IMG/VR virus record: IMGVR_UViG_3300048127_000199
Strand: one strand, 5' to 3'
Source: an uncultured virus (IMG/VR IMGVR_UViG_3300048127_000199)
Lineage: Duplodnaviria > Heunggongvirae > Uroviricota > Caudoviricetes
DNA length: 64,000 bases
Shown: piece after piece, positions 1 through 64,000 of the stretch
Numbering within the stretch: position 1 is the stretch's first letter
Layout of the letters: each line of letters starts with the position of its first letter
Made by a program: the position numbers and the translations under genes
Notes under the pieces: generated by a model
The model's input: the letters and a program-made list of their open reading frames with translations, nothing else
Databases searched by the model: none
Told to the model about the DNA's origin: nothing

Positions 1-3000
1 TTAACAGAAGAATATTTAAATGTAGAAAATTTTTCTTTGAATTTTTATCAAAATGCAAGTGAGGCAGTCTTAAGTAACGGAGGATTAGATTTAGCAATCA
101 ATTTAGATTTTTCTGCGGCAGATGTTAATGAAGACTTTTTCTTTACAATACCTGTTCAAAGAAGAGAGAGCGGCCCACAATGGTGGGGACCAAATTATGT
201 CTATCAGCGTGGAGGTGCCATTACAGTTTCTGGGGCTGGACTGAACGTAAACACCACTTTCACATTAACATTTACTGCAGCTGGAACCCCAGCAACCTTC
301 GATCATGATATTGACAATAATACAGTAACCCTAACATACCCAAGGTTTTCATCTAATCAGACTTTTAGAGTCTGGACTACAGGTGGAGGTTCAACGTATT
401 TAAGCATGGGCACAGATCCCTCTGTGATAAGTTTGGTTAATTTTATAAATAATCAGAGTGGATTTAGCGCGACAACTACAGCAGCGACATCGTTTGAAAA
501 CCGATCTCCTCCTGGAACATTGCAAGGAACATACAATTCTACTTATTCTGGAGAAGGTCAAGGCCCCTATGTTGAACAATTTGTAAATTGGATCAATAAT
601 TCAGTTGAAAATATCTCTGCCAGAATTACAGTTCCTTATGATAGTGAAACAAACTCAGGTATTGAACTAGATCAGTTTTTAAGACCTCAAGACAGATCTG
701 ATATTGTAAAATCTTACACAGATGCAGACGATAATAGGTTTGGGTACAATGACATAAATTTTAATGGTAACAGGGTTATTGTCGGCGCTACTCATAGCAA
801 TACAGAGGTTGGAGAAGACTCTGGCTTAGTTAAAATTTTTGATTACAACGGCACTGAATGGACTCAAGTAGGCACCACCATAAATGGGCACGAGTCATTA
901 GCTAAAGAAGGTTTAGTTTCTATCAACAAGGTCGGAAACATAATAATTACTGGAGGAATAAATAAAAGAAACTTTAGAATTTTTAAAGAAATTAATAGTG
1001 AATGGGTCGAGCAACATTCAGAATCTCACATAATTTCTTCCACAAAAGAAGTTTCGGTAGATATGGATTACTCAGGAGACAACACAATATCAATACAGTC
1101 ATCTGATGCAGTAGTTCGAACTAGAAAAGAAAGAGAAATACAAATTTACAATGTTAATGGCTTCTTTGATACTAGAGAATGTAGAGATTTTAGTTCAATG
1201 TTCCAAAGTTGCCTGATGTTAAATCATTTTGGCGGCAAGCTCGTCTACAACTCTACAGCTTCATCACCAGATGATGTTTTTGGCATAATTGAAGATAAAA
1301 TATTTGATTCTCTGGCATTCAATTATAAAAGCGCAGTTCGTATGGATAGAATGTTTTTCAATGTTTTTAAAGATTTTGTATCTGATTTTGTAGACGCACT
1401 TGAATCTTTGAAAAGAAGTTTCGCAATATATGGAAGTCGAACATACTATATAGAAAATACCGAAATGTTTCCCATTGAAACAATTCAAGAAATAGAAGAG
1501 CTTATTTATATATTCTTTAACCTTAGCGACCCCTCAGATCTGCCCATTAAAAATACTGCAACATCTTTATTCTACAGCTCGCTTGGGATTGAAAGTCTAG
1601 CTTCAACAAAACGTATTTATTCAGCTATTAATGCTGGTCAAACAAATAATATAGTTGGATGGACTGTAGAAGCCGATGCCGATACGATATTAAGTGATGA
1701 TGAAATTCCATCAACTATTACAGATAATAGTATTAATACTGCGCTATCAGTTTATTATGATTCGCTAGCGCCATTTTTCGCAGAAAATGACACATATTCT
1801 TTTGTTCCAGAACACAAATCTTTTTTCCTTAATTTTAATGATAGAGAAATAGATTCTGAAATTAGTTTAGGTGGCATATTTTACAACAGTCAAAATATTG
1901 AGAATGTCGTTTTTTTAAAGAATCCAAATTTTAAAAACAAAATCAACAACATTTCAAGTTCTTTTTTTGATTGTAGGAGATTAAGAGACTTCATAGATTT
2001 AAGGGGCTTCGATTTTAACACTTTACAGACTACAAATAATTTTGCGAGAAATTGCTACCATATTAAGTATATATTTTTCGATGATACATTTTTGAGTGAA
2101 GGTAATACAACATCTGATATTTCATTTATGTTTTATAACTGTTTTTTACTTCAATCTGTAAATACTGAAAACTGGATAGGCAATAATCTATACACGATGG
2201 CTCATGTTTTCGCAAATTGCCACTCTATTGAAGTGATTAATTTTTCTAAACTAAATCCAGAAAAATGTTTACTTTTCAATAATGCATTTGAAGAATGTAA
2301 CTCAATTAATGAATTAAACTTAAATAATTTCTCAACTACTTCAGGAATCAGTTTTAATTATATGTTTCAAAACGTGGGTGCAGCTTATCCTGCATGGGAA
2401 TTTATTTATGAAGAATACGGCCCTCCAGGTAGTGCTGGTACAGTATCAACTGAGCAGCCTGACCTTGATTACGCCGAAGGAGTTAATGCCTACTTACTTA
2501 ATAATTACGTAAGAGATGAGTCTGGTAATATAATACCCCCAAGTTCTGCAATCGATTTTCAATTTTACCGAAATCAAGTTTACGGAAATTGGTATTCGCT
2601 TTACTATGGAAGTCTTAACAGTTATTATTATCAGCAGGATGGATTTCTTTACATAGTTTTAGATTTTTTAAGAGATAATTTTTACAGAGAAGCTCAGTTA
2701 ACGATGCCTACGCAAGAAGAATACACTATGTATATAGATAGAAAATGGGATTACTCGGAAGGATTGGATTCCTTAGACTTAACAAGCTTTGATATCTCTA
2801 ACGCTTACCAAGCAGATAGATCTCCCTACAATACTCGTAGCACAAGTCATTTGGTAAGTACCAGATACCGCGGACTTTTTGAAGATAAATACTTACCACA
2901 GCTATTAGGTAATTCAAGACACTGGAACCCAGATCTTGTGAATGCTTATTCATACGTTTCGCTATTCCTAAAACATAAAGCTCTTAATAATAATTTTTAT

Positions 3001-6000
3001 TTTGAAAAAATCAATGATTCAGACCACCCATTTGACTACATGGACCAAATGTTTCAGGAATATGAAAAAGCTTATGAAATCGATCCAACTCCTTCGTTAG
3101 CGTATTCGCTTTCCTCCCCCCTTTATCCTTTTTATACTAATTACAACAATGGCCTTTCTGGTGGCATAACTGGCATGTTCAAAGGGTTAACTATTAATAC
3201 TTTAACCATACCCGAAAATTTTAAAATAAATAATCATTCCAAAAAATTCGCTAATGTGGATCTTTCCAGTGGCACTGCATCACTTATGAAAGATATAATG
3301 GAGACAAAAAGTTCAAAATTATTTTATAGCGAAAATGAAATTTTAGATTTTGTTAATAATTCGAACTGGGATCCTACGAATTCTACAACTTTTAATAACC
3401 CCCTTTATGGCGACTTTGTTATAGCTTTATCACCATCTTGCAAAGAACTGTTTTTTAGGATTAGAGTAAATGAATTAAATATTTCCAATGAATTCTTAGA
3501 AAGCTTATCGGCAACTAGAGATATATCTGGATTATTTAGCTCAGCATGTTGTAGAAACTTTAATGAAAATTGGGCGTTAAAACCTAGTGAGTTTAATCGT
3601 TCTTCGTACGTTTCTGGAGGCGCAATAAAAACTAATCTGACCGATTTTTCAAAAATCGACACCAGCTCAGCTTTAATTTTTACTTCCGCTTTTGGGGAAG
3701 CGATGCTTGAAAACTTAGATTTATCTACATTAAATACAAATAATGCTTTTGATCTTACATACACATTTGCCCGCTGGGACTTAAGCCTAAACCCCCTAGT
3801 TCTTTCAAGCATGGATACATCTAACGTTCGTTCAATGGTTGGAACCTTCTCATACATAAAGGATCTTAGCTCGCTAACAACAGTACCTAACTCAGTAGAT
3901 CTATCTTTTTTAAATTTTAAAAAAGTTGTAAACATTGGTGAAATATTTAGAATGACTCATGTTAATATTATAACGATGCCGACTTCTCGTCATTTATTTA
4001 AAACCAGTGCTGATACTAATTTATTCAATATATCTTATGCTTTTAATGGGGATCAGACCAAATATAGCCCTAATGAAGCTTTTCATTTCAATAATATTAA
4101 AGAAATGTTTGATAAAATTAATTTGTTCATACGCAACATATGCCTAGGAGATACCTCTGATCTTACAAGTCTATCTAATTTATTTGATAGAAGATTTCCA
4201 CGACTATCAGTTAATCACCGACCCATACATGGAAGATTAACATCTCTAAATGAAAACCAAAGTGATTATAATTCAATAGTAGACCCAAACTATACATCAC
4301 GCCAAGACTTTTTAGATAATGAAAGTGAATATAATTACAGGGCGTTCGGGCCTGTCTTCTTTTTTGATGATGATTTAACAGACCTCTCAAACCAAGATTA
4401 CATATTAGATGTTACTCCGCTAGATATGGGAGGGTTTAGGCAAAACAACATCCAGCAAGATTGGCGTTATATGTTCTCTGATATAGCAGTAAAAGGAATT
4501 AAAGGTATAAATGAAATCAATTTTGACGTAAGAAAATTAGAGTCTTATGGAACTTACAGATTAAGTAATATGTTCCAGTTTTACCTTTACCACTCTTTTA
4601 CGAATTACAGAACTTATCCTTCAGCAGCAACAAACGGCTTCGTAGGCTCAGTAGGCTCAATAAACGAGGTTCTATTACACGCAATAGACATATCCCATTG
4701 GTGTACAGAAGGAACAAGCGAGCCATCTCGTTTTGTGTACGGAATGAGCGCAATCACTAAAGAAGTCGTACTTATTGATTACAATACATCGCCCCCCTCA
4801 GAATACGTCACATTCAGAGCGCCAGACTGGGGCTTGGCATGCAATATAAACTTAGAATATACAATATCTAATATTACACCAGGTTCAAGAGTTCAAGTAT
4901 ATAACCTAACTCAAACATATGAGGTTTATAATGATATAGTCAATGCAAATTCATTGGTAGATTATTTTACTCAAAACGAGATTCAAGAAGGTGATAAAAT
5001 AAGGGTAAGAGTTACTTATGTAAATGGAACTTCAGCTAATCAGCCTATAGAACTAATTGAAGAAATTCAATATCCAGGCTTAAATATTTCTCTTGATACA
5101 TCAAGCTCTACAATTTACAATGCAATTGCTATTGATGGTAGTAGTGTCGCAGAGTTTGAAGCTGTGAACTATTCTCAATCTAATAAGCCACCAATAATTG
5201 AAATCAATGATACAAACAATGAAACTTTTGTAAATAGATTTATAGCTTGGTATTTCAATGAAATAACAACAGAGAACGGAATAAGTTATTTATATAATGC
5301 TTTTATAATTAAATCTGTAAATCAAGTAATAATTAATCCTGATAATAATTTTTATTCCAGCTGGTATTATGGAAAGTTTATAGGCGCAACAAAATTTAAC
5401 AATACAAAATTAGATACATTATATTTTAAAAATGGATCAATATATCCATCAGATGGCTCATCTCCTAAAACAGAAGATAGTAATGAAATTATTTTTGATG
5501 ATTTTATTATTGATTTATCAGCGAAAGATGGGAGTTACGCAGGGCTAGACGTCGAATTTGTTTTAGTGGAAACGGGAAGCTTCGAGGCTAACGTAAGCAC
5601 GGATTGTATAGATTGCTTGGGTTCGGAAACCACTCAAGAAGTTTTAATAACAGAAGAGTTTTATATAGCTAAAACGGAAGTAACTCAATCTCAATATGAA
5701 CTAATAACTCGCAACAACAACTTAGGTTTAAGCACGAACCCAAGTCAGTATACTGGGCCCAATTTACCAGTTGAGCAAGTCTCATGGGATAATGTTCAAG
5801 ATTTCTTCACTATACTAAATACTGAATATTTAGACATTCTACCAATAGGGTGGAGCTTTAGTCTACCCTCAGAAGCTGAGTGGGAATTTGCAGGCAGAGG
5901 AGGAGTTAACTCTGGATACTACTGGGGAGATACAATTGATTCATCGAAAGCTAATTATAATTGGGACGGTGGTCAAAACGATGGGAGTGATACTAACAAA

Positions 6001-7014
6001 ACGGTCGATGTAAGCACTTTTGCCCCAAATCCTCTAGGACTTCTTGATATTCACGGTAATGTATCTGAATGGGTATTAGATCCATTTCAAATGCAATACC
6101 CTGGGACATCTACTAAAGATCCAAATGATTATCCTTATGGAGTAGCTATAGATCCATTCTCTTTTGCGAATTCAGACGAAAGAATAATTAAAGGAGGCGC
6201 GTGGAACGATGGAGCAGACGCATTAAAATTCGCATATAGATCGAAAGCTCTAAAAAACGCAAAGAGTCGTTCATTAGGGTTCAGAATAGCCATACGAAAA
6301 TCTCCCCTTGTATTGTTTAACAGAGATACTTTTATTGTAGTAACCTTTGATACCTCAGGATCTATGTCTGGAGCTGAACCGCAAATAAGAGCAGCTCTTT
6401 CTGGTGGTTACTTTAAGCAAGGTAGCACTACAGAAAGAAACCCAGAGTCAGTTAGGGCAGTCCTACAAGATTATTATGCCACAGGAGGAACAGAATTTGA
6501 AGGTAATACTAACCCTGCAACAAATGGAAGAGACGAATACGACGCAAAAGTACGATTTATAGAAGATCCATCAGAAAGGCATTGGGAATATATAAGAAAT
6601 AGTAAAGGGACGGGTTTAGGGGTAGGAGTGGGTGACGATTTTGAAGGAGCTAAAGCTATTATATCTTTAGCCTTTCAGGATGAGTCAAGTCCTTACGGTA
6701 ACAGCGCCACCAACACCCAAAGCCAACAGGATGTATCAAATTTAAAAGCAGAAATACTAGCTCTACCAAACAGTGTTTTATTCTTTGGTCATGCTTTCCA
6801 CGTAACAGGGACTGCTGCATTCAAAACTTACCTGCAAGACATTCAAAACGGAAAGTCGGGACTTAGCAGTAATTTTACTTTTCAAGATGAGCCATGGAAT
6901 GAAATGATTGGATTTTCATATGATTTAAATGAAAATGAATCTACTTTATTTTTTAGGAATAAAATTTTAGAAGCCATAGAGGATAAGGGTTATCAATTAC
7001 CTGATTTATTTTAA
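1..7014 (+). CDS. Giant multidomain surface/virion protein (FG-GAP-like repeat, BspA/DUF285-type leucine-rich repeats, FGE-sulfatase/C-type-lectin-fold domain, C-terminal vWA); 5' truncated
   Basis: Frame is open from base 1, so the start probably lies upstream of the window. Motifs: RFGYNDINFNGNRVIVGA..VKIFDYNGTEWTQVG; repeated SMFxxC/FMFYNC/DTSNVRSM; TEVTQSQYE..PVEQVSW..LPSEAEWEFAGRGG..GNVSEW..GFRI (about 5550-6295); FDTSGSM MIDAS-like motif at about 6346-6366. Confidence 0.75.
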   Translation, partial: LTEEYLNVENFSLNFYQNASEAVLSNGGLDLAINLDFSAADVNEDFFFTIPVQRRESGPQWWGPNYVYQRGGAITVSGAGLNVNTTFTLTFTAAGTPATFDHDIDNNTVTLTYPRFSSNQTFRVWTTGGGSTYLSMGTDPSVISLVNFINNQSGFSATTTAATSFENRSPPGTLQGTYNSTYSGEGQGPYVEQFVNWINNSVENISARITVPYDSETNSGIELDQFLRPQDRSDIVKSYTDADDNRFGYNDINFNGNRVIVGATHSNTEVGEDSGLVKIFDYNGTEWTQVGTTINGHESLAKEGLVSINKVGNIIITGGINKRNFRIFKEINSEWVEQHSESHIISSTKEVSVDMDYSGDNTISIQSSDAVVRTRKEREIQIYNVNGFFDTRECRDFSSMFQSCLMLNHFGGKLVYNSTASSPDDVFGIIEDKIFDSLAFNYKSAVRMDRMFFNVFKDFVSDFVDALESLKRSFAIYGSRTYYIENTEMFPIETIQEIEELIYIFFNLSDPSDLPIKNTATSLFYSSLGIESLASTKRIYSAINAGQTNNIVGWTVEADADTILSDDEIPSTITDNSINTALSVYYDSLAPFFAENDTYSFVPEHKSFFLNFNDREIDSEISLGGIFYNSQNIENVVFLKNPNFKNKINNISSSFFDCRRLRDFIDLRGFDFNTLQTTNNFARNCYHIKYIFFDDTFLSEGNTTSDISFMFYNCFLLQSVNTENWIGNNLYTMAHVFANCHSIEVINFSKLNPEKCLLFNNAFEECNSINELNLNNFSTTSGISFNYMFQNVGAAYPAWEFIYEEYGPPGSAGTVSTEQPDLDYAEGVNAYLLNNYVRDESGNIIPPSSAIDFQFYRNQVYGNWYSLYYGSLNSYYYQQDGFLYIVLDFLRDNFYREAQLTMPTQEEYTMYIDRKWDYSEGLDSLDLTSFDISNAYQADRSPYNTRSTSHLVSTRYRGLFEDKYLPQLLGNSRHWNPDLVNAYSYVSLFLKHKALNNNFYFEKINDSDHPFDYMDQMFQEYEKAYEIDPTPSLAYSLSSPLYPFYTNYNNGLSGGITGMFKGLTINTLTIPENFKINNHSKKFANVDLSSGTASLMKDIMETKSSKLFYSENEILDFVNNSNWDPTNSTTFNNPLYGDFVIALSPSCKELFFRIRVNELNISNEFLESLSATRDISGLFSSACCRNFNENWALKPSEFNRSSYVSGGAIKTNLTDFSKIDTSSALIFTSAFGEAMLENLDLSTLNTNNAFDLTYTFARWDLSLNPLVLSSMDTSNVRSMVGTFSYIKDLSSLTTVPNSVDLSFLNFKKVVNIGEIFRMTHVNIITMPTSRHLFKTSADTNLFNISYAFNGDQTKYSPNEAFHFNNIKEMFDKINLFIRNICLGDTSDLTSLSNLFDRRFPRLSVNHRPIHGRLTSLNENQSDYNSIVDPNYTSRQDFLDNESEYNYRAFGPVFFFDDDLTDLSNQDYILDVTPLDMGGFRQNNIQQDWRYMFSDIAVKGIKGINEINFDVRKLESYGTYRLSNMFQFYLYHSFTNYRTYPSAATNGFVGSVGSINEVLLHAIDISHWCTEGTSEPSRFVYGMSAITKEVVLIDYNTSPPSEYVTFRAPDWGLACNINLEYTISNITPGSRVQVYNLTQTYEVYNDIVNANSLVDYFTQNEIQEGDKIRVRVTYVNGTSANQPIELIEEIQYPGLNISLDTSSSTIYNAIAIDGSSVAEFEAVNYSQSNKPPIIEINDTNNETFVNRFIAWYFNEITTENGISYLYNAFIIKSVNQVIINPDNNFYSSWYYGKFIGATKFNNTKLDTLYFKNGSIYPSDGSSPKTEDSNEIIFDDFIIDLSAKDGSYAGLDVEFVLVETGSFEANVSTDCIDCLGSETTQEVLITEEFYIAKTEVTQSQYELITRNNNLGLSTNPSQYTGPNLPVEQVSWDNVQDFFTILNTEYLDILPIGWSFSLPSEAEWEFAGRGGVNSGYYWGDTIDSSKANYNWDGGQNDGSDTNKTVDVSTFAPNPLGLLDIHGNVSEWVLDPFQMQYPGTSTKDPNDYPYGVAIDPFSFANSDERIIKGGAWNDGADALKFAYRSKALKNAKSRSLGFRIAIRKSPLVLFNRDTFIVVTFDTSGSMSGAEPQIRAALSGGYFKQGSTTERNPESVRAVLQDYYATGGTEFEGNTNPATNGRDEYDAKVRFIEDPSERHWEYIRNSKGTGLGVGVGDDFEGAKAIISLAFQDESSPYGNSATNTQSQQDVSNLKAEILALPNSVLFFGHAFHVTGTAAFKTYLQDIQNGKSGLSSNFTFQDEPWNEMIGFSYDLNENESTLFFRNKILEAIEDKGYQLPDLF

Positions 7015-7026
7015 ATCAATTTGATA

Positions 7027-7055
7027 TTGACTTTGATCTTTATTCAGTCTATAAT
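7027..7055 (+). promoter_or_regulatory. sigma70-type promoter of nrdB
   Basis: TTGACT(7027)-17nt-TATAAT(7050); ATG at 7072. Confidence 0.75.
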
Positions 7056-7071
7056 CGTTATATATAAAATT

Positions 7072-8085
7072 ATGAAAGATAAAACAGGAGAACTACTAAC
7101 AAAAAATATTGCAGGGGTAAATAGAATTTTACCTCATAAACATAAATACGCATGGGATTTATTTTTAAAAAGTTGCGCTAATAATTGGATGCCTACAGAG
7201 ATATCAATGCAAAACGATATTCAGCAGTGGAAAAATAACGAAATTACAGATGATGAAAAACTTCTAGTTAAGCGTTGTCTTGGCTTTTTTGCTGGGAGCG
7301 AGTCCTTAGTTGGCAATAATCTACTTCTTTCGGCATTTAAATTTGTCACTGACGCTGAATGCCGACAGTACATATTGCGCCAGGCATTCGAAGAAAGCTT
7401 GCATAATCTTACGGTAGTTTATATATGCGATAGTTTAGATCTGGATATTGAAGAAGTTTTTACTGCGTATGAAACTATTCCTAGTATAAAAGCTAAAGAT
7501 GACTTTCTAATGAGTATTACTAACGATATTACCCGTCAAGATTTTAACCCACACAACAAAGAAGGTAAACAAGAAATACTAAGAAACTTCTTAACTTACT
7601 GGATCGTCTGCGAAGGAACTTTCTTTTTTAGTGGCTTTGCAATGTTACTTGCTTTAGGTAGGCAAAATAAACTGCAAGGAGTTTCTGACCAAATAAAATA
7701 TACATTAAGAGATGAAAGTTCTCACATTGCATTCGGAACTTATTTAATTAATACATTAATTGAGCAGAACCCATCAATATGGACTAAAGCTATTCAAGAT
7801 GAATTCGTAGAGCATATAAAGAAAGCTGTAGAGTTAGAAATAGCATATGCTCATGATGTACTTCCAACAGGAATACTAGGATTAAATGCAGAAATGTTTG
7901 TAGATTACATGCATTATATAGGCAACAGAAGATTAGAAGCTATAGGCTTAGATTATCGCTTTCCGAGCGACAAAAACCCATTTCCATGGCTAGGAGAAGT
8001 AGTAGATGTTCAAGCTATGGGCAACTTCTTTGAGAGAAGGGTTAGAGAGTACCAACAAAGTGGATCTCTAGAAGACGATTTTTAA
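7072..8085 (+). CDS. nrdB: Ribonucleotide reductase small subunit, Chlamydia-like class Ic (R2c) type
   Basis: W.P.EI.M..D, FFAGSESLVGNNL, RQAFEESLH, EGTFFFSGF, RDESSH, NFFERRV.EYQ; ATG 7072 preferred over TTG 7021. Confidence 0.95.
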   Translation: MKDKTGELLTKNIAGVNRILPHKHKYAWDLFLKSCANNWMPTEISMQNDIQQWKNNEITDDEKLLVKRCLGFFAGSESLVGNNLLLSAFKFVTDAECRQYILRQAFEESLHNLTVVYICDSLDLDIEEVFTAYETIPSIKAKDDFLMSITNDITRQDFNPHNKEGKQEILRNFLTYWIVCEGTFFFSGFAMLLALGRQNKLQGVSDQIKYTLRDESSHIAFGTYLINTLIEQNPSIWTKAIQDEFVEHIKKAVELEIAYAHDVLPTGILGLNAEMFVDYMHYIGNRRLEAIGLDYRFPSDKNPFPWLGEVVDVQAMGNFFERRVREYQQSGSLEDDF

Positions 8086-9477
8086 TTATTTATTACTCGA
8101 CCTTTTAGCTTTTTCTAAAGCTTCTTTGGATGGGCGATCTTTATCTCCAGGTTTCGCTGGTTTATAATTTTTGCCCATCCTTTTTTTCTTGTCTCTAATA
8201 TTTTCCCATAAACCTTTTTTATGTCCAGGAGCATGACCAGCTTCAGAATCTTGTTTAATTTTCTTTTGTAATTCTTCATGAGTTTTTCCTGGCATAAACA
8301 TAGTTTTTCCATTCTGTTTTTGCTCGTGTATTCCATTTAGTCCTAGTTTCTTTGCGGCTTGCATAGCTTCACCAGGATTGTCAAAAATATATTTAGCTTG
8401 GGATTCGGCAGCCTTTGAATCTTCTTTCTTAGACTCTTTTTTATCTTTTGATTTGTCAGATTCTTTATCTTTTTTTTCGTCAGGTTTACCACCTTTCTTC
8501 TTCATAATAGCTTTTTGTAAAGCAGGGGGTAATTTCTTTTGCTCTTTAGAGAGTTCCGCTTCTATATCTTCTTTAAAAATTCCATCAAAATCAGCTTGGG
8601 ACTCATCAAGTAAATCAAATTTTTTAATATCTAAATCAACTTCTATACGCTCTTCTTGAGTGATTCCCCAATCTCCATCATCCTCAAGATACACGCTGGA
8701 TGCTTTAGCTACGTCTTGGTCAGCTTTACGATAAGAATCTTTGACTTTACCACCCCTTTTCATTTTCAAAAACATATTGACTCTAGCCATTGCCCATCCA
8801 CCCCTTGTCATGCCAGGTCGATGAGAGGTAGAGAAAGCTCCAGCTCCTCTTCTATATATTTTTTTTAATTGTCCAAGAGTAACTTTTTTACTTGGATGTT
8901 TTTTATTGTGATCAGAAACTTTTTGCTTTAAACCACTTATAACTTTTTCTGAAAATGTAATCTTTGAACCTTTTTCTCCAGCACTCCCAGCTTTATTTTT
9001 GTTTGAACCTTTTTTCTTCTCTGAAGGTTTGGCTGGAGTTTGAGCGGCGCTTTTAGGACCAGACCTAGCCTCGCTTTCGTCTAAAAATTCTACCATTTCT
9101 TGCTCAGTACCATCTTCCCCCTTGGTCATTTTAGTAACACTCTTCTTACTCCACATCTTACAACTCCAATATTTAGCCTTAGTCTTAGGTCCAGGATTGT
9201 CGCAGCCATGTCTAGCTCTAAAGCTTTTTCGTCTTGCAGGATCATCTCGCTTTATAGACATATTCGGATCTCCGAAATTAACTTTTACCACATTACCTTT
9301 ATCATTTTTAACATAAACTGAAAACTTCTTCGGTCCACCAGGAGTCCTGAATGGTTTATTTAACTTTTTCCCTTTATTTTTTTCAGCAGCCCAAGCTTCT
9401 TCTGAAATAACTTCTTCAGTTCCTTGTTGCGCTAATAACTGATCTTTAATTTGTTTGGTAAAATCTAATTCTTTCAT
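8086..9477 (-). CDS. Lys-rich mosaic phage protein, possible virion core/DNA-condensing protein
   Basis: Modules FRARHGC..KYWSCKMW, KIYRRGAGAF..HRPG..WAMARVN and KKGLWENIR resemble motifs recurrent in large-virus proteins; very basic. Confidence 0.55.
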   Translation of the reverse strand: MKELDFTKQIKDQLLAQQGTEEVISEEAWAAEKNKGKKLNKPFRTPGGPKKFSVYVKNDKGNVVKVNFGDPNMSIKRDDPARRKSFRARHGCDNPGPKTKAKYWSCKMWSKKSVTKMTKGEDGTEQEMVEFLDESEARSGPKSAAQTPAKPSEKKKGSNKNKAGSAGEKGSKITFSEKVISGLKQKVSDHNKKHPSKKVTLGQLKKIYRRGAGAFSTSHRPGMTRGGWAMARVNMFLKMKRGGKVKDSYRKADQDVAKASSVYLEDDGDWGITQEERIEVDLDIKKFDLLDESQADFDGIFKEDIEAELSKEQKKLPPALQKAIMKKKGGKPDEKKDKESDKSKDKKESKKEDSKAAESQAKYIFDNPGEAMQAAKKLGLNGIHEQKQNGKTMFMPGKTHEELQKKIKQDSEAGHAPGHKKGLWENIRDKKKRMGKNYKPAKPGDKDRPSKEALEKAKRSSNK

Positions 9478-9485
9478 AAGGGAAT

Positions 9486-9536
9486 TTACACATTATTTAT
9501 TTAATAAATAAAACTTTTTATATTTTTTGTGTGTAA
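9486..9536. promoter_or_regulatory. Divergent pair of GTGTAA motifs (putative phage-specific promoters)
   Basis: TTACAC 9486-9491 lies 8 nt from the minus-strand ATG at 9477; GTGTAA 9531-9536 lies 8 nt from ATG 9545. Confidence 0.65.
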
Positions 9537-9544
9537 TATTGATT

Positions 9545-9940
9545 ATGGAATATAGTAAACAAGGAGTACCAGGAAAACTTATTAATACTCAAGTAGCTTC
9601 AGCCAATCTTGGTGAAGTTACTGAGTTTGAGGGGCAAAGAATTCAATCTGCTTATTTTTCAACTTGTGGAGATACGATAGGCATACAAGCTCCAGAAGGT
9701 AGATCAATTGTAATAACTGACGTAATTCATGGGGCTACAGGAGGCACTACTGGAGATAGTACTGATTTAGAGCTATGCTATAAAGACTCAAAATCATCCT
9801 TAGCTTCGGCTAGAGTAGTTTTTCTAGTTATGCCAGCAAGAACAACCCATACTTTTTTTACTCCAATTTTATTACCTCAAAGTAAATTTTTAAACTTTAG
9901 AGCTGGATCTGATCTCACAATTTGCTATTACATAGTTTAG
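9545..9940 (+). CDS. Hypothetical protein (beta-rich, possibly structural)
   Basis: ORF; ATG 9545 chosen from the GTGTAA-N8 motif. Confidence 0.6.
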   Translation: MEYSKQGVPGKLINTQVASANLGEVTEFEGQRIQSAYFSTCGDTIGIQAPEGRSIVITDVIHGATGGTTGDSTDLELCYKDSKSSLASARVVFLVMPARTTHTFFTPILLPQSKFLNFRAGSDLTICYYIV

Positions 9941-9942
9941 TC

Positions 9943-9971
9943 TTGACTTTTATATAAATATCACCTATAAT
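9943..9971 (+). promoter_or_regulatory. sigma70-type promoter
   Basis: TTGACT-17-TATAAT, immediately followed by ATG 9975/GTG 9978. Confidence 0.8.
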
Positions 9972-9974
9972 CAT

Positions 9975-10313
9975 ATGGTGATTAAAAATAAAAACAAAAA
10001 AGACATTCTTGCCAACATAGTAAATATTCCTAAAACTCAAAAACGAGCATTTTGGGCGCGTGAATTTAAAATCTTAAATGACTTAATGAGGCTATTCCCT
10101 AATGAATCTTTCTGGAATTTAATCAACTTTAAAGAAAAAAAAGACTCTTTAATATTTTATAAGTCAGAACACGGAATAAAAGTACTTAAAACATTATATA
10201 ATGAATATAATTATCAACCTAGAGTCACTCCCAAAATTGAGTTAGGCGAAAAATTTGGTGAAGATAAGATTATATCAAGCAATAAAAACACAATTAAAAA
10301 CTTTTTATCATAA
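9975..10313 (+). CDS. Hypothetical protein
   Basis: ORF whose stop overlaps the recA-like start (TAATG). Confidence 0.7.
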   Translation: MVIKNKNKKDILANIVNIPKTQKRAFWAREFKILNDLMRLFPNESFWNLINFKEKKDSLIFYKSEHGIKVLKTLYNEYNYQPRVTPKIELGEKFGEDKIISSNKNTIKNFLS

Positions 10314-11419
10314 TGACAGAAACACAATCAAATACATTTTTAAAATCTTTTCTTAAAAACAATAAAGAGTATCACTATAATTTTGAAGAAGAGATAGATT
10401 ATAAAGTCTCAAGCGGCAGTCTTAGGATGGACTTTGAGCTTGGAGGAGGATTCGGCCCAGGGCTTCACAGGTTTGTAGGAATGAATGAAGGGGGCAAAAC
10501 ATCCGAATCTCTAGAAGTTATGAAAAACTTTTTAAATACGCAAGAAAAAAGTAAAGGTTTCTTCATTAAAGCAGAAGGGCGGTTAAGTCCTGAAATGAGG
10601 TTACGCTCAGGAATAAATTTTGTATTTTCTGAAGATGAATGGGTAGAAGGAACTTGTTTTGTTTTCGAAAGTAACGTTTATGAAACAGTTTTAGAGGTCA
10701 TGAAGATGTTAATATTAAACAATGACGACGGAAACAAATACTGCTTTGTACTTGATTCTCTAGATGGACTAATCACTAAAGATGACTTAAATAAATCTTT
10801 TGAAGATGCTCATAAAGTTGCTGGAGGAGCGCTGCTTGGCGCAAAGTTCATGCAAAGAATGAGTATATCTTTAGCGAAAAGAGGCCACATGGCGATATTC
10901 ATATCTCAAGTGAGAGCAGACATCAAGCTAGACCCATACTCAAAAGCACCAGTAAGGCAAACTAGCGCAACTGGAGGTAATGCTTTATTACACTTTGCAA
11001 ATTTTATATTAGAATTTCAGCCTAGGTTTAAAAAAGATATCATATTAGAAGATCAAGCTAAACCAGTTTGTCCAGATAAAAATCCTATGCTCGGGCATCT
11101 AGTAAGTATCGCAGTTAAAAAATCTCCCAACGAAAAAACAAACTATACATTAAACTACCCAATTAAATATGGAAGACAGGGAGGTAATTCAGTGTGGGTT
11201 GAGAGAGAGATTATAGATATGCTTTATTTATGGGGTTATATAAATAAAAAAGGAGCATGGATTAGTGTTGAAGAAGAGTTTATTAATATATTAAAAGATA
11301 ATAAATTTGAATTTCCCGAAAAAATACAAGGCGACTCTAAATTAAATAATCATTTAGAAGAAAATGCGGACTTAGTTAAATTTTTAATTAATCATTTTAA
11401 AGAAATTATATCCAAGTGA
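10313..11419 (+). CDS. RecA/UvsX-like recombinase
   Basis: SSGSLRMDFELGGG, Walker A GMNEGGKT, Walker B FVLDSL, FISQVR, GGNALLHFA. Confidence 0.9.
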   Translation: MTETQSNTFLKSFLKNNKEYHYNFEEEIDYKVSSGSLRMDFELGGGFGPGLHRFVGMNEGGKTSESLEVMKNFLNTQEKSKGFFIKAEGRLSPEMRLRSGINFVFSEDEWVEGTCFVFESNVYETVLEVMKMLILNNDDGNKYCFVLDSLDGLITKDDLNKSFEDAHKVAGGALLGAKFMQRMSISLAKRGHMAIFISQVRADIKLDPYSKAPVRQTSATGGNALLHFANFILEFQPRFKKDIILEDQAKPVCPDKNPMLGHLVSIAVKKSPNEKTNYTLNYPIKYGRQGGNSVWVEREIIDMLYLWGYINKKGAWISVEEEFINILKDNKFEFPEKIQGDSKLNNHLEENADLVKFLINHFKEIISK

Positions 11420-11823
11420 AGTTTAAAACTACCTCTGGAGTGATCAAGCGAGCAAAAACTCCTAAAAAATATTTTATTAATTGGAGTGCAGAAAGCAAAA
11501 GTAAATTCCAAAAAAGCGTAAAAGATTTTCTTTTTGATTTTTGGCGCTATGACGTAGTGCTTGAGGAATTTCCTATTCCTGGAAGTAGACTTTCAATAGA
11601 TTTTTTTAATGTAAATAAAAAAATTGCAGTAGAAGTTCAAGGAGATCAGCACATTAAGTATGTGCCTTATTTTCACCAAACAAAAGGCAACTATCTCCAT
11701 CAATTAAGAAAAGACAAAGATAAAGAAAATTTTTGCAAAATAAATAATATTACTCTAGTAGAAATATTCACAGACGATGTTGTATCTAAAGATTTATTTA
11801 AAAAGTATAATATAGATTTATAG
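11416..11823 (+). CDS. PD-(D/E)XK/DUF559-Vsr-like endonuclease
   Basis: EEFPI..LSIDFF..IAVEVQGDQH..D..K...C. Confidence 0.75.
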   Translation: MKFKTTSGVIKRAKTPKKYFINWSAESKSKFQKSVKDFLFDFWRYDVVLEEFPIPGSRLSIDFFNVNKKIAVEVQGDQHIKYVPYFHQTKGNYLHQLRKDKDKENFCKINNITLVEIFTDDVVSKDLFKKYNIDL

Positions 11824-11836
11824 TGTAAAGCTTTTT

Positions 11837-12094
11837 ATGAGAGATTTCGATCCAAACAATTTAGGGCGCTTTGAAATGCCCGAAGAAATATTTGAAAAAA
11901 TATATGAACTTTCTGGAGGTGTAGAAGAATCCTCCAAAGGATTCTTGTTAGCTTATGTAAACAGCGAAGGAGAACCAATAATACATTCTAAAGCCCCAAA
12001 TCAAATAGTGCATATGGGGTTGATTAAGGCTATCGAGCAATTCCTTATTCAAATGGAATCTCAAGAAGATATGCCTCCTCCGTCAGAAGATTAA
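11837..12094 (+). CDS. Hypothetical acidic protein
   Basis: ORF preceded by GTGTAA (11823-11828) at 8 nt. Confidence 0.65.
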   Translation: MRDFDPNNLGRFEMPEEIFEKIYELSGGVEESSKGFLLAYVNSEGEPIIHSKAPNQIVHMGLIKAIEQFLIQMESQEDMPPPSED

Positions 12095-12096
12095 TC

Positions 12097-12125
12097 TTGA
12101 CTTTTAAGGAGTTTATTGATATCAT
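12097..12125 (+). promoter_or_regulatory. sigma70-type promoter (leaderless)
   Basis: TTGACT-17-TATCAT, then 6 nt to ATG 12132. Confidence 0.75.
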
Positions 12126-12131
12126 TAAAAT

Positions 12132-13646
12132 ATGATATCGTCAAACGAACTAGAACAACATGTATTGGCTGGATTAATAAGGTATCCAGATATATTCCAT
12201 GACATTGAATATTTTATAGATGAAAAAGATTTTTATGATGAAGACTCTATAGTGCATAAAACTATATTTAAAATCATAAAACAATTAGCAAACGCATCTG
12301 AACCTATAGATCCAGTTATTATAGCAGAAAGAATTAATTCTATCGGAATTAGTTTTGAAGATAATATAAATGTATCTGATTATGTCCAAGCATTATCAAT
12401 GCGGAGAGTAGCAAAGAATCAAGTTATGTCTTCCTGTAAAGAGCTTAAGAAGCTGACAGTAAAAAGAGAGATTTGTAATTCTGCTAAAGAAGTAATTTCT
12501 TCAGTTAAAAGAATGCCAGCTGAATCTTCTTATTCAGAAATTGTGGGAGAAGCTGATGCGGTATTCAATAAAACTATCAACGTTTTTGACTCGGGGCAAG
12601 ACGCCCCTATGAACATCTATGAAAATATGGAGTCCATGATTGAAGAGTTAGGGAATAACCCCGTAACTGATTTTGGAATGAAAGGCCCGCATAAGAAATT
12701 ACATGATCTATATGGATCGCTTCTTAGACCAGGCAACATTACAGTCATAACAGCTAGGTCTGGAGTGGGTAAGACTCAATTTTGTATGGATTTTTGCACG
12801 AAAGTTTCAGCAGAACATAATGTTCCTATATTACACTTTGATAACGGCGAGATGAGTTTCGAAGAGCTCACAATGAGGCAGTGTGCAGCACTCAGCGGAG
12901 TACCCTTACATCTTTGTGAAACAGGCAAGTGGAGGACTGCGGGAGAAGAAGTATGTAATAAAATTAGATCAGTGTTCCCTAAAGTTAAAGGTCTACAGTT
13001 TTACTATCAAAACGTCGGGGGTCTTTCTGTTAATGAAATGATTAGCTTAGTAAAAAGATTTTATTACGGGAAAATCGGAAGAGGTAATCCGCTAATATTA
13101 AGTTTTGATTATATTAAAACCTCTTATTCGGAAAATGGCTCCAACATGAAAGAGTGGGAGCAAATTGGTAAAATGGTAAATGACTTTAAGAAGTGCATAC
13201 AAAGAGATATTGTTGTTGATGGAAAACCAGTCATACCTATGATTACTAGCGTACAAACTAATCGAATGGGGATCAGTCAAAACAGAAATTCGGACGCTGT
13301 TGTTGAAGATGAAAGCGTGGTATCATTATCAGACAGAATTACTCAGTTTTGCTCTCATATGTTTTTCTTAAGGCCAAAAACTACCGATGAGGTAGAATCA
13401 GATATGGGCTTCGGAACCCATAAACTAATAAATCTAAAATCTAGACATTTAGGTGATGACGTTTTTGGTGCCCTAGAGCCAGTTAAAATGCCAGATGGTA
13501 GATTGAAGAAAAATTATATCAATTTAAATTTTGATAATTTTGGCATAACAGAAGTAGGAGATTTAAGAGATCTAGTCGAACATCTAGAGGCTACAGGAGA
13601 GCCTATAATGGATGGAGATTCAGAGTTGCCTGATTTATTTTCTTAA
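12132..13646 (+). CDS. dnaB: Replicative DNA helicase, DnaB family
   Basis: N-terminal E..VL.GL domain, Walker A ARSGVGKT, GEM, DYI, Q.NR, K.R. Confidence 0.9.
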   Translation: MISSNELEQHVLAGLIRYPDIFHDIEYFIDEKDFYDEDSIVHKTIFKIIKQLANASEPIDPVIIAERINSIGISFEDNINVSDYVQALSMRRVAKNQVMSSCKELKKLTVKREICNSAKEVISSVKRMPAESSYSEIVGEADAVFNKTINVFDSGQDAPMNIYENMESMIEELGNNPVTDFGMKGPHKKLHDLYGSLLRPGNITVITARSGVGKTQFCMDFCTKVSAEHNVPILHFDNGEMSFEELTMRQCAALSGVPLHLCETGKWRTAGEEVCNKIRSVFPKVKGLQFYYQNVGGLSVNEMISLVKRFYYGKIGRGNPLILSFDYIKTSYSENGSNMKEWEQIGKMVNDFKKCIQRDIVVDGKPVIPMITSVQTNRMGISQNRNSDAVVEDESVVSLSDRITQFCSHMFFLRPKTTDEVESDMGFGTHKLINLKSRHLGDDVFGALEPVKMPDGRLKKNYINLNFDNFGITEVGDLRDLVEHLEATGEPIMDGDSELPDLFS

Positions 13647-13648
13647 TA

Positions 13649-14701
13649 ATGAGCCCTGATACTATTAAATCTGTGTTAAGTGAGCTCGGCTACAATTTAG
13701 TAGACCGAGGTTCTTACTGGCAAACTAATGCTCTCTTCCGCAATGGAGACAACTCGACCGCTATCCAGATATATAAAAACTCTGGAGTATGGAAAGATTA
13801 CGTCTCAGGAACCTCCTTTATGCCTTTCAAAACTTTAATTCAAGCTACATTAAAAACTAATGATAAAGAAATTATAAATAAATATTTAAAAAACATTGAC
13901 ACTCTTGACTTAGATAGCGTCGAACGTCAATATAAACCTACTCAAAAAATTATGTCAGAAGAAATATACCCAAAATCCGATATAGATAAATTTTTACCTC
14001 ATTATAAATTTTATGAAAATAAAGGTATATCTAAATCTATTCTACAAAAACTAAAGTCAGGATTCTGTACAGAAGGTAAGATGCATAATCGATTTGTATT
14101 TCCTATTTTTAATGAAAGCGGAATGATTCATGGATTAGCTGGTAGAGATATGCTTAAAGATGCTCCGAATAGACCCAAATGGAAACACATGGGGCAGAAA
14201 AACAACTGGATATACCCCTTATATGACGCAGACTCTCTAGCTAGAGAATATATAAACAATAAAGAAGAAGTTATTTTAGTTGAAAGTATAGGAGATTTAT
14301 TATCTTTACACGAGTCAGGTATTTATAATTGCCTTGTAACTTTCGGGCTCTCTGTTTCTCCTAAAATGATATGCGCCTTAGTCTCTTTAGCTCCTAAAAA
14401 AATAATATTATCTTTTAATAATGACTCAGACAAAGAAGAGAATAGAGGTGCAGATGCCTGCGTCAAAAACTATTTAAAGCTATTAGATTATTTTGATCAA
14501 AATTCATTATGCATATGCCTGCCCACAAAAAATGATTTTGGAGATATGAATATAGATGAAGTATCACAATGGCAAATTAAATTATCCAATATAGACCAAC
14601 TAAAACAACAACAATATATTTTAAAAAGATCAAGCGAATTAAGATCTAATAAAAAATTAGCTGAAAGCTTATACAAAAAAACAAAAAAAATAAAATTATG
14701 A
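13649..14701 (+). CDS. DNA primase (DnaG-like TOPRIM)
   Basis: RFVFPI..GLAGR..PKW, VESIGD, FNND, KNDFGD; adjacent to helicase. Confidence 0.85.
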   Translation: MSPDTIKSVLSELGYNLVDRGSYWQTNALFRNGDNSTAIQIYKNSGVWKDYVSGTSFMPFKTLIQATLKTNDKEIINKYLKNIDTLDLDSVERQYKPTQKIMSEEIYPKSDIDKFLPHYKFYENKGISKSILQKLKSGFCTEGKMHNRFVFPIFNESGMIHGLAGRDMLKDAPNRPKWKHMGQKNNWIYPLYDADSLAREYINNKEEVILVESIGDLLSLHESGIYNCLVTFGLSVSPKMICALVSLAPKKIILSFNNDSDKEENRGADACVKNYLKLLDYFDQNSLCICLPTKNDFGDMNIDEVSQWQIKLSNIDQLKQQQYILKRSSELRSNKKLAESLYKKTKKIKL

Positions 14702-15729
14702 AACGTGATGTTAGATTATCCGCCAGTAGAATTAGTACATTAAAAAAATGCAGTTGGACATATTGGGTAAAGTACGTACTCAAGCTTCCTGACACAACCA
14801 ATGCTGGAGCAAGTAGAGGTTGGATCTGCCACTTGATCTTTGAAATTCTTGGTGAGCCGCGACACAAAAAAGTTTATGATCGGCTTTTAGTAGCGAAAGA
14901 TATTTTTGAGGTTGAATCAATCAAGAGGCTCGTAATGCATCATGCTCGTAAAATGAATGTTGATGACACAGAAAATCTTCAGCTCATTAGCGATATGACA
15001 ATGGCTGGTTTAAACTTTGATTTCTTCGGGGACACATTCGCAAAACCCGATTTAGCTATTTCTGAAAAAGAATTTCTACTCGATGTGGACGAAGATGGCA
15101 AAAAGTATAAAGTTTTAGGTTTTATTGATAAATTATTTCTTTATAAATCTGCAAGCAAAGCTTTAATCAGGGACTTTAAAAGCAGCAAGAGTGTATTCAA
15201 AGGCAAAGACCTTGAAGATAACCTGCAAGATTTAATCTACTGCTTGGCAGTGAAAAGAATGTTTCCTGAATACAAAAATAGAGTAATGGAGTTTCTGTTT
15301 CTTAAGTTCAATCTCGAATCAAAGGGCAAAGTAATGATGCCTACAATTCTTGATGACGAGTTAGATGGGTTCGAATATGAACTCACGCAAATCCAAGACT
15401 ACTTAGAAAATTTTTCGGAAAAAGACGCTATGTCTAATTTCGCAGCAGACCAAGGATTCCCCAAAGATGGAAGCTTTGGAGGTTTATTAGCTTGCGGTAA
15501 AGATGGTTTTAAAATGAGTCGAGGGTCTCCAGTTCTAGACGAGAATGGAGAACCGATAAAAGCATTTATCTGCCCTTTTAGAAAAGGTTTCAATTATTAT
15601 GTATTAATTAATTCGGAAAATAAAATAATCAAAAGCTCATTTGAAGATGAGAAAGATAAGCTTGTCGCCAAAGAAGGTGAAACTGTTGAATTAAGAGAGT
15701 ATAAAGGTTGCCCAAAATGGGTTAATTAA
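14698..15729 (+). CDS. PD-(D/E)XK exonuclease (RecB/Cas4-like)
   Basis: LSASRI..C, G...H, GFIDKL, IRDFKS, Q...Y, C-terminal Cys residues. Confidence 0.8.
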   Translation: MKRDVRLSASRISTLKKCSWTYWVKYVLKLPDTTNAGASRGWICHLIFEILGEPRHKKVYDRLLVAKDIFEVESIKRLVMHHARKMNVDDTENLQLISDMTMAGLNFDFFGDTFAKPDLAISEKEFLLDVDEDGKKYKVLGFIDKLFLYKSASKALIRDFKSSKSVFKGKDLEDNLQDLIYCLAVKRMFPEYKNRVMEFLFLKFNLESKGKVMMPTILDDELDGFEYELTQIQDYLENFSEKDAMSNFAADQGFPKDGSFGGLLACGKDGFKMSRGSPVLDENGEPIKAFICPFRKGFNYYVLINSENKIIKSSFEDEKDKLVAKEGETVELREYKGCPKWVN

Positions 15730-15752
15730 ATTCTTTATTCCAAGGCAATATA

Positions 15753-16751
15753 TTAACCTGGCCCAGAAGCTACTTTTGGGACATTGGTTTTATAAGGGTG
15801 AGAACCATTTAAATTACCAGTAATTCCCCATTTGTGAGCTAGATATCCTTCGACTTGCTGCCTCTGTGAATTGCTTGGAGATTCATATATAATAACTTCA
15901 GCAACTTTTCCTGACGGTGAGTGATTTAGGGCTCGATTAGCAAAAATCGCTAAGTGTGCTGTTGATGCAACGTTATTAGTATATGAAATAGATGTTGTTC
16001 CACTTAATAAAGAGCCATTCACTAATAATTCAATTTTTTGATCTTCTGTTTTATCAAAGGAGACGCAAAATATATTAAAGCCCGTGATTTCAGTATTGCC
16101 CGCTGAAGTAGTTCCTAGGTTTGTATTTTTTAAAAGTCCATAAAATTTCGTAGAATTATTTGCTCCTAGTTGCCAGTCGTTATTATTAGAATCTTGTGCA
16201 ATTATTGAATCAAAAACGGAATCAACTCCAGTTACTTCACAAACAATAAAAAGAACCACGTCCCCGCTTGAAGGATTCGCAAAATTCTGCTTTATAAAAT
16301 AATCATTTCCATCAAAGTCAATAACATTTAACAAGTTCTGTGTGCTCGATCCTGTGGAAGGGTCTCCGTTTGCGACTACATGATTATTTTTCCCACTTTT
16401 ATCATTCCACTGGCTTACAGTACTGGATGAATGGGTAATGGATCCACTGTCACTTGCGTCTAACCAAAGTTCTGTAGCTATTTCTGCTGGAGTCCAGAGC
16501 TCTAGCTCTATAGCCGTGTTATCGAAATGTCTGTACCATTTATTTTGAAAGTAATACGCCATACATTGAGTATTATCTTCAGTGCCATCTGTAACTAAAA
16601 CAGTAGAACCATTATCAGCAACAAGAGGCAATGAGCCAGCATCATAACTCTTTATAGTAATCGAGTCCACTTCATCAATGATCTCGTTTACCTTGTTTCT
16701 TGCTTCATTAAGATCTACTTGAGTTTGATCAGAATTTAATTTGTCTACCAT
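15753..16751 (-). CDS. Putative tail fibre/receptor-binding protein with LamG/concanavalin-like domain
   Basis: LWLDASD..VSQWNDKSG..G.VAEVIIY..RQQVEGYLAHKWG; GTGTAA motif (16763-16768) 11 nt upstream. Confidence 0.65.
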   Translation of the reverse strand: MVDKLNSDQTQVDLNEARNKVNEIIDEVDSITIKSYDAGSLPLVADNGSTVLVTDGTEDNTQCMAYYFQNKWYRHFDNTAIELELWTPAEIATELWLDASDSGSITHSSSTVSQWNDKSGKNNHVVANGDPSTGSSTQNLLNVIDFDGNDYFIKQNFANPSSGDVVLFIVCEVTGVDSVFDSIIAQDSNNNDWQLGANNSTKFYGLLKNTNLGTTSAGNTEITGFNIFCVSFDKTEDQKIELLVNGSLLSGTTSISYTNNVASTAHLAIFANRALNHSPSGKVAEVIIYESPSNSQRQQVEGYLAHKWGITGNLNGSHPYKTNVPKVASGPG

Positions 16752-16762
16752 TTCAATATTTA

Positions 16763-17344
16763 TTACACTGTTTTGTTATTGTATAATTTGAAATACCTTT
16801 CATCATCGTTAATCGCATCAAGATACTTAGGTTGATAACAATCCAACCTATAGAAATAACTAGATTGATCTGGAGTTGGTTGATTAGTTTCTTGCGCTTT
16901 ACCCCAATATGTATACATTTTAATTAAATCGTCAGTAGAATGCTTTGTTTTGGAAAAATTCTTATCTGGTTTTTTATCTTTTTCAAACCCGATTGCATTA
17001 AATATTATAATTTTATATGGATTAAGAGGGCACTCCTCCATATATTTAATTAATTTTCTCCCCCTAATCATACCATCCTGCTTCGGGTTAAATCCCTTCT
17101 TTAAAAAAAGCCAGTCGAACAATATGATATTAGTATTAGATCTTTTGTGGTTAATTGGGCAATAATTAAGATAGTTTAACTGATACCCGCCTCCCAGGTT
17201 CACAGAATTATATTCTTTGCAATAATTTACATTATATCGCTTGCCTATATGAAGAAACATAGGGTCGTTTTCTATTTCATCAGAACGACAATTATCTTGA
17301 CTTAACTCAATCAACATGTTATTATTATATTTATATGATACCAA
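16763..17344 (-). CDS. Hypothetical protein (start uncertain, probably downstream of 17317)
   Basis: 193-codon ORF filling the gap; its 5' end overlaps the divergent promoter. Confidence 0.55.
   Translation of the reverse strand: MVSYKYNNNMLIELSQDNCRSDEIENDPMFLHIGKRYNVNYCKEYNSVNLGGGYQLNYLNYCPINHKRSNTNIILFDWLFLKKGFNPKQDGMIRGRKLIKYMEECPLNPYKIIIFNAIGFEKDKKPDKNFSKTKHSTDDLIKMYTYWGKAQETNQPTPDQSSYFYRLDCYQPKYLDAINDDERYFKLYNNKTV
17297..17325 (+). promoter_or_regulatory. sigma70-type promoter with extended -10
   Basis: TTGACT-17-TATTAT with TG at 17317; ATG at 17335. Confidence 0.7.
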
Positions 17345-18072
17345 TTTTCAAAAGTCATTATTCGATTGGAAAATCTATCTTAACTTTAAAAAATCCAGAA
17401 AAAGTTGAAGAAGATGGCGCTGATAGCGTTTTCTCTATAGCTCAAGAGTACAAACTCAAACAAGTTTGCTTAGTGGAGGACTCTTTAGTGGGCTTTTTAG
17501 AGGCGAAAAAAACCTCCGAAGAGTTAGGTATTAATTTATATTTCGGCCTCAGGATGGAAATTGAGAATGGTAGTTCCTATAAGGTTATTATCTTCGCCAA
17601 AAACAGTGAAGGCATCAAAGACTTAAACAGTATATATAGTGACAAATTTTGTTCAGAAGAAAAATTTTCTATAGATTCACTTAAATCTTTATGGACAGAT
17701 AATCTTTTGCTAGTTATACCTTTTTACGATTCTTTTATATTTAACAATACATTATCTTTTGCGGGATGCATGCCTGATTTTAATTTTACAAATCCATCTT
17801 TTTTACTAGAAGACAACGGCTTGCCATTTGACCATATAATAAGAAAAAAAGTATTAGATTACTGCAATACAAATCAACTTGAAACATTAGAAGCTAAAAG
17901 TATTTATTATAAAAACAAATCTGACTTTGATGCTTGGTTAACTTATAAAATTGCGACAAATAGACGCTTTGGAAAGAATCAATCATTATATTGCCCTAAT
18001 TTTGATCACCTTGGTAGTGATGAATTTTGCTTCGAATCTTACCTCAATAAAAATGACAGACAAACTTCTTAG
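17335..18072 (+). CDS. Stand-alone PHP domain of DNA polymerase III alpha
   Basis: KSHYSIGKSIL, A......V.LVEDSLVGF, FGLRM, IIFAKNSEG.K.L matches the DnaE N-terminus. Confidence 0.8.
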   Translation: MIPIFKSHYSIGKSILTLKNPEKVEEDGADSVFSIAQEYKLKQVCLVEDSLVGFLEAKKTSEELGINLYFGLRMEIENGSSYKVIIFAKNSEGIKDLNSIYSDKFCSEEKFSIDSLKSLWTDNLLLVIPFYDSFIFNNTLSFAGCMPDFNFTNPSFLLEDNGLPFDHIIRKKVLDYCNTNQLETLEAKSIYYKNKSDFDAWLTYKIATNRRFGKNQSLYCPNFDHLGSDEFCFESYLNKNDRQTS

Positions 18073-18694
18073 ATTTAATAAAAAACAAAAATATATATAT
18101 TTTGATTTCGAAACTTGTGGCTTAAATTTAGCCTCAAAAGAAAACAAGCCTTGGCAGCTTGCGTTTATAGTATCCGACGGAACTAAGATTGTTTCAGAAA
18201 AAGATTATTTAATCAAGTGGGACACTCTTGATATTTCTGATGGAGCCGCAAAAACAACAGGATTCTCTAGAGCTAAATACAACAAACTCTCTGTTGATCC
18301 AACAATGGTTCTCGATGAATTCGAGAAATACATTTATGACGATCAATATTTAATTATAGGGCACAATATACTAGGCTTTGATGTTTATATACATAATATA
18401 TTCAGAAAACTACTAGGCAGAGATACAGACTATTCTTACATAAATAGATGTATAGATACATTGTCTTTATCGAAAGCTAAATTAAAAGAAATTAAATTTG
18501 ACAAAAATCAAACTTTAATTAATTGGCAATACAGATTAAACTCTTTTAGAGAAAGAGGAATGAAGTGTAGCTTAAAAGTTATGTGCAAATTGTACGATAT
18601 ACCCTTTGACGAATCAAAACTGCATGATGCATTATATGATATCAGAATCAACAAACTATTATTCGAGAAATTATTATGGCAAATAGATATTTAA
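18053..18694 (+). CDS. DEDDh 3'-5' exonuclease (DnaQ/epsilon-like)
   Basis: DFETCG, GHNILGFD, IDTL, HDALYD; ATG 18053. Confidence 0.9.
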   Translation: MTDKLLRFNKKQKYIYFDFETCGLNLASKENKPWQLAFIVSDGTKIVSEKDYLIKWDTLDISDGAAKTTGFSRAKYNKLSVDPTMVLDEFEKYIYDDQYLIIGHNILGFDVYIHNIFRKLLGRDTDYSYINRCIDTLSLSKAKLKEIKFDKNQTLINWQYRLNSFRERGMKCSLKVMCKLYDIPFDESKLHDALYDIRINKLLFEKLLWQIDI

Positions 18695-21252
18695 AATTTA
18701 AAGAAAACTTTTCCAACTACGATGACTGTATTGATCCAGGAGTAAAACTTCCCGAGATCAATATCACTTTGAAACAAAAAAAAGAGCTTAAATGTAAACC
18801 TGACTGTTCAAACCTAGACTACCTTAAGGCTTTGTGCTGGAAGGGGGTCAGGGACAAAGGTGTAGACAAACTCAAGAACAAGCAAGACTATTATGACAGA
18901 GCTAAAACAGAGTTAGAAATTCTAGACAAGCTTGGGTTCGTTGATTACATTTTATTAAATTGGGACATTCTTAATTATTGTCACGAAAACGATATCCCAA
19001 CAGGCCCAGGAAGAGGGTCAGCTGCAGGATCTTTGGTTCTTTTTTTAATCAGAGTAACTAATATTGATCCTGTTAAATATGATTTATTTTTTGAGAGGTT
19101 TGTAAGTGAGAGTCGAGCTAAGAAAATTGAAAAAAATGGAGTCACGTATTTAGATGGCAGCTTATTAGCAGATATTGATAATGATATTTCCTACGAAAGA
19201 AGAAAAGACGTTATTTCTTATATAGAAAACAGATTCCCAGGCAGAACCGCTAAGATTTTAACACTAAATACATTAAGCGGAAAACTTTGTATTAAAGAAT
19301 GTGGCAAAATTGTAAAAGAATTGTCCGAACAAGACGTAAATTTAGTTAGCTCTTATATACCTAAAAGATTTGGCGAAGTAGCTCCTTTAAGAGATGCCTA
19401 TAATGAATCTCAAAAATTTAAAGAATGGGTAGATTCTAATGAAAAAATATTCAAAATTGCAAAGAAAATAGAAGGTTTAAATAAAAATACTGGAGTCCAT
19501 CCTTCAGGTATAGCAATTTGCCATCAAGATATTAGTAGAGCTTGTCCCATCCAAAAGACTAATGACGGAGCTCTTGTTACAGGATATGATATGAATTGGG
19601 TCGCAGAGTTAATGGTTAAATTCGATATCTTAGGATTGAGAACACTGACAGTTATTCATGACACTTGTAAGCAGTTAAATATTTCCCCAGAAAGTATTGA
19701 TCTAAATTCAAAAGCAATTTTTAAACCACTCAAGAATCTAGAAAACCCACATGGCTTATTTCAAATCGAAGCCGACACAAACTTTCGGGTGTGTAGAAAA
19801 ATTAAGCCCTCAAGCCTAGAGGAGCTCAGTGCTGTTGTTGCCATTGCTCGTCCAGGAGCTCTAGAGTTCATGGATAATTATTCGGACTATACTCGAACAG
19901 GTGACTTTCAAAGTGTTCATCCATTTTTTGATGAAGTATTGAATTATACAGGCGGTATACCTCTTTACCAAGAACAATTAATGAAAATGGCCGTTAAAGT
20001 CGGATTCACTCTTGATGAAGCAGAGCAGCTAAGGAGAATAGTTGGAAAAAAGAAAGTTAAAGAAATGCCTCAATGGAAGTCTAAAATTTCAGAAAAAATT
20101 CGAGAGAAGAATTTAGATGAAGAAATTGGAGAAGTTTTGTGGAAGGTCGCAGAAGATAGTGCAAATTACTCTTTTAATAAATCTCATTCTATATCCTATG
20201 CAACTCTTGCAGCATGGACAGTTTATTTAAAATTTAAGCACCCAAAACAATTCTTCTTAAGCCTTTTAAAGATGACGGAATACGAACCATCTCCACAAGA
20301 AGAAATAAGTAAAGTTTCCAGAGAATTAAGCTTTTTCAACATACAACTTTTACAACCTGATTTAATAAGATCAAATATGGAATTCTCTATAGAGAAAGAC
20401 AATATAAGATTTGGATTAAATAGTATTAAAGGGGTAAGTAATAAGTCTTTAGCTAATATCAACTCTTTCATCAAAGAAAACGAAAACACTTCTAATAAGT
20501 TTGAGTTATTTTTATGCGCAAAAGAATGCGGAATTAATATTGGAATATTATGTGGTTTAATCCAGGCAGGGGCTTTGCATACAGAAAATAAATCCAGAGC
20601 TCGCACAGTACTTGAAGCACAAGCCTTCAATATTTTAACAGATAGAGAAAAGCGTTTATTTACACAAATCGGCTCTGACTTTGATTACGACATACTAACT
20701 GCAGTATCAACATGTATATCAAAAAACCTCCTCGGAGACAATGGAAAACCAATTATGTCGGAAAAAAGATTTCAAACCTTTAAGACTAAACTATCTCCAT
20801 ATAAAGAGATTTATGAAAAAAACAAGTCTTACGAACAGTTTGCTAATTGGTATTTTGAAACAAAGTTGTTGGGTTACAGCTATTCTACAACTCTACAAAA
20901 AGTATTCAGTACGGACAAAAACAGGTTTTACAACACCTATGAGCATTCAACTTTTCAAAAAGGCGAAAGAGTAAAAATGGTATGTGTAGTAGAAGATGTT
21001 TTATCTGGAGTGAGTCGGAATGGAAATAAATATATCAAATTATCTTTACATGACGAAATCGGCTCAGTCCAAGCAATGATAGGTGATTTTAGAACTCCTA
21101 ATTTAACTAAATATAAAGATTCTGGAGGAGTCACTCCTAAAAAAGATAATATTATTGTTATAGTAGGAGAAAAAAGTGATGACATAATATTTGTAGATCG
21201 AATGTCTATAATGGATGACAAGATTTACATGAAACTTAGTGATTTAAAATAG
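18676..21252 (+). CDS. dnaE: DNA polymerase III alpha catalytic core (PHP-less)
   Basis: GPGRGSAAGSLV, FERF, ADIDND, HPSGI, KFDILGL, LYQEQ, FNKSH, IRFGL..IKG, C-terminal OB fold. Confidence 0.95.
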   Translation: MANRYLKFKENFSNYDDCIDPGVKLPEINITLKQKKELKCKPDCSNLDYLKALCWKGVRDKGVDKLKNKQDYYDRAKTELEILDKLGFVDYILLNWDILNYCHENDIPTGPGRGSAAGSLVLFLIRVTNIDPVKYDLFFERFVSESRAKKIEKNGVTYLDGSLLADIDNDISYERRKDVISYIENRFPGRTAKILTLNTLSGKLCIKECGKIVKELSEQDVNLVSSYIPKRFGEVAPLRDAYNESQKFKEWVDSNEKIFKIAKKIEGLNKNTGVHPSGIAICHQDISRACPIQKTNDGALVTGYDMNWVAELMVKFDILGLRTLTVIHDTCKQLNISPESIDLNSKAIFKPLKNLENPHGLFQIEADTNFRVCRKIKPSSLEELSAVVAIARPGALEFMDNYSDYTRTGDFQSVHPFFDEVLNYTGGIPLYQEQLMKMAVKVGFTLDEAEQLRRIVGKKKVKEMPQWKSKISEKIREKNLDEEIGEVLWKVAEDSANYSFNKSHSISYATLAAWTVYLKFKHPKQFFLSLLKMTEYEPSPQEEISKVSRELSFFNIQLLQPDLIRSNMEFSIEKDNIRFGLNSIKGVSNKSLANINSFIKENENTSNKFELFLCAKECGINIGILCGLIQAGALHTENKSRARTVLEAQAFNILTDREKRLFTQIGSDFDYDILTAVSTCISKNLLGDNGKPIMSEKRFQTFKTKLSPYKEIYEKNKSYEQFANWYFETKLLGYSYSTTLQKVFSTDKNRFYNTYEHSTFQKGERVKMVCVVEDVLSGVSRNGNKYIKLSLHDEIGSVQAMIGDFRTPNLTKYKDSGGVTPKKDNIIVIVGEKSDDIIFVDRMSIMDDKIYMKLSDLK

Positions 21253-21275
21253 AGTGTAATATATAATAATATATC

Positions 21276-23723
21276 ATGAACGCAGAACCCCAAGCTAATT
21301 TTACGCCAAGATGCCAAGCCATCATAAATGAATCTAAAAAATTATGCTCTAAACTAAGGCATGATTCAGTAGAGCCAATTCATTTATTTTCTTGTATTCT
21401 TAGTAATCAATTTAGCGTAATACCTGATTTATTGGCCACTTACTCTATTAGCATTGACGAAGCTATTACTTGCGTTTCGGCAAATCTTCAAAAAGTAAAA
21501 CCAATAGATAGGAATAGCACTTTCAATATACATTTCTCCAAAGACTGTAAAGAGGTTATATTTTCAGCTATTGAAATTTCAGAGCAGCTGTTGCATCCTT
21601 ATGTTGGGGTAGAGCACTTATTAATATCAATACTAGAGCAAAAAGACCCCCTAACTTCTGCAGTTTTAGAATCTCTTGAAATTAACTATAAAGAGTTTCA
21701 CGTTCTTTTGCATAATCAGTTATTTTTAGCCTCAGGAGTTGATAATATCGGATGGAGCCCTAGCCAATCATCAGTTAACCAAGAAAGCTCTGCAAGCGCC
21801 AAGCATAAATCCCAATCATCCTATCCCGCAATTGAGAAATATTGTAAAAATTTAAATAAAGTTGCAGAGCAAGATGGGTTCGCTAAGTTAGTTAGTAAAG
21901 ATGCAGAACTTAAAGTTCTATGCGAAATACTTTGTAGAAAAAATAAAAATAATCCTATACTGCTAGGAGAGCCAGGGGTTGGTAAAACTGCCATTATTGA
22001 AGGTTTAGCCTCCTCAATAGTAAATCAAACTTGCCCAAATATTCTATTAAATAAAAGTATATTTTCCCTAGATCTAGGGCTGTTAGTCGCTGGCACAAAG
22101 TACAGAGGTCAATTTGAAGAACGTCTCAAAAAATTATTAAATGAGTTTAAGAATTTCAAAAACTCTATTTTATTTATAGATGAAATACACACTATTATCG
22201 GGGCAGGTGGTGCAGAAGGATCAATGGATGCCTGTAACATACTAAAGCCAGCCTTAGCTAGGGGCGAAGTCTCTTGCATCGGCGCCACCACTTTGTCTGA
22301 ATACAAAAAAACTATCAGGAAAGATGGAGCTCTGTCTAGACGATTTCATCCTATTAAAGTAAATGAGCCTTCCACAGAAGAGACTCTCAAAATCCTCAAA
22401 GGCATTAGCCCGTTTTACGAAAAATACCACAAAGTTAAGTACCGAGATGAAGCTTTAACTTATTGCGTTAACCTAGCCGAAAAATATGTAAATGAAGGAA
22501 ATTTTCCAGACAAGGCTATAGATATTCTAGATCATGCAGGATCAAAATGTAAAATTAAAAACTTCAATATACCTGACGCTATAAAAGACTTAGAAAAAAC
22601 TATATCAGAGAGAATAGATTCCACCTCCTATCTCCATAATGGATCTATGACAGGAGACCTTGAAGAACTTTTCGAAAAGTATGAGTCAATGCTGAAAGAG
22701 TGGGACAAAGATTATGAAAAAAATTTACCTATAATTTCTAAAAAAGAAATACTTGATATAGTTTCTGAAAAGTGCAATGTATCAATAAAAGATATGGATG
22801 AATCTACCGTAGAAAAAGCTAAATCATTAAATAGGTTTTTATCTAGGAAATTAATTAACCAGAAAGATGCAATAAAATCTTTGTCCAATTGCTTAAAGCG
22901 TAATTTATGTGGATTAAAAGAGCCCAATAAACCTTTGGGATCATTTTTATTTTTAGGGTCTACAGGAGTGGGTAAAACTTATCTTTCAAAACTTCTTTCA
23001 TCTCACTTATTTCAATCAAAAGATTCTTTTATTTCGATAGATATGTCAGAATACTCTGAAAAAAATTCAATATCTAAATTTATAGGATCAGCTCCTGGTT
23101 ATGTAGGCTATGAAGAAGGAGGAGGGTTAGTTGAAAAATTGAGAGCAAACCCTCATGCAGTTGTTCTTTTTGACGAGATAGAAAAAGCTCATCCCGATGT
23201 CTTGAATATCCTATTACAAATTCTAGAAGAGGGATCTTTAACTGATAATACTGGATATTCTGCAGATTTCTCGAAGTCTATTGTTATTGCGACCAGCAAT
23301 ATCGGCTCTGAAAAAATAATAGAAAATAAATCATTAGGTTTTATGTCTTCCCCAGAAAGTGCAGAGTCTTTGGCTATTAAAGATTTAGAAAAATCAATGA
23401 GGCCAGAACTAATCAATAGGTTCGATGAAATTATAGTATTCAATCAATTGAAGGACGATGACTTTAAATCAATTATAAATATAGAAATATCTAAAATTAA
23501 ATCAATGCTTAAGCATTCTAAAATACAAATCAATGTAGACGAAAAAGCTTTAGAGTATTTATATAATTTAAATTTTGATAAAAAATATGGAGCAAGATTT
23601 ATATCAAGAACATTAAAAAACGAGCTACAAAACCCTCTATCTGACTTTATACTTAAAAATTACCAACAAAAGAAAATCAATATTACCACTACGAAAAATG
23701 GAAGAGGAATTAAACTATATTAA
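21276..23723 (+). CDS. clpC: ATP-dependent Clp protease ATP-binding subunit, ClpA/ClpC type
   Basis: Two Clp-N repeats, GEPGVGKT, FIDEIH, GSTGVGKT, GSAPGYVGY, FDEIEKAH, ClpP-docking loop SLGF. Confidence 0.92.
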   Translation: MNAEPQANFTPRCQAIINESKKLCSKLRHDSVEPIHLFSCILSNQFSVIPDLLATYSISIDEAITCVSANLQKVKPIDRNSTFNIHFSKDCKEVIFSAIEISEQLLHPYVGVEHLLISILEQKDPLTSAVLESLEINYKEFHVLLHNQLFLASGVDNIGWSPSQSSVNQESSASAKHKSQSSYPAIEKYCKNLNKVAEQDGFAKLVSKDAELKVLCEILCRKNKNNPILLGEPGVGKTAIIEGLASSIVNQTCPNILLNKSIFSLDLGLLVAGTKYRGQFEERLKKLLNEFKNFKNSILFIDEIHTIIGAGGAEGSMDACNILKPALARGEVSCIGATTLSEYKKTIRKDGALSRRFHPIKVNEPSTEETLKILKGISPFYEKYHKVKYRDEALTYCVNLAEKYVNEGNFPDKAIDILDHAGSKCKIKNFNIPDAIKDLEKTISERIDSTSYLHNGSMTGDLEELFEKYESMLKEWDKDYEKNLPIISKKEILDIVSEKCNVSIKDMDESTVEKAKSLNRFLSRKLINQKDAIKSLSNCLKRNLCGLKEPNKPLGSFLFLGSTGVGKTYLSKLLSSHLFQSKDSFISIDMSEYSEKNSISKFIGSAPGYVGYEEGGGLVEKLRANPHAVVLFDEIEKAHPDVLNILLQILEEGSLTDNTGYSADFSKSIVIATSNIGSEKIIENKSLGFMSSPESAESLAIKDLEKSMRPELINRFDEIIVFNQLKDDDFKSIINIEISKIKSMLKHSKIQINVDEKALEYLYNLNFDKKYGARFISRTLKNELQNPLSDFILKNYQQKKINITTTKNGRGIKLY

Positions 23724-24855
23724 AACATTTCAAGAGGAGTATGAACCAGACTCCCATAATTTTGTAAATGAATATTTCGAAATATTTAAGTCAAACTTTG
23801 AAAATAACGAGCTACCTAAAGAAATTAGATTTTTAGACGAACAAGGTTTTAGAATTTCTGCGCCTACCACCAATAAAACTTATCTTACAGTTTTCTTTTC
23901 GAAACCCGAAAAACCTTCATATCTGGGTAAATTTTCCCTAGTATCAGATGGGGCAGATATTAAAAAAGAATCAGTTATATTAAAAGGTCTTAAAGATTTA
24001 GATGTTTCTCCTGAACTTTTATACTATGGAGAACTACAAGATGGCTCTGACGTAAATTTTTTGTTTACTACCGTAGAAGGTGTTAATAACAATTTAAATG
24101 GAACAAATCCTGATTTTTGGTGGGCAAATCATAAAGAAATTTTACTAGAGAGATTACTATTACTGCACAAACTAAAAAATAACATATCCGTTTCGCGGTA
24201 TGAAGATATTTTTATTTCCGATTTTTTCGAAAACGTTTTGTTTGAAGAAGAAAATTTATTTGATTTTGTTTTTCAGTCAGACTCGGATCCCGCTTTTTAT
24301 GATTTCATTTTAAAATGTAAAGATAGCTGCTTGGATATATGTTCGAAATTAGATAAGAAGGAATTTGTTCTGTGCCATAATAATTTATGCAAGTCTTCTG
24401 TTTTGTTTGAGCCAAACTCAAAAGAGAAATTTAAATTTATAAATTTTCATAAATCAATAATAGCTCCTCCTGCTATTGATTTACTGTCAATATATCACAG
24501 GCTATCTCTAGAAGAAGATGACTACCATAGTAGCTTCTCAAGAGATAGCTTCTCTGAAATTAAAAAAGTTTATGAAAAAATTGCTGGAGTTGAAATTGAC
24601 TTTTCTGTTGATATTAGGTTCTTAAATACAGTTCAAAGAATTTTATTACTCATTTATGAAAATAATTTTCCGCCAGTCGCCTTATTTCAATCAAATGCAT
24701 TGTTAAAATTCCGATCTAGAAGCTCTGAATTAAAATACCTCAAGGACAGGTTTTTAAATATTATTAAATCTCCAGAATTTTCTCATAAAAAACAATTTGA
24801 ATATATTCAAAACGCGGACGATATCCCTCTGCAAGAATTACTTTTATACGGTTAA
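23698..24855 (+). CDS. APH/choline-kinase-fold protein with degenerate catalytic motifs
   Basis: K..E..IL..L....P.L, LCHNNL..SSV, FINFH, P..DL. Confidence 0.55.
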   Translation: MEEELNYIKTFQEEYEPDSHNFVNEYFEIFKSNFENNELPKEIRFLDEQGFRISAPTTNKTYLTVFFSKPEKPSYLGKFSLVSDGADIKKESVILKGLKDLDVSPELLYYGELQDGSDVNFLFTTVEGVNNNLNGTNPDFWWANHKEILLERLLLLHKLKNNISVSRYEDIFISDFFENVLFEEENLFDFVFQSDSDPAFYDFILKCKDSCLDICSKLDKKEFVLCHNNLCKSSVLFEPNSKEKFKFINFHKSIIAPPAIDLLSIYHRLSLEEDDYHSSFSRDSFSEIKKVYEKIAGVEIDFSVDIRFLNTVQRILLLIYENNFPPVALFQSNALLKFRSRSSELKYLKDRFLNIIKSPEFSHKKQFEYIQNADDIPLQELLLYG

Positions 24856-24895
24856 TTATGTATTGAATTTTTTATATTTCTATATATAATAATTC

Positions 24896-25465
24896 ATGAG
24901 CATAGCCCTTTATAAACCAAACAGTAAAAACACTGGAACTGCAGTTAATTTAAGAATTGGCTCAGGCAAATATAATGTACCTGCCCTTTACATAGGCGCA
25001 ATTCAACAGCATAGCTGGGACGACTCTAGAAAGCTAGGCTCTTTTAGCGAGAATGCAAAAAACCCCGACAAAACAATCAATATTAAGTTAAACGAATTTG
25101 AGTGTGGCGAAATCTTAAACTCAATAAAGGATCGGGTGGAGTATTCAACTTTTCATAAATTTGATGATAACCAAACAGTGATTAAATTCACACCATGGGA
25201 CAAGCAAAGAAAAATTTCTAAATACAATCCTAAAAGCAAAACTTTCGATGAAACAAGCGTTACAGTAAGCGCCTTCGGTTTAACAATTACAAGAAATGGG
25301 AATCAAAGTTTTAAAATTTCAATTGAGCCAGGAGAAGTTAGGGTAATTGAAGAGTTTTTAAAAAATTATTTGATTGATTTCTTTAAATCAAAAGCAGAAA
25401 ATTTAGACAAAAATAAATCATCCGCTACTCCAACTGAAAATTTATCTGAAGATCCTCCTTTTTAA
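24896..25465 (+). CDS. Putative ssDNA-binding protein
   Basis: Beta-rich with acidic C-terminal tail SEDPPF resembling the SSB C-terminus; TATAAT 5 nt upstream. Confidence 0.4.
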   Translation: MSIALYKPNSKNTGTAVNLRIGSGKYNVPALYIGAIQQHSWDDSRKLGSFSENAKNPDKTINIKLNEFECGEILNSIKDRVEYSTFHKFDDNQTVIKFTPWDKQRKISKYNPKSKTFDETSVTVSAFGLTITRNGNQSFKISIEPGEVRVIEEFLKNYLIDFFKSKAENLDKNKSSATPTENLSEDPPF

Positions 25466-27375
25466 TGAAGAAAGTTCTAATTCACAGCAATCACTCAAAA
25501 GCCTTTACAGGTTTCGGCAAACATACTAAAAATTTATTAATCTTTTTGCAAAAGACAGGTAAGTATGAATTAATAGAGTTTGCTAACGGTAGAAAGTGGT
25601 CAGACCCTACTTTATCTAAAATGCCATGGAAAACATATGGCTCTGCGCCTGATAGCGATATAGCTACTCAAAAAGCCTCAAGAGACCCCAAGTTAAAACG
25701 TCAGCTAGGTTACGGGGGCATCATGATAGACGAAGTTATAGAAAAAGAAAAACCTGATGTTTACATAGGGATAGAAGATATATGGGCCTTTAGTGGCTAC
25801 TGGGAAAAGCCTTGGTGGGATAAAATTAATCATGCAGTTTGGACAACCCTTGACAGTTTACCTATTCTACCTGAAGCAGTTAGCGCTGCTCCTAGAATTA
25901 AAAACTATTTTGTTTGGGCTTCTTTTGCGGAAAAGGCTATGAAAGAGCTTGGGCACGGTCACGTCAAAATGATAAGAGGTTCTTTAGAAACAAATCAATT
26001 TTTTAAATTAAATAAAAATGATAAGCTAAAACTAAGGTCTGCATTCGGGATAGACGAAAAAGAATTCATTATAGGCTTTGTATTTAGAAACCAACTCCGC
26101 AAAAGCGTTCCCAATCTATTAGATGGTTTTAAAATATTCAGAGATAAAAATCCTGAATCCAAAGCTAAGCTTTTACTGCACACAAACTGGTCAGAAGGCT
26201 GGGACATTCCTAGGCTTTTAAAAGAGAAGGAAATAGACCCATCATTAGTTTTAACCACTTACTATTGCTCTAAATGTAAAAATTATGAAGTCAAAACATT
26301 TGTAGGTCAACAACAAAATTGTAAGTTTTGTGGTTCAGAAAAAACACAAAATACTACTAGCGTTAATGCTGGTGTGTCAGAAGATCAATTAAATCAAGTT
26401 TATAATTTAATGGATGTCTATTGTCACCCTTTTACATCTGGCGGGCAAGAGATTCCGATTCAAGAAGCTAAATTAACTGAATTAATTACTTTAGTAACTA
26501 ACTATAGTTGCGGGGAAGACTGTTGTACTGAAGAAAGTGGAGGTTTGCCACTCAACTGGAAAGAATATCGAGAGCCTGGCACACAATTTATCAAAGCTAC
26601 CACAGATCCTTTCAGTATTTATAAACAATTAAATAAAGTTTATAAAATGAATGAAAAAGACTTAGAGCAAAAAGGTAAAATTGCCCGTGAGTTTGTCTTA
26701 AAAAACTTTTCAATAGAAGTCATAGGAAGGCAAGTAGAAGAGTTTATTGATTCTTGTCCTGAAATTGAATATAATTTTGACATCAAGCCTCATAACAAAA
26801 AAAGAAACAACAATTATCCATTACAAAAAATAGAAGATAATCTAGAATGGCTTATAGATCTCTATAAAAATATTTTAATAAGAGATGTTGATGAAAACGA
26901 TGACGGTATCAAGCATTGGATGGCAAAGATACAGCAGGGAGGCTCAAGAGAAAGTATTCACAACTACTTCATTTCGGTAGCAAATAAAGAAAACCAAGAA
27001 ATTGTGGATTCTCTTGATAGGATCCTACGAGAAGATACTTCTAAAAAAATTGCTATAGTCGTAAATGAAAACGCTACAGAAACATTTCTCTGCACATCCT
27101 TACTACCTTCAATAAAGAGACTGTACGCAGATCATAATATATATTTCTTTGCCCCTGAAAATAGCCTAGATATACTTAAGGGTAATCCTCATATATATAA
27201 AAGCCTACCCGTCTCGGAAGATCTTTTTGATTGTATTTCTCTGGAAAAGAAAAGGGAAGGCGAGAATTTCTTTGATGTAGTCTATTATCCATCAGATGCT
27301 TCTTCAGGAGCATTTCGCTATTGTCATCAAGGAAGAGATAAAATAGAATATAAAACAGAATATGCACATACTTGA
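25465..27375 (+). CDS. GT-B (GT4-like) glycosyltransferase with Zn-ribbon insertion and extra C-terminal domain
   Basis: TGFG, RNQLRK, YNLMDV..P..GGQEIPIQEA; CSKC...CKFC insertion. Confidence 0.8.
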   Translation: MKKVLIHSNHSKAFTGFGKHTKNLLIFLQKTGKYELIEFANGRKWSDPTLSKMPWKTYGSAPDSDIATQKASRDPKLKRQLGYGGIMIDEVIEKEKPDVYIGIEDIWAFSGYWEKPWWDKINHAVWTTLDSLPILPEAVSAAPRIKNYFVWASFAEKAMKELGHGHVKMIRGSLETNQFFKLNKNDKLKLRSAFGIDEKEFIIGFVFRNQLRKSVPNLLDGFKIFRDKNPESKAKLLLHTNWSEGWDIPRLLKEKEIDPSLVLTTYYCSKCKNYEVKTFVGQQQNCKFCGSEKTQNTTSVNAGVSEDQLNQVYNLMDVYCHPFTSGGQEIPIQEAKLTELITLVTNYSCGEDCCTEESGGLPLNWKEYREPGTQFIKATTDPFSIYKQLNKVYKMNEKDLEQKGKIAREFVLKNFSIEVIGRQVEEFIDSCPEIEYNFDIKPHNKKRNNNYPLQKIEDNLEWLIDLYKNILIRDVDENDDGIKHWMAKIQQGGSRESIHNYFISVANKENQEIVDSLDRILREDTSKKIAIVVNENATETFLCTSLLPSIKRLYADHNIYFFAPENSLDILKGNPHIYKSLPVSEDLFDCISLEKKREGENFFDVVYYPSDASSGAFRYCHQGRDKIEYKTEYAHT

Positions 27376-28525
27376 ACACTTTTCTCTTAATTGCGGAATT
27401 AAATCTGCAGAGGCATTCATCCAGGAAGACTTTATCCCAGTAGCTTGTGATAAGTTTATATGTATTAATAATGACCATTCTATCAGTTCATTTAATTATT
27501 CTTATTGGTCTGACGTATTTGATATAATCAAACCTTATCTTGACAAATCTAATATTAAAATCATCCAAATAGGTTCACCCAAAGACCAGCTACTACCAAG
27601 CTGTGAAGATTTCCGACATATACAGACTAGACATCAAGGAGCTTATATAATTAATAGATCTGAATTATTCATAGGTTCTGACATTTTTTATTCAAACATT
27701 GCATCGCATTTTAACACTCCAGGAGTGCTTTTATTCGGGCCGATCCCTCCCTCCTGCACCGCGCCCTTCTGGAACAAGGATAAATTTGATATTTTGTGTG
27801 AAACAGAAAAATTTTCTTATTCCTCTAAAGAGTTAGAGAAATCAATTGATCAAATTAAGCCTGAAGATATAGCAAACGCTATACTTAAAAGGTTGAAAAT
27901 TCCATTTGAAAGCGATCAAAATACACAATTTATAGGTCAACTTTATGACAACAAAATTTTTGAAGTAATACCTAATTTTTCGCCGAACCCTGATTTTCTG
28001 AAAAATTCATTTATTACAATTAGAGCGGACTATGAAGAATCAGATGATCACATTCCTTCTTGGGCCTCAGGTCGTAAGGTCAATTTGATTACAGATAGAA
28101 AGATAGATTTAAATTTAATTAATGCCATTAAAAGTTCTTTGCAGGTTATCCATTTTCAAATACCAGATGATTGTAGTGAAGAAGTTATCTCAGAAAATCA
28201 ACAGTATTTTAAAACTATTAAAAAATTCGGCATAAACATTAGTTTATTCAGAAAAACAACTGAGTTTATAGAAAAACTTAGATTGCACTATTTTGACTGG
28301 AATGTTGAAGTTTTATCTCAAAAGAAACCTGGCGATGATGTTTTAAACAATAAAGATCTGTTTTTTTATTCTGGCAAACTGATCTTCTCAAATGGGAAAA
28401 AATACCCTTCCATTGAGCATGCCGTAAACGACGTAGAAAGTTCTACTGGAGTAAATAAAATCATAGATAGCGATTTATTTTGGTCAGAATCAGATCATTA
28501 TAGAATTATTTCAAAAAGTAATTGA
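27362..28525 (+). CDS. GT9/heptosyltransferase-like glycosyltransferase
   Basis: Y.YW..V, IIQIG, LFIGSD....IA....P.V.LFG, I..I.PE.I. Confidence 0.7.
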   Translation: MHILEHFSLNCGIKSAEAFIQEDFIPVACDKFICINNDHSISSFNYSYWSDVFDIIKPYLDKSNIKIIQIGSPKDQLLPSCEDFRHIQTRHQGAYIINRSELFIGSDIFYSNIASHFNTPGVLLFGPIPPSCTAPFWNKDKFDILCETEKFSYSSKELEKSIDQIKPEDIANAILKRLKIPFESDQNTQFIGQLYDNKIFEVIPNFSPNPDFLKNSFITIRADYEESDDHIPSWASGRKVNLITDRKIDLNLINAIKSSLQVIHFQIPDDCSEEVISENQQYFKTIKKFGINISLFRKTTEFIEKLRLHYFDWNVEVLSQKKPGDDVLNNKDLFFYSGKLIFSNGKKYPSIEHAVNDVESSTGVNKIIDSDLFWSESDHYRIISKSN

Positions 28526-28550
28526 CTTAGTTTATAATATATGTTATTAT
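28522..28550 (+). promoter_or_regulatory. sigma70-type promoter with extended -10
   Basis: TTGACT-17-TATTAT with TG at 28542; ATG at 28560. Confidence 0.7.
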
Positions 28551-28559
28551 ATATAAACA

Positions 28560-29348
28560 ATGAAAAAAACAACTAAGCAAACAAAAATAGATAATAGCTC
28601 TGGTCCAAATCTTTATACTAGAGACGAAAACGGATTACTACAAAACCATCAATATGAATTTAATGACGATGGCTCAATCAATTGGAGAGCCATGATTAAA
28701 GATGAGCATTTATTTCCAAATAGATCTTGGTTTCAAACTAGAGGAAAAGATTATCCTAAAACTATAGAAGGTCTCGCGGATCACCAACTTTTAATAAAAT
28801 TAAGTGGCATAAAAGAACTAGCTAAACTCAGAGGATTTTCTTCGGTTAACTATAAAACTGTAAAATGCGAAGAAGACCATGTAGCTGTATCTTGTTCGAT
28901 TACTTTTTTAGCCAACTATGAAACCAACAATGAGCCTATTGTGTTTGAAGATATGGCCAATGCAACACTGAACAATACTAGCAGCTTCGCAACTAAATTT
29001 CTAGAAACAATCGCTTGTAATAGATCATTTGTGCGCTGCGTTAGAAACTTTTTAAATGTCCATATTGTCGGAGATGACGAAATCGATAAATCAAACAATA
29101 CTCAGCAGAATCTTACCCAGAGAGAAACTGAAGCGCAGTCAAATTCAGACATCTCTCCTGCTGGAATACTCGCTAGCCTAGCAAAAGATAAATTTGGCAT
29201 CAATAACTATACCGACTTCAAAAGCAAACTTCGGGAATTGTGGCAAAATGATTTGTATAAAAATGCTGACACTAAAAATTGGTCAGACTTTTCAGACATT
29301 CCTCCTAAAGAAGCGAGAGCTCTACTCAAAGCGCTACACTCATCTTAA
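28560..29348 (+). CDS. Putative single-strand annealing protein (Rad52/RecT-like)
   Basis: GIKELA..RG, MANA, LETIA.NRSFVRCVR..L..DEI pattern. Confidence 0.45.
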   Translation: MKKTTKQTKIDNSSGPNLYTRDENGLLQNHQYEFNDDGSINWRAMIKDEHLFPNRSWFQTRGKDYPKTIEGLADHQLLIKLSGIKELAKLRGFSSVNYKTVKCEEDHVAVSCSITFLANYETNNEPIVFEDMANATLNNTSSFATKFLETIACNRSFVRCVRNFLNVHIVGDDEIDKSNNTQQNLTQRETEAQSNSDISPAGILASLAKDKFGINNYTDFKSKLRELWQNDLYKNADTKNWSDFSDIPPKEARALLKALHSS

Positions 29349-29384
29349 TTAGGTGTAACCTTCGAAGTTCTTTGAAAAATTTAT

Positions 29385-29782
29385 GGGCGTGTACTGGATT
29401 CGATTTAAATTGGATTAGTATACTGCAAGTAGGAGTTGCATCTGGCTCCTAAAAAAGGTGCAAACAATTACATGGCAACAAAAACCGTGTTAAAGCTTTT
29501 GGCTTAAAAGCTAAAAAGCTTGCCTTAGCAGCTTAGTTCTGCTACCTCGTAACTTTTGACGCAGATAAAGAGATTACGAGGTCATCAATCTGCAAAACAG
29601 ATAAAAGTTTATCCGTTTCATAAACTGTACCATTGAGTATTCGAAGGCCTCAAGTTTGAGTGAATAATTGAAATGGTTAGTTGGATGTTAATATCATAAC
29701 TGTAAAAAAAATTAACTAAACTTGTAGATGTATATCTACAGAAAATTTAAAGACGCGGGTTCGACTCCCGCCACGTCCACCA
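29385..29782 (+). ncRNA. ssrA: tmRNA
   Basis: Acceptor stem GGGCGTG/CACGTCC with G3:U70, ACCA 3' end, GGATTCGA D-loop region, GCGGG-TTCGACT-CCCGC T arm, helix TTTAAATT/AATTTAAA; tag ORF 29474-29536 GNKNRVKAFGLKAKKLALAA*. Confidence 0.95.
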
Positions 29783-29784
29783 AT

Positions 29785-30114
29785 TTAAATTATTTTTTTA
29801 TTTATTAAACATGCGAGACTAGGAATTGAAAACATACAAAGCAAAGCATAAATAATATTTAAATTAAAAAACCAAACACACCACAACCCTAAAAACAAAG
29901 ACAGCCAAGTGCTATAACATAAAGGGCAGCTTAATAATTCTCCAAGTTTTCCCCAATTATCTACAATATAATCATGCAAATCATCTAATGTATATATTTT
30001 TTCTTTTATAAATAACGACAGAGCATATACCTTTAAATTAGTATATTCCAATATAGCAATAACATTAGATACAACTAAAACAGAAGCGATATAAATTAAT
30101 AAATAATTTATCAT
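29785..30114 (-). CDS. DUF1360-like membrane protein
   Basis: Hydrophobic helices and LLSCPLCYSTW motif. Confidence 0.65.
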   Translation of the reverse strand: MINYLLIYIASVLVVSNVIAILEYTNLKVYALSLFIKEKIYTLDDLHDYIVDNWGKLGELLSCPLCYSTWLSLFLGLWCVWFFNLNIIYALLCMFSIPSLACLINKKII

Positions 30115-30344
30115 TTTTTAATTTTTGGTTTAATAAAAGATGTGTATTTTCTCCTCACGCTAGCTTTCCTGCACGATGAGCATCCGCCAGGAGTATTAAC
30201 TTCAGAAAGATAATCTCTTTTCATTTGTTCGCAACCTTCAAAATCAATTTCCTTGCAAGTTTGCTCTGGAGTTTTATTTACATCCATAAATATCGTTATT
30301 AAATTCATTTCTTCTGGCGTACTATTATTCATTTTTCTTGACAA
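30111..30344 (-). CDS. Small Cys-containing hypothetical protein
   Basis: GGCSSC motif; overlaps the next gene (ATGA). Confidence 0.6.
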   Translation of the reverse strand: MSRKMNNSTPEEMNLITIFMDVNKTPEQTCKEIDFEGCEQMKRDYLSEVNTPGGCSSCRKASVRRKYTSFIKPKIKK

Positions 30345-30366
30345 ATTTGTTTATATATATTATAGT
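30338..30366 (+). promoter_or_regulatory. sigma70-type promoter (leaderless)
   Basis: TTGACA-17-TATAGT, 6 nt to ATG 30373. Confidence 0.75.
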
Positions 30367-30372
30367 TATAAT

Positions 30373-30912
30373 ATGAAAAATATTCTAGAAAAAACTAAAA
30401 CTTATCTAGTCGGCCATATGCAATATATTAGCGGAAGAAATTGGAGAACTGAAGTTACTCAAAAGCTCTCTGAAATCAATGTAACTTGTTTTGACCCTTA
30501 CGAAAAGCCATTTATGAAAGACGTAGAAGAAGATGAAGCGTCTAGGCTTGAGATGGAAAATTGGATGAAAACTAAGCAATACGATAGGGCAGCCCAAAGA
30601 ATGAAAACCGTAAGAGCATATGATTTAAACTTAGTAGATAGAAGTGACTTTATTATTGCTCATCTTGTCCCCTCTGTAGCTTCTTGGGGTAGCGCTGAAG
30701 AAATTGTAACTGCTGTTAGGATGAAGAAGCCAATCTTTATAAGCATGGAAGGGGGCAAGTCAAAAACTCCACTTTGGATGCTTGGTATGTTACCTCACAA
30801 GTACATTTATGATTCGGTAGAAGAAATTGTGGATATGCTATTTGCAATCAATGACGGATCAAAGCCAATTGATTCTGATCGTTGGAGATTATTAAGGCAT
30901 GAATATAGATAA
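30373..30912 (+). CDS. Nucleoside 2-deoxyribosyltransferase-like/dNMP N-glycosidase
   Basis: YLVG.M, WR, FDP, DL..VDRSD..IA, GSAEEI..A....KP. Confidence 0.75.
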   Translation: MKNILEKTKTYLVGHMQYISGRNWRTEVTQKLSEINVTCFDPYEKPFMKDVEEDEASRLEMENWMKTKQYDRAAQRMKTVRAYDLNLVDRSDFIIAHLVPSVASWGSAEEIVTAVRMKKPIFISMEGGKSKTPLWMLGMLPHKYIYDSVEEIVDMLFAINDGSKPIDSDRWRLLRHEYR

Positions 30913-30925
30913 ATGAAAATATTTC

Positions 30926-30954
30926 TTGACTTTTTAAAACTTTTTTAATATAAT
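30926..30954 (+). promoter_or_regulatory. sigma70-type promoter (leaderless)
   Basis: TTGACT-17-TATAAT, 7 nt to ATG 30962. Confidence 0.8.
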
Positions 30955-30961
30955 TATATAT

Positions 30962-31060
30962 ATGGACAATTCAGAATTACAAGGTTATTTTATTTTAGCG
31001 GGAGCAGCAATTTATTGCATTTGCTTATGTATTAAATATTCAGAAGGAGGAAAGCTTTAA
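30962..31060 (+). CDS. 32-aa single-TM protein (not in ORF track)
   Basis: MDNSELQGYFILAGAAIYCICLCIKYSEGGKL*; follows a strong promoter, stop overlaps the next ATG. Confidence 0.6.
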   Translation: MDNSELQGYFILAGAAIYCICLCIKYSEGGKL

Positions 31061-31281
31061 TGAAAGAAGTTTATCTTAGAGGAATTTATTCTGAATACAT
31101 TGGGTTAAGAGACCAGAAAATTGCAGATCTAAATGTTATGCTTAACTCTCCTGTAGGTGTAGGTGAGCACGGAGATTTAAGTGGTACGATTAAAAAAATT
31201 ATCCAAGAAATTGATAGCTACGATTCTCTTATATCTACATTGAATAATTTAATTCCTAAAGAAGAAGAAAAAAGTGAATAA
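31060..31281 (+). CDS. Small phage hypothetical protein
   Basis: N.PVGVGEH motif seen in small phage proteins. Confidence 0.7.
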   Translation: MKEVYLRGIYSEYIGLRDQKIADLNVMLNSPVGVGEHGDLSGTIKKIIQEIDSYDSLISTLNNLIPKEEEKSE

Positions 31282-31438
31282 ACAAAAAGCGTTATTAATT
31301 AAAAAATTAATTTCCTATGATGGTTCATCAGCTGAACACAAAAGAGTGTTTAAAAAGTTAAAGAAAAAATATAATAGTTTACCTAAATCAGAAAAGATTA
31401 AATTATTGCAAGATATAGAATCTACATTCAAAGATTAA
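31274..31438 (+). CDS. 54-aa basic hypothetical protein (not in ORF track)
   Basis: GTG start overlapping the previous gene; MNKQKALLIKKLISY...IESTFKD*. Confidence 0.5.
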   Translation: MNKQKALLIKKLISYDGSSAEHKRVFKKLKKKYNSLPKSEKIKLLQDIESTFKD

Positions 31439-34400
31439 GATGTGCCATCGGGCTCAATCCTATACCATATACCATTAACTTCTATATGAAGATTACCATC
31501 TTCAACTTTTAATCTTGAGTCTCCAGATATAACTAAATTTTCAGTAAAGTTTGTATCTTGTATTTTATCGTCAAAAATATTTGTGTTATTTAAAGCTTCA
31601 TCTATTTTTCCAGATATTCCTTCTCCTTCAGAGAAGTAAGTTGACATTGGCGAACCGTTAATTGTAGGCTCTTGAGAAAAAGCCACAATCTCTCCAGCTT
31701 CGAAACCGTTAGTTTTTATAGTTTGTCCAGAAATTACTCCTCCAACGCCATCGTAGTTTCCGTTGTCGCCAGGCACACACCTAATATTCATCCCTTTAAT
31801 GTTGACATGAAAATCAAGCATATCATTATTTAATTCACCTTTTGTTAGGGCAAATTGATTACTACTGTCTCCTTCGCCTAATAAGTCTTGATAAGTTTTG
31901 CTTGTTACATTTTCTAAATTATATTGACCTATGCCGACAGGAGTGCCTTGATATGAATTTACATGATTCCCTAATGGATACTTTACGAAAGAGTCTGGAT
32001 TATTTTGTGCGCCGTCTGCAGACGACCAAGTTTCTGTTCCTCCTATGATTAAACCTTCTCTAAATTGTTTCATTCCCATCAACCTTTCGTCACCAAAAGT
32101 ATTAATAAAAGCATGACCTAATTCCTCTACAGTTGCGTCTTCTTCATCTTCTGATGCTAAATCAGCTAAATCTTCCTCAGGTATAACCATGAAACCAGTA
32201 ACGCCAAAATCAATTTCTTGCGGAGCGATCTCTGTTAATTTAGTTAAATGATCTAACGAGGAATTGTTCCAATCAAAATAGTCCCAAATTTTAAGTTTCA
32301 CAAAAAAATCATTGTCGTAGTTAATCCCATCTTCTAATTCATCATCATAAGGAATGATTGTTTTGTTTACTCCAGCTAAAGCGGTAAATAAATTATCTTC
32401 TGCAGGTTCATAATCTGGATTATCTTTGCCTATAAATACTTGCATATATCCTATTGCCGAGCTTTCTAAATACCTATTTGGATTCATTAAGCTAGGCTTA
32501 TGAAAACTACCTGAAGCAAATAAAGACATAGACTCAAATGCTGATAGTGTATTTGCCCCAGCACCCTCTGGAAGATTTTTTCTCAAAATTTGTTTATTTG
32601 CATCATTAAAGACTATATCTTCAGTAGTCCAATCTCCTAATTCAGACACCATTTCTGTATCAGAGATTTCTTCTTGGTGAGCGTAATTTACAATAGTGAA
32701 ATTCTCCCAGTGAGTATCGACTTGGTCTCCATATTTTGGGTCTATATACTGATATTCCTCCCACGCTTCAGCAGCGAGCTTAATATTATCATAAGATATA
32801 TCTATATATATTGTTTGAGCATTTCCTCCAAACCATCTGCTTATTTTTCTACTCTTTTGGTTGACAACATTAGAATTAATAGTATTATTTTTTATTTCAG
32901 TCCACAATGCCAAAGCTTCGTCTACAGAATATATCCTTGAGGGAACGTTTGAGTTCTTAGAGGCCTCAGTTTCAAAATCAAATACTGCGCCATCAGGTAT
33001 TTTTCCGTGTGGACTGGTTTCTGATTGAGACTCATTTCCGTCATCATCTGTTACAATGATTGATATTGTTTTATCTTTATTTAAATCATAAAATACATCG
33101 CTGTTTGGTATAAATCTTGGAACGATTGAAGTAATAACAGGAGTATATATAACTGGTGGGTCATACATAATAAAAGTTTCTCTGCTGCTATATCTCCTAC
33201 TATTACCTGCTCTTGCTACAGCTTGAACTACTACAGCTATACCTCTCTCATCCTGTAGATTACTGTATATAAAGCTTTCTACACCATCATCGTCGGCTTG
33301 CTTATCAAATCTTCTTTCATAATTAAAGCTAAAGCTTAGCCTATTGAGTAGATTATCATCACCATAAATCCATCTCACATTAGTTGTTTGGGGGGTTCCC
33401 GCGCTTCTTGCGCTTGTCAAACCGCTTCTATCTACTGGGCATAGTCCTACCCTAAACCCTTCGAAAAATGGACTACTACCAAGTAGCGTTGAGATACTAT
33501 CATATTGCGTCCTTCCTCCGTCAATATCTTGATACTCCCAACTTATATCAAAACTTAATCCAGGAGCGGTAATAGTATTATAATTACTTTTAGTTTGCCC
33601 ATCGTCAGATAATACACCAACATTCAAAACGCCAGGGGGACTATTACTATAACTCGCATCAGCTATAACTCTTGATAATATGCCTGCGGCAGAAGTTTTT
33701 GATTGGGATGTAGAAGACTGAATGCCAGTTGTCGTAACGTACACGCTCCATACTCCAGAGGCTGCGCTAGATGTTTTTGCAATACCAGTATTTATTGTAA
33801 ATTCTTTTGTTCCGCCACCGTTTCTGCTTGAATTATTGTGAGTAGTCTGTGTGCCATTTGGGCTTGACAAGATAATATTATTAGTTATGCTATTAAACTT
33901 GGATTCATCTATAGTGGTGGAAAATTTAACTTTAAAAGTGAGGGTTGACGAGCTGGTTTCTTTAAACTTCTCAACGACTGGAGGGGTTGCGTTTGCAATT
34001 TCGGCTGAATCACCTAATGTTATTTCATAATTTGAAGATATTACTGGGAAAGTTTGATCCATAGATGATAGCTTCTCTTCGTCAAACAATACAGCGATGA
34101 CTTTATACTTACCTTCACCCTCTTCCTCTATTGCTTGAATCCTATATTTTCTTTCTTGCCAATCATTACTGTATTCACCTCCATCAGTTGGATTAACTAA
34201 AGCCCAATCCGTACCTTTGGATACTACATTATATCCATTGTCATAACTATCTAATAAAGAATTAGTAAATTTTAAAAAATTACCCTGAAGATCCTTGACT
34301 TTAATTTTATTTGTAGTTGTACTTGATCCGTCTGCTGGAAAAATTGACCCTTGCAATCTTTGAGCTTTATTTAAATTAGCGATATCGTCCCCAGTAACAG

Positions 34401-37233
34401 ATCCTTTATTATCTAAAAAATCCATATTATAACTTGGGTCAATATTCCCTAGTATTATGTCATAATATTTATTTTGCCTGGTAGTTTGATTGCGGGTCTG
34501 CACAGAAATAGGATGTGTCAACACTAAAGTCTCAGTCCCCTCTACATCTACTATTTTCCCTATGGATTGATTTGTGTTTTTGAGAGTATCAGTTACTCCT
34601 ATAATATTTCCTGGTTTTAAAAACAAAGCTCTATAATCTGTAGAAAAAGTAATTGTTTCTGTGTTTACAGAAGAAGTGAGGAAAAACCACCGCCCCATTC
34701 TACGCGCTTGCCCTCTTGACGTGCATCCTAATGGTTCAATATTTTTTCGTATGACCCCTAATTCTTTTACGCCTTGCTTGTCCTCTACATACTCATATTT
34801 TTTTCTATAACTATCAGTTTTATCCATGTAACCAACTCTAGCAACTGTATATCTTGAGGCTTTTGAACTAGTAAAATATGAAAAAGTGCCTCCTTCAACA
34901 TTGGTGTTGCTAAAGTTAATGGCGGGTTCGTCAATTTCGATTCCAGGTATTTTATTCCAATATTTTTTCCAATCCTGATCTACTCCAGGCCTAATGCCTC
35001 TACCTCCGTTTGCAATTTTTTCGTATATATTAAAAGTTGAGCGAGGAAACTCTACTTTTGTTCCTATAACGTAATTTGCAGAATTCGAAAAATCATCGTA
35101 AGTTATAGTATTGCCTCCTCCGTCCATAGATATAGAAACTCCTCTGCCATCCCAATAAGCTATTCCGTGAAATGTTTCTGCTATAGTTTTTAAAAGTTCA
35201 TAAGCTTCTTCTTCTTCTGAAATTAGTACGTTCATTGAGTATCTAGGCTCTTTACCATTGTATGTATCATCAACCCCTACAAAGTTTCCATCATCATCCA
35301 CAGCATCACAATACCTACCTATTCTATATAGAGTCCATTTATCAATTTTATTAATATCTAAATAGGCGCCTATACCATACCTATTATTAGTCATTAAATC
35401 ATATAAAACCCATGCTGGATTATCAGACCAAGCATATTTAAAAGTTCCATCCCAAGCTCCATTGTATACATTAGCTCCAACTGTTGATCTATTATCTGGA
35501 TTATAATTAGATGGTATCAAAATTTTCTTAAGTCTTAAATGATAGGTTCTCTCTGGTTTTTCTGAAAAATATCTAGAATTAAAAGATTGTTGTATAATTG
35601 CGCTATAAGGGTAAGCTATTTTTTCGTCTATAATCTCCGTAACGCTATCTAAGCTGATTTTTGCGCTCATAATTGGAGATATCAACTCTCTTCCTGTTCT
35701 CGTTACTTTAATGTATCTTGTTTTAGAAATTTTATCTTCATTAACTGTTACGGTAGAGGGAGGTAATCTAAAACAATTAAAAGCGTTATTCGCATCGGTC
35801 ATTGGCATAAAAAAAGTTTTCATACCTCTTTCATAATAATCCCTTAAAGTCGTGTTTTCTCCAAACTGTTGAAATCTATTCAAGCCTAAAGCGGCTTCGC
35901 CTTGGGATGGTGCAAAATTATGGGGCAGAGATTGATCTGGCTTAAGTGCTTCCATATCAGATGCGTCAAAAACTGCTGCAGGATTAGTTCCCTCATCAAT
36001 AGAATTCATGCCTTCATCAAAATCATTATCTTCCCCGAATATCACTTCTCCATCAGCGCCAAAGCTAGCCCTACCTACATCAACTAAATAACTACTTCCA
36101 GCGACCAGACCTTGTACAAAATAATTTCTTGAGATTGATCTTCTAGGATTTGATGAGCTTTGATTAAATCCGTGATGGCTTAGCCATTCCTTAAATTCAG
36201 GTGACTGAGCTTCTTCATCGGTCAGGCCATTTACTCCAATCTCTACCTGAAAGCCAACTTTATGCTCTCGGCTTGTTGTCATAATCCCAACTTTGCCAGC
36301 GCCTGCTCCATGATCTACAGTGTCTTTTAAATCATCTATAGATATAGTAATATACGCAAAGTCAACTTCGTTATTTTTAATTGTATGCGAAACAGGAAAT
36401 CCTCCTTCTGTAAATTCTGAGTGGCCAGCGCTCCACGCAGTAAAGTCTCGTGTTGATGTATGAGTCCTAATATCTGATCCGTGCTCTACTTGGCTCGCGG
36501 CATATCCGTATTTTATTGCGTTGTCTAAACCGCCTGTTCCCCCTAAAAAATATCCTATATGGGCTCCATTTTTTTGATACCAATGAGATGTATTAAAATC
36601 TGACTTTACTTTTGACTCTCCACTTTGCTGCATTAAAGAAACCATGCCTGCAAAATTTGGCGTCCCTCCACCATAAAGTCGAGGAGCTCCATCTTCTGTA
36701 GAAGCCATATTTGGTCCAACAAGTTTTTGTTTAATTGATTGGGTATTATAAATTTTACTTCGAGACCAATTGTGAGTTTGGGAATACGGGTTTATACCTT
36801 TATGGTCTCCCTTTACATAGTTCAAAGCTAACCTTCTGTAATTATAAGTATCGTTGGCATTTTGAACTACAGTTCCATTAAAGTACACTCCTTTAGCTAT
36901 ATTACTATTGTTTGTAATTAAATTACCATTAGAGTCGCAAAAGCCTTCAATTGGGCCTTCGCATATTAAGTCAAGTGTTTCAGATTGAGAAAAGCTTTGT
37001 AAAGAATTTTCGTCTGGAGCAGGAGGCTTCAACAAAGGAGTGGGAGGCGATCCTTTTCCTTTTCCTCCCCCTTCTCCAGAAACTAATGGCAGGACTGCGT
37101 AGCTTTTTTTTTGCTCAATAATTTTACAAGGATATATATTATACTTTACAAAAAATTTTAATTCATCTAAATTTTTATACTTCCTCTTCCCAAGCGTTTT
37201 ACTGAGAATGCCATAAAATTTTACATTTATCAT
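31435..37233 (-). CDS. Tail tip/host-specificity protein J (lambda gpJ-like)
   Basis: DLICEGPIEG, YPYSA, WDGTFKYAWSDNPAWVLYDL..NRYG, YCD..VDD, EPRY, GCTSRGQARRMGRW. Confidence 0.92.
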   Translation of the reverse strand: MINVKFYGILSKTLGKRKYKNLDELKFFVKYNIYPCKIIEQKKSYAVLPLVSGEGGGKGKGSPPTPLLKPPAPDENSLQSFSQSETLDLICEGPIEGFCDSNGNLITNNSNIAKGVYFNGTVVQNANDTYNYRRLALNYVKGDHKGINPYSQTHNWSRSKIYNTQSIKQKLVGPNMASTEDGAPRLYGGGTPNFAGMVSLMQQSGESKVKSDFNTSHWYQKNGAHIGYFLGGTGGLDNAIKYGYAASQVEHGSDIRTHTSTRDFTAWSAGHSEFTEGGFPVSHTIKNNEVDFAYITISIDDLKDTVDHGAGAGKVGIMTTSREHKVGFQVEIGVNGLTDEEAQSPEFKEWLSHHGFNQSSSNPRRSISRNYFVQGLVAGSSYLVDVGRASFGADGEVIFGEDNDFDEGMNSIDEGTNPAAVFDASDMEALKPDQSLPHNFAPSQGEAALGLNRFQQFGENTTLRDYYERGMKTFFMPMTDANNAFNCFRLPPSTVTVNEDKISKTRYIKVTRTGRELISPIMSAKISLDSVTEIIDEKIAYPYSAIIQQSFNSRYFSEKPERTYHLRLKKILIPSNYNPDNRSTVGANVYNGAWDGTFKYAWSDNPAWVLYDLMTNNRYGIGAYLDINKIDKWTLYRIGRYCDAVDDDGNFVGVDDTYNGKEPRYSMNVLISEEEEAYELLKTIAETFHGIAYWDGRGVSISMDGGGNTITYDDFSNSANYVIGTKVEFPRSTFNIYEKIANGGRGIRPGVDQDWKKYWNKIPGIEIDEPAINFSNTNVEGGTFSYFTSSKASRYTVARVGYMDKTDSYRKKYEYVEDKQGVKELGVIRKNIEPLGCTSRGQARRMGRWFFLTSSVNTETITFSTDYRALFLKPGNIIGVTDTLKNTNQSIGKIVDVEGTETLVLTHPISVQTRNQTTRQNKYYDIILGNIDPSYNMDFLDNKGSVTGDDIANLNKAQRLQGSIFPADGSSTTTNKIKVKDLQGNFLKFTNSLLDSYDNGYNVVSKGTDWALVNPTDGGEYSNDWQERKYRIQAIEEEGEGKYKVIAVLFDEEKLSSMDQTFPVISSNYEITLGDSAEIANATPPVVEKFKETSSSTLTFKVKFSTTIDESKFNSITNNIILSSPNGTQTTHNNSSRNGGGTKEFTINTGIAKTSSAASGVWSVYVTTTGIQSSTSQSKTSAAGILSRVIADASYSNSPPGVLNVGVLSDDGQTKSNYNTITAPGLSFDISWEYQDIDGGRTQYDSISTLLGSSPFFEGFRVGLCPVDRSGLTSARSAGTPQTTNVRWIYGDDNLLNRLSFSFNYERRFDKQADDDGVESFIYSNLQDERGIAVVVQAVARAGNSRRYSSRETFIMYDPPVIYTPVITSIVPRFIPNSDVFYDLNKDKTISIIVTDDDGNESQSETSPHGKIPDGAVFDFETEASKNSNVPSRIYSVDEALALWTEIKNNTINSNVVNQKSRKISRWFGGNAQTIYIDISYDNIKLAAEAWEEYQYIDPKYGDQVDTHWENFTIVNYAHQEEISDTEMVSELGDWTTEDIVFNDANKQILRKNLPEGAGANTLSAFESMSLFASGSFHKPSLMNPNRYLESSAIGYMQVFIGKDNPDYEPAEDNLFTALAGVNKTIIPYDDELEDGINYDNDFFVKLKIWDYFDWNNSSLDHLTKLTEIAPQEIDFGVTGFMVIPEEDLADLASEDEEDATVEELGHAFINTFGDERLMGMKQFREGLIIGGTETWSSADGAQNNPDSFVKYPLGNHVNSYQGTPVGIGQYNLENVTSKTYQDLLGEGDSSNQFALTKGELNNDMLDFHVNIKGMNIRCVPGDNGNYDGVGGVISGQTIKTNGFEAGEIVAFSQEPTINGSPMSTYFSEGEGISGKIDEALNNTNIFDDKIQDTNFTENLVISGDSRLKVEDGNLHIEVNGIWYRIEPDGTS

Positions 37234-37727
37234 CTAAACAAATTCCTATTCCATGTCTGATTGCCTATAACATTACTACCTACCCTCAATCTACCGTAAC
37301 CTAACGGCACAGGCTTTCCTTGGCTTTCTACATTAGTTTCTCCCCTAAAAGAGTAGGAGGATGTCTTTGCTGATTGAGTTGACGCGTTATCCATAGTTGG
37401 GGCTTGGACAGAATTAGCTGCCATGATGACGCTAATCCCGATAGACACAATTAAGCCGACAATAAACCAAAATAAACCTCCTTTTACTGCGGGTAAAATA
37501 TCTATCCTTTTCATATCTTTTTTATTAGCGTCTTCTAGAGATAAAACTTTCCCGTCAACCAGTATAGAGAATTCCATTTGATCATGGTTTCGCGCTAAAA
37601 AAGTCATAAAATTACTCTCTACAGCGTCAATCGCTTTTAATACGTCAGCTATAGAGTCTAACTCAAAATTATATTTTGAACGGAACTTTTCCTCAAAAAT
37701 GCCATGTAAATATACCTCAACCATCAA
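37230..37727 (-). CDS. Tail assembly protein I (ubiquitin-like)
   Basis: V.LHG, IDILPAVKGG, hydrophobic segment, SYSF.G..N...QG.PVPLGYGRLRVGS. Confidence 0.88.
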   Translation of the reverse strand: MMVEVYLHGIFEEKFRSKYNFELDSIADVLKAIDAVESNFMTFLARNHDQMEFSILVDGKVLSLEDANKKDMKRIDILPAVKGGLFWFIVGLIVSIGISVIMAANSVQAPTMDNASTQSAKTSSYSFRGETNVESQGKPVPLGYGRLRVGSNVIGNQTWNRNLFR

Positions 37728-38088
37728 TAATCTCCTTTATTTTTTTTATTTTATATTCTTTGCAAAGATCTGGATAAAAAGCTTCAAATTTATCTTTTTC
37801 GTTTATATATAAAATATTTGGCAAGCAATTAATTCTAGACATTATTTTATCTGTTTCTGAAAAAGATTCTGAATTTGGATGACTGTGATATATAGCCAGT
37901 ATATCGTACTCTAGTTTTGTCTGAAGATATGCTTCGGGATGAATTTCAAATTTCTTATGAGGAGTTGTGGAAATGTTTTTGCATTCTTTAATAAAAACTT
38001 CTTCATTGAGTTGGACAACAAAGCCGCAAACTTCTTCTTTTAGTTTACTTAAGGCATGTATTTTAATTTTATTAAGAATCTGTGTCAT
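37717..38088 (-). CDS. Tail assembly protein K-like JAB/Mov34 metalloprotease (no NlpC domain)
   Basis: EEVCG, N.S..P...F.I.P, YHSHP....S..D; ATG 38088 is more likely than 38115. Confidence 0.85.
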   Translation of the reverse strand: MTQILNKIKIHALSKLKEEVCGFVVQLNEEVFIKECKNISTTPHKKFEIHPEAYLQTKLEYDILAIYHSHPNSESFSETDKIMSRINCLPNILYINEKDKFEAFYPDLCKEYKIKKIKEIIDG

Positions 38089-39274
38089 AACCTTCTGTGG
38101 CGGGGAAGCCTCCAAATCTTAATGTGTTGTTTTTTGTATAGCCAGACCTAAATCTTAATCTACAGGCATCTATACTTTTCGAACATTGGTCAGCAACCCA
38201 CTGTCCGTTCTTCTTTTCGGGAGCATTATTTAAAGTAGACATATGATCTACGACGCATACCCATACAGTTTTATCGTTTTTTTGAGTTATTTGGCCTCCA
38301 GCAGTTAACTGAACTTGTTTAGTTCCTGCTACGAAACCTTCTCCAGCAGAAGCAGGAGGAGTTTTAACCACGTCCCCTGCTTGGTAATTAATATCTAAAC
38401 TCCAATCTCCTATACTGTTCACGTAGTCGAACTCTCCAATTATAGAAGATCCCCCTCTTTTTTTTGGTCTTGTAGAATTTAATCGAGCTAAAGCTGCAGA
38501 GTTCTCATAAGAGTCTTGAGGTCCTAGCATAAAGTTAGTTTCGTCTAATTCTGTAGATACGGCTGGTCCAGTAAAATAACAACCCTCGCCCCTGTAACAC
38601 CAGGAGCAATATCCCCCTAAAATACTTCTATTTGGTATGGTTACATTTTCAACGTCTAATGATGATGTTAGCTCGTACTCAACCGACTCTTTTGTTTCAT
38701 TGGCTTTTTTTGATATAAAAAACAAGCTTGAAGAAAATTCATAAGCTGAGTCTGCTGAACCTCCAGATCCCGCTGATCTTACGCCCCAAGGATTTGTGTT
38801 ATTATTTTGAGGAAAATTATCTCCATCCAAAAATTTAGCAAACACTTGCCTCCTCATGACTCTTGCATTAGTCATGTCATTAAAATATTTATTGTAAGTG
38901 GAGAGAGTCTCTAATACCGTCCCTTTATGACCGACTCCTGCGATTAGTTCATATATTTTTTTATTTGATATTGAAAGCAAAGGTCTAGGCAAGCCCTGAG
39001 AAGATGATGCGAAATTTGAAGCTTGAATACCTATTGGAAAATAAGAAAACCCAGCCCATTTTAATCCATTTTCTTGTATGTATTGAGCTGATTGAGCGTC
39101 TATATCAGACAAGTTATCAGCAGAACACATGCGCAGCGCATAATTTCTATTATCATAAACATCTACGTCTTGATATCCTTCTAAATAATATATCTCGTAC
39201 AAAGAAATTAAAGCTGTGGGAGCTAGTCCAAAAGCTTGCTCCATGTTTAATCCTTGTTTTTGATAATCTTCCAT
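38072..39274 (-). CDS. Minor tail protein L
   Basis: PRP.L.ISN, RRQVFAKFLD..NF, CSWCYRGEGC, DQCSK....C.LRF, FGGFP; GTGTAA-N8 upstream. Confidence 0.9.
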   Translation of the reverse strand: MEDYQKQGLNMEQAFGLAPTALISLYEIYYLEGYQDVDVYDNRNYALRMCSADNLSDIDAQSAQYIQENGLKWAGFSYFPIGIQASNFASSSQGLPRPLLSISNKKIYELIAGVGHKGTVLETLSTYNKYFNDMTNARVMRRQVFAKFLDGDNFPQNNNTNPWGVRSAGSGGSADSAYEFSSSLFFISKKANETKESVEYELTSSLDVENVTIPNRSILGGYCSWCYRGEGCYFTGPAVSTELDETNFMLGPQDSYENSAALARLNSTRPKKRGGSSIIGEFDYVNSIGDWSLDINYQAGDVVKTPPASAGEGFVAGTKQVQLTAGGQITQKNDKTVWVCVVDHMSTLNNAPEKKNGQWVADQCSKSIDACRLRFRSGYTKNNTLRFGGFPATEGYDTDS

Positions 39275-39287
39275 ATAATTATTTACA

Positions 39288-40034
39288 CTATAGTTTAAAA
39301 TTATAAGTTATTGAAATTCCTTGTTTTATATTATTTATTCTATGCCACCAAAACCTAGGTATATTTAAACTTTGGTTTTCATTTAATATTATTATATTTT
39401 GTTTTATATTATTTTTAATTAAAATTTTTGAAATTTCTGTCTTAGAATACATGGCTCCAGAATGATCTAAATCTAAATTTTCTATTAATTCATTATATTG
39501 AGGGCTAATTAACAATACTTCTTTAATGCCACTCACAACACTTAACAAAGAATGAGCTATTGGTTTTTTATAGAAGTTTTCTTTATGAATCTGCTTAAGG
39601 GTTTTGTCGATTTTATAGCTATAGGAATCGTAATGCAAAGGAGTGGTAGTACCTTTCCCTCCCCACCATAATGATATATCTCCTGCTTTACCAAAATTAT
39701 ACTTATTAATAATTTCTTTTTCTAATTTTAAAATTTTCTCAGGTTGTACAAATCCAAAAGGATTTTCTGAGCGCAGGTAATATTTGTTATTTTTTTTGTT
39801 TATATATTCTTTAACATATTGTTCTATAGTTATCTCTATACGATTTATTTCTTGCAAATTTGACAACTGACCTCCCTCTACTATCTCTGGTACAATAACT
39901 TTAAGGCCTCCATAATCTTTTAATATTTTATCAACGTTGATAATTTCACTCAATCCAAAATCATGACTTAAAACAAATGGTTGATTTTTTTTAAACAAAT
40001 GTGTTATATTATCAGTATTTTTAACATTTAACAT
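39288..40034 (-). CDS. JmjC/cupin-like 2OG-Fe(II) dioxygenase
   Basis: LWWG..GTTTPLHYD, G.KEV.L, IPRFWWH.I. Confidence 0.8.
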   Translation of the reverse strand: MLNVKNTDNITHLFKKNQPFVLSHDFGLSEIINVDKILKDYGGLKVIVPEIVEGGQLSNLQEINRIEITIEQYVKEYINKKNNKYYLRSENPFGFVQPEKILKLEKEIINKYNFGKAGDISLWWGGKGTTTPLHYDSYSYKIDKTLKQIHKENFYKKPIAHSLLSVVSGIKEVLLISPQYNELIENLDLDHSGAMYSKTEISKILIKNNIKQNIIILNENQSLNIPRFWWHRINNIKQGISITYNFKL

Positions 40035-40037
40035 ACT

Positions 40038-40349
40038 TTATGTTAATCTATTTAATATTTTCTTCAATACAAAAGATTGGTTATTGTAATTAATTAATTC
40101 TATCTTCAAATTACTTTTTCGGCGCGGGCCTATATAAAAACCTTGAACTTCGTCTCTGCTTACTATAGCGTCAACAAAATCATATGAATTATTTTGCTTC
40201 AGCCAAGACCAATACAAATCAATCTCTTCTTCTTGGCATTCTATTAATAAATTTTTATTTAAAAAACATTTTACATATAAACTTAGGTCTCTAAAACAGT
40301 ATACTTGACTAGGCGGAGCCGTCAAACTACCATCTACAATTAAATCCAT
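40038..40349 (-). CDS. Hypothetical protein
   Basis: ORF with GTGTAA-N8-ATG (40358-40363). Confidence 0.6.
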   Translation of the reverse strand: MDLIVDGSLTAPPSQVYCFRDLSLYVKCFLNKNLLIECQEEEIDLYWSWLKQNNSYDFVDAIVSRDEVQGFYIGPRRKSNLKIELINYNNQSFVLKKILNRLT

Positions 40350-40429
40350 ATTTTTTTTTACACTTAAACAACTTAAAAATTTTTTCGAACAAATTTAAAA
40401 TCATAGTGGACGATATACAAAAATAATAC

Positions 40430-40458
40430 TTGACAAATTACTTAATATGCATTATGAT
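40430..40458 (+). promoter_or_regulatory. sigma70-type promoter (leaderless)
   Basis: TTGACA-17-TATGAT, 7 nt to ATG 40466. Confidence 0.75.
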
Positions 40459-40465
40459 TATAAAC

Positions 40466-40771
40466 ATGAATACTGAAAATAAATCAAAAACTTCTACTGA
40501 GTGGTCTTCCAGAGAAATGGGGGCACTTTGGCGCAAAAGCGGTAATACCGACTATTTAACAGGGCACTTCAAGACTACAGAGCTTGGCCAAGAAGTCGTC
40601 CATAAAGTTGTTATTTTTGCTAACAAAAATAAAAAAGATAATGAAAGGGCTCCAGACTTAATCATCTATAAGTCTAAACCTAACAATGTTACAGAAAGTC
40701 AACAAGTTGAACCTCAAGCAGTAGCAGCTTCTGTAGGCTCTGAAGATGAAGTCCCTGATAACTTGTTTTAA
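40466..40771 (+). CDS. DUF736-like small protein with acidic tail
   Basis: GALWRK...YLTG, IFAN..K....APD; tail EDEVPDNLF. Confidence 0.6.
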   Translation: MNTENKSKTSTEWSSREMGALWRKSGNTDYLTGHFKTTELGQEVVHKVVIFANKNKKDNERAPDLIIYKSKPNNVTESQQVEPQAVAASVGSEDEVPDNLF

Positions 40772-40789
40772 AGTGTAAATACTTTTATT

Positions 40790-41893
40790 ATGAATACTTA
40801 TGGTTTACTAAGCTCGAGCTCTACTTTATCTCAATCGTCTAGCGAAAACTCTTTTAGAAGTTTATCTAAGAAAGCTTTTAATGCAAAACCTTTGAATGAA
40901 GCTATCTCGGAGCTTAGCCAAATCATAATGCATAATGCAATATGTGCTCAAAACCATATTAAATTTTGTGCGCAAAATAACATTAAACTATATTCTATCT
41001 TCAACGACTTAATTCCTTTATTGCATGATGATTCGATTCCTTGCTCCATCAAGGATCTCGCGGATTATGAATCAATAATAAAAGAGCTTAAAAAAATAGG
41101 AATTATAGCTAGAAAATTTAATGTTAAAATTTGTGTCGAGTTAAGAAAGCAAGTTTTATTATCAGGCACAGAAACAACTATTAAAAAATCTTTAAATTTA
41201 ATTAATTTATGGTCTACAATTTTTGACTTATTTGAGCTAGATCAAGGATTGGAATCACCGATTATTATACAGGTGAATAATTCTGTTAATGAGTCGGAAG
41301 AGCTAAAATTAAAAAACGTAATTGATAAATTTTATAATTCTTTTGAAAACCTACCAGAATCTTCTCAATCAAGAGTTTCAGTTACAAACGAAAAAGAAGG
41401 TTGCTGGAATTGTCAAAATTTATTTAAATGGCTTCATCTTTATTGTGGTGGAGAATATGGTAAGTTTTTTCCTTTAGTTTATAACAACTTAAATCATAAA
41501 TTAAACCCTTCTATTATTGGGGGGAAAGAAGTTTCTGATAAGCAGAATGTCGAAGCTTTTAAACACACTTGGCCAGAAAATAATGTACCTTGCTTCTTTT
41601 GGGATGAAGAACCTTTAGATGATGCTTTTTCAAAAGAAATACCGTCTTTTGGAAAGGATATAGGGTGGATATGTTGCGGGATTAATAGCGATCAGAATAT
41701 TTTTCAAATGAAAGGCATCGTCATAAAAGATGAAAACCTTAATCTTAGCAGTTTTGATGACTTGCTCTCAGTTAAAGTTGAGATTGACGATAGCGAGATT
41801 AACGAAACAGAAATTGATATTGCTCATAAAAAGATTAAAGAAGCTCTCGAAACTAAAGGCGGTAGCGGCTTCAACTCGATATACGGGTTCTAG
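40790..41893 (+). CDS. UV-damage endonuclease (UvsE)-like TIM barrel, degenerate
   Basis: N......FC..NNIKLY....LIP, L..IG..A, L.L....FD..., W....P layout; His/Glu metal ligands absent. Confidence 0.5.
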   Translation: MNTYGLLSSSSTLSQSSSENSFRSLSKKAFNAKPLNEAISELSQIIMHNAICAQNHIKFCAQNNIKLYSIFNDLIPLLHDDSIPCSIKDLADYESIIKELKKIGIIARKFNVKICVELRKQVLLSGTETTIKKSLNLINLWSTIFDLFELDQGLESPIIIQVNNSVNESEELKLKNVIDKFYNSFENLPESSQSRVSVTNEKEGCWNCQNLFKWLHLYCGGEYGKFFPLVYNNLNHKLNPSIIGGKEVSDKQNVEAFKHTWPENNVPCFFWDEEPLDDAFSKEIPSFGKDIGWICCGINSDQNIFQMKGIVIKDENLNLSSFDDLLSVKVEIDDSEINETEIDIAHKKIKEALETKGGSGFNSIYGF

Positions 41894-41907
41894 ATAAGTT
41901 TTCAAAT

Positions 41908-42939
41908 ATGGCAGAAACCTTAATAGATTTTGATTTAATCAGATTAAAAATTTCCCTCAGGGATGAAAATTTGTCTCATGATTATGAAAAATTGGAGCAT
42001 ACAAAATTATCTTCACTTATTACGCCTTATTGTATTGAATTCAAAAATGATGACATTAAAAGAAGATATGTAGAATTATTTAATCATATTTGTGGTACTT
42101 TGCAGTATTTATTTAAAGTTAAAGTTATCACGCCCCACAAGTTTTTAAAAATAACTGAAAAATATATAGTTGAAGATCATAAACTTATTATAAATACTCC
42201 TGATCATTATGAAATTAGACATCTAAATCTAAATCCAAGAAATTATTTATTTTACAAAATTGGAAACAAACAAGAACTAATCAGTTGCTCTCGCTCAGAT
42301 AGTTTCATGCATGAAGAGTATCTAACAGACTTCCGACAATTATTTAATCAGCCCGACGAAATTACAAACTTTTGTTATTTACCTCAAAAAATTTCTTTGA
42401 ATGAAATTTGCATAACAAAGCATTATGCGATCATATCTACGGCGCTTGAGAAGCAATATAAAAACATAAAAAAAGAATTATCAGATTTTTTAAGATTAAA
42501 AATCATAACTTTTCGATCTCCCGATAATTCAACAGATATTACAAAGTATTTTAGGTCAATTGATTCCGCGCCATCTCTTAATATTTCAGAATATTTTACT
42601 GTAACGAATAATAGCAGATTAATTTATGCCGAAACAGGAATACAAGACACAGATTCTAAAATTAAATTAGTTATTGATGAAGTCAATAAAATAGATAATA
42701 CAACTACAATAAAGTTTAAAAACCCTCCAAATAATAAATTAATTAATTATTTAGACTTTTCTATGCTCGATGGAAGTTTCCTATTTCCCTTGCACGATGA
42801 AATTTCAGACGAAAACAAATATGAACTCGCAGAACACTTTCCTCACAATTTCTTTCTAAGTGTAATGCATCCCGACCTTGATTTAGTAAACAAAAATGGT
42901 GTTAATTTTGCTAATATGATTTCCATATCAATGATATAA
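41908..42939 (+). CDS. Hypothetical protein
   Basis: 343-codon ORF, no motif recognised confidently. Confidence 0.65.
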   Translation: MAETLIDFDLIRLKISLRDENLSHDYEKLEHTKLSSLITPYCIEFKNDDIKRRYVELFNHICGTLQYLFKVKVITPHKFLKITEKYIVEDHKLIINTPDHYEIRHLNLNPRNYLFYKIGNKQELISCSRSDSFMHEEYLTDFRQLFNQPDEITNFCYLPQKISLNEICITKHYAIISTALEKQYKNIKKELSDFLRLKIITFRSPDNSTDITKYFRSIDSAPSLNISEYFTVTNNSRLIYAETGIQDTDSKIKLVIDEVNKIDNTTTIKFKNPPNNKLINYLDFSMLDGSFLFPLHDEISDENKYELAEHFPHNFFLSVMHPDLDLVNKNGVNFANMISISMI

Positions 42940-42952
42940 AATTATTTTTTTA

Positions 42953-42981
42953 TTGACATTTTAATACTTTTAAAATATAAT
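42953..42981 (+). promoter_or_regulatory. sigma70-type promoter (leaderless)
   Basis: TTGACA-17-TATAAT, 8 nt to ATG 42990. Confidence 0.85.
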
Positions 42982-42989
42982 CTATATAT

Positions 42990-43193
42990 ATGAAAATTGA
43001 AAACAACTCAAACTCTACTAAAAGAGGAAGAAAAAAAGGCTCTACATCTTTCACTCATTTAACTTATAAAGACTTAGGTAAATTTGTTGGCGCCGAAACT
43101 TTGGTTCCTGTTCATAAGTCGTGGCTAGAACAATTAGGTTTTGATATCTATACTAAAGAACAAATCGAAAAGTACACTCAAAAAAAGCTTTAA
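42990..43193 (+). CDS. Small AT-hook-like DNA-binding protein
   Basis: KRGRKKGS motif; perfect consensus promoter. Confidence 0.55.
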   Translation: MKIENNSNSTKRGRKKGSTSFTHLTYKDLGKFVGAETLVPVHKSWLEQLGFDIYTKEQIEKYTQKKL

Positions 43194-43216
43194 TAATTGT
43201 GTAACAAATACTTACA

Positions 43217-43636
43217 ATGTCTAAAATTTTACTTGCAACAATCTTTTTTTATTCAATTGGCTGCTCCAGTTCAATCACAAAAATCCATAAAGGGCAAAAT
43301 AATGAACTCGTCAGAGAATTCGACCCGCCGATCATCAGAGAAATTGGAGAAGCTGGAGACGCTCTTAAAGAGTCGGTCCCTGCGCGAGTAAAGCTTTATC
43401 ACATGCCTTTAGTCAGTGGTAGCAGACTTAAAATGATCAACAAGTGGGATCAGCCCCCACACATATATGAATATGATTATGCCGAAGAACAGTATGTCGA
43501 AAATTATGTAACTTTCGATGTCGAAAATATTGAAAAATCTCAATCAATGAATATAATTGATTATATTAACTCAAACATAAAAGATCCTTCAGGCTTTCAA
43601 CAAAATCATAAAAAACGATTTTTACTAGGCCTTTGA
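43217..43636 (+). CDS. Putative lipoprotein
   Basis: Signal MSKILLATIFFYSIG-C with lipobox-like Cys; GTGTAA at 43199. Confidence 0.6.
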   Translation: MSKILLATIFFYSIGCSSSITKIHKGQNNELVREFDPPIIREIGEAGDALKESVPARVKLYHMPLVSGSRLKMINKWDQPPHIYEYDYAEEQYVENYVTFDVENIEKSQSMNIIDYINSNIKDPSGFQQNHKKRFLLGL

Positions 43637-43637
43637 T

Positions 43638-44120
43638 ATGGATAAAAACCCAACCCCATTCTCCGTGTTTCAAGATTTAGCAGAAAAAAAAGGATATAGA
43701 CCTAAAAGAGCCACCACTTCTTTAAAAAAAGAAAATGTGCAATTTCTATTTCAAACGCCGACCCATAAAGATATTGAGGTAGATTTAAAAACTAAAAAAC
43801 GTTTTAAAAATAAATCTTTTGATAAATGGATTTGGATTGAATTTGCAGACAAGCATGGCAGAAAAGGATGGGTTTATGGTAGGGCGAAATTTATCGCTTT
43901 CGAAACAGCAGACTCTTTTATTCTAGTAAATAGATCTGAGCTTGCCGAATTTTTACAGAGAACAAATGTAGCTCGCTTTGATCTCCCTTTCGTAGATCAA
44001 CCTTGGAAGGCTAAATATAGAGTCTTCAGAAGACCTCAGACAAAAGAAACTTTGACTCAAATCAAAACGCATGATTTATTAAAATTAAAATCTGTACAAG
44101 TTTGGAAAAAATATGAGTAA
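43638..44120 (+). CDS. PD-(D/E)XK-like endonuclease (paralog of 61821..62273)
   Basis: VDLK, WIEF....G.KGW.YG.A.FIAFE. Confidence 0.6.
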   Translation: MDKNPTPFSVFQDLAEKKGYRPKRATTSLKKENVQFLFQTPTHKDIEVDLKTKKRFKNKSFDKWIWIEFADKHGRKGWVYGRAKFIAFETADSFILVNRSELAEFLQRTNVARFDLPFVDQPWKAKYRVFRRPQTKETLTQIKTHDLLKLKSVQVWKKYE

Positions 44121-44286
44121 TTTATTAGAAGTCGCGCTTTTTAATGTGTGGCATTTTTTTGGAACTATTGTATTAATTATTACTATTGGATTAGCAATAT
44201 CATTACCAGTGAGTGTTTACTTTAGGAATAAACAGCTACAATCATCAAACTTATTAAAAATAATCAAATCAAAACTATATGAATAA
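44113..44286 (+). CDS. 57-aa membrane protein (not in ORF track)
   Basis: MSNLLEVALFNVWHFFGTIVLIITIGLAISLPV...; overlaps both neighbours. Confidence 0.55.
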   Translation: MSNLLEVALFNVWHFFGTIVLIITIGLAISLPVSVYFRNKQLQSSNLLKIIKSKLYE

Positions 44287-44467
44287 TCAAGATAAATTCT
44301 ATGTTGTAACACGAAATGGTCGTAGAGTAGAAGAGAAAGACTATTGGACTAAAGACAGAGCGCTTAAGAGAGCAGATTCTCTTATAACTACTTTAAAAAA
44401 ATGGAAAGATAAAGACAGGAATAAAGTAGAAGTAGTAGAAACTGAAAAGCCTCATTTAATTAAGTGA
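44279..44467 (+). CDS. Hypothetical protein
   Basis: ORF in a tightly coupled operon. Confidence 0.6.
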   Translation: MNNQDKFYVVTRNGRRVEEKDYWTKDRALKRADSLITTLKKWKDKDRNKVEVVETEKPHLIK

Positions 44468-45006
44468 TTGGCGAATTTGATCCGTCAAATTCTCAAAAAA
44501 CATATCAGCATAAAGGATTTAAAATCTCCCCATCAACATTGTGGGTAGATAATTTCTTAAAAGATTTAAGAGACCTAGACAAAGAATCCAGAAAGCTTAT
44601 GTTTTGGGATCAGACTGATGGAGAATTATTTTTTAAATTAAAATCTTTCACAACAAAAGGTTTCAGCTTCAGCAAAAACAATAATAAAATGTATTGGTTA
44701 TTCAATAAACCTCAAGACTTCAACAATGCGTGGACATTAGATGTATTTAATCCCCCAAACTCAGGCATTAACGGAATAGAATTTATTAGAGCTGTGCCTA
44801 CATATTTTTATTTAGTGGATAAATTCAGAGAAATTTTTCAATGCAAAAAATTAAGAGCTTTTGTCGTTAATGATAATGTTCAATCATTAAGAATGTGCCA
44901 TACTCTAGTTAAAAAAGGTTATTTAGAGGTAGAGTGTGAGCTCAAAAATGAGGTTAATATTCTAGGAAAAGACAGAGATTTAACTCTCTTTCTAAGATCA
45001 AACTAA
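44464..45006 (+). CDS. GNAT (RimJ/RimL-like) acetyltransferase-like protein
   Basis: C-terminal KLRAFV...N..S.RM...L.KKG...E..LK pattern. Confidence 0.5.
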   Translation: MIGEFDPSNSQKTYQHKGFKISPSTLWVDNFLKDLRDLDKESRKLMFWDQTDGELFFKLKSFTTKGFSFSKNNNKMYWLFNKPQDFNNAWTLDVFNPPNSGINGIEFIRAVPTYFYLVDKFREIFQCKKLRAFVVNDNVQSLRMCHTLVKKGYLEVECELKNEVNILGKDRDLTLFLRSN

Positions 45007-45013
45007 AAAAAAT

Positions 45014-45559
45014 ATGGAAATTATCGCTTTTATATCTATAATTATACTAATAGCAAGTTTATACTTTCAATCTCAATATAAAAACAACGTCAGTTTATTA
45101 TCATCTGAAAATAAATTATTAAAAACTAGAGAGGATCAATTAAATACAACAATATCTGAACTTAACGCATCATTAAAACGTGAACAAGAAATTATTCAAG
45201 AACGAAAAATTGAATTAGATAAAAAAGAGAAAGGTATAGTTTTAACTTTAAATGATTTAGAAATACAATTAGCTAAAGAAAAAGAAGCAAAAAAGAAAGT
45301 CACATCACAAAAAAAGAGTAGCGAAGTAAGGCTCGGTCATATCGCAGAAACTCTAGCTCCTTTCCTCGATCAATTTGAATTCGATCCAGAAGCTTGTACA
45401 TTTTTAGGAAAACCCATAGATTATATATCATTCGGCGAAGAAGAAATTACCTTTATAGAAGTAAAAAGCGGAAACAGTCAATTAAACAATAATCAAAGAA
45501 GAGTAAGGGATTTAATCAAAGACAAAAAAGTAGGCTGGAAAGAAATTAGAATAAAATAA
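45014..45559 (+). CDS. Holliday-junction-resolvase-like endonuclease with N-terminal TM helix and coiled coil
   Basis: S.VRLG.IAE.LAPF, FLG.PIDYI.F, FIEVKSG.S.L...QR. Confidence 0.75.
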   Translation: MEIIAFISIIILIASLYFQSQYKNNVSLLSSENKLLKTREDQLNTTISELNASLKREQEIIQERKIELDKKEKGIVLTLNDLEIQLAKEKEAKKKVTSQKKSSEVRLGHIAETLAPFLDQFEFDPEACTFLGKPIDYISFGEEEITFIEVKSGNSQLNNNQRRVRDLIKDKKVGWKEIRIK

Positions 45560-45578
45560 ATTTAATTATAAAAAATAT

Positions 45579-46232
45579 ATGAAAACAAAAATCGTATCAT
45601 TATTACTAGCCTTAGGGCTTACAACTAACGCCGCCTTTTCTGGCAACTCTGCGAAAGTAGGTTACGCATCTGACTTCTTTTACAGAGGAGTTCAAAAGGC
45701 AGAACAATCAGTTCAATCTTCCGTAAAACTTGGTTCAGCGCTTGGAGGTGTGGATTTAAGCGCCCATGCTTGCACGAACCAATCTGTTGATACAGGAGTA
45801 GATAGTTATAATCTTGGAGCAGGAGTAGGCAAATCTTTCTCGGACGGCTTGCTATCTGTTTATGCTGGAGTAAATCATTTCGAAGATCGCCCTGGAGATG
45901 CTCTCTCTGAATTTCAGGTTAGAGTCTCTTCAAATGTAGCGCTAAATCCATCTGTTTCAGTCTATAGAGACTTTGATGAGTCTTTGTATACTGTAGAGCT
46001 AGGAGTAGGTCATTCTTTCGATCTGTCGATTGCCTCTCTCGACTTGTCAGCCGCAGTTGGTAATACAGATTTAACAAACAGTACAGATCGAACATATTAT
46101 GCCGCTGGAGCTGACATCTCCAAAAGTATTTCGGAAAATGCAGAACTCTCTGTCGGAGTAGATTATGTAGATGCAGATGACTTGGATGAACGCGAATTTG
46201 TGTTCGGAACTGCTTTAACTGTTAAATTTTAA
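45579..46232 (+). CDS. Outer-membrane beta-barrel protein (TorF/Gcw_chp-like)
   Basis: Sec signal peptide, ASDFFYRGV, alternating beta strands, terminal Phe. Confidence 0.75.
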   Translation: MKTKIVSLLLALGLTTNAAFSGNSAKVGYASDFFYRGVQKAEQSVQSSVKLGSALGGVDLSAHACTNQSVDTGVDSYNLGAGVGKSFSDGLLSVYAGVNHFEDRPGDALSEFQVRVSSNVALNPSVSVYRDFDESLYTVELGVGHSFDLSIASLDLSAAVGNTDLTNSTDRTYYAAGADISKSISENAELSVGVDYVDADDLDEREFVFGTALTVKF

Positions 46233-46237
46233 TTATT

Positions 46238-46480
46238 ATGAAAAATACGTTAGAAATAATCAAAACTTATGCTGGTGGAGTCACTAGCTTGTTATTAACG
46301 CTAATTGGGCTTCTTGTTGTCGCTCAAGTTGTATTCGGTACTGGAGCTCCAATTGATGTAATTGGAAATCTCCAAGAAGTAGTTACTGGATTTGTAGGAC
46401 AAGGCGCAAGTCTTGCAGGAGTTATTACGCTTTTGCTAATTGTTGCCTTATTCCAGAAATCTACAAGTTCTGATAAGTAA
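46238..46480 (+). CDS. Small two-TM membrane protein
   Basis: Two hydrophobic helices; LLVVAQVVFG. Confidence 0.7.
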   Translation: MKNTLEIIKTYAGGVTSLLLTLIGLLVVAQVVFGTGAPIDVIGNLQEVVTGFVGQGASLAGVITLLLIVALFQKSTSSDK

Positions 46481-46507
46481 CAACTAACTCTTTATTGAGT
46501 TTAATTT

Positions 46508-46531
46508 AGGGGCGCTTTGCGCCCCTTTTTT
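46508..46531 (+). terminator. Rho-independent terminator
   Basis: AGGGGCGC-TTT-GCGCCCCT hairpin followed by a T run. Confidence 0.85.
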
Positions 46532-46566
46532 ATGGATTTTTATCTAAGTTAATATATAATAATATA

Positions 46567-47322
46567 ATGTCAGATTCAATAGCTATTCTAACTTCTTATT
46601 TTTCTAAAAAGAAACACCCAAATAGCCCAACTGATGCTTATGTCGTAGGAAGGGCTGCGGATGGTAAAGTGCAGAACAATGAAATTGAATACATTAAACC
46701 TTGGTACGAATCAGTTGATAAATTAAAATTAAAAGGTTTTATATTTCACGATAATCTTTCTGACGCTTTTATTGAGGAATATACAACAGAAGATATAAAA
46801 TTTATAAAAGTAGGAGACTTCGAATACTCAAATAATGATTATCGGTTTTTTTGTTTCAATGATTTTTTAAAAAAGAATAAATTTGATTACGTTTTTCATG
46901 CTGATGCTTCAGATGTAAAGGTCGTAAAGAGCCCATTGAACTTAATCAAGGATCATCCCGACATATCTTACTTCGCATGCAAAGACAGCATTAAACTTAA
47001 GCATTTTGGGGATTATTTAAATGTTCATGACAAATTTAATTTCGAGGATAAAATGATGTTTATGCTAAACATTGATTTGTGGGATTTAATTAATATGGGA
47101 GTAGTTGGTGGAGCTTATGAAGATATGTCTAACTTTTACTCTAAATTTGTGGAGGTTAGAGAATCTATGGGTGTTCCAGAATTCAATTCAGATATGTGGC
47201 TTTGCCAGTATTTACTTAGATCACAATTCAAAGATAAAAAGTTTATTATGGGCGAACCTGTTTGTAGTGAATTTAAACAATACCAAAATGAAAGAGAAGA
47301 TGTCTACTTTATCCACAAGTAA
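46567..47322 (+). CDS. Putative GT-A-fold glycosyltransferase
   Basis: DYRF, VFHADASDV (DxxD), NMGVVGG, DM; first gene of the glycan island. Confidence 0.6.
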   Translation: MSDSIAILTSYFSKKKHPNSPTDAYVVGRAADGKVQNNEIEYIKPWYESVDKLKLKGFIFHDNLSDAFIEEYTTEDIKFIKVGDFEYSNNDYRFFCFNDFLKKNKFDYVFHADASDVKVVKSPLNLIKDHPDISYFACKDSIKLKHFGDYLNVHDKFNFEDKMMFMLNIDLWDLINMGVVGGAYEDMSNFYSKFVEVRESMGVPEFNSDMWLCQYLLRSQFKDKKFIMGEPVCSEFKQYQNEREDVYFIHK

Positions 47323-48028
47323 AATTACGGTTTACTGCTCTACTTATAATTCAATTAAATGGATTGAAGGTTATTTAAATAATATCAACTCTCAGATTTG
47401 CGCAGCCTTTGAATTATTTTTCATAGACGCGGGCTCAACAGATGGCTCTCTTGAGAAAATTAAAAATTTTAAATTCAACTCACATATTAATGTGTCTATT
47501 TTTGAACCTGGATTTTTATCCATTTATGGAGCATGGAATTTGGCAGTAGCTAAAGCTAGCACTCCATATGTTATGAATTTTAACACAGACGATAGGCTTA
47601 ATTTTTGCGCCCTTTCAACCTATCATAGGTATATCGAAGAGTTTCCAGAGATAGATTTATTTTACGGAGTTCACAATTTCGTATCTGAAATTGGCGGAAA
47701 CAACCTACCTATAGGTGAATATTGGAAAAACTTAACTGACTCCCTACTATCTGAATCAGAGAAAAAATTAATGTTTACAATTAATCCCTGTGGGCCATTT
47801 CCTTTAGTCAAAAAAGCCTCCCTGATGGACGCTGGTGAATTTGATGAAAAATATTTTTCTTCTGCGGATTATGACATGTGGTTGCGAATGTTTTCGATGG
47901 GCATGAGATTTAAAAGAACTCAAGATATCATTGGTGACTTTTTATATAGGCCTGATTCAGCCTCTCAAGCTAAAATCAAAGAGTCAGAATCGCACGATAA
48001 AGAAATACAATCAAAATATAAAACATGA
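47300..48028 (+). CDS. GT2 glycosyltransferase
   Basis: STYN, IDAGSTDGS, YGAWN, NTDD, ADYDMWLR; start 47288 or 47300. Confidence 0.85.
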   Translation: MSTLSTSKITVYCSTYNSIKWIEGYLNNINSQICAAFELFFIDAGSTDGSLEKIKNFKFNSHINVSIFEPGFLSIYGAWNLAVAKASTPYVMNFNTDDRLNFCALSTYHRYIEEFPEIDLFYGVHNFVSEIGGNNLPIGEYWKNLTDSLLSESEKKLMFTINPCGPFPLVKKASLMDAGEFDEKYFSSADYDMWLRMFSMGMRFKRTQDIIGDFLYRPDSASQAKIKESESHDKEIQSKYKT

Positions 48029-48681
48029 AAAAAGTAGTATCATTTTCACTCTGGGGAGACTGCGAGCATTATACAGTCGGTGCAATCGAAAACGCCAAAA
48101 GTATTGGTAGTGAATTTTATTCAGGTTGGGAAAGCTGGTTTTATACTCACCCATCAGTAAGCCAAGATATTCAAGAAAAAATCAAAGAAGTCGGAGGCAA
48201 AATTATTTTATCAGAAAGCTCTAAAGATTTTTCAATGCTTTTTGAAAGATTCAAACCAATGTTAGACTCCGAAATTTCAATCTTTGTGAGTAGGGATTGT
48301 GATTCTAGAATTTCAGATAAAGAATACCAAGCTGTTTTAGAATGGGAGAATAGTGATTTTCAGTTTCATTCAATGCGTGATCACTTTCATCACCATCTTT
48401 ATGTTATGGGTGGATTATGGGGCGCAAAAACGCAAGGTCCTATCGACACAGTTCAAGCATACCAACAAGTGATTAATTCATCTTTTGGAACCCATTATAA
48501 TGACGATCAAAGATCATTGCATTTTTTATACGAAAAATATAACAAAAATTTCTTGGAACACGACGATAGGCAAAGACATAACGGCATAAAATTCCCAAAT
48601 CACCAACCATTTAAACATGGCTCTTTTATAGGAGAACGTATAACTGCAGACAATCAAGTGGGCCCAATAGAAAGATGGTAA
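48025..48681 (+). CDS. Glycosyltransferase-like protein
   Basis: SFSLWG....Y..GA.EN, RF, SRDCDSR, MRDH..H, MGGLWG, DQ. Confidence 0.6.
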   Translation: MKKVVSFSLWGDCEHYTVGAIENAKSIGSEFYSGWESWFYTHPSVSQDIQEKIKEVGGKIILSESSKDFSMLFERFKPMLDSEISIFVSRDCDSRISDKEYQAVLEWENSDFQFHSMRDHFHHHLYVMGGLWGAKTQGPIDTVQAYQQVINSSFGTHYNDDQRSLHFLYEKYNKNFLEHDDRQRHNGIKFPNHQPFKHGSFIGERITADNQVGPIERW

Positions 48682-48682
48682 A

Positions 48683-49324
48683 ATGAGTATTGCTTTATGT
48701 ATTACATGTTATGATTTAGATTTTTATTTGCTTGACGGATTACTGGAGCAATTCAAAAACCAAACTGACACTCCTGACGAGATTATAATATCCTCTAGCG
48801 GCATAAAGAATCATTTACTTAAAAAGTATAAAAACGTACAAATTAATAATAAAAACGTCCCAATAAAAAACACAAATCAAGAACAAAGGTGTGTTCAATC
48901 AGTTGCGAGAAACGCTGGAGCATCGATGAGCGAATCTGATTATATTATGTTTTTTGATGTTGACGATATTCCGCATCCTCAAAAAATTGAATTTTGTAAA
49001 CATCACATACAAGGTTACGATTTCTTGCTTCACAACTATCAAATCAACAATTCAAAGTTTGAAAATATTAAATCATTAAATATTGACACATATCATAACT
49101 TCAGTATAAATTCTACTCATACAAATTTAATTGTAGATAATAATTTCGCAATTTGCCACGGGCACCTTACAGTAAAATCAGAAATATTTAAATCATTAAA
49201 GTATCAGCAAATTTCTTTCGGTAAAAAGGAAATGGGAGAAGATGGTAAATTCTGCCAAGACTTAGTGCGCAATGGATACAGGGGCATTTTCCTTAATGTA
49301 CCGCTCATATCTTATAGTCAATGA
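48683..49324 (+). CDS. GT2 glycosyltransferase
   Basis: Q...PDEII, ARNAG, FFDVDD, GED..F. Confidence 0.8.
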   Translation: MSIALCITCYDLDFYLLDGLLEQFKNQTDTPDEIIISSSGIKNHLLKKYKNVQINNKNVPIKNTNQEQRCVQSVARNAGASMSESDYIMFFDVDDIPHPQKIEFCKHHIQGYDFLLHNYQINNSKFENIKSLNIDTYHNFSINSTHTNLIVDNNFAICHGHLTVKSEIFKSLKYQQISFGKKEMGEDGKFCQDLVRNGYRGIFLNVPLISYSQ

Positions 49325-50004
49325 AGTTTTTTAATAAAGACATTTTATTCAGATCCCACCTAGGGCTTGGAGATCAAATATCTTGCTGTGGCATTGTTCA
49401 CTACCTTAGAATTGAACTTCAAAAGAAAATACATGTACTAACTAAAACTCGGAATGTGCAAAATATATCTTTTTTATACAAGGATTACGAAGACATTGAA
49501 GTCGTAGAGATACCAGGAATAAATGAAGATCAAGAATCCAATCAAATATCAAAAGATTTAAATTTAAATGTAATTAGAACTTTAATACCGCATGGCAGAC
49601 ATCTTTCAGATATATACTGGGACAAAGCTTTTTATGACCTCTTAAATTTAGACTACAATATAAAATATACACACTGGTCATCTCCTAAACTTAATGAGCG
49701 GCATATAATTGAAAAATATTGCCCAAAAGAAGATTTCGCCTTCGTTTTTGATGATGAGCGCAGAGGCTTTACATTTCAAGCTTCAACTAACCTACAAGTA
49801 GTAAAAAATATACCAGACTTGAATATTTTTGAAATGGAGCCTATAATAAAAAGAGCTAAAGAGCTTCATATAATGAATGGCGGCCTACTCTGCTTAATTG
49901 AAATGTTAGATATACCAAAAGAAAACCAAAAAGCATTTTTTTACCCGATTAGGGACAATTTAAATTTCAGAAATAAAGAAAAATACAAAATAATTTCTAC
50001 ATGA
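49321..50004 (+). CDS. Glycosyltransferase-like protein (HLGLGD family)
   Basis: HLGLGD, FY, I..AKELH. Confidence 0.55.
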   Translation: MKFFNKDILFRSHLGLGDQISCCGIVHYLRIELQKKIHVLTKTRNVQNISFLYKDYEDIEVVEIPGINEDQESNQISKDLNLNVIRTLIPHGRHLSDIYWDKAFYDLLNLDYNIKYTHWSSPKLNERHIIEKYCPKEDFAFVFDDERRGFTFQASTNLQVVKNIPDLNIFEMEPIIKRAKELHIMNGGLLCLIEMLDIPKENQKAFFYPIRDNLNFRNKEKYKIIST

Positions 50005-50702
50005 AAATAAAAAACGTTATATTATGCGGAACAAACTGGGCAGGCTGCAAAGCCTTAGAGATCCTGCATTCGAGAAAAGATGTAAATCTATATGTTTATA
50101 CAGAGCGAAGACCTTATTATATTAATGATATGGAAAACTACTGTAAAAAATTAAAAATAAATTATTCTTTAGAAAAAATTAAAAAAGAGAACCTTCCTTT
50201 TAATCCAGACATAGTGATTTCAGTATATTACTCTTATATCATTCCAGCGGAGGTATTGACAAAAAACAGCTTCAATCTCCATCCGTCGTTATTGCCAAAA
50301 TACAGAGGTTGTAGTAGTCTAACTTGGGCCTTAATAAATGGAGATAAAGAAGCTGGCTTTACATATCACTTCATGAATGAAAAAATCGATGATGGTAAAA
50401 TAATTCTTCAAGAAAGAGTATTAATAGAGGAATTCGATACTCAAGAAACCTTATATCAAAGAACAATGTTTGAAGCCTTAAAATTTTTCAATAAAGTGTT
50501 ATCGTTAATTGAAAATGGTTACGCAGGCTCAGAACAAAAAGGAACCATAACATATAATAAAAGAGGCTGCCCTCATAGCGGAGAAATAGATGAATCCTGG
50601 GCCATTGACAAAAAAGAGCGTTTTATAAGAGCCATGATATACCCTCCTTTAAAATGTGCAACATATAAAGGGAAAGAAATTAAGTCGATAAATGAACTTT
50701 AA
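50001..50702 (+). CDS. N10-formyl-THF-dependent sugar N-formyltransferase
   Basis: FNLHPSLLPKYRG, G.T.H......DDG.II.Q. Confidence 0.85.
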   Translation: MKIKNVILCGTNWAGCKALEILHSRKDVNLYVYTERRPYYINDMENYCKKLKINYSLEKIKKENLPFNPDIVISVYYSYIIPAEVLTKNSFNLHPSLLPKYRGCSSLTWALINGDKEAGFTYHFMNEKIDDGKIILQERVLIEEFDTQETLYQRTMFEALKFFNKVLSLIENGYAGSEQKGTITYNKRGCPHSGEIDESWAIDKKERFIRAMIYPPLKCATYKGKEIKSINEL

Positions 50703-50748
50703 ATTTTAAAATTATGGAAATAAATAAATTTAACTATATAATAATATT

Positions 50749-51057
50749 ATGGCAGATACAATAGGCAGTTTAATAGATAAATTAATTACAGCTGATCTTA
50801 AAATGTGGAATAATCAAGAGATTTATTACGCAATTAGACACATGGATTTCGATCAATTCAAAAAAGAATACTTGTCTAACGAAAAAGATCAAGAAGCGAT
50901 CTTTAATTGTTTCAAAAAAGTTGCAGACCTTAATGTCCAAAGAAATTCAATTATCGATGAGATAGATGAAAAAATCATAGACATTATAAAATCTGGCTTA
51001 TCTGGAAAAGATTTAGATGACGGAAAGTTTATTCAACGAAAACACAAAACTTATTAA
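50749..51057 (+). CDS. DUF4254-like helical protein
   Basis: TIGSLIDKL....LKMW, LN.QRN..IDEID, K.Y end. Confidence 0.55.
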   Translation: MADTIGSLIDKLITADLKMWNNQEIYYAIRHMDFDQFKKEYLSNEKDQEAIFNCFKKVADLNVQRNSIIDEIDEKIIDIIKSGLSGKDLDDGKFIQRKHKTY

Positions 51058-51087
51058 AAAAATATCAGTCGAATTTAGCGGCAGACA

Positions 51088-52218
51088 ATGATACCAATTT
51101 ACAAGCCTTATTTACCTCCCAATAGTCTGCGATATGCGCACGAAGCTATAGATTCTGGCTGGATATCTTCTCAAGGAAAATACGTCTCTCAGGCAGAAGA
51201 TATGGTTAAAGAAAAAAATCAATCTAAATTCGCCCTCTTAACCAATAGCGGAACTTCTGCGACCCATTTACTTTCTATAGGTCTAAAGCACAAATACCCT
51301 GACATAGATACATTGATTGTTCCAAACGGCGTATATGTTGCCGCGTGGAATAGCTTTATGATGTCAGAAGATTATATTTTTAGAGTTGCCGAAATGAATC
51401 CAGACACCTGGAACTCAAACTATATTGACGCAATACATGCAGAGCATAACCTAAAAGACATCATGCCTCATTTAGATCACGCAAGAATGATCGGCGTTCT
51501 CGTCGTTCACAATCTTGGGAATATAGTAAATGTACCTAAAATTCAAAACAGCATTCGCGATTGGAGTAATCGTACCATTTTTGTTGAAGATAATTGCGAG
51601 GGTTTTTTAGGTTCGTACAACAACACCTTAAGCGGTAACGCTTCATTACTTTCTTCTGTCTCTTTTTTTGGAAATAAAACCATAACAAGTGGCGAGGGCG
51701 GAGCAGTTTTCACTAATGACGAAGAATTATTTGAGCACCTCAACTCCGTTAAAAATCAAGGAAACTGTTCTGGTAATTATATTTTCAATAAATTAGGTTA
51801 CAATTATCGCATGACCAATGTTCAAGCTGCCATACTCCTAGGGCAACTAGAAATCTTAGATGAAATATTGGAAAAAAAGCGGACAATATTCAATACTTAT
51901 AAACAAGAATTGTGCATGGTTGATGAAGTAGATTTTCAGGAAGCCGAAGTAGATACATCACATTCAAATTGGATGTTTTCTATAAAATGCAAATTAAAAT
52001 CAGCGGCAGATTTACAATTAAATTTATACAGAAACAAGATTGACTCACGCAGTATGTTCCCACCAATAAATCAGCACAAACACTTAAGTCAATACCCTAA
52101 TGACTGTGTCGCAGATGAGCTATGGAAGAGCGTTTTAATGTTGCCCAGCTACCCTGAATTGACAAAGCCTGAGGTTGTATACATTTGCAAACATATTAAA
52201 GATTATTTTAAACAATAG
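51088..52218 (+). CDS. DegT/DnrJ PLP aminotransferase, perosamine synthase-like
   Basis: SGWISSQG, NSGTSA.HL, EDNCE, SFFGNKTITSGEGG, GYNYRMTN.QAA, LPSYP. Confidence 0.9.
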   Translation: MIPIYKPYLPPNSLRYAHEAIDSGWISSQGKYVSQAEDMVKEKNQSKFALLTNSGTSATHLLSIGLKHKYPDIDTLIVPNGVYVAAWNSFMMSEDYIFRVAEMNPDTWNSNYIDAIHAEHNLKDIMPHLDHARMIGVLVVHNLGNIVNVPKIQNSIRDWSNRTIFVEDNCEGFLGSYNNTLSGNASLLSSVSFFGNKTITSGEGGAVFTNDEELFEHLNSVKNQGNCSGNYIFNKLGYNYRMTNVQAAILLGQLEILDEILEKKRTIFNTYKQELCMVDEVDFQEAEVDTSHSNWMFSIKCKLKSAADLQLNLYRNKIDSRSMFPPINQHKHLSQYPNDCVADELWKSVLMLPSYPELTKPEVVYICKHIKDYFKQ

Positions 52219-52227
52219 CTTTACTAA

Positions 52228-53088
52228 ATGAGAAAATGTCACTTTAGCATTCTTTACAATGAACTTCCATTTTTAAAACAAAAAATGGATTTTCTGTATG
52301 ATAATTTTGATCAATTAATTTTTTATGATTTAAATGTAGGAACTCCAAACTTCCATTTCTCTACCGATGGATCTCATGAGTTTATAAAAGATTATCCAGA
52401 TCCAGATAGCAAAATTATTTTAATCGAAAAGACTGATCTGTCCGATGTAACAAATTTCAAAGGAGACGGCTCTTTTCAGAAAAGAAAAATGTTTGCAGTT
52501 GGATCATCTTATGTTCGGGATGATATTGATTCTTTTTGGTGCTTTGATTTAGATGAATTTTTCAACAAGTCATTACTTGAAAAAGTTGATGACATTTTTA
52601 AAAAAAACCTAGAAGTAAACTCCATTGAAATAGATCATTATGTTTTTTTAAAGGATCATAAAACAATCACTGTTGATGAGCAATCAGATAGATGGAACTT
52701 TTTCTCTAGAATTGCGAGACATAAACCAGGAAATATTTACGGACACTGCAACATTTCTTCACAATATTGCAATAGTTGTAAAGTAGAAGATGAATCATGT
52801 TATCATTTTGCATGGGTAGGTGAGACTAGGGTAAAGAGTAAAATTAATCATTACACAAAACCACCAACAGGAAACTCGAATAATATTCCACTATATGAAA
52901 AATGGACTAAAAATGTTTGGAATAAGTTTGAAGATTTTAAATCAAAAATAAAATCTGATGATATCTTTGGGTATCCTAATATGCATCCATCATTACCTAA
53001 GGGACTTAAACAATACTGCGGAGATTATCCTGAGTATATAAATTTAAATGAAATGATAAAAGACTTAAATAAAGATACACCACTTTAA
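52228..53088 (+). CDS. GT2-like glycosyltransferase
   Basis: YNE, STDGS, W..DLDEF, YHFAW. Confidence 0.7.
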   Translation: MRKCHFSILYNELPFLKQKMDFLYDNFDQLIFYDLNVGTPNFHFSTDGSHEFIKDYPDPDSKIILIEKTDLSDVTNFKGDGSFQKRKMFAVGSSYVRDDIDSFWCFDLDEFFNKSLLEKVDDIFKKNLEVNSIEIDHYVFLKDHKTITVDEQSDRWNFFSRIARHKPGNIYGHCNISSQYCNSCKVEDESCYHFAWVGETRVKSKINHYTKPPTGNSNNIPLYEKWTKNVWNKFEDFKSKIKSDDIFGYPNMHPSLPKGLKQYCGDYPEYINLNEMIKDLNKDTPL

Positions 53089-53119
53089 AAACCTTAATAA
53101 TGTAATATAATTTTATAGA

Positions 53120-54172
53120 ATGAAAAAAATAATTATAACAGGAGTAACGGGTCAAGATGGTAGCCACATGGTGGACTATCTTTTGAAATTATTTAAACAA
53201 GAATTTGGTAAAACTGATTTCATGCTTTACGGCACTGCGCGCAGGCTTAGCGTTAAAAATCATGAAAATATTTTGCATTTAGAAGATGAGCCTAGATTTC
53301 AACTAATTAATATGGATTTAAACGACGCCCATAGTATTCGAGATGTAGTCATTGACATTCAGCCAGATTATTTTATTAACTTTGCAGCTCAATCTTTCGT
53401 TGCAGGTAGCTGGGAATACCCTATTCAAACATGGGATACAGACGCAAGCTCGGTGTTGCATATACTTGAATCTATCCGTAGATTTGCTCCTCATTGCCGA
53501 TTTTATAACGCAGGTTCTTCTGAGGAGTTTGGCGATGTCGTATATACGCCACAAGATGAAAATCATCCGCTACTACCTCAGTCTCCATATGGTGCAGCCA
53601 AGTGTGCCGCAAGGCATATCGTTAGAGTTTATAGAGAGTCATATGGCCTATATGCAGTGCAAGGCTGGTTATTTAACCATGAAGGTTCGAGAAGAGGGTT
53701 GGATTTTGTTACTCGTAAAATCACCCATACAATTGCCAAGATAAAAATTGCCCTCGAAAATAATAAACCTCTACCGATTCTTAAACTTGGCAACTTAGAA
53801 GCTCAGAGGGACTGGAGCGATGCAGAAGATTTTATGGAAGGAGTTTGGTTAATGTTAAATCAAGATAAGCCAGAGAATTATGTTTTAGGGAGTGGGGAAA
53901 TGTTTACGGTGAGACATTTCTTAAATACATGCTTAAGTCATGCTGATATTAAATTTTATCCTGAAGGAGAAAGTGACTCAGAAAAATATTATACCGAATC
54001 TGGACAGTTATTTTTTGAAGTTGACCCGAAGTTTTATCGACCAGCAGAAGTCCACAAACTTTGCGGAGATCCATCTAAAGCAGAATCTGAGTTAGGCTGG
54101 AAGCGAAAGACTTCATTTGAACATTTAGTGCTTAAAATGTATAATAATGATTATGCAATTTTAAATGGATAA
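53120..54172 (+). CDS. gmd: GDP-mannose 4,6-dehydratase
   Basis: ITGVTGQDGS, AAQSFV, SSEEFG, SPYGAAK, FNHE..RR...FVTRKI, RDW, RPAEV. Confidence 0.95.
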   Translation: MKKIIITGVTGQDGSHMVDYLLKLFKQEFGKTDFMLYGTARRLSVKNHENILHLEDEPRFQLINMDLNDAHSIRDVVIDIQPDYFINFAAQSFVAGSWEYPIQTWDTDASSVLHILESIRRFAPHCRFYNAGSSEEFGDVVYTPQDENHPLLPQSPYGAAKCAARHIVRVYRESYGLYAVQGWLFNHEGSRRGLDFVTRKITHTIAKIKIALENNKPLPILKLGNLEAQRDWSDAEDFMEGVWLMLNQDKPENYVLGSGEMFTVRHFLNTCLSHADIKFYPEGESDSEKYYTESGQLFFEVDPKFYRPAEVHKLCGDPSKAESELGWKRKTSFEHLVLKMYNNDYAILNG

Positions 54173-55112
54173 AAAATCTAAAATTTTTATTGCAGGGCAT
54201 AAAGGCATGGTAGGTTCCGCAGTCCTTAATTTGCTCAAAAAATCTGGTTATGAAAATATCATTACCCGATCCAGAAGCGAGCTGGATTTAAGAGACCAAA
54301 GTAAAGTTCACTCCTTTTTTAAAAATAATTCAATTGACGCAGTGATTTTATGCGCCGCAAAAGTTGGAGGAATTGAATCTAATAATGTTTATAGAGCGGA
54401 TTTTCTATATGATAATTTACAAATTGCCACAAATATAATTAAATCAGCTCACAATTCCTCAGTTAAAAAATTAATTAATTTAGGATCTTCTTGCATTTAC
54501 CCTAAAAGCCCAAAACTGCCTATAACAGAAGAGCAGTTACTGACTGGACTTCTAGAGAAAACGAACGAGCCTTATGCCGTTGCAAAAATTGCAGCTCTCA
54601 AAATGTGCGAAGCCTACTATCACCAATATGGAGACAATTTTTATTCCATAATGCCATGCAACCTTTATGGCGAGAATGATAATTTCGACCTATACAGCTC
54701 TCATGTCTTACCCGCGTTAATCAATAAGTTTCACACAGCGAAGCAAGATGAATTGGGGTTTGTTAAGATTTGGGGCTCAGGTAAACCAAGAAGAGAGTTT
54801 CTTCATGTAAGAGACTTAGCGAGCGCAATTTTGTTATGCCTTCAGAAAATTAACGCCGAAGATATTTATAAATATAATATTTCGCATTTAAATTGTGGAT
54901 CTTATCAAGAATTTTCTATACTTGAATTAGCTAATATAATTAAATCTATAGTAGGGTTTCGTGGGGAAATCAGATATGACAAAACGAAGCCAGATGGAAC
55001 TTTTAGAAAATTAATGAACAGCAATCGTATGTTCAAATTTGGCTTTACTCCATCAATAGCCTTAACAGAAGGCATTCGCCAAACATACAACTGGTATCTT
55101 AAAAATGTCTGA
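54165..55112 (+). CDS. fcl: GDP-L-fucose synthase
   Basis: AGHKGMVGS, AAKVGGI, GSSCIYP, YAVAK, SHVLPAL, WGSG.P.REF, KPDG. Confidence 0.95.
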   Translation: MDKKSKIFIAGHKGMVGSAVLNLLKKSGYENIITRSRSELDLRDQSKVHSFFKNNSIDAVILCAAKVGGIESNNVYRADFLYDNLQIATNIIKSAHNSSVKKLINLGSSCIYPKSPKLPITEEQLLTGLLEKTNEPYAVAKIAALKMCEAYYHQYGDNFYSIMPCNLYGENDNFDLYSSHVLPALINKFHTAKQDELGFVKIWGSGKPRREFLHVRDLASAILLCLQKINAEDIYKYNISHLNCGSYQEFSILELANIIKSIVGFRGEIRYDKTKPDGTFRKLMNSNRMFKFGFTPSIALTEGIRQTYNWYLKNV

Positions 55113-55344
55113 CAAATATACTGGCCCAAGAGATTTTGATGAGCAAACCGATGCATTTCGTTTTGATCTTGATGATATGTGTGATAGATATTTAGAAGAG
55201 TTTGACATTAATGTTTTTACAATAGCTGGAGCTTTGATGGAAAAAATTAAAGAGTTACTTGGAGACGATATAGTTTTTAATTTAGATGAGCCAGATGAAG
55301 AAGAAGATGATGAAAACCTTGACGATTTTAATCTAGATGGATAG
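55105..55344 (+). CDS. Small very acidic protein
   Basis: D/E-rich; ends DEPDEEEDDENLDDFNLDG. Confidence 0.65.
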   Translation: MSDKYTGPRDFDEQTDAFRFDLDDMCDRYLEEFDINVFTIAGALMEKIKELLGDDIVFNLDEPDEEEDDENLDDFNLDG

Positions 55345-55501
55345 AAATAAAAAATACCAACAAACAGATAAAGGGAAAGAATCATTATCTAGAGCTAGAA
55401 AAAAATATGATGAAGCAGACAAGGAAAAACGTAGGCAACAGAAGCGAGATTACATGCGTCGCAAAAGAGAAGAAGACCCGAATTATTGCAAGTGGAAATA
55501 A
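55337..55501 (+). CDS. 54-aa basic protein (not in ORF track)
   Basis: MDRNKKYQQTDKGKESLSRARKKYDEADKEKRRQQKRDYMRRKREEDPNYCKWK*; overlaps the acidic gene. Confidence 0.55.
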   Translation: MDRNKKYQQTDKGKESLSRARKKYDEADKEKRRQQKRDYMRRKREEDPNYCKWK

Positions 55502-55539
55502 AAACGGTGTAATTTAATCATAATTGTCTATTGATTGTT

Positions 55540-57810
55540 ATGAAAATTTTAATCTTATTGTTTTTATCTTCAATTTTCTGTTTTGGGGATACGCTATATT
55601 TTAATAACGGAAAAAATCTGAAAGGCGATATTGTAGAGGCGAATGCTACACACGCGTTAATTAAAAGATCAAGTGATCTGCAATTATTCAGGATTTCAAT
55701 TGATTCTTTAACAAAAGACAACCAAGCTTATATTAAAAATAATTTTCCACCCAGTCATGAAGCCTTGCCTAAATTTAAAAGACCATTATCTGATAGAGAT
55801 TTAAAAACTCATGCTTATTATATTGATAGCTTAATTGAAGCAAAACTCAGAGGATATAATCTTAGGCCAAATAAGGAGGTCGATGATGCTATATATTTAC
55901 GTAGAGCATATCTTAAAATTATCGGGAGGACCCCTTCTTTAGCAGAAGTAAACTCTTTTTTTGATGATAAAGATAAAAATAAAAGATCAAAATTAGTTGA
56001 TCAGTTATTAGGTAGTGAAGGATATGTAAGTCACTGGTTTAATTTTTGGGCGGATATATTAAGAATTAAAGATAGGTTAACCAATAGAATATCTGGAGTG
56101 CCTTATAAGAATTATGTAAAAGAGTTTATATCAAATAACAGACCATACGATGAATGGGTTAGAGAAATGTTATCCTCATCAGGCTCTCTATGGGTTAAAG
56201 GCAACGAAGGAGTAAGTTATTTTGCTCGTGATGTCAATATGCCTCTTGATAGCATGGCTAACACAGTACGTATTTTTTTAGGCACAAGCCTCGAGTGCGC
56301 CCAATGCCATGACCATCCTTTTGATCGTTGGACTCAAAAACAATTTTACGAAATGGCTGCATTCACAAGTGGTTCGACTAATTTGAGAACAAAAAGTCCA
56401 GAAAATTTAAGTGTCTTAAATAGATTAGCGAGAGATGAAAGAAGAAAATTAGAGCAGTCCGATCAACCTCAAAAATCTAGACAGCTACAAAATAGCATAA
56501 GAGATATCCAAGATATTTTGCAAACTGGATTAACGAGTTTAGGTAACGGAAAGATCAGTTTGCCTAAAGATTATCAGTATGATAATGCAAAACCTAATGA
56601 AGCTTTACTAGGGAAAACGATTTTCGGTAAAGAGGTAGATATTAAAACTGTTGCTCCAAATGCAGGTTCTAGGGAAATTTATGCTAATTGGTTGGCGTCT
56701 GAATCAAATCCAAGATTTACAGCTGTTATTGTAAATCGCTTGTGGAAGGAAGTTTTTGGATTAGCTTTAATAGAGCCAATTGATAATATGTTCGATGACA
56801 CTCTTGCTACCGACCCAAAATTGCAATTACATCTAGAAAAAGTCATGGTTGCCTTAAATTATGATTTAAGAGAGTTTTTAAGAATATTGTATAACACTAA
56901 AACATTCCAAAAAGAGTCTGTAACCAGAGATGTAATACCTAAGGATAATAAAGATCAATCTATGCCTGTAGAAGTTGAGTGGATTATCGCAGGGCCAAAT
57001 ACCAAAGCTCAGTCTAAAGGAGCTGTCCCTTATTTTTATCAAGGGCCGATATTAGAAAGAATGAGTGGGGAGCAAATTTGGGATTCTTTAGTAAATTTAA
57101 CATTTGATAATATAGATTCTAGAAAATTAGAGCAGAATACAAAAGGCTATGAACAATTCGAAACTCTTTCGTCTATGACTGGAGAAGAATTATTTAAAGA
57201 TATAATGGCTAAAATAAATAAAACTGAAAGGCCTAAAGAGGCAAGTAAAACAAAATTTGGTAAACCTATAAATACTGATTGTCCTATTAAGCCTGGTAGA
57301 GCAATCGACCCAACGTTGTTAGCTTTAAACGAAAATGGAGAAACTTTAGCATTTTGTTGTGAATCTTGCGTAGATAAATACAAATCTCAAAAGAAAGTCA
57401 GAGAGCAACAATACAAGCAGAATTTTGTGAAAGATAGAAATTCAGTTAGAGCCTCCGAACTATCTTCTCCTGCTCCGATTGGTCATTTAATCAGAGAGTT
57501 TGGTGGCTCAGATAGAGAGCAGATCGAAAATGCAGAAAACAGCGCCTCGGCGACACAGGTATTAAATTTATTAAACGGCTTCGTTGAAACAAGACTATTG
57601 AAAAATAAAAACTTTGAAGTTATTAAAGCAATTGAATCCCAAAAGGCGTTAAGTGATAAAATAACAGTAGGTTATAAATATATATTAAACCGAGAGCCTA
57701 CTTCTAAAGAATTAAGGATATTTACTGATAATTTAAAAAATACGAAAGATGCATATAAAGAAATAATATGGGTATTAATTAATAGTCATGAATTTATGTT
57801 TGTTAGGTAA
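55540..57810 (+). CDS. DUF1549/DUF1553 (planctomycete PSD1-type) secreted protein with CxxCH and a YHS-like insertion
   Basis: Signal peptide; YLRRAYL..IGRTP, WADILR, N.PYD..VRE.L, FLGTSLECAQCHDHPF, NP.F..VIVNRLW...FG, CPI...FCC..C, W.LINSHEF. Confidence 0.9.
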   Translation: MKILILLFLSSIFCFGDTLYFNNGKNLKGDIVEANATHALIKRSSDLQLFRISIDSLTKDNQAYIKNNFPPSHEALPKFKRPLSDRDLKTHAYYIDSLIEAKLRGYNLRPNKEVDDAIYLRRAYLKIIGRTPSLAEVNSFFDDKDKNKRSKLVDQLLGSEGYVSHWFNFWADILRIKDRLTNRISGVPYKNYVKEFISNNRPYDEWVREMLSSSGSLWVKGNEGVSYFARDVNMPLDSMANTVRIFLGTSLECAQCHDHPFDRWTQKQFYEMAAFTSGSTNLRTKSPENLSVLNRLARDERRKLEQSDQPQKSRQLQNSIRDIQDILQTGLTSLGNGKISLPKDYQYDNAKPNEALLGKTIFGKEVDIKTVAPNAGSREIYANWLASESNPRFTAVIVNRLWKEVFGLALIEPIDNMFDDTLATDPKLQLHLEKVMVALNYDLREFLRILYNTKTFQKESVTRDVIPKDNKDQSMPVEVEWIIAGPNTKAQSKGAVPYFYQGPILERMSGEQIWDSLVNLTFDNIDSRKLEQNTKGYEQFETLSSMTGEELFKDIMAKINKTERPKEASKTKFGKPINTDCPIKPGRAIDPTLLALNENGETLAFCCESCVDKYKSQKKVREQQYKQNFVKDRNSVRASELSSPAPIGHLIREFGGSDREQIENAENSASATQVLNLLNGFVETRLLKNKNFEVIKAIESQKALSDKITVGYKYILNREPTSKELRIFTDNLKNTKDAYKEIIWVLINSHEFMFVR

Positions 57811-58172
57811 TCCCATCTATTATATTTAAAAAAATAAATCATATCATCTTTTATATAAATCCAACCCCATTTCTCTGTATAAAAATACCCTTTATAGCTT
57901 GGAGCATTATATATCCATCCTAATTTTTCAGAATACAACCAACTTCTAGAAATAGATTTTTTGTAAGTTCCATAAACTCTCCCCAAAGTTTTCATTGTGA
58001 ACCACAAGCCTTTCGGTTTTTTACCGCATCTTGCCATCCATTCGCCAAGATCTAACGGTTGAGTAGATTTAGCTTGATTTTTGCACCAATCGCAATTATC
58101 TAGAAAATCTTTTCTTTCCACCCTTGCTTCTAGACAAATATATATTAATATAAAAAGAAGCGAAAACCTCAT
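57786..58172 (-). CDS. Secreted Trp/Tyr-repeat protein
   Basis: Signal peptide; repeats WLYSEKLGWIY / FYTEKWGWIY; GTGTAA-N8-ATG. Confidence 0.6.
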   Translation of the reverse strand: MRFSLLFILIYICLEARVERKDFLDNCDWCKNQAKSTQPLDLGEWMARCGKKPKGLWFTMKTLGRVYGTYKKSISRSWLYSEKLGWIYNAPSYKGYFYTEKWGWIYIKDDMIYFFKYNRWDYLTNINS

Positions 58173-58180
58173 ATATTATA

Positions 58181-58215
58181 TTACACTTGTGTTGATTTTT
58201 CTTTAAAATGTGTAA
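58181..58215. promoter_or_regulatory. Divergent pair of GTGTAA motifs
   Basis: TTACAC 58181-58186 (8 nt from minus ATG 58172); GTGTAA 58210-58215 (10 nt from ATG 58226). Confidence 0.65.
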
Positions 58216-58225
58216 TAATAATATT

Positions 58226-59518
58226 ATGAACTTAAATACAATTGATGAATTAGGGAGAAGAGAATTTATAGCGCATGCCGCAAAAGCATGCTTCGGAGTA
58301 GGGCTTATGCCGATGGCAGGAGCTTATATTAACAATACAGTGAGCGCTCTTGAGCCTAGTACTAGAGTTCCGACAGCTAGGCATGTCATTTATTTAAATA
58401 TGTCAGGAGCGATGTCGCATCTTGACACATTTGCCCCAAAGCCTGACGCTCCTGATATTCAAGGGCCTACCAAATCAATTGCAACAAGCGCTGATGGAGT
58501 TATTTTATCCGAAAATCTACCAAAAACAGCGGAACTAATGCATCTTGGGTCAATTATCAAAACAATGAATACTAGTCAAGGAGCCCACATGCAAGCAAGT
58601 TATTTAATGCACACTAGTTATCTTAAGAGGGGCACAATTGTGCATCCTACATTCGGGAGTTGGGTGTCAAAACTTTCAGGTTCAATGAATAAAACAATAC
58701 CTAGCAATGTTAAGATTGGAGGTGGAGGAGGCGGAGCTGGCTTTCTAGAGTCTAAATACGGCGCTCTTCCCATTAACAACCCTTCCTCAGGTCTAGCTAA
58801 TAGTAAAATGGCTTCGTATTTAGATCATGAGCATTTTCAAAGCAGAATATCTATTGCCGAGCAATTGAATCAAAATTTTTCTACAGAATTTCCATTAAAA
58901 CAAGTAAGAGCTTACAGTGACTTATATAAAGACGCAATAAAATTAATGAATAGTAATGATCTAAATGCTTTTGATATCACTAAAGAGCCAGCATCTGCAA
59001 GTGATCTTTATGGAAACACTAACTTCGGTAAAGGTTGCTTGTTAGCTAAAAGGCTAGTTGAGCATGGTGTTAGGTATGTAGAAGTTACGCGAGGAGGTTG
59101 GGATACTCATGATAATAACTTTGAAAGAGTTGCTGCAAATTGTGCTGATATCGATCAAGCTTTAAGCGGACTTCTTATTGATTTAGACAGAAGAGGGCTT
59201 TTATCAGAGACTTTGGTTGTATTAACCTCTGAATTTGGCAGAACGCCAAACATAAATGGAAGAGACGGGAGAGACCATTGGCCTTATTGCTTCACAGCTT
59301 TTCTCGCAGGAGGTGGAGTGAAAGGTGGATTTACTTATGGTGAGACAGACAAAACAGGCAGATCTCCTGTTGAAGGAAAACCTATCAAGCCAGAAGATTT
59401 GAATGCTACTATAGCTCATACCCTTGGTTTATCTTTAAATAATTATCAATATTCCCCGTCAGGAAGACCTTTTACTATAGCCCATAAAGGCGAGCCTTTG
59501 TTTGATATTTTATCTTGA
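58226..59518 (+). CDS. DUF1501 family protein with Tat signal
   Basis: GRREFI Tat motif; VIYL.M.GAMSHLDTF.PK, FGKGCLLA.RLVE.GV, GWDTH, SEFGRTP, GRDHW, AGGG.KGG. Confidence 0.92.
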   Translation: MNLNTIDELGRREFIAHAAKACFGVGLMPMAGAYINNTVSALEPSTRVPTARHVIYLNMSGAMSHLDTFAPKPDAPDIQGPTKSIATSADGVILSENLPKTAELMHLGSIIKTMNTSQGAHMQASYLMHTSYLKRGTIVHPTFGSWVSKLSGSMNKTIPSNVKIGGGGGGAGFLESKYGALPINNPSSGLANSKMASYLDHEHFQSRISIAEQLNQNFSTEFPLKQVRAYSDLYKDAIKLMNSNDLNAFDITKEPASASDLYGNTNFGKGCLLAKRLVEHGVRYVEVTRGGWDTHDNNFERVAANCADIDQALSGLLIDLDRRGLLSETLVVLTSEFGRTPNINGRDGRDHWPYCFTAFLAGGGVKGGFTYGETDKTGRSPVEGKPIKPEDLNATIAHTLGLSLNNYQYSPSGRPFTIAHKGEPLFDILS

Positions 59519-59543
59519 CAAATAATTTAAATTCATCTATAAT
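59515..59543 (+). promoter_or_regulatory. sigma70-type promoter (leaderless)
   Basis: TTGACA-17-TATAAT, 6 nt to ATG 59550. Confidence 0.85.
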
Positions 59544-59549
59544 CATTAG

Positions 59550-60125
59550 ATGAATAAATTACCCAAAATTATTGGATTAACAGGATTCGCTAGAAGTGGT
59601 AAAGATACTTTTTTTACCGCCATTAACATGCTTTCAAGAGAGATGGGTCTACCAGATTTTCGAAGATTCGCTTTTGCTGATGAATTAAAAAAAGAATGCG
59701 ACCCTTTTTTGCTTGATAACATAGGAATATCTGCTTGGACTCAAGAAAATGAATCTAAAGAATTAATCCGCCCTTTTTTAGTGACTTATGGGACTCATAT
59801 AAGAAGAAAGTTAGATCAAAATTGCTGGATCAATAAAATAAAAGATTCAGTTGAATATTGTTCTGCTAACAGCGAAATACCTGTTATTACAGATGTTAGG
59901 TATGAAAATGAGGCTGCATGGATTAAAGAAAATGATGGAGTTATCGTGGAGATTATTAGACAGTCTGTTGCTCCTGCTAATGAAGAAGAAAAGAGAGAGT
60001 CGTTAAAGCTTATGAATTATAGAGATTTTGTTGTTTCTTGGCCTACGTTTGGCGATGACAGCATGGCAGAGTGCGTAGGTTTTGCTCGCTCTTTTTTGTC
60101 TGATATTCAATGCGTTTTAGCATAA
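59550..60125 (+). CDS. Deoxynucleoside monophosphate kinase (phage type)
   Basis: IGLTGFARSGKDT, FADELK, R..L..YG, ITDVRYENE. Confidence 0.85.
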   Translation: MNKLPKIIGLTGFARSGKDTFFTAINMLSREMGLPDFRRFAFADELKKECDPFLLDNIGISAWTQENESKELIRPFLVTYGTHIRRKLDQNCWINKIKDSVEYCSANSEIPVITDVRYENEAAWIKENDGVIVEIIRQSVAPANEEEKRESLKLMNYRDFVVSWPTFGDDSMAECVGFARSFLSDIQCVLA

Positions 60126-60763
60126 TGAATCAAATTAAATATAAACTTGATCTATATAGCAAGTATTTTTTTAATTTAAATTCAAACCTATCTATTGAAG
60201 AAAATTTATTTATTAGTAAATGTATTTCAAATATAGATGAAAAAGATATTTTTATAAATGAGCATATCTCTGCGTATACCTTTTGTCCATCAGTTGATAA
60301 CTCAGGATTAATTAATTATGGAAGATTTGCTTTTGGTAAAAAGACTAAAAATAAATACTTCTACAACTTAGTCGAGCAGCTGTTCAACTTCTTAAATATC
60401 AATATTCATAATTCAAAAGTTAATTTTTTTTATTATGGAGTAGGTTGGGATTATTTAAATCATTTAATAAAGTTTTATCAATTAAGCTCAGATTATCGCA
60501 ATATTTACTGCGAAGAGTTTTTGGTAGATCGCGCGAACTTCAAAAACAACTATATGGTAAAATCTAAAGAATATTCCGTAGGGATCGACAACACAATCAT
60601 GAACAAAGATGACGCAAATGTTAATCAAATTAACTTAAATAATAATTCTAAAGTCTTTGATAATTCTTATGCTAATGATTTGTGTGACAAAATGAAATCT
60701 TTAGATTTTTTGTTAGACACTTATAGTATATACAATAATAAAACTACTTTATATTTTGACTAA
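60125..60763 (+). CDS. Hypothetical protein
   Basis: ORF; ATG 60125 overlaps the previous stop. Confidence 0.6.
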   Translation: MNQIKYKLDLYSKYFFNLNSNLSIEENLFISKCISNIDEKDIFINEHISAYTFCPSVDNSGLINYGRFAFGKKTKNKYFYNLVEQLFNFLNINIHNSKVNFFYYGVGWDYLNHLIKFYQLSSDYRNIYCEEFLVDRANFKNNYMVKSKEYSVGIDNTIMNKDDANVNQINLNNNSKVFDNSYANDLCDKMKSLDFLLDTYSIYNNKTTLYFD

Positions 60764-60770
60764 TTTTTTC

Positions 60771-60799
60771 TTGACATTTCGCAAATAAACACTTATAAT
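60771..60799 (+). promoter_or_regulatory. sigma70-type promoter (leaderless)
   Basis: TTGACA-17-TATAAT, 7 nt to ATG 60807. Confidence 0.85.
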
Positions 60800-60806
60800 T
60801 TATAAC

Positions 60807-61028
60807 ATGAACAATAAATTCCTATCTATTCTTGAATATTCTTTAAATAAGTTTATGCCATATGTTTTAATTAGTTTTTTAGTATTTTTTGAATTTGGAT
60901 TTTATAAAGTTCAGCCATATATAATTATGGGGCTTTTGTGTTTTTTAGACAAACATTCTTTTAGAGTAGGTTATGCCGTAGCTCTTTGCGAAGAAAGGGG
61001 AGTTGATCTTGAGAAATGGGACAAATAA
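60807..61028 (+). CDS. Small membrane protein
   Basis: Hydrophobic segments; follows a consensus promoter. Confidence 0.6.
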   Translation: MNNKFLSILEYSLNKFMPYVLISFLVFFEFGFYKVQPYIIMGLLCFLDKHSFRVGYAVALCEERGVDLEKWDK

Positions 61029-61044
61029 AAGTGTAATATTATTT

Positions 61045-61257
61045 GTGCAAGAGAGAATAATAAATTTGCTATTGACTATAATCGGGTGTTGTGTAGTTTT
61101 TTATATTTTTAAACAGAATCACGAAATAACATATTTAAAAGATACCATTAAAATACAGCATGAAGCGATAGAAAGACAAAATGTTTTAATTGATTTTCAA
61201 AAAAGAATCATGTATCCAAATAATCCGCAAAATGAATTTCAGCCAACTTATAAATAA
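61045..61257 (+). CDS. TM + coiled-coil small protein
   Basis: GTG 61045 lies 8 nt after GTGTAA (61031); N-terminal TM helix. Confidence 0.55.
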   Translation: MQERIINLLLTIIGCCVVFYIFKQNHEITYLKDTIKIQHEAIERQNVLIDFQKRIMYPNNPQNEFQPTYK

Positions 61258-61633
61258 GCAATCTTACAAAAAGATATTTAATAAACTATATTCCAGCCAA
61301 CTTAAATACGAAGAACCTAAAAGTATTAGAGAAATCGATGTAGAAGCTAGAAGTGCATGGGATTTCTTATTACAAGCTCAACCCCAAAGATCAAAGCACG
61401 AAATCCATGTTGGATTCTGTAAAGATTTCCAAAGCGAAGATTTTCCTTGTGCAGAGCTTCGTCATACCAAAAGCAAGCTTTTTCATAATTTCAATGAAGC
61501 TCCTTGGCAAGAAGTTTTGGGATCAAATATAGTAAATTCGTCAAGTTTGTCAGATGAAGAAGTTTGTGCTACAATTTTTTGGTTCTTGACTATGAACTCT
61601 TTTAAGCCAAATAAAGAACTTGATCATGCTTAG
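61232..61633 (+). CDS. Hypothetical protein
   Basis: ORF, ATG 61232. Confidence 0.55.
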   Translation: MNFSQLINKQSYKKIFNKLYSSQLKYEEPKSIREIDVEARSAWDFLLQAQPQRSKHEIHVGFCKDFQSEDFPCAELRHTKSKLFHNFNEAPWQEVLGSNIVNSSSLSDEEVCATIFWFLTMNSFKPNKELDHA

Positions 61634-61820
61634 AAAATTTTGGCTTATATGGGCTAGAACTCTCGATCATAGAGTGGGAAGAACAGATAATGATGAACCT
61701 GATATACCTATATTATCATTAAGAGACGCTCAAATAAGTCTTTTATTAAGAAGTTTAATTGTAATAGTTAATTTAATAACTTGTTTTTTTATAGTCGCAA
61801 ATATAATAAAAAATTGGTAA
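61626..61820 (+). CDS. Small membrane protein
   Basis: W.IWA..L...G, C-terminal TM NLITCFFIVANII..W. Confidence 0.6.
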   Translation: MLRKFWLIWARTLDHRVGRTDNDEPDIPILSLRDAQISLLLRSLIVIVNLITCFFIVANIIKNW

Positions 61821-62273
61821 ATGAATAGTAGTGAAAAAAGGTTCTACGACATGTGTGTGTCCAGAAATTGGAGTGTCGAAAAAGCCTCAAAAAATCAGGA
61901 CATGCACGAACATTGGGATTTTAAAGTTAGAGATTCTTTAATTGATGTAAAAGGATTCAAGAAAACCTCTAGGTCTGATGCCTTTTTTAATCACGATGAA
62001 ATTTGGATAGAGTTGCAAAATGTGCGAGGCAATAAAGGTTGGTTGCGTGGAAAAGCTGATTACATAGCTTTTGAGCATTCAAAACATTTTTTGATAGTAA
62101 GTCGCCAAGATTTACTAGATTGGTGCAAATCTAAAATTACAAATCGATCTTTTGTTTCAAGCCCGAAAGAAGCTTTGTATAGACTTTATCAGCGTAAAAA
62201 TAGAAAAGACATTATATCTATAATTAAAACAGAAGATTTTGTGAAGGATGTAAAAACTTGGGTTTTAAAATGA
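61821..62273 (+). CDS. PD-(D/E)XK-like endonuclease
   Basis: E, D..EHWD, IDVK, WIELQNV.G..GWL.G.ADYIAFE. Confidence 0.7.
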   Translation: MNSSEKRFYDMCVSRNWSVEKASKNQDMHEHWDFKVRDSLIDVKGFKKTSRSDAFFNHDEIWIELQNVRGNKGWLRGKADYIAFEHSKHFLIVSRQDLLDWCKSKITNRSFVSSPKEALYRLYQRKNRKDIISIIKTEDFVKDVKTWVLK

Positions 62274-62276
62274 ATC

Positions 62277-62534
62277 ATGTATGACAGCGGCTTAAATAAT
62301 GAATTCGAAAAAGCTCATCAGAAAGGTTTGCATAGAGGATTTGATTTAGGCTGGTCATATAAAGGAAAGTTTGACAGGCAAATAATACAAGACAAAATTA
62401 TAGAGCTTGAAAAGAAATATGAAGCTAGAAAATCTAAAAAAACTTTGAATGAAATAAATATTCTACGAACTGTTTTAACGCAAATAAAAGACCATAAATG
62501 TAACAGAGAAAACATCACTTTAAACTTTTGGTAA
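62277..62534 (+). CDS. Hypothetical protein
   Basis: ORF in operon. Confidence 0.55.
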   Translation: MYDSGLNNEFEKAHQKGLHRGFDLGWSYKGKFDRQIIQDKIIELEKKYEARKSKKTLNEINILRTVLTQIKDHKCNRENITLNFW

Positions 62535-62548
62535 GTGTAATATATTTT

Positions 62549-62938
62549 GTGGAACATAAACATCTTTTAGTTAATGCTACTTTCGAGCAGACCCCATTTA
62601 CGAATACAGATTTCACAAATAAATGGCTTTTAAAAATTGTTAAATTAATTGACATGGAAGTTTTGCATGAACCTGTCTCGGTGAGATGTGATGAAAAAAA
62701 TAACGAGGGCGTTAGCGGGTTCTGTTTAATAACAACGAGTCATTTATCTTTGCATTCTTGGGAGAAAAAAACTCCGAATTTATTACAACTTGATGTCTAT
62801 AGTTGTAAAGATTTTGACCCTCATTTAATTGAGTATGAAATTAAAAAATTTCATCCAATATCTCTTGGGTTAAAATTCCTAGATAGAAGAGTACGAAATA
62901 CTAAAGGATGGTCAATGTTTGATGAAAGCAAGGCATGA
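62549..62938 (+). CDS. speD: S-adenosylmethionine decarboxylase proenzyme
   Basis: HKHLL, G.SG..LITTSHLSLHSW, LDVYSCK; GTG 62549 is 8 nt after GTGTAA. Confidence 0.85.
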   Translation: MEHKHLLVNATFEQTPFTNTDFTNKWLLKIVKLIDMEVLHEPVSVRCDEKNNEGVSGFCLITTSHLSLHSWEKKTPNLLQLDVYSCKDFDPHLIEYEIKKFHPISLGLKFLDRRVRNTKGWSMFDESKA

Positions 62939-63699
62939 AAATATATTTTAGGCATTACTCAGGAGCAATCACTGAATACGATTATTTATTTTTTGATTGC
63001 ATGGCAGAAGTTCCGTTAGACGAAGAAGAGCGAGCTTTGCAGGAAGGATGGTTACCTGATGACTATTTTGCTCCTAAAAATGCAGTAAAATCCCATTGGT
63101 ATCAAGCTCGACAAACAAGAATTGATTTAAGCAAATTTATTGATACTCGCAGTAGTCGAAAGGCTAGAAAAAAATGCAAAGATATTGTGGTCAAATATAC
63201 GAAAGCGAATAAAGCAAATATAGAAATTTTAAAAGATATATTTAATAAATATTTTGAATACAGAAACTTTAAGCCTTGGAAGCTAGAGCCTCTACTAAGT
63301 TTAGAGATTGAGAGAAAACATTTTTTAATTTATTATTTAAATGACGAACCTATTGCTTTTACATTTTTGAGAGATGTCGGAGAGAATAGTGTTTTCTCAA
63401 CGCAGTTTGCGTGGAATTATGAAAATCCAAAATTATATTTAGGCAAATATGCAAACCTTGCAGAAATAGACTATTGTATTGCAAATAATAAAGACTATAT
63501 GTATACAGGAGTAGGGTATGAAAAAGCTTGTATATATAAGTCTGACTACCAAGGGTTTCAATTTTGGAACGGAGAAGCGTGGTCGAATAACACAGAAGAT
63601 TATAAATGGTTATGCGAGAGAGATTCTAAAATTGAAAAAACAAAAGATTTAGATAAAATAAAAAGATACGATGATAAAAATTTTTTTATAAATGATTAA
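62935..63699 (+). CDS. Arginyl/leucyl-tRNA-protein transferase-like (ATE/Bpt GNAT fold)
   Basis: AL..GW, R..RIDL..F, IAF, LG.Y..L.EI, Y.Y.G..Y....YK..Y. Confidence 0.6.
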   Translation: MKIYFRHYSGAITEYDYLFFDCMAEVPLDEEERALQEGWLPDDYFAPKNAVKSHWYQARQTRIDLSKFIDTRSSRKARKKCKDIVVKYTKANKANIEILKDIFNKYFEYRNFKPWKLEPLLSLEIERKHFLIYYLNDEPIAFTFLRDVGENSVFSTQFAWNYENPKLYLGKYANLAEIDYCIANNKDYMYTGVGYEKACIYKSDYQGFQFWNGEAWSNNTEDYKWLCERDSKIEKTKDLDKIKRYDDKNFFIND

Positions 63700-64000
63700 A
63701 GATTATATTGATTATATTTCCCTGCAAAGAAAAAAGATTGGCGGTCATGCGATATGCCCTTTTGCTAAAGCTTTTTTGGATAAAGTGCAAATAATAGAGT
63801 CTACAAACTTTTGGATTGACGCTACAGAATGTATGGAAAATGAAGAGCATCCAATGCTTTACCTTGTATATGGAGACAAGGATAAATATAGCACAGAATG
63901 GCTTGAAAAATTTTGTCAAATAAATAAAAAGTATTCACGCAGTAAAGATCTTTGGTTAATATGGGATCATCCTGATCAAATAAATAAAATAAATGGAATT
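63692..64000 (+). CDS. DUF1415-like protein, 3' truncated (not in ORF track)
   Basis: MIKDYIDYI...ICPFAK...DHPD; open to the window end and overlaps the upstream gene. Confidence 0.55.
   Translation, partial: MIKDYIDYISLQRKKIGGHAICPFAKAFLDKVQIIESTNFWIDATECMENEEHPMLYLVYGDKDKYSTEWLEKFCQINKKYSRSKDLWLIWDHPDQINKINGI

What the first reader, a model, noticed from the sequence alone, without database searches (positions are those of the whole stretch)
21276..63699. Possible phage-encoded protein-degradation toolkit: C-degron tagger, N-degron transferase and ClpP-docking unfoldase
Seen: tmRNA with an LALAA tag (29385-29782), a full ClpA/ClpC with N-domain and SLGF loop (21276-23723), and an ATE/Bpt-like transferase (62935-63699). 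Each unit is preceded by the GTGTAA motif (29353, 21254, and 62535 for the speD-ATE operon). Established: ssrA tags and Bpt/L-F-transferase N-degrons both route substrates to Clp proteases, and the [LIV]GF loop docks on ClpP. Inference: the phage co-expresses degron writers and a reader to redirect host ClpP, for example against defence proteins or to recycle stalled ribosomes. The genes are not adjacent, and no clpP, clpS or smpB is in the window.
Basis: inference. Interest (0 to 1): 0.72.

Follow-up and report, generated by a model that had tools for sequence, protein, structure and literature searches.

The report
Phage ClpC–tmRNA pair, separate transferase cassette
An uncultured ocean phage of about 194 kb carries a ribosome-rescue RNA, a ClpC-type protein unfoldase and an ATE-like transferase; the first two are fixtures of its lineage, while the transferase belongs to a separate, sporadic gene cassette, so a three-part protein-destruction kit is not supported.

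Summary
All three parts are real. The tmRNA lies at 29385-29782. The gene at 21276-23723 is a full ClpC with an N-domain, two intact ATPase rings and an LGF ClpP-docking loop. The gene at 62935-63699 encodes an ATE_C/ATE1-fold aminoacyl-tRNA transferase.

They are not one inherited system. I sampled 19 related phage records through a different gene (RNR).
- ClpC is in 18 of 19.
- tmRNA is in 14 of 19.
- Both are in 10 of 10 near-complete genomes.
- The ATE-like gene is in 5 of 19 (4 of 10 near-complete).
- It is in 0 of 30 other ClpC-bearing phage records.

The ATE-like gene travels instead with a speD-like decarboxylase and a 150-aa protein. That protein's only structural match is AglA, a thiolate-haem arginine-derivative hydroxylase (weak, Z 6.9).

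GTGTAA is a real signal but a generic one. It precedes 33 gene starts in the near-identical complete genome.

No clpP, smpB or clpS is encoded, so any proteolysis depends on the host. The scan reached the same reading earlier on other DNA. That ClpC reads the tag remains untested.

The parts
21254..21259 (+). GTGTAA promoter-like motif 22 nt upstream of the clpC ATG
   Evidence: The position-specific enrichment of the motif was measured in G004.
21276..23723 (+). ClpC-type class I AAA+ unfoldase, 815 aa. It has an N-domain, D1, a short middle domain and D2 carrying the LGF ClpP-docking loop.
   Evidence: Pfam domains. It aligns end to end with ClpC 6em9 and 3j3s. Walker A/B motifs and the KYRG and GYVG pore loops can be read in the translation. 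The loop is conserved in 22 of 23 phage homologues. RNA-library contigs match 21291-21532 with 0 differences.
29353..29358 (+). GTGTAA motif 32 nt upstream of the mature tmRNA 5' end
   Evidence: At the equivalent place, 3 of 4 relatives carry a sigma-70-like TTGACT-N17-TATAAT-type promoter instead (read by eye).
29385..29782 (+). One-piece tmRNA gene with a G3:U70 acceptor stem and an encoded CCA
   Evidence: ARAGORN and Rfam at 131.2 bits. The acceptor stem was read. A metatranscriptome contig matches 29427-29689 with 0 differences.
29474..29536 (+). tmRNA tag reading frame: GNKNRVKAFGLKAKKLALAA plus the TAG stop
   Evidence: Frame comparison across relatives and the resume codon in the Rfam alignment. 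ARAGORN's frame for the window (29460-29507) is not the conserved one.
62535..62540 (+). GTGTAA motif 14 nt upstream of a GTG start at 62549
   Evidence: The spacing matches the genome-wide mode.
62549..62938 (+). Divergent AdoMet_dc (speD-like) pyruvoyl-decarboxylase paralogue. It reads TSH where the canonical paralogue reads ESH.
   Evidence: Pfam AdoMet_dc scores 48.3 bits and the NCBIfam SAM decarboxylase model 40 bits, below its cut-off of 75.65. The sequence is; one search gives the canonical paralogue. It lies directly upstream of the ATE-like gene in 12 of 12 close relatives.
62935..63699 (+). ATE_C / ATE1-fold aminoacyl-tRNA-dependent transferase, 254 aa, with no detectable ATE_N
   Evidence: Residue mapping comes from the HMMER alignment to yeast ATE1.
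63692..64000 (+). First 103 codons of a 150-aa partner gene, cut by the window end. The family has an invariant Cys22-Pro23.
   Evidence: The full-length copy is in G004. It is adjacent to the ATE-like gene in 22 of 30 loci. It is present in exactly the 4 near-complete ATE-positive clade genomes and in 0 of 14 ATE-negative records. The model has pLDDT 94. Its only match above Z 5 is AglA 9ub3 (Z 6.9).

Best explanation
The window holds two separate units, not one kit.

Unit A is a core pair of this marine phage lineage: a ClpC-type unfoldase and a one-piece tmRNA.
- The tmRNA is transcribed from its own promoter. Host RNase P would process it and host AlaRS would charge it, since the G3:U70 pair is present.
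- Host SmpB would bring it to ribosomes stalled on broken host messages. It then adds a basic 20-residue tag ending in the classical LALAA degron.
- The ClpC hexamer has two intact ATPase rings and a conserved LGF loop. It docks on host ClpP, because the phage encodes no ClpP.
- Tagged products are removed by host ClpXP and, I infer, also by phage ClpC on host ClpP.

Unit B is an accessory cassette: a speD-like decarboxylase, the ATE-like transferase and a 150-aa Cys-Pro protein.
- The transferase keeps the acidic residue that binds arginine in ATE1 and the Tyr-Lys catalytic pair.
- It shows no ATE_N domain.
- It most likely moves arginine from Arg-tRNA onto a non-classical acceptor, probably a small amine made by the decarboxylase. 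The partner protein would then modify the product. The known analogue is AglC plus AglA in argolaphos synthesis.

Shown: the genes, the motifs, the distribution and the neighbourhoods. Inferred: every biochemical step.
For: Distribution, in 19 records sampled by an RNR small subunit 88-100% identical (25 of the 80 loci were asked, those with contigs of 80 kb or more; 6 were not held):
- ClpC in 18 of 19 and 10 of 10 near-complete genomes.
- tmRNA in 14 of 19 and 10 of 10.
- ATE-like in 5 of 19 and 4 of 10.
- The 150-aa partner in 4 of 19, exactly the four near-complete ATE-positive genomes.

Arrangement. The tmRNA lies 109-202 bp downstream of clpC on the same strand in 3 records, and 1.5 kb downstream in a fourth.

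Other phages. Among 30 other ClpC-bearing records, 11 carry a tmRNA and 0 carry the ATE-like gene (control 5 of 5). A paper reports tmRNA in 402 of 18,146 phage genomes, or 2.3% (PMC9004378, passages read).

ClpC. The [LIVM]GF loop is kept in 22 of 23 phage ClpCs that are only about 40% identical overall.

Host dependence. No clpP in 0 of 19 clade records. No smpB or clpS in 5 relatives.

ATE-like protein.
- ATE_C is above its cut-off.
- Only ATE1 aligns over the whole protein (Z 16.5, 230 residues).
- E177, Y201 and K202 are invariant. They align with yeast ATE1 D277, Y303 and K304, positions the K. lactis study names as Glu277, Tyr303 and Lys304 (PMC9351520, passages).

Cassette. The speD-like gene is upstream in 12 of 12 close loci and the partner is adjacent in 22 of 30 loci, including distant lineages. 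The partner's single match above Z 5 is AglA (Z 6.9, 141 of 150 residues; next best 4.5). AglA is a Cys-ligated haem enzyme. Its substrate is made with AglC, ArgRS, tRNA and arginine (PMC12866846, passages).

Expression. RNA-library contigs match clpC and the tmRNA exactly.
Against: - No experiment links this ClpC to the tag.
- From recall, ssrA-tagged proteins are handled mainly by ClpXP in E. coli and B. subtilis, so ClpC is not the textbook reader.
- clpC and tmRNA lie 10-17 kb apart in 4 of the 14 records with both, and more than 70 kb apart on opposite strands in another 4.
- In 3 of 4 relatives read, the tmRNA has a sigma-70-like promoter while clpC has GTGTAA, so the two need not be co-expressed.
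- Both genes are common in large phages generally, so genome size confounds the 11 of 30 figure.
- The clade records are related, so the counts are not independent events.
- For unit B, the AglA match is below the Z of 8 at which such matches become trustworthy. Pfam sees no YqcI/YcgG domain.
- The fold search cannot tell a protein acceptor from a lipid or small-molecule acceptor. MprF, FemX, ATE1 and Sbb17 are within about 3 Z units of each other.
- RNA libraries can contain DNA.
Confidence: 0.55

Rival explanations
1. ClpC and tmRNA are both lineage-core genes but act independently. The tmRNA only tops up ribosome rescue while host messages are destroyed. ClpC remodels or degrades particular host or phage proteins through its N-domain, or acts as a chaperone alongside the phage Hsp20. 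It does not read the tag. Their adjacency in some genomes is inherited gene order.
For: - The distance between the two genes ranges from 109 bp to more than 70 kb.
- They have different promoter types in 3 of 4 relatives read.
- The tag ends in the motif that host ClpX reads (recalled), so no phage reader is needed.
- The complete relative also encodes Hsp20 and an HSP90-like ATPase.
Against: - Both are kept in 10 of 10 near-complete genomes.
- The tmRNA is immediately downstream of clpC on the same strand in 3 records.
- The ClpP-docking loop is conserved in 22 of 23 homologues. That argues for a protease partner rather than a stand-alone chaperone.
Confidence: 0.25
2. The ATE-like enzyme is a true protein N-terminal arginyl-transferase with changed acceptor specificity, for example basic or other non-acidic N-termini. 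In the phages that carry it, it feeds host ClpS with ClpC or ClpA. The 150-aa partner acts as a helper or a substrate.
For: - ATE1 is the only known family that aligns over the whole protein (230 of 254 residues).
- The arginine-pocket acid and the Tyr-Lys pair are invariant.
- A basic helix at residues 72-80 sits where ATE1 binds tRNA.
Against: - ATE_N is not detected in 0 of 21 members.
- Scores against the NCBIfam Bpt-type arginyltransferase models are 19-34 bits against cut-offs of 170-252.
- No clpS is encoded.
- The gene is tightly linked to a decarboxylase paralogue and an AglA-like protein, which is typical of small-molecule pathways.
- Small-molecule aminoacyl-tRNA ligases share the fold (9wqw, Z 14.6).
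Confidence: 0.12
3. tmRNA writes C-degrons, the ATE-like enzyme writes N-degrons, and the phage ClpC reads both on host ClpP, all under one promoter class.
For: - All three are present in the window and in 4 of 10 near-complete clade genomes.
- All three are preceded by GTGTAA here.
- Distant ATE-like genes lie 8-10 kb from a ClpC-like gene in five huge-phage fragments.
Against: - 6 of 10 near-complete genomes have ClpC and tmRNA without the ATE-like gene.
- 0 of 30 other ClpC-bearing phages have it.
- G012, rated complete, has the ATE-like gene without ClpC or tmRNA.
- GTGTAA precedes 33 starts genome-wide, including tail genes.
- The ATE_N pocket domain is not detected.
Confidence: 0.08

Closest known systems
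ClpC of Bacillus subtilis and Staphylococcus aureus (PDB 3j3s, 6em8/6em9), partner of ClpP
   Same: It aligns end to end (E 3.5e-187). It has an N-domain, two AAA+ rings with Walker A/B motifs, KYRG and GYVG pore loops, and a short middle domain of 115 residues. The LGF tripeptide aligns with the ClpP-docking loop.
   Different: - It is phage-encoded, with no clpP, mecA-like adaptor or clpS found in the genome.
- Only the second N-domain repeat reaches Pfam Clp_N.
- It scores below every NCBIfam equivalog cut-off: ClpA 689 against 993 and ClpB 735 against 1232.
- It is about 38% identical to cellular ClpC by tblastn.
Phage-encoded tmRNAs, such as the OM43 phage Melnitz and pelagimyophages (PMC9004378)
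   Same: It is a complete ssrA gene in a lytic-looking marine phage that has no smpB. That paper also suggests the phage may maintain translation or tag proteins for recycling (passages read).
   Different: - Those are two-piece tmRNAs and this one is one-piece. The paper says only 2.5% of one-piece phage tmRNAs were marine.
- Here the tmRNA is a lineage fixture that travels with ClpC.
- No glutamine riboswitch reached the Rfam threshold in the window.
Eukaryotic ATE1 and bacterial Bpt (Pfam ATE_N + ATE_C)
   Same: ATE_C is above its cut-off. The structural alignment to ATE1 spans the whole protein. The arginine-pocket acid (E177) and the Tyr-Lys pair (Y201, K202) are conserved.
   Different: - ATE_N is not detected in 0 of 21 members.
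- It scores far below the Bpt equivalog cut-offs.
- The stretch where I recall the ATE1 motif GFRRSG, which holds Arg80, reads GWLPDD here. This rests on recall and was not tested with a tool.
- It is locked to a decarboxylase paralogue and a 150-aa partner.
AglC plus AglA of argolaphos biosynthesis (Streptomyces monomycini)
   Same: The pairing matches: an Arg-tRNA-dependent ligase acting on a small amine, followed by a Cys-ligated haem enzyme of the four-strand sandwich fold (PMC12866846, passages). The phage partner's only match above Z 5 is AglA 9ub3 (Z 6.9, whole length). The partner has an invariant Cys near its N-terminus.
   Different: - The match is weak, at 5% identity and Z below 8.
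- The phage protein is 150 aa against 243.
- Pfam finds no YqcI/YcgG domain.
- I did not establish AglC's fold family.
- No phosphonate genes were seen.
Complete Clp proteases of huge phages (ClpC-like unfoldase plus ClpP)
   Same: These are phage-encoded Hsp100-type unfoldases with the [LIV]GF loop.
   Different: In the other ClpC-bearing records, 10 of 29 carry their own ClpP, and the five huge-phage ClpCs I aligned lack the N-domain. This lineage keeps the N-domain and has no ClpP in 0 of 19 records.

Membership tests
tmRNA (Rfam RF00023) | Covariance-model score above the gathering threshold over the full model | tested here: met
   131.2 bits against 47, covering model positions 1-374. 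ARAGORN also calls a tmRNA.
tmRNA (Rfam RF00023) | tRNA-Ala-like acceptor stem with a G3:U70 pair and a 3' CCA | tested here: met
   Read directly. The 5' GGGCGUG pairs with CACGUCC, placing G3 opposite U, and ACCA is encoded.
tmRNA (Rfam RF00023) | Short tag reading frame ending in a hydrophobic degron and a stop codon | tested here: met
   GNKNRVKAFGLKAKKLALAA followed by a stop. 10 of 12 clade tags end in LALAA.
tmRNA (Rfam RF00023) | SmpB partner available | tested here: not met
   The phage does not encode it: 0 of 1 and 0 of 5. It would have to come from the host, which is unknown.
ClpC / class I Hsp100 unfoldase that partners ClpP | Two AAA+ modules with Walker A and B motifs and pore-loop tyrosines | tested here: met
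   Pfam AAA and AAA_2. GEPGVGKT with FIDEIH, GSTGVGKT with LFDEIEKAH, and KYRG and GYVG are read.
ClpC / class I Hsp100 unfoldase that partners ClpP | [LIV]-G-[FL] ClpP-docking loop in D2 | tested here: met
   LGF aligns with the loop of S. aureus ClpC. It is conserved in 22 of 23 phage homologues.
ClpC / class I Hsp100 unfoldase that partners ClpP | Double-repeat Clp_N domain and a short (ClpC-length) middle domain | tested here: met
   Clp_N matches residues 100-141. Residues 9-812 align with ClpC 6-801. The middle region is 115 residues. The first repeat is too divergent for Pfam.
ClpC / class I Hsp100 unfoldase that partners ClpP | NCBIfam equivalog score (ClpA, ClpB) | tested here: not met
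   ClpA scores 689 against a cut-off of 993 and ClpB 735 against 1232. This library copy returned no ClpC equivalog.
ClpC / class I Hsp100 unfoldase that partners ClpP | Physical docking on a ClpP and recognition of the ssrA-type tag | not testable with these tools
   The host and its ClpP are unknown. The tag is too short for the complex predictor.
ATE1 / Bpt aminoacyl-tRNA-protein transferases | ATE_C catalytic domain | tested here: met
   29.8 bits against a cut-off of 25. 14 of 21 family members match.
ATE1 / Bpt aminoacyl-tRNA-protein transferases | ATE_N domain, which holds the acidic-N-terminus pocket | tested here: not met
   0 of 21 members match even at E<=10. The N-terminal half does align structurally with ATE1.
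ATE1 / Bpt aminoacyl-tRNA-protein transferases | Positive residue equivalent to KlAte1 Arg80 | tested here: inconclusive
   No tool printed a residue-level alignment of the N-terminal half. From a recalled motif it appears to be replaced by Leu-Pro-Asp-Asp.
ATE1 / Bpt aminoacyl-tRNA-protein transferases | Arginine-pocket acid (KlAte1 Glu277) and the Tyr303-Lys304 pair | tested here: met
   E177, Y201 and K202 are invariant. They align with yeast ATE1 277, 303 and 304. Their roles come from PMC9351520.
ATE1 / Bpt aminoacyl-tRNA-protein transferases | NCBIfam bacterial arginyltransferase (Bpt-type) equivalog score | tested here: not met
   The best score is 34.2 bits against a cut-off of 170.
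YqcI/YcgG thiolate-haem hydroxylases (AglA) | Four-strand sandwich fold matching AglA | tested here: inconclusive
   Z 6.9, rmsd 3.7, 141 of 150 residues aligned, next best 4.5. Foldseek found nothing at E<=0.001.
YqcI/YcgG thiolate-haem hydroxylases (AglA) | N-terminal cysteine that ligates haem | tested here: inconclusive
   Cys22 is invariant in 52 sequences. It falls near AglA Cys44 by the aligned ranges, but no residue-level alignment was printed.
YqcI/YcgG thiolate-haem hydroxylases (AglA) | Sequence-family match | tested here: not met
   The protein has no Pfam family at E<=5. Only weak DUF6875 or DUF1415 hits appear in 2 of 12 and 1 of 14 relatives.

The most novel reading that the evidence does not exclude
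The phage runs a private degradation channel. Its tmRNA writes an unusually basic tag (seven Lys/Arg in 20 residues ahead of LALAA). Its own ClpC, through its divergent N-domain or its pore, prefers that tag, and host ClpP does the cutting. The phage would then decide what is destroyed during infection without encoding a protease. Separately, the ATE-like, decarboxylase and AglA-like cassette would be the first phage pathway to use charged tRNA to build an N-modified arginyl-amine metabolite.
Probability: 0.15. Interest if true: 0.75.

Novelty: new variant of a known kind. Interest (0 to 1): 0.4.

Why it matters
Phage tmRNAs and phage Clp unfoldases are each known, but their purpose is not. 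Here both are fixed in a whole lineage of roughly 120-205 kb ocean phages, sometimes as direct neighbours. The lineage has no protease subunit and no SmpB. That gives a concrete, testable case of a virus plugging its own parts into the host's ribosome-rescue and proteolysis machinery.

The stretch is held by at least 15 seawater metagenome runs, some of which may be its source. These phages therefore look widespread.

The result also removes a tempting over-reading. The ATE-like gene is not the third leg of a degron kit. It belongs to a separate cassette that may use charged tRNA for small-molecule chemistry, which is of interest in its own right.

Tried and rejected
- Own assembly: it is not held. 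I used the nearest record G001 and the 97%-identical complete record G004 instead.
- Named relatives: tblastn of ClpC and of DnaE against the phage collection gave nothing above 60% identity.
- Host inference: the tmRNA 3' end matched 56 bacterial contigs spread over Bacillota, Acidobacteriota, Planctomycetota and others. This gave no usable signal.
- Sigma-70 promoter and terminator scans of 20900-30300 were at chance: 35 found against 39.3 expected.
- The 150-aa partner: no Pfam family; PDB sequence search had a best E of 0.03; Foldseek against PDB gave nothing at E<=0.001; the Atlas gave only DUF1415/DUF6875 leads. One 572-aa fusion with a radical-SAM domain exists among the 150 best representatives listed (918 at E<=0.001). 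It may be a gene-calling artefact.
- The profile of the ATE-like family against PDB sequences gave ATE1 at only E 0.004, level with a spurious ORC2 hit.
- A complex prediction of the ATE-like protein with its partner was not run. The queue was full and I make no binding claim.
- Literature: I found no paper with phage + speD + arginyl-tRNA (0 hits). The listings for phage-encoded/tmRNA/ClpC, huge phages/tmRNA and cyanophage/tmRNA/siphovirus showed none describing a phage ClpC-tmRNA pair. These were search listings only, so absence from print is not proven.
- RNA runs: most of 21000-30000 had no contig cover. Contigs cannot show starts or strand, and the short matches at 29679-29731 and 29752-29782 carry unlike flanks, so they come from other organisms' tmRNAs.
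- Earlier scan notes called the partner 'haem-oxygenase-like'. My model is an alpha/beta sandwich, not a helical haem-oxygenase fold. Only the AglA-type reading has any support.

Full report
**What the window is.** The 64-kb window has 33% G+C and is phage DNA. It carries a lambda-J-type tail module, a DnaE-type polymerase, RNR, a UvsX-like recombinase, DnaB, primase and sugar-modification genes. Its own assembly is not held. A complete IMG/VR record, G004 (193,844 bp, CheckV 100%), is 95-100% identical over the aligned blocks, except for a sugar-gene island. The window runs across G004's ends. I used G004 as a stand-in for the whole genome.

**The three parts exist.**

*tmRNA.* ARAGORN and Rfam both call it at 29385-29782 (131.2 bits against a cut-off of 47). 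The acceptor stem has the G3:U70 pair and CCA is encoded. ARAGORN printed the tag ANNYMATKTVLKLLA. The frame from GGC 29474 gives GNKNRVKAFGLKAKKLALAA and a stop. That frame matches the resume codon in the Rfam alignment. It is also the conserved one: 10 of 12 clade tmRNAs I translated end in LALAA and 2 end in EMVA.

*ClpC.* The 815-aa protein has Clp_N, two AAA+ modules and the D2-small domain. It aligns end to end with S. aureus and B. subtilis ClpC (E 3.5e-187). It shows Walker A/B motifs and pore-loop tyrosines in both rings. Its LGF aligns with the ClpP-docking loop. That tripeptide is kept in 22 of 23 phage homologues that are only about 40% identical overall.

*ATE-like protein.* It reaches Pfam ATE_C (29.8 against 25). 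A confident model (pLDDT 83) finds ATE1 first by Foldseek (8tzv, E 1.6e-9). By VIA-align, MprF, FemX, ATE1 and a small-molecule aminoacyl-tRNA ligase all score Z 14.6-17.6. Only ATE1 aligns over the whole protein (230 residues).

**The shared motif is real but generic.** GTGTAA occurs 24 times in the window against 22.8 expected. In G004, 33 of 58 copies sit 10-34 nt (mode 14) upstream of a called start codon on the same strand. Unrelated same-composition hexamers, one overlapping hexamer (AATGTG) and the reverse complement scored 1-8 of 53-154; the other overlapping hexamer, AGTGTA, scored 20 of 52. The genes it precedes include tail and structural genes. It also precedes the untranslated tmRNA, so it is a transcription signal rather than a ribosome-binding site. 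With only 8 nt between the motif and the ATG, many mRNAs would be nearly leaderless; this is inference. In 3 of 4 relatives read, the tmRNA instead has a TTGACT-N17-TATAAT-like promoter while clpC keeps GTGTAA (read by eye). The motif therefore does not mark a three-gene regulon.

**Distribution.** I sampled the lineage through a fourth gene, the RNR small subunit (80 loci at 88-100% identity). I asked for the 25 records of 80 kb or more, and 19 were held.

| Gene | Of 19 records | Of 10 near-complete genomes |
|---|---|---|
| ClpC | 18 | 10 |
| tmRNA | 14 | 10 |
| ATE-like | 5 | 4 |
| 150-aa partner | 4 | 4 (the same four as ATE-like) |

The partner is in none of the 14 ATE-negative records.

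A second sample came from ClpC itself. That scan gave at least 591 stretches and kept 80 loci. I asked for the 36 with contigs of 38 kb or more that were not already counted, and 30 were held. The ATE-like gene is in 0 of 30, and the same profile rang in 5 of 5 known positives. A tmRNA above the cut-off is in 11 of 30. A published survey found tmRNA in 402 of 18,146 phage genomes, or 2.3% (PMC9004378, passages read). Genome size confounds that comparison.

Among the 12 close ATE-ascertained records, ClpC is in 7 and tmRNA in 8. One record rated complete (G012, flagged as a provirus) has the ATE-like gene alone.

**ClpC and tmRNA as a pair.** Both occur in 14 clade records.
- In 3 records (G067, G064, G074) the tmRNA lies 109-202 bp downstream of clpC on the same strand.
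- In G062 it lies 1.5 kb downstream.
- In G004, G005 and the window it lies 5.7 kb downstream, after five inserted genes.
- In 4 records the two are 10-17 kb apart.
- In 4 records they are more than 70 kb apart on opposite strands.

The clade has no clpP (0 of 19). Five relatives have no smpB or clpS. Pfam on 142 further ORFs of G004 found none of these either, though it did find Hsp20 and an HSP90-like ATPase. By contrast, 10 of 29 other ClpC-bearing phage records carry their own ClpP. The five huge-phage ClpCs I aligned lack the N-domain.

The most economical reading is that this lineage supplies an unfoldase and a tagging RNA that both depend on host partners. That ClpC reads the tag is inference. 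From recall, ClpXP is the main ssrA reader in model bacteria.

**The ATE-like gene belongs elsewhere.**
- A divergent AdoMet_dc paralogue (TSH where the canonical copy has ESH) lies directly upstream in 12 of 12 close loci.
- A 150-aa gene is adjacent in 22 of 30 loci, including lineages with only 24-29% identity.
- G004 also has a canonical speD two genes further on and a spermidine synthase.
- The ATE-like family keeps E177, Y201 and K202 invariant. These align with yeast ATE1 277, 303 and 304. The K. lactis study names those positions as the arginine-binding acid and the catalytic Tyr-Lys (PMC9351520, passages). Arginine is therefore a likely donor.
- ATE_N, which holds the acidic-N-terminus pocket in that study, is not detected in 0 of 21 members.
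- The partner models at pLDDT 94 as a four-strand alpha/beta sandwich with an invariant Cys22-Pro23.
- Its only match above Z 5 among 48,161 chains is AglA (Z 6.9, 141 of 150 residues; next best 4.5).
- AglA is a Cys-ligated haem enzyme that hydroxylates an arginine derivative. That derivative is made with AglC, ArgRS, tRNA and arginine (PMC12866846, passages).

The match is weak and no sequence family supports it. The small-molecule reading is a lead, not a result.

**Expression and occurrence.** At least 15 seawater DNA runs hold the stretch, and some may be its source. In four metatranscriptome runs, contigs match the tmRNA (29427-29689, 0 differences), clpC (21291-21532, 0 differences) and the genes between them. 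RNA libraries can contain DNA, and contigs show neither ends nor strand.

**Earlier scan notes.** I had already stated my reading. After that, the scan's index showed that other agents reached the same conclusion on related phages: the ClpC-tmRNA pair is conserved and the ATE-like gene sits in a separate cassette. Two of their leads I tested myself: the AglA resemblance and the paper on phage tmRNAs. Their label 'haem-oxygenase-like' does not fit my model.

**Verdict.** The three-part kit is not supported. A narrower ClpC-tmRNA partnership on host ClpP and SmpB is plausible but untested. The finding is a new variant of known kinds and was already seen by this scan elsewhere, so its interest is moderate.

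Noticed in passing
window, e.g. 9486(-), 11823, 16763(-), 21254, 39283(-), 40358(-), 40773, 43199, 55507, 58181(-), 58210, 61031, 62535: GTGTAA(T) lies 14-24 nt before start codons, leaving only about 8 nt between the motif and the ATG. It also precedes the tmRNA. It looks like a phage-specific -10-type promoter that would give nearly leaderless mRNAs. In G004, 33 of 58 copies are so placed.
   Followed up: partly
window 29460-29536: ARAGORN picks a different frame (ANNYMATKTVLKLLA) from the conserved one (…LALAA) for this tmRNA and for L043. Automatic tag calls in this phage group are unreliable.
   Followed up: yes
window 55531-57810 and 58208-59518; also 37-7014: The window has a PSCyt2/PSD1 (DUF1549/DUF1553) protein next to a strong DUF1501 protein (362 bits). 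It also has a 2325-aa protein with an FGE-sulfatase domain. From recall, such pairs are typical of Planctomycetota and their allies. This is an unusual cargo for a phage and a possible host hint.
   Followed up: no
window 47325-53105 versus G004 46952-56364: A sugar-modification island (glycosyltransferases, formyltransferase, DegT aminotransferase, epimerases) is replaced between two phages that are otherwise about 97% identical.
   Followed up: no
G004 67828-68232 and 177205-178107 (L058:7828-8232, L063:17205-18107): The complete relative also encodes a canonical speD (113 bits) and a spermidine synthase. The phage therefore carries polyamine synthesis beside the divergent speD paralogue.
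   Followed up: partly
window 17335-18072, 17951-18694, 18676-21252: The DnaE-type polymerase is encoded in pieces. A weak PHP-domain ORF, an RNase_T-type exonuclease ORF and a polymerase core that starts at the NTPase domain overlap one another.
   Followed up: no
G004 76951-77579 (L058:16951-17579): ThyX is split into two adjacent ORFs covering profile positions 1-105 and 124-187. This could be a frameshift, an insertion or a real split.
   Followed up: no
window 1-1225 versus G004 192620-193844 and 1-844: The window bridges the two ends of the 'linear' record G004 with an 844-bp overlap. The genome is therefore circularly permuted or terminally redundant.
   Followed up: no
L231, L233, L234 (regions of G067, G074, G062): In relatives, the tmRNA is preceded by a near-consensus TTGACT-N17-TATAAT-type promoter and a conserved leader ending …TTTAT before the mature 5' end. 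In the window, GTGTAA takes that place.
   Followed up: partly
records G034, G039, G041, G044, G049, G050, G052, G053, G059, G060: Other ClpC-bearing large phages carry their own ClpP (10 of 29). The five huge-phage ClpCs I aligned lack the N-domain. This is a different solution from the lineage studied here.
   Followed up: partly
protein P0230 (572 aa): One relative of the 150-aa partner is fused behind a radical-SAM/SPASM enzyme. This is a possible hint of small-molecule or peptide chemistry, or a gene-calling artefact.
   Followed up: no
clade records: The RNR small subunit is 88-100% identical across records whose ClpC is only 40-45% identical. RNR is far more conserved than the rest of the genome, or has been exchanged recently.
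   Followed up: no
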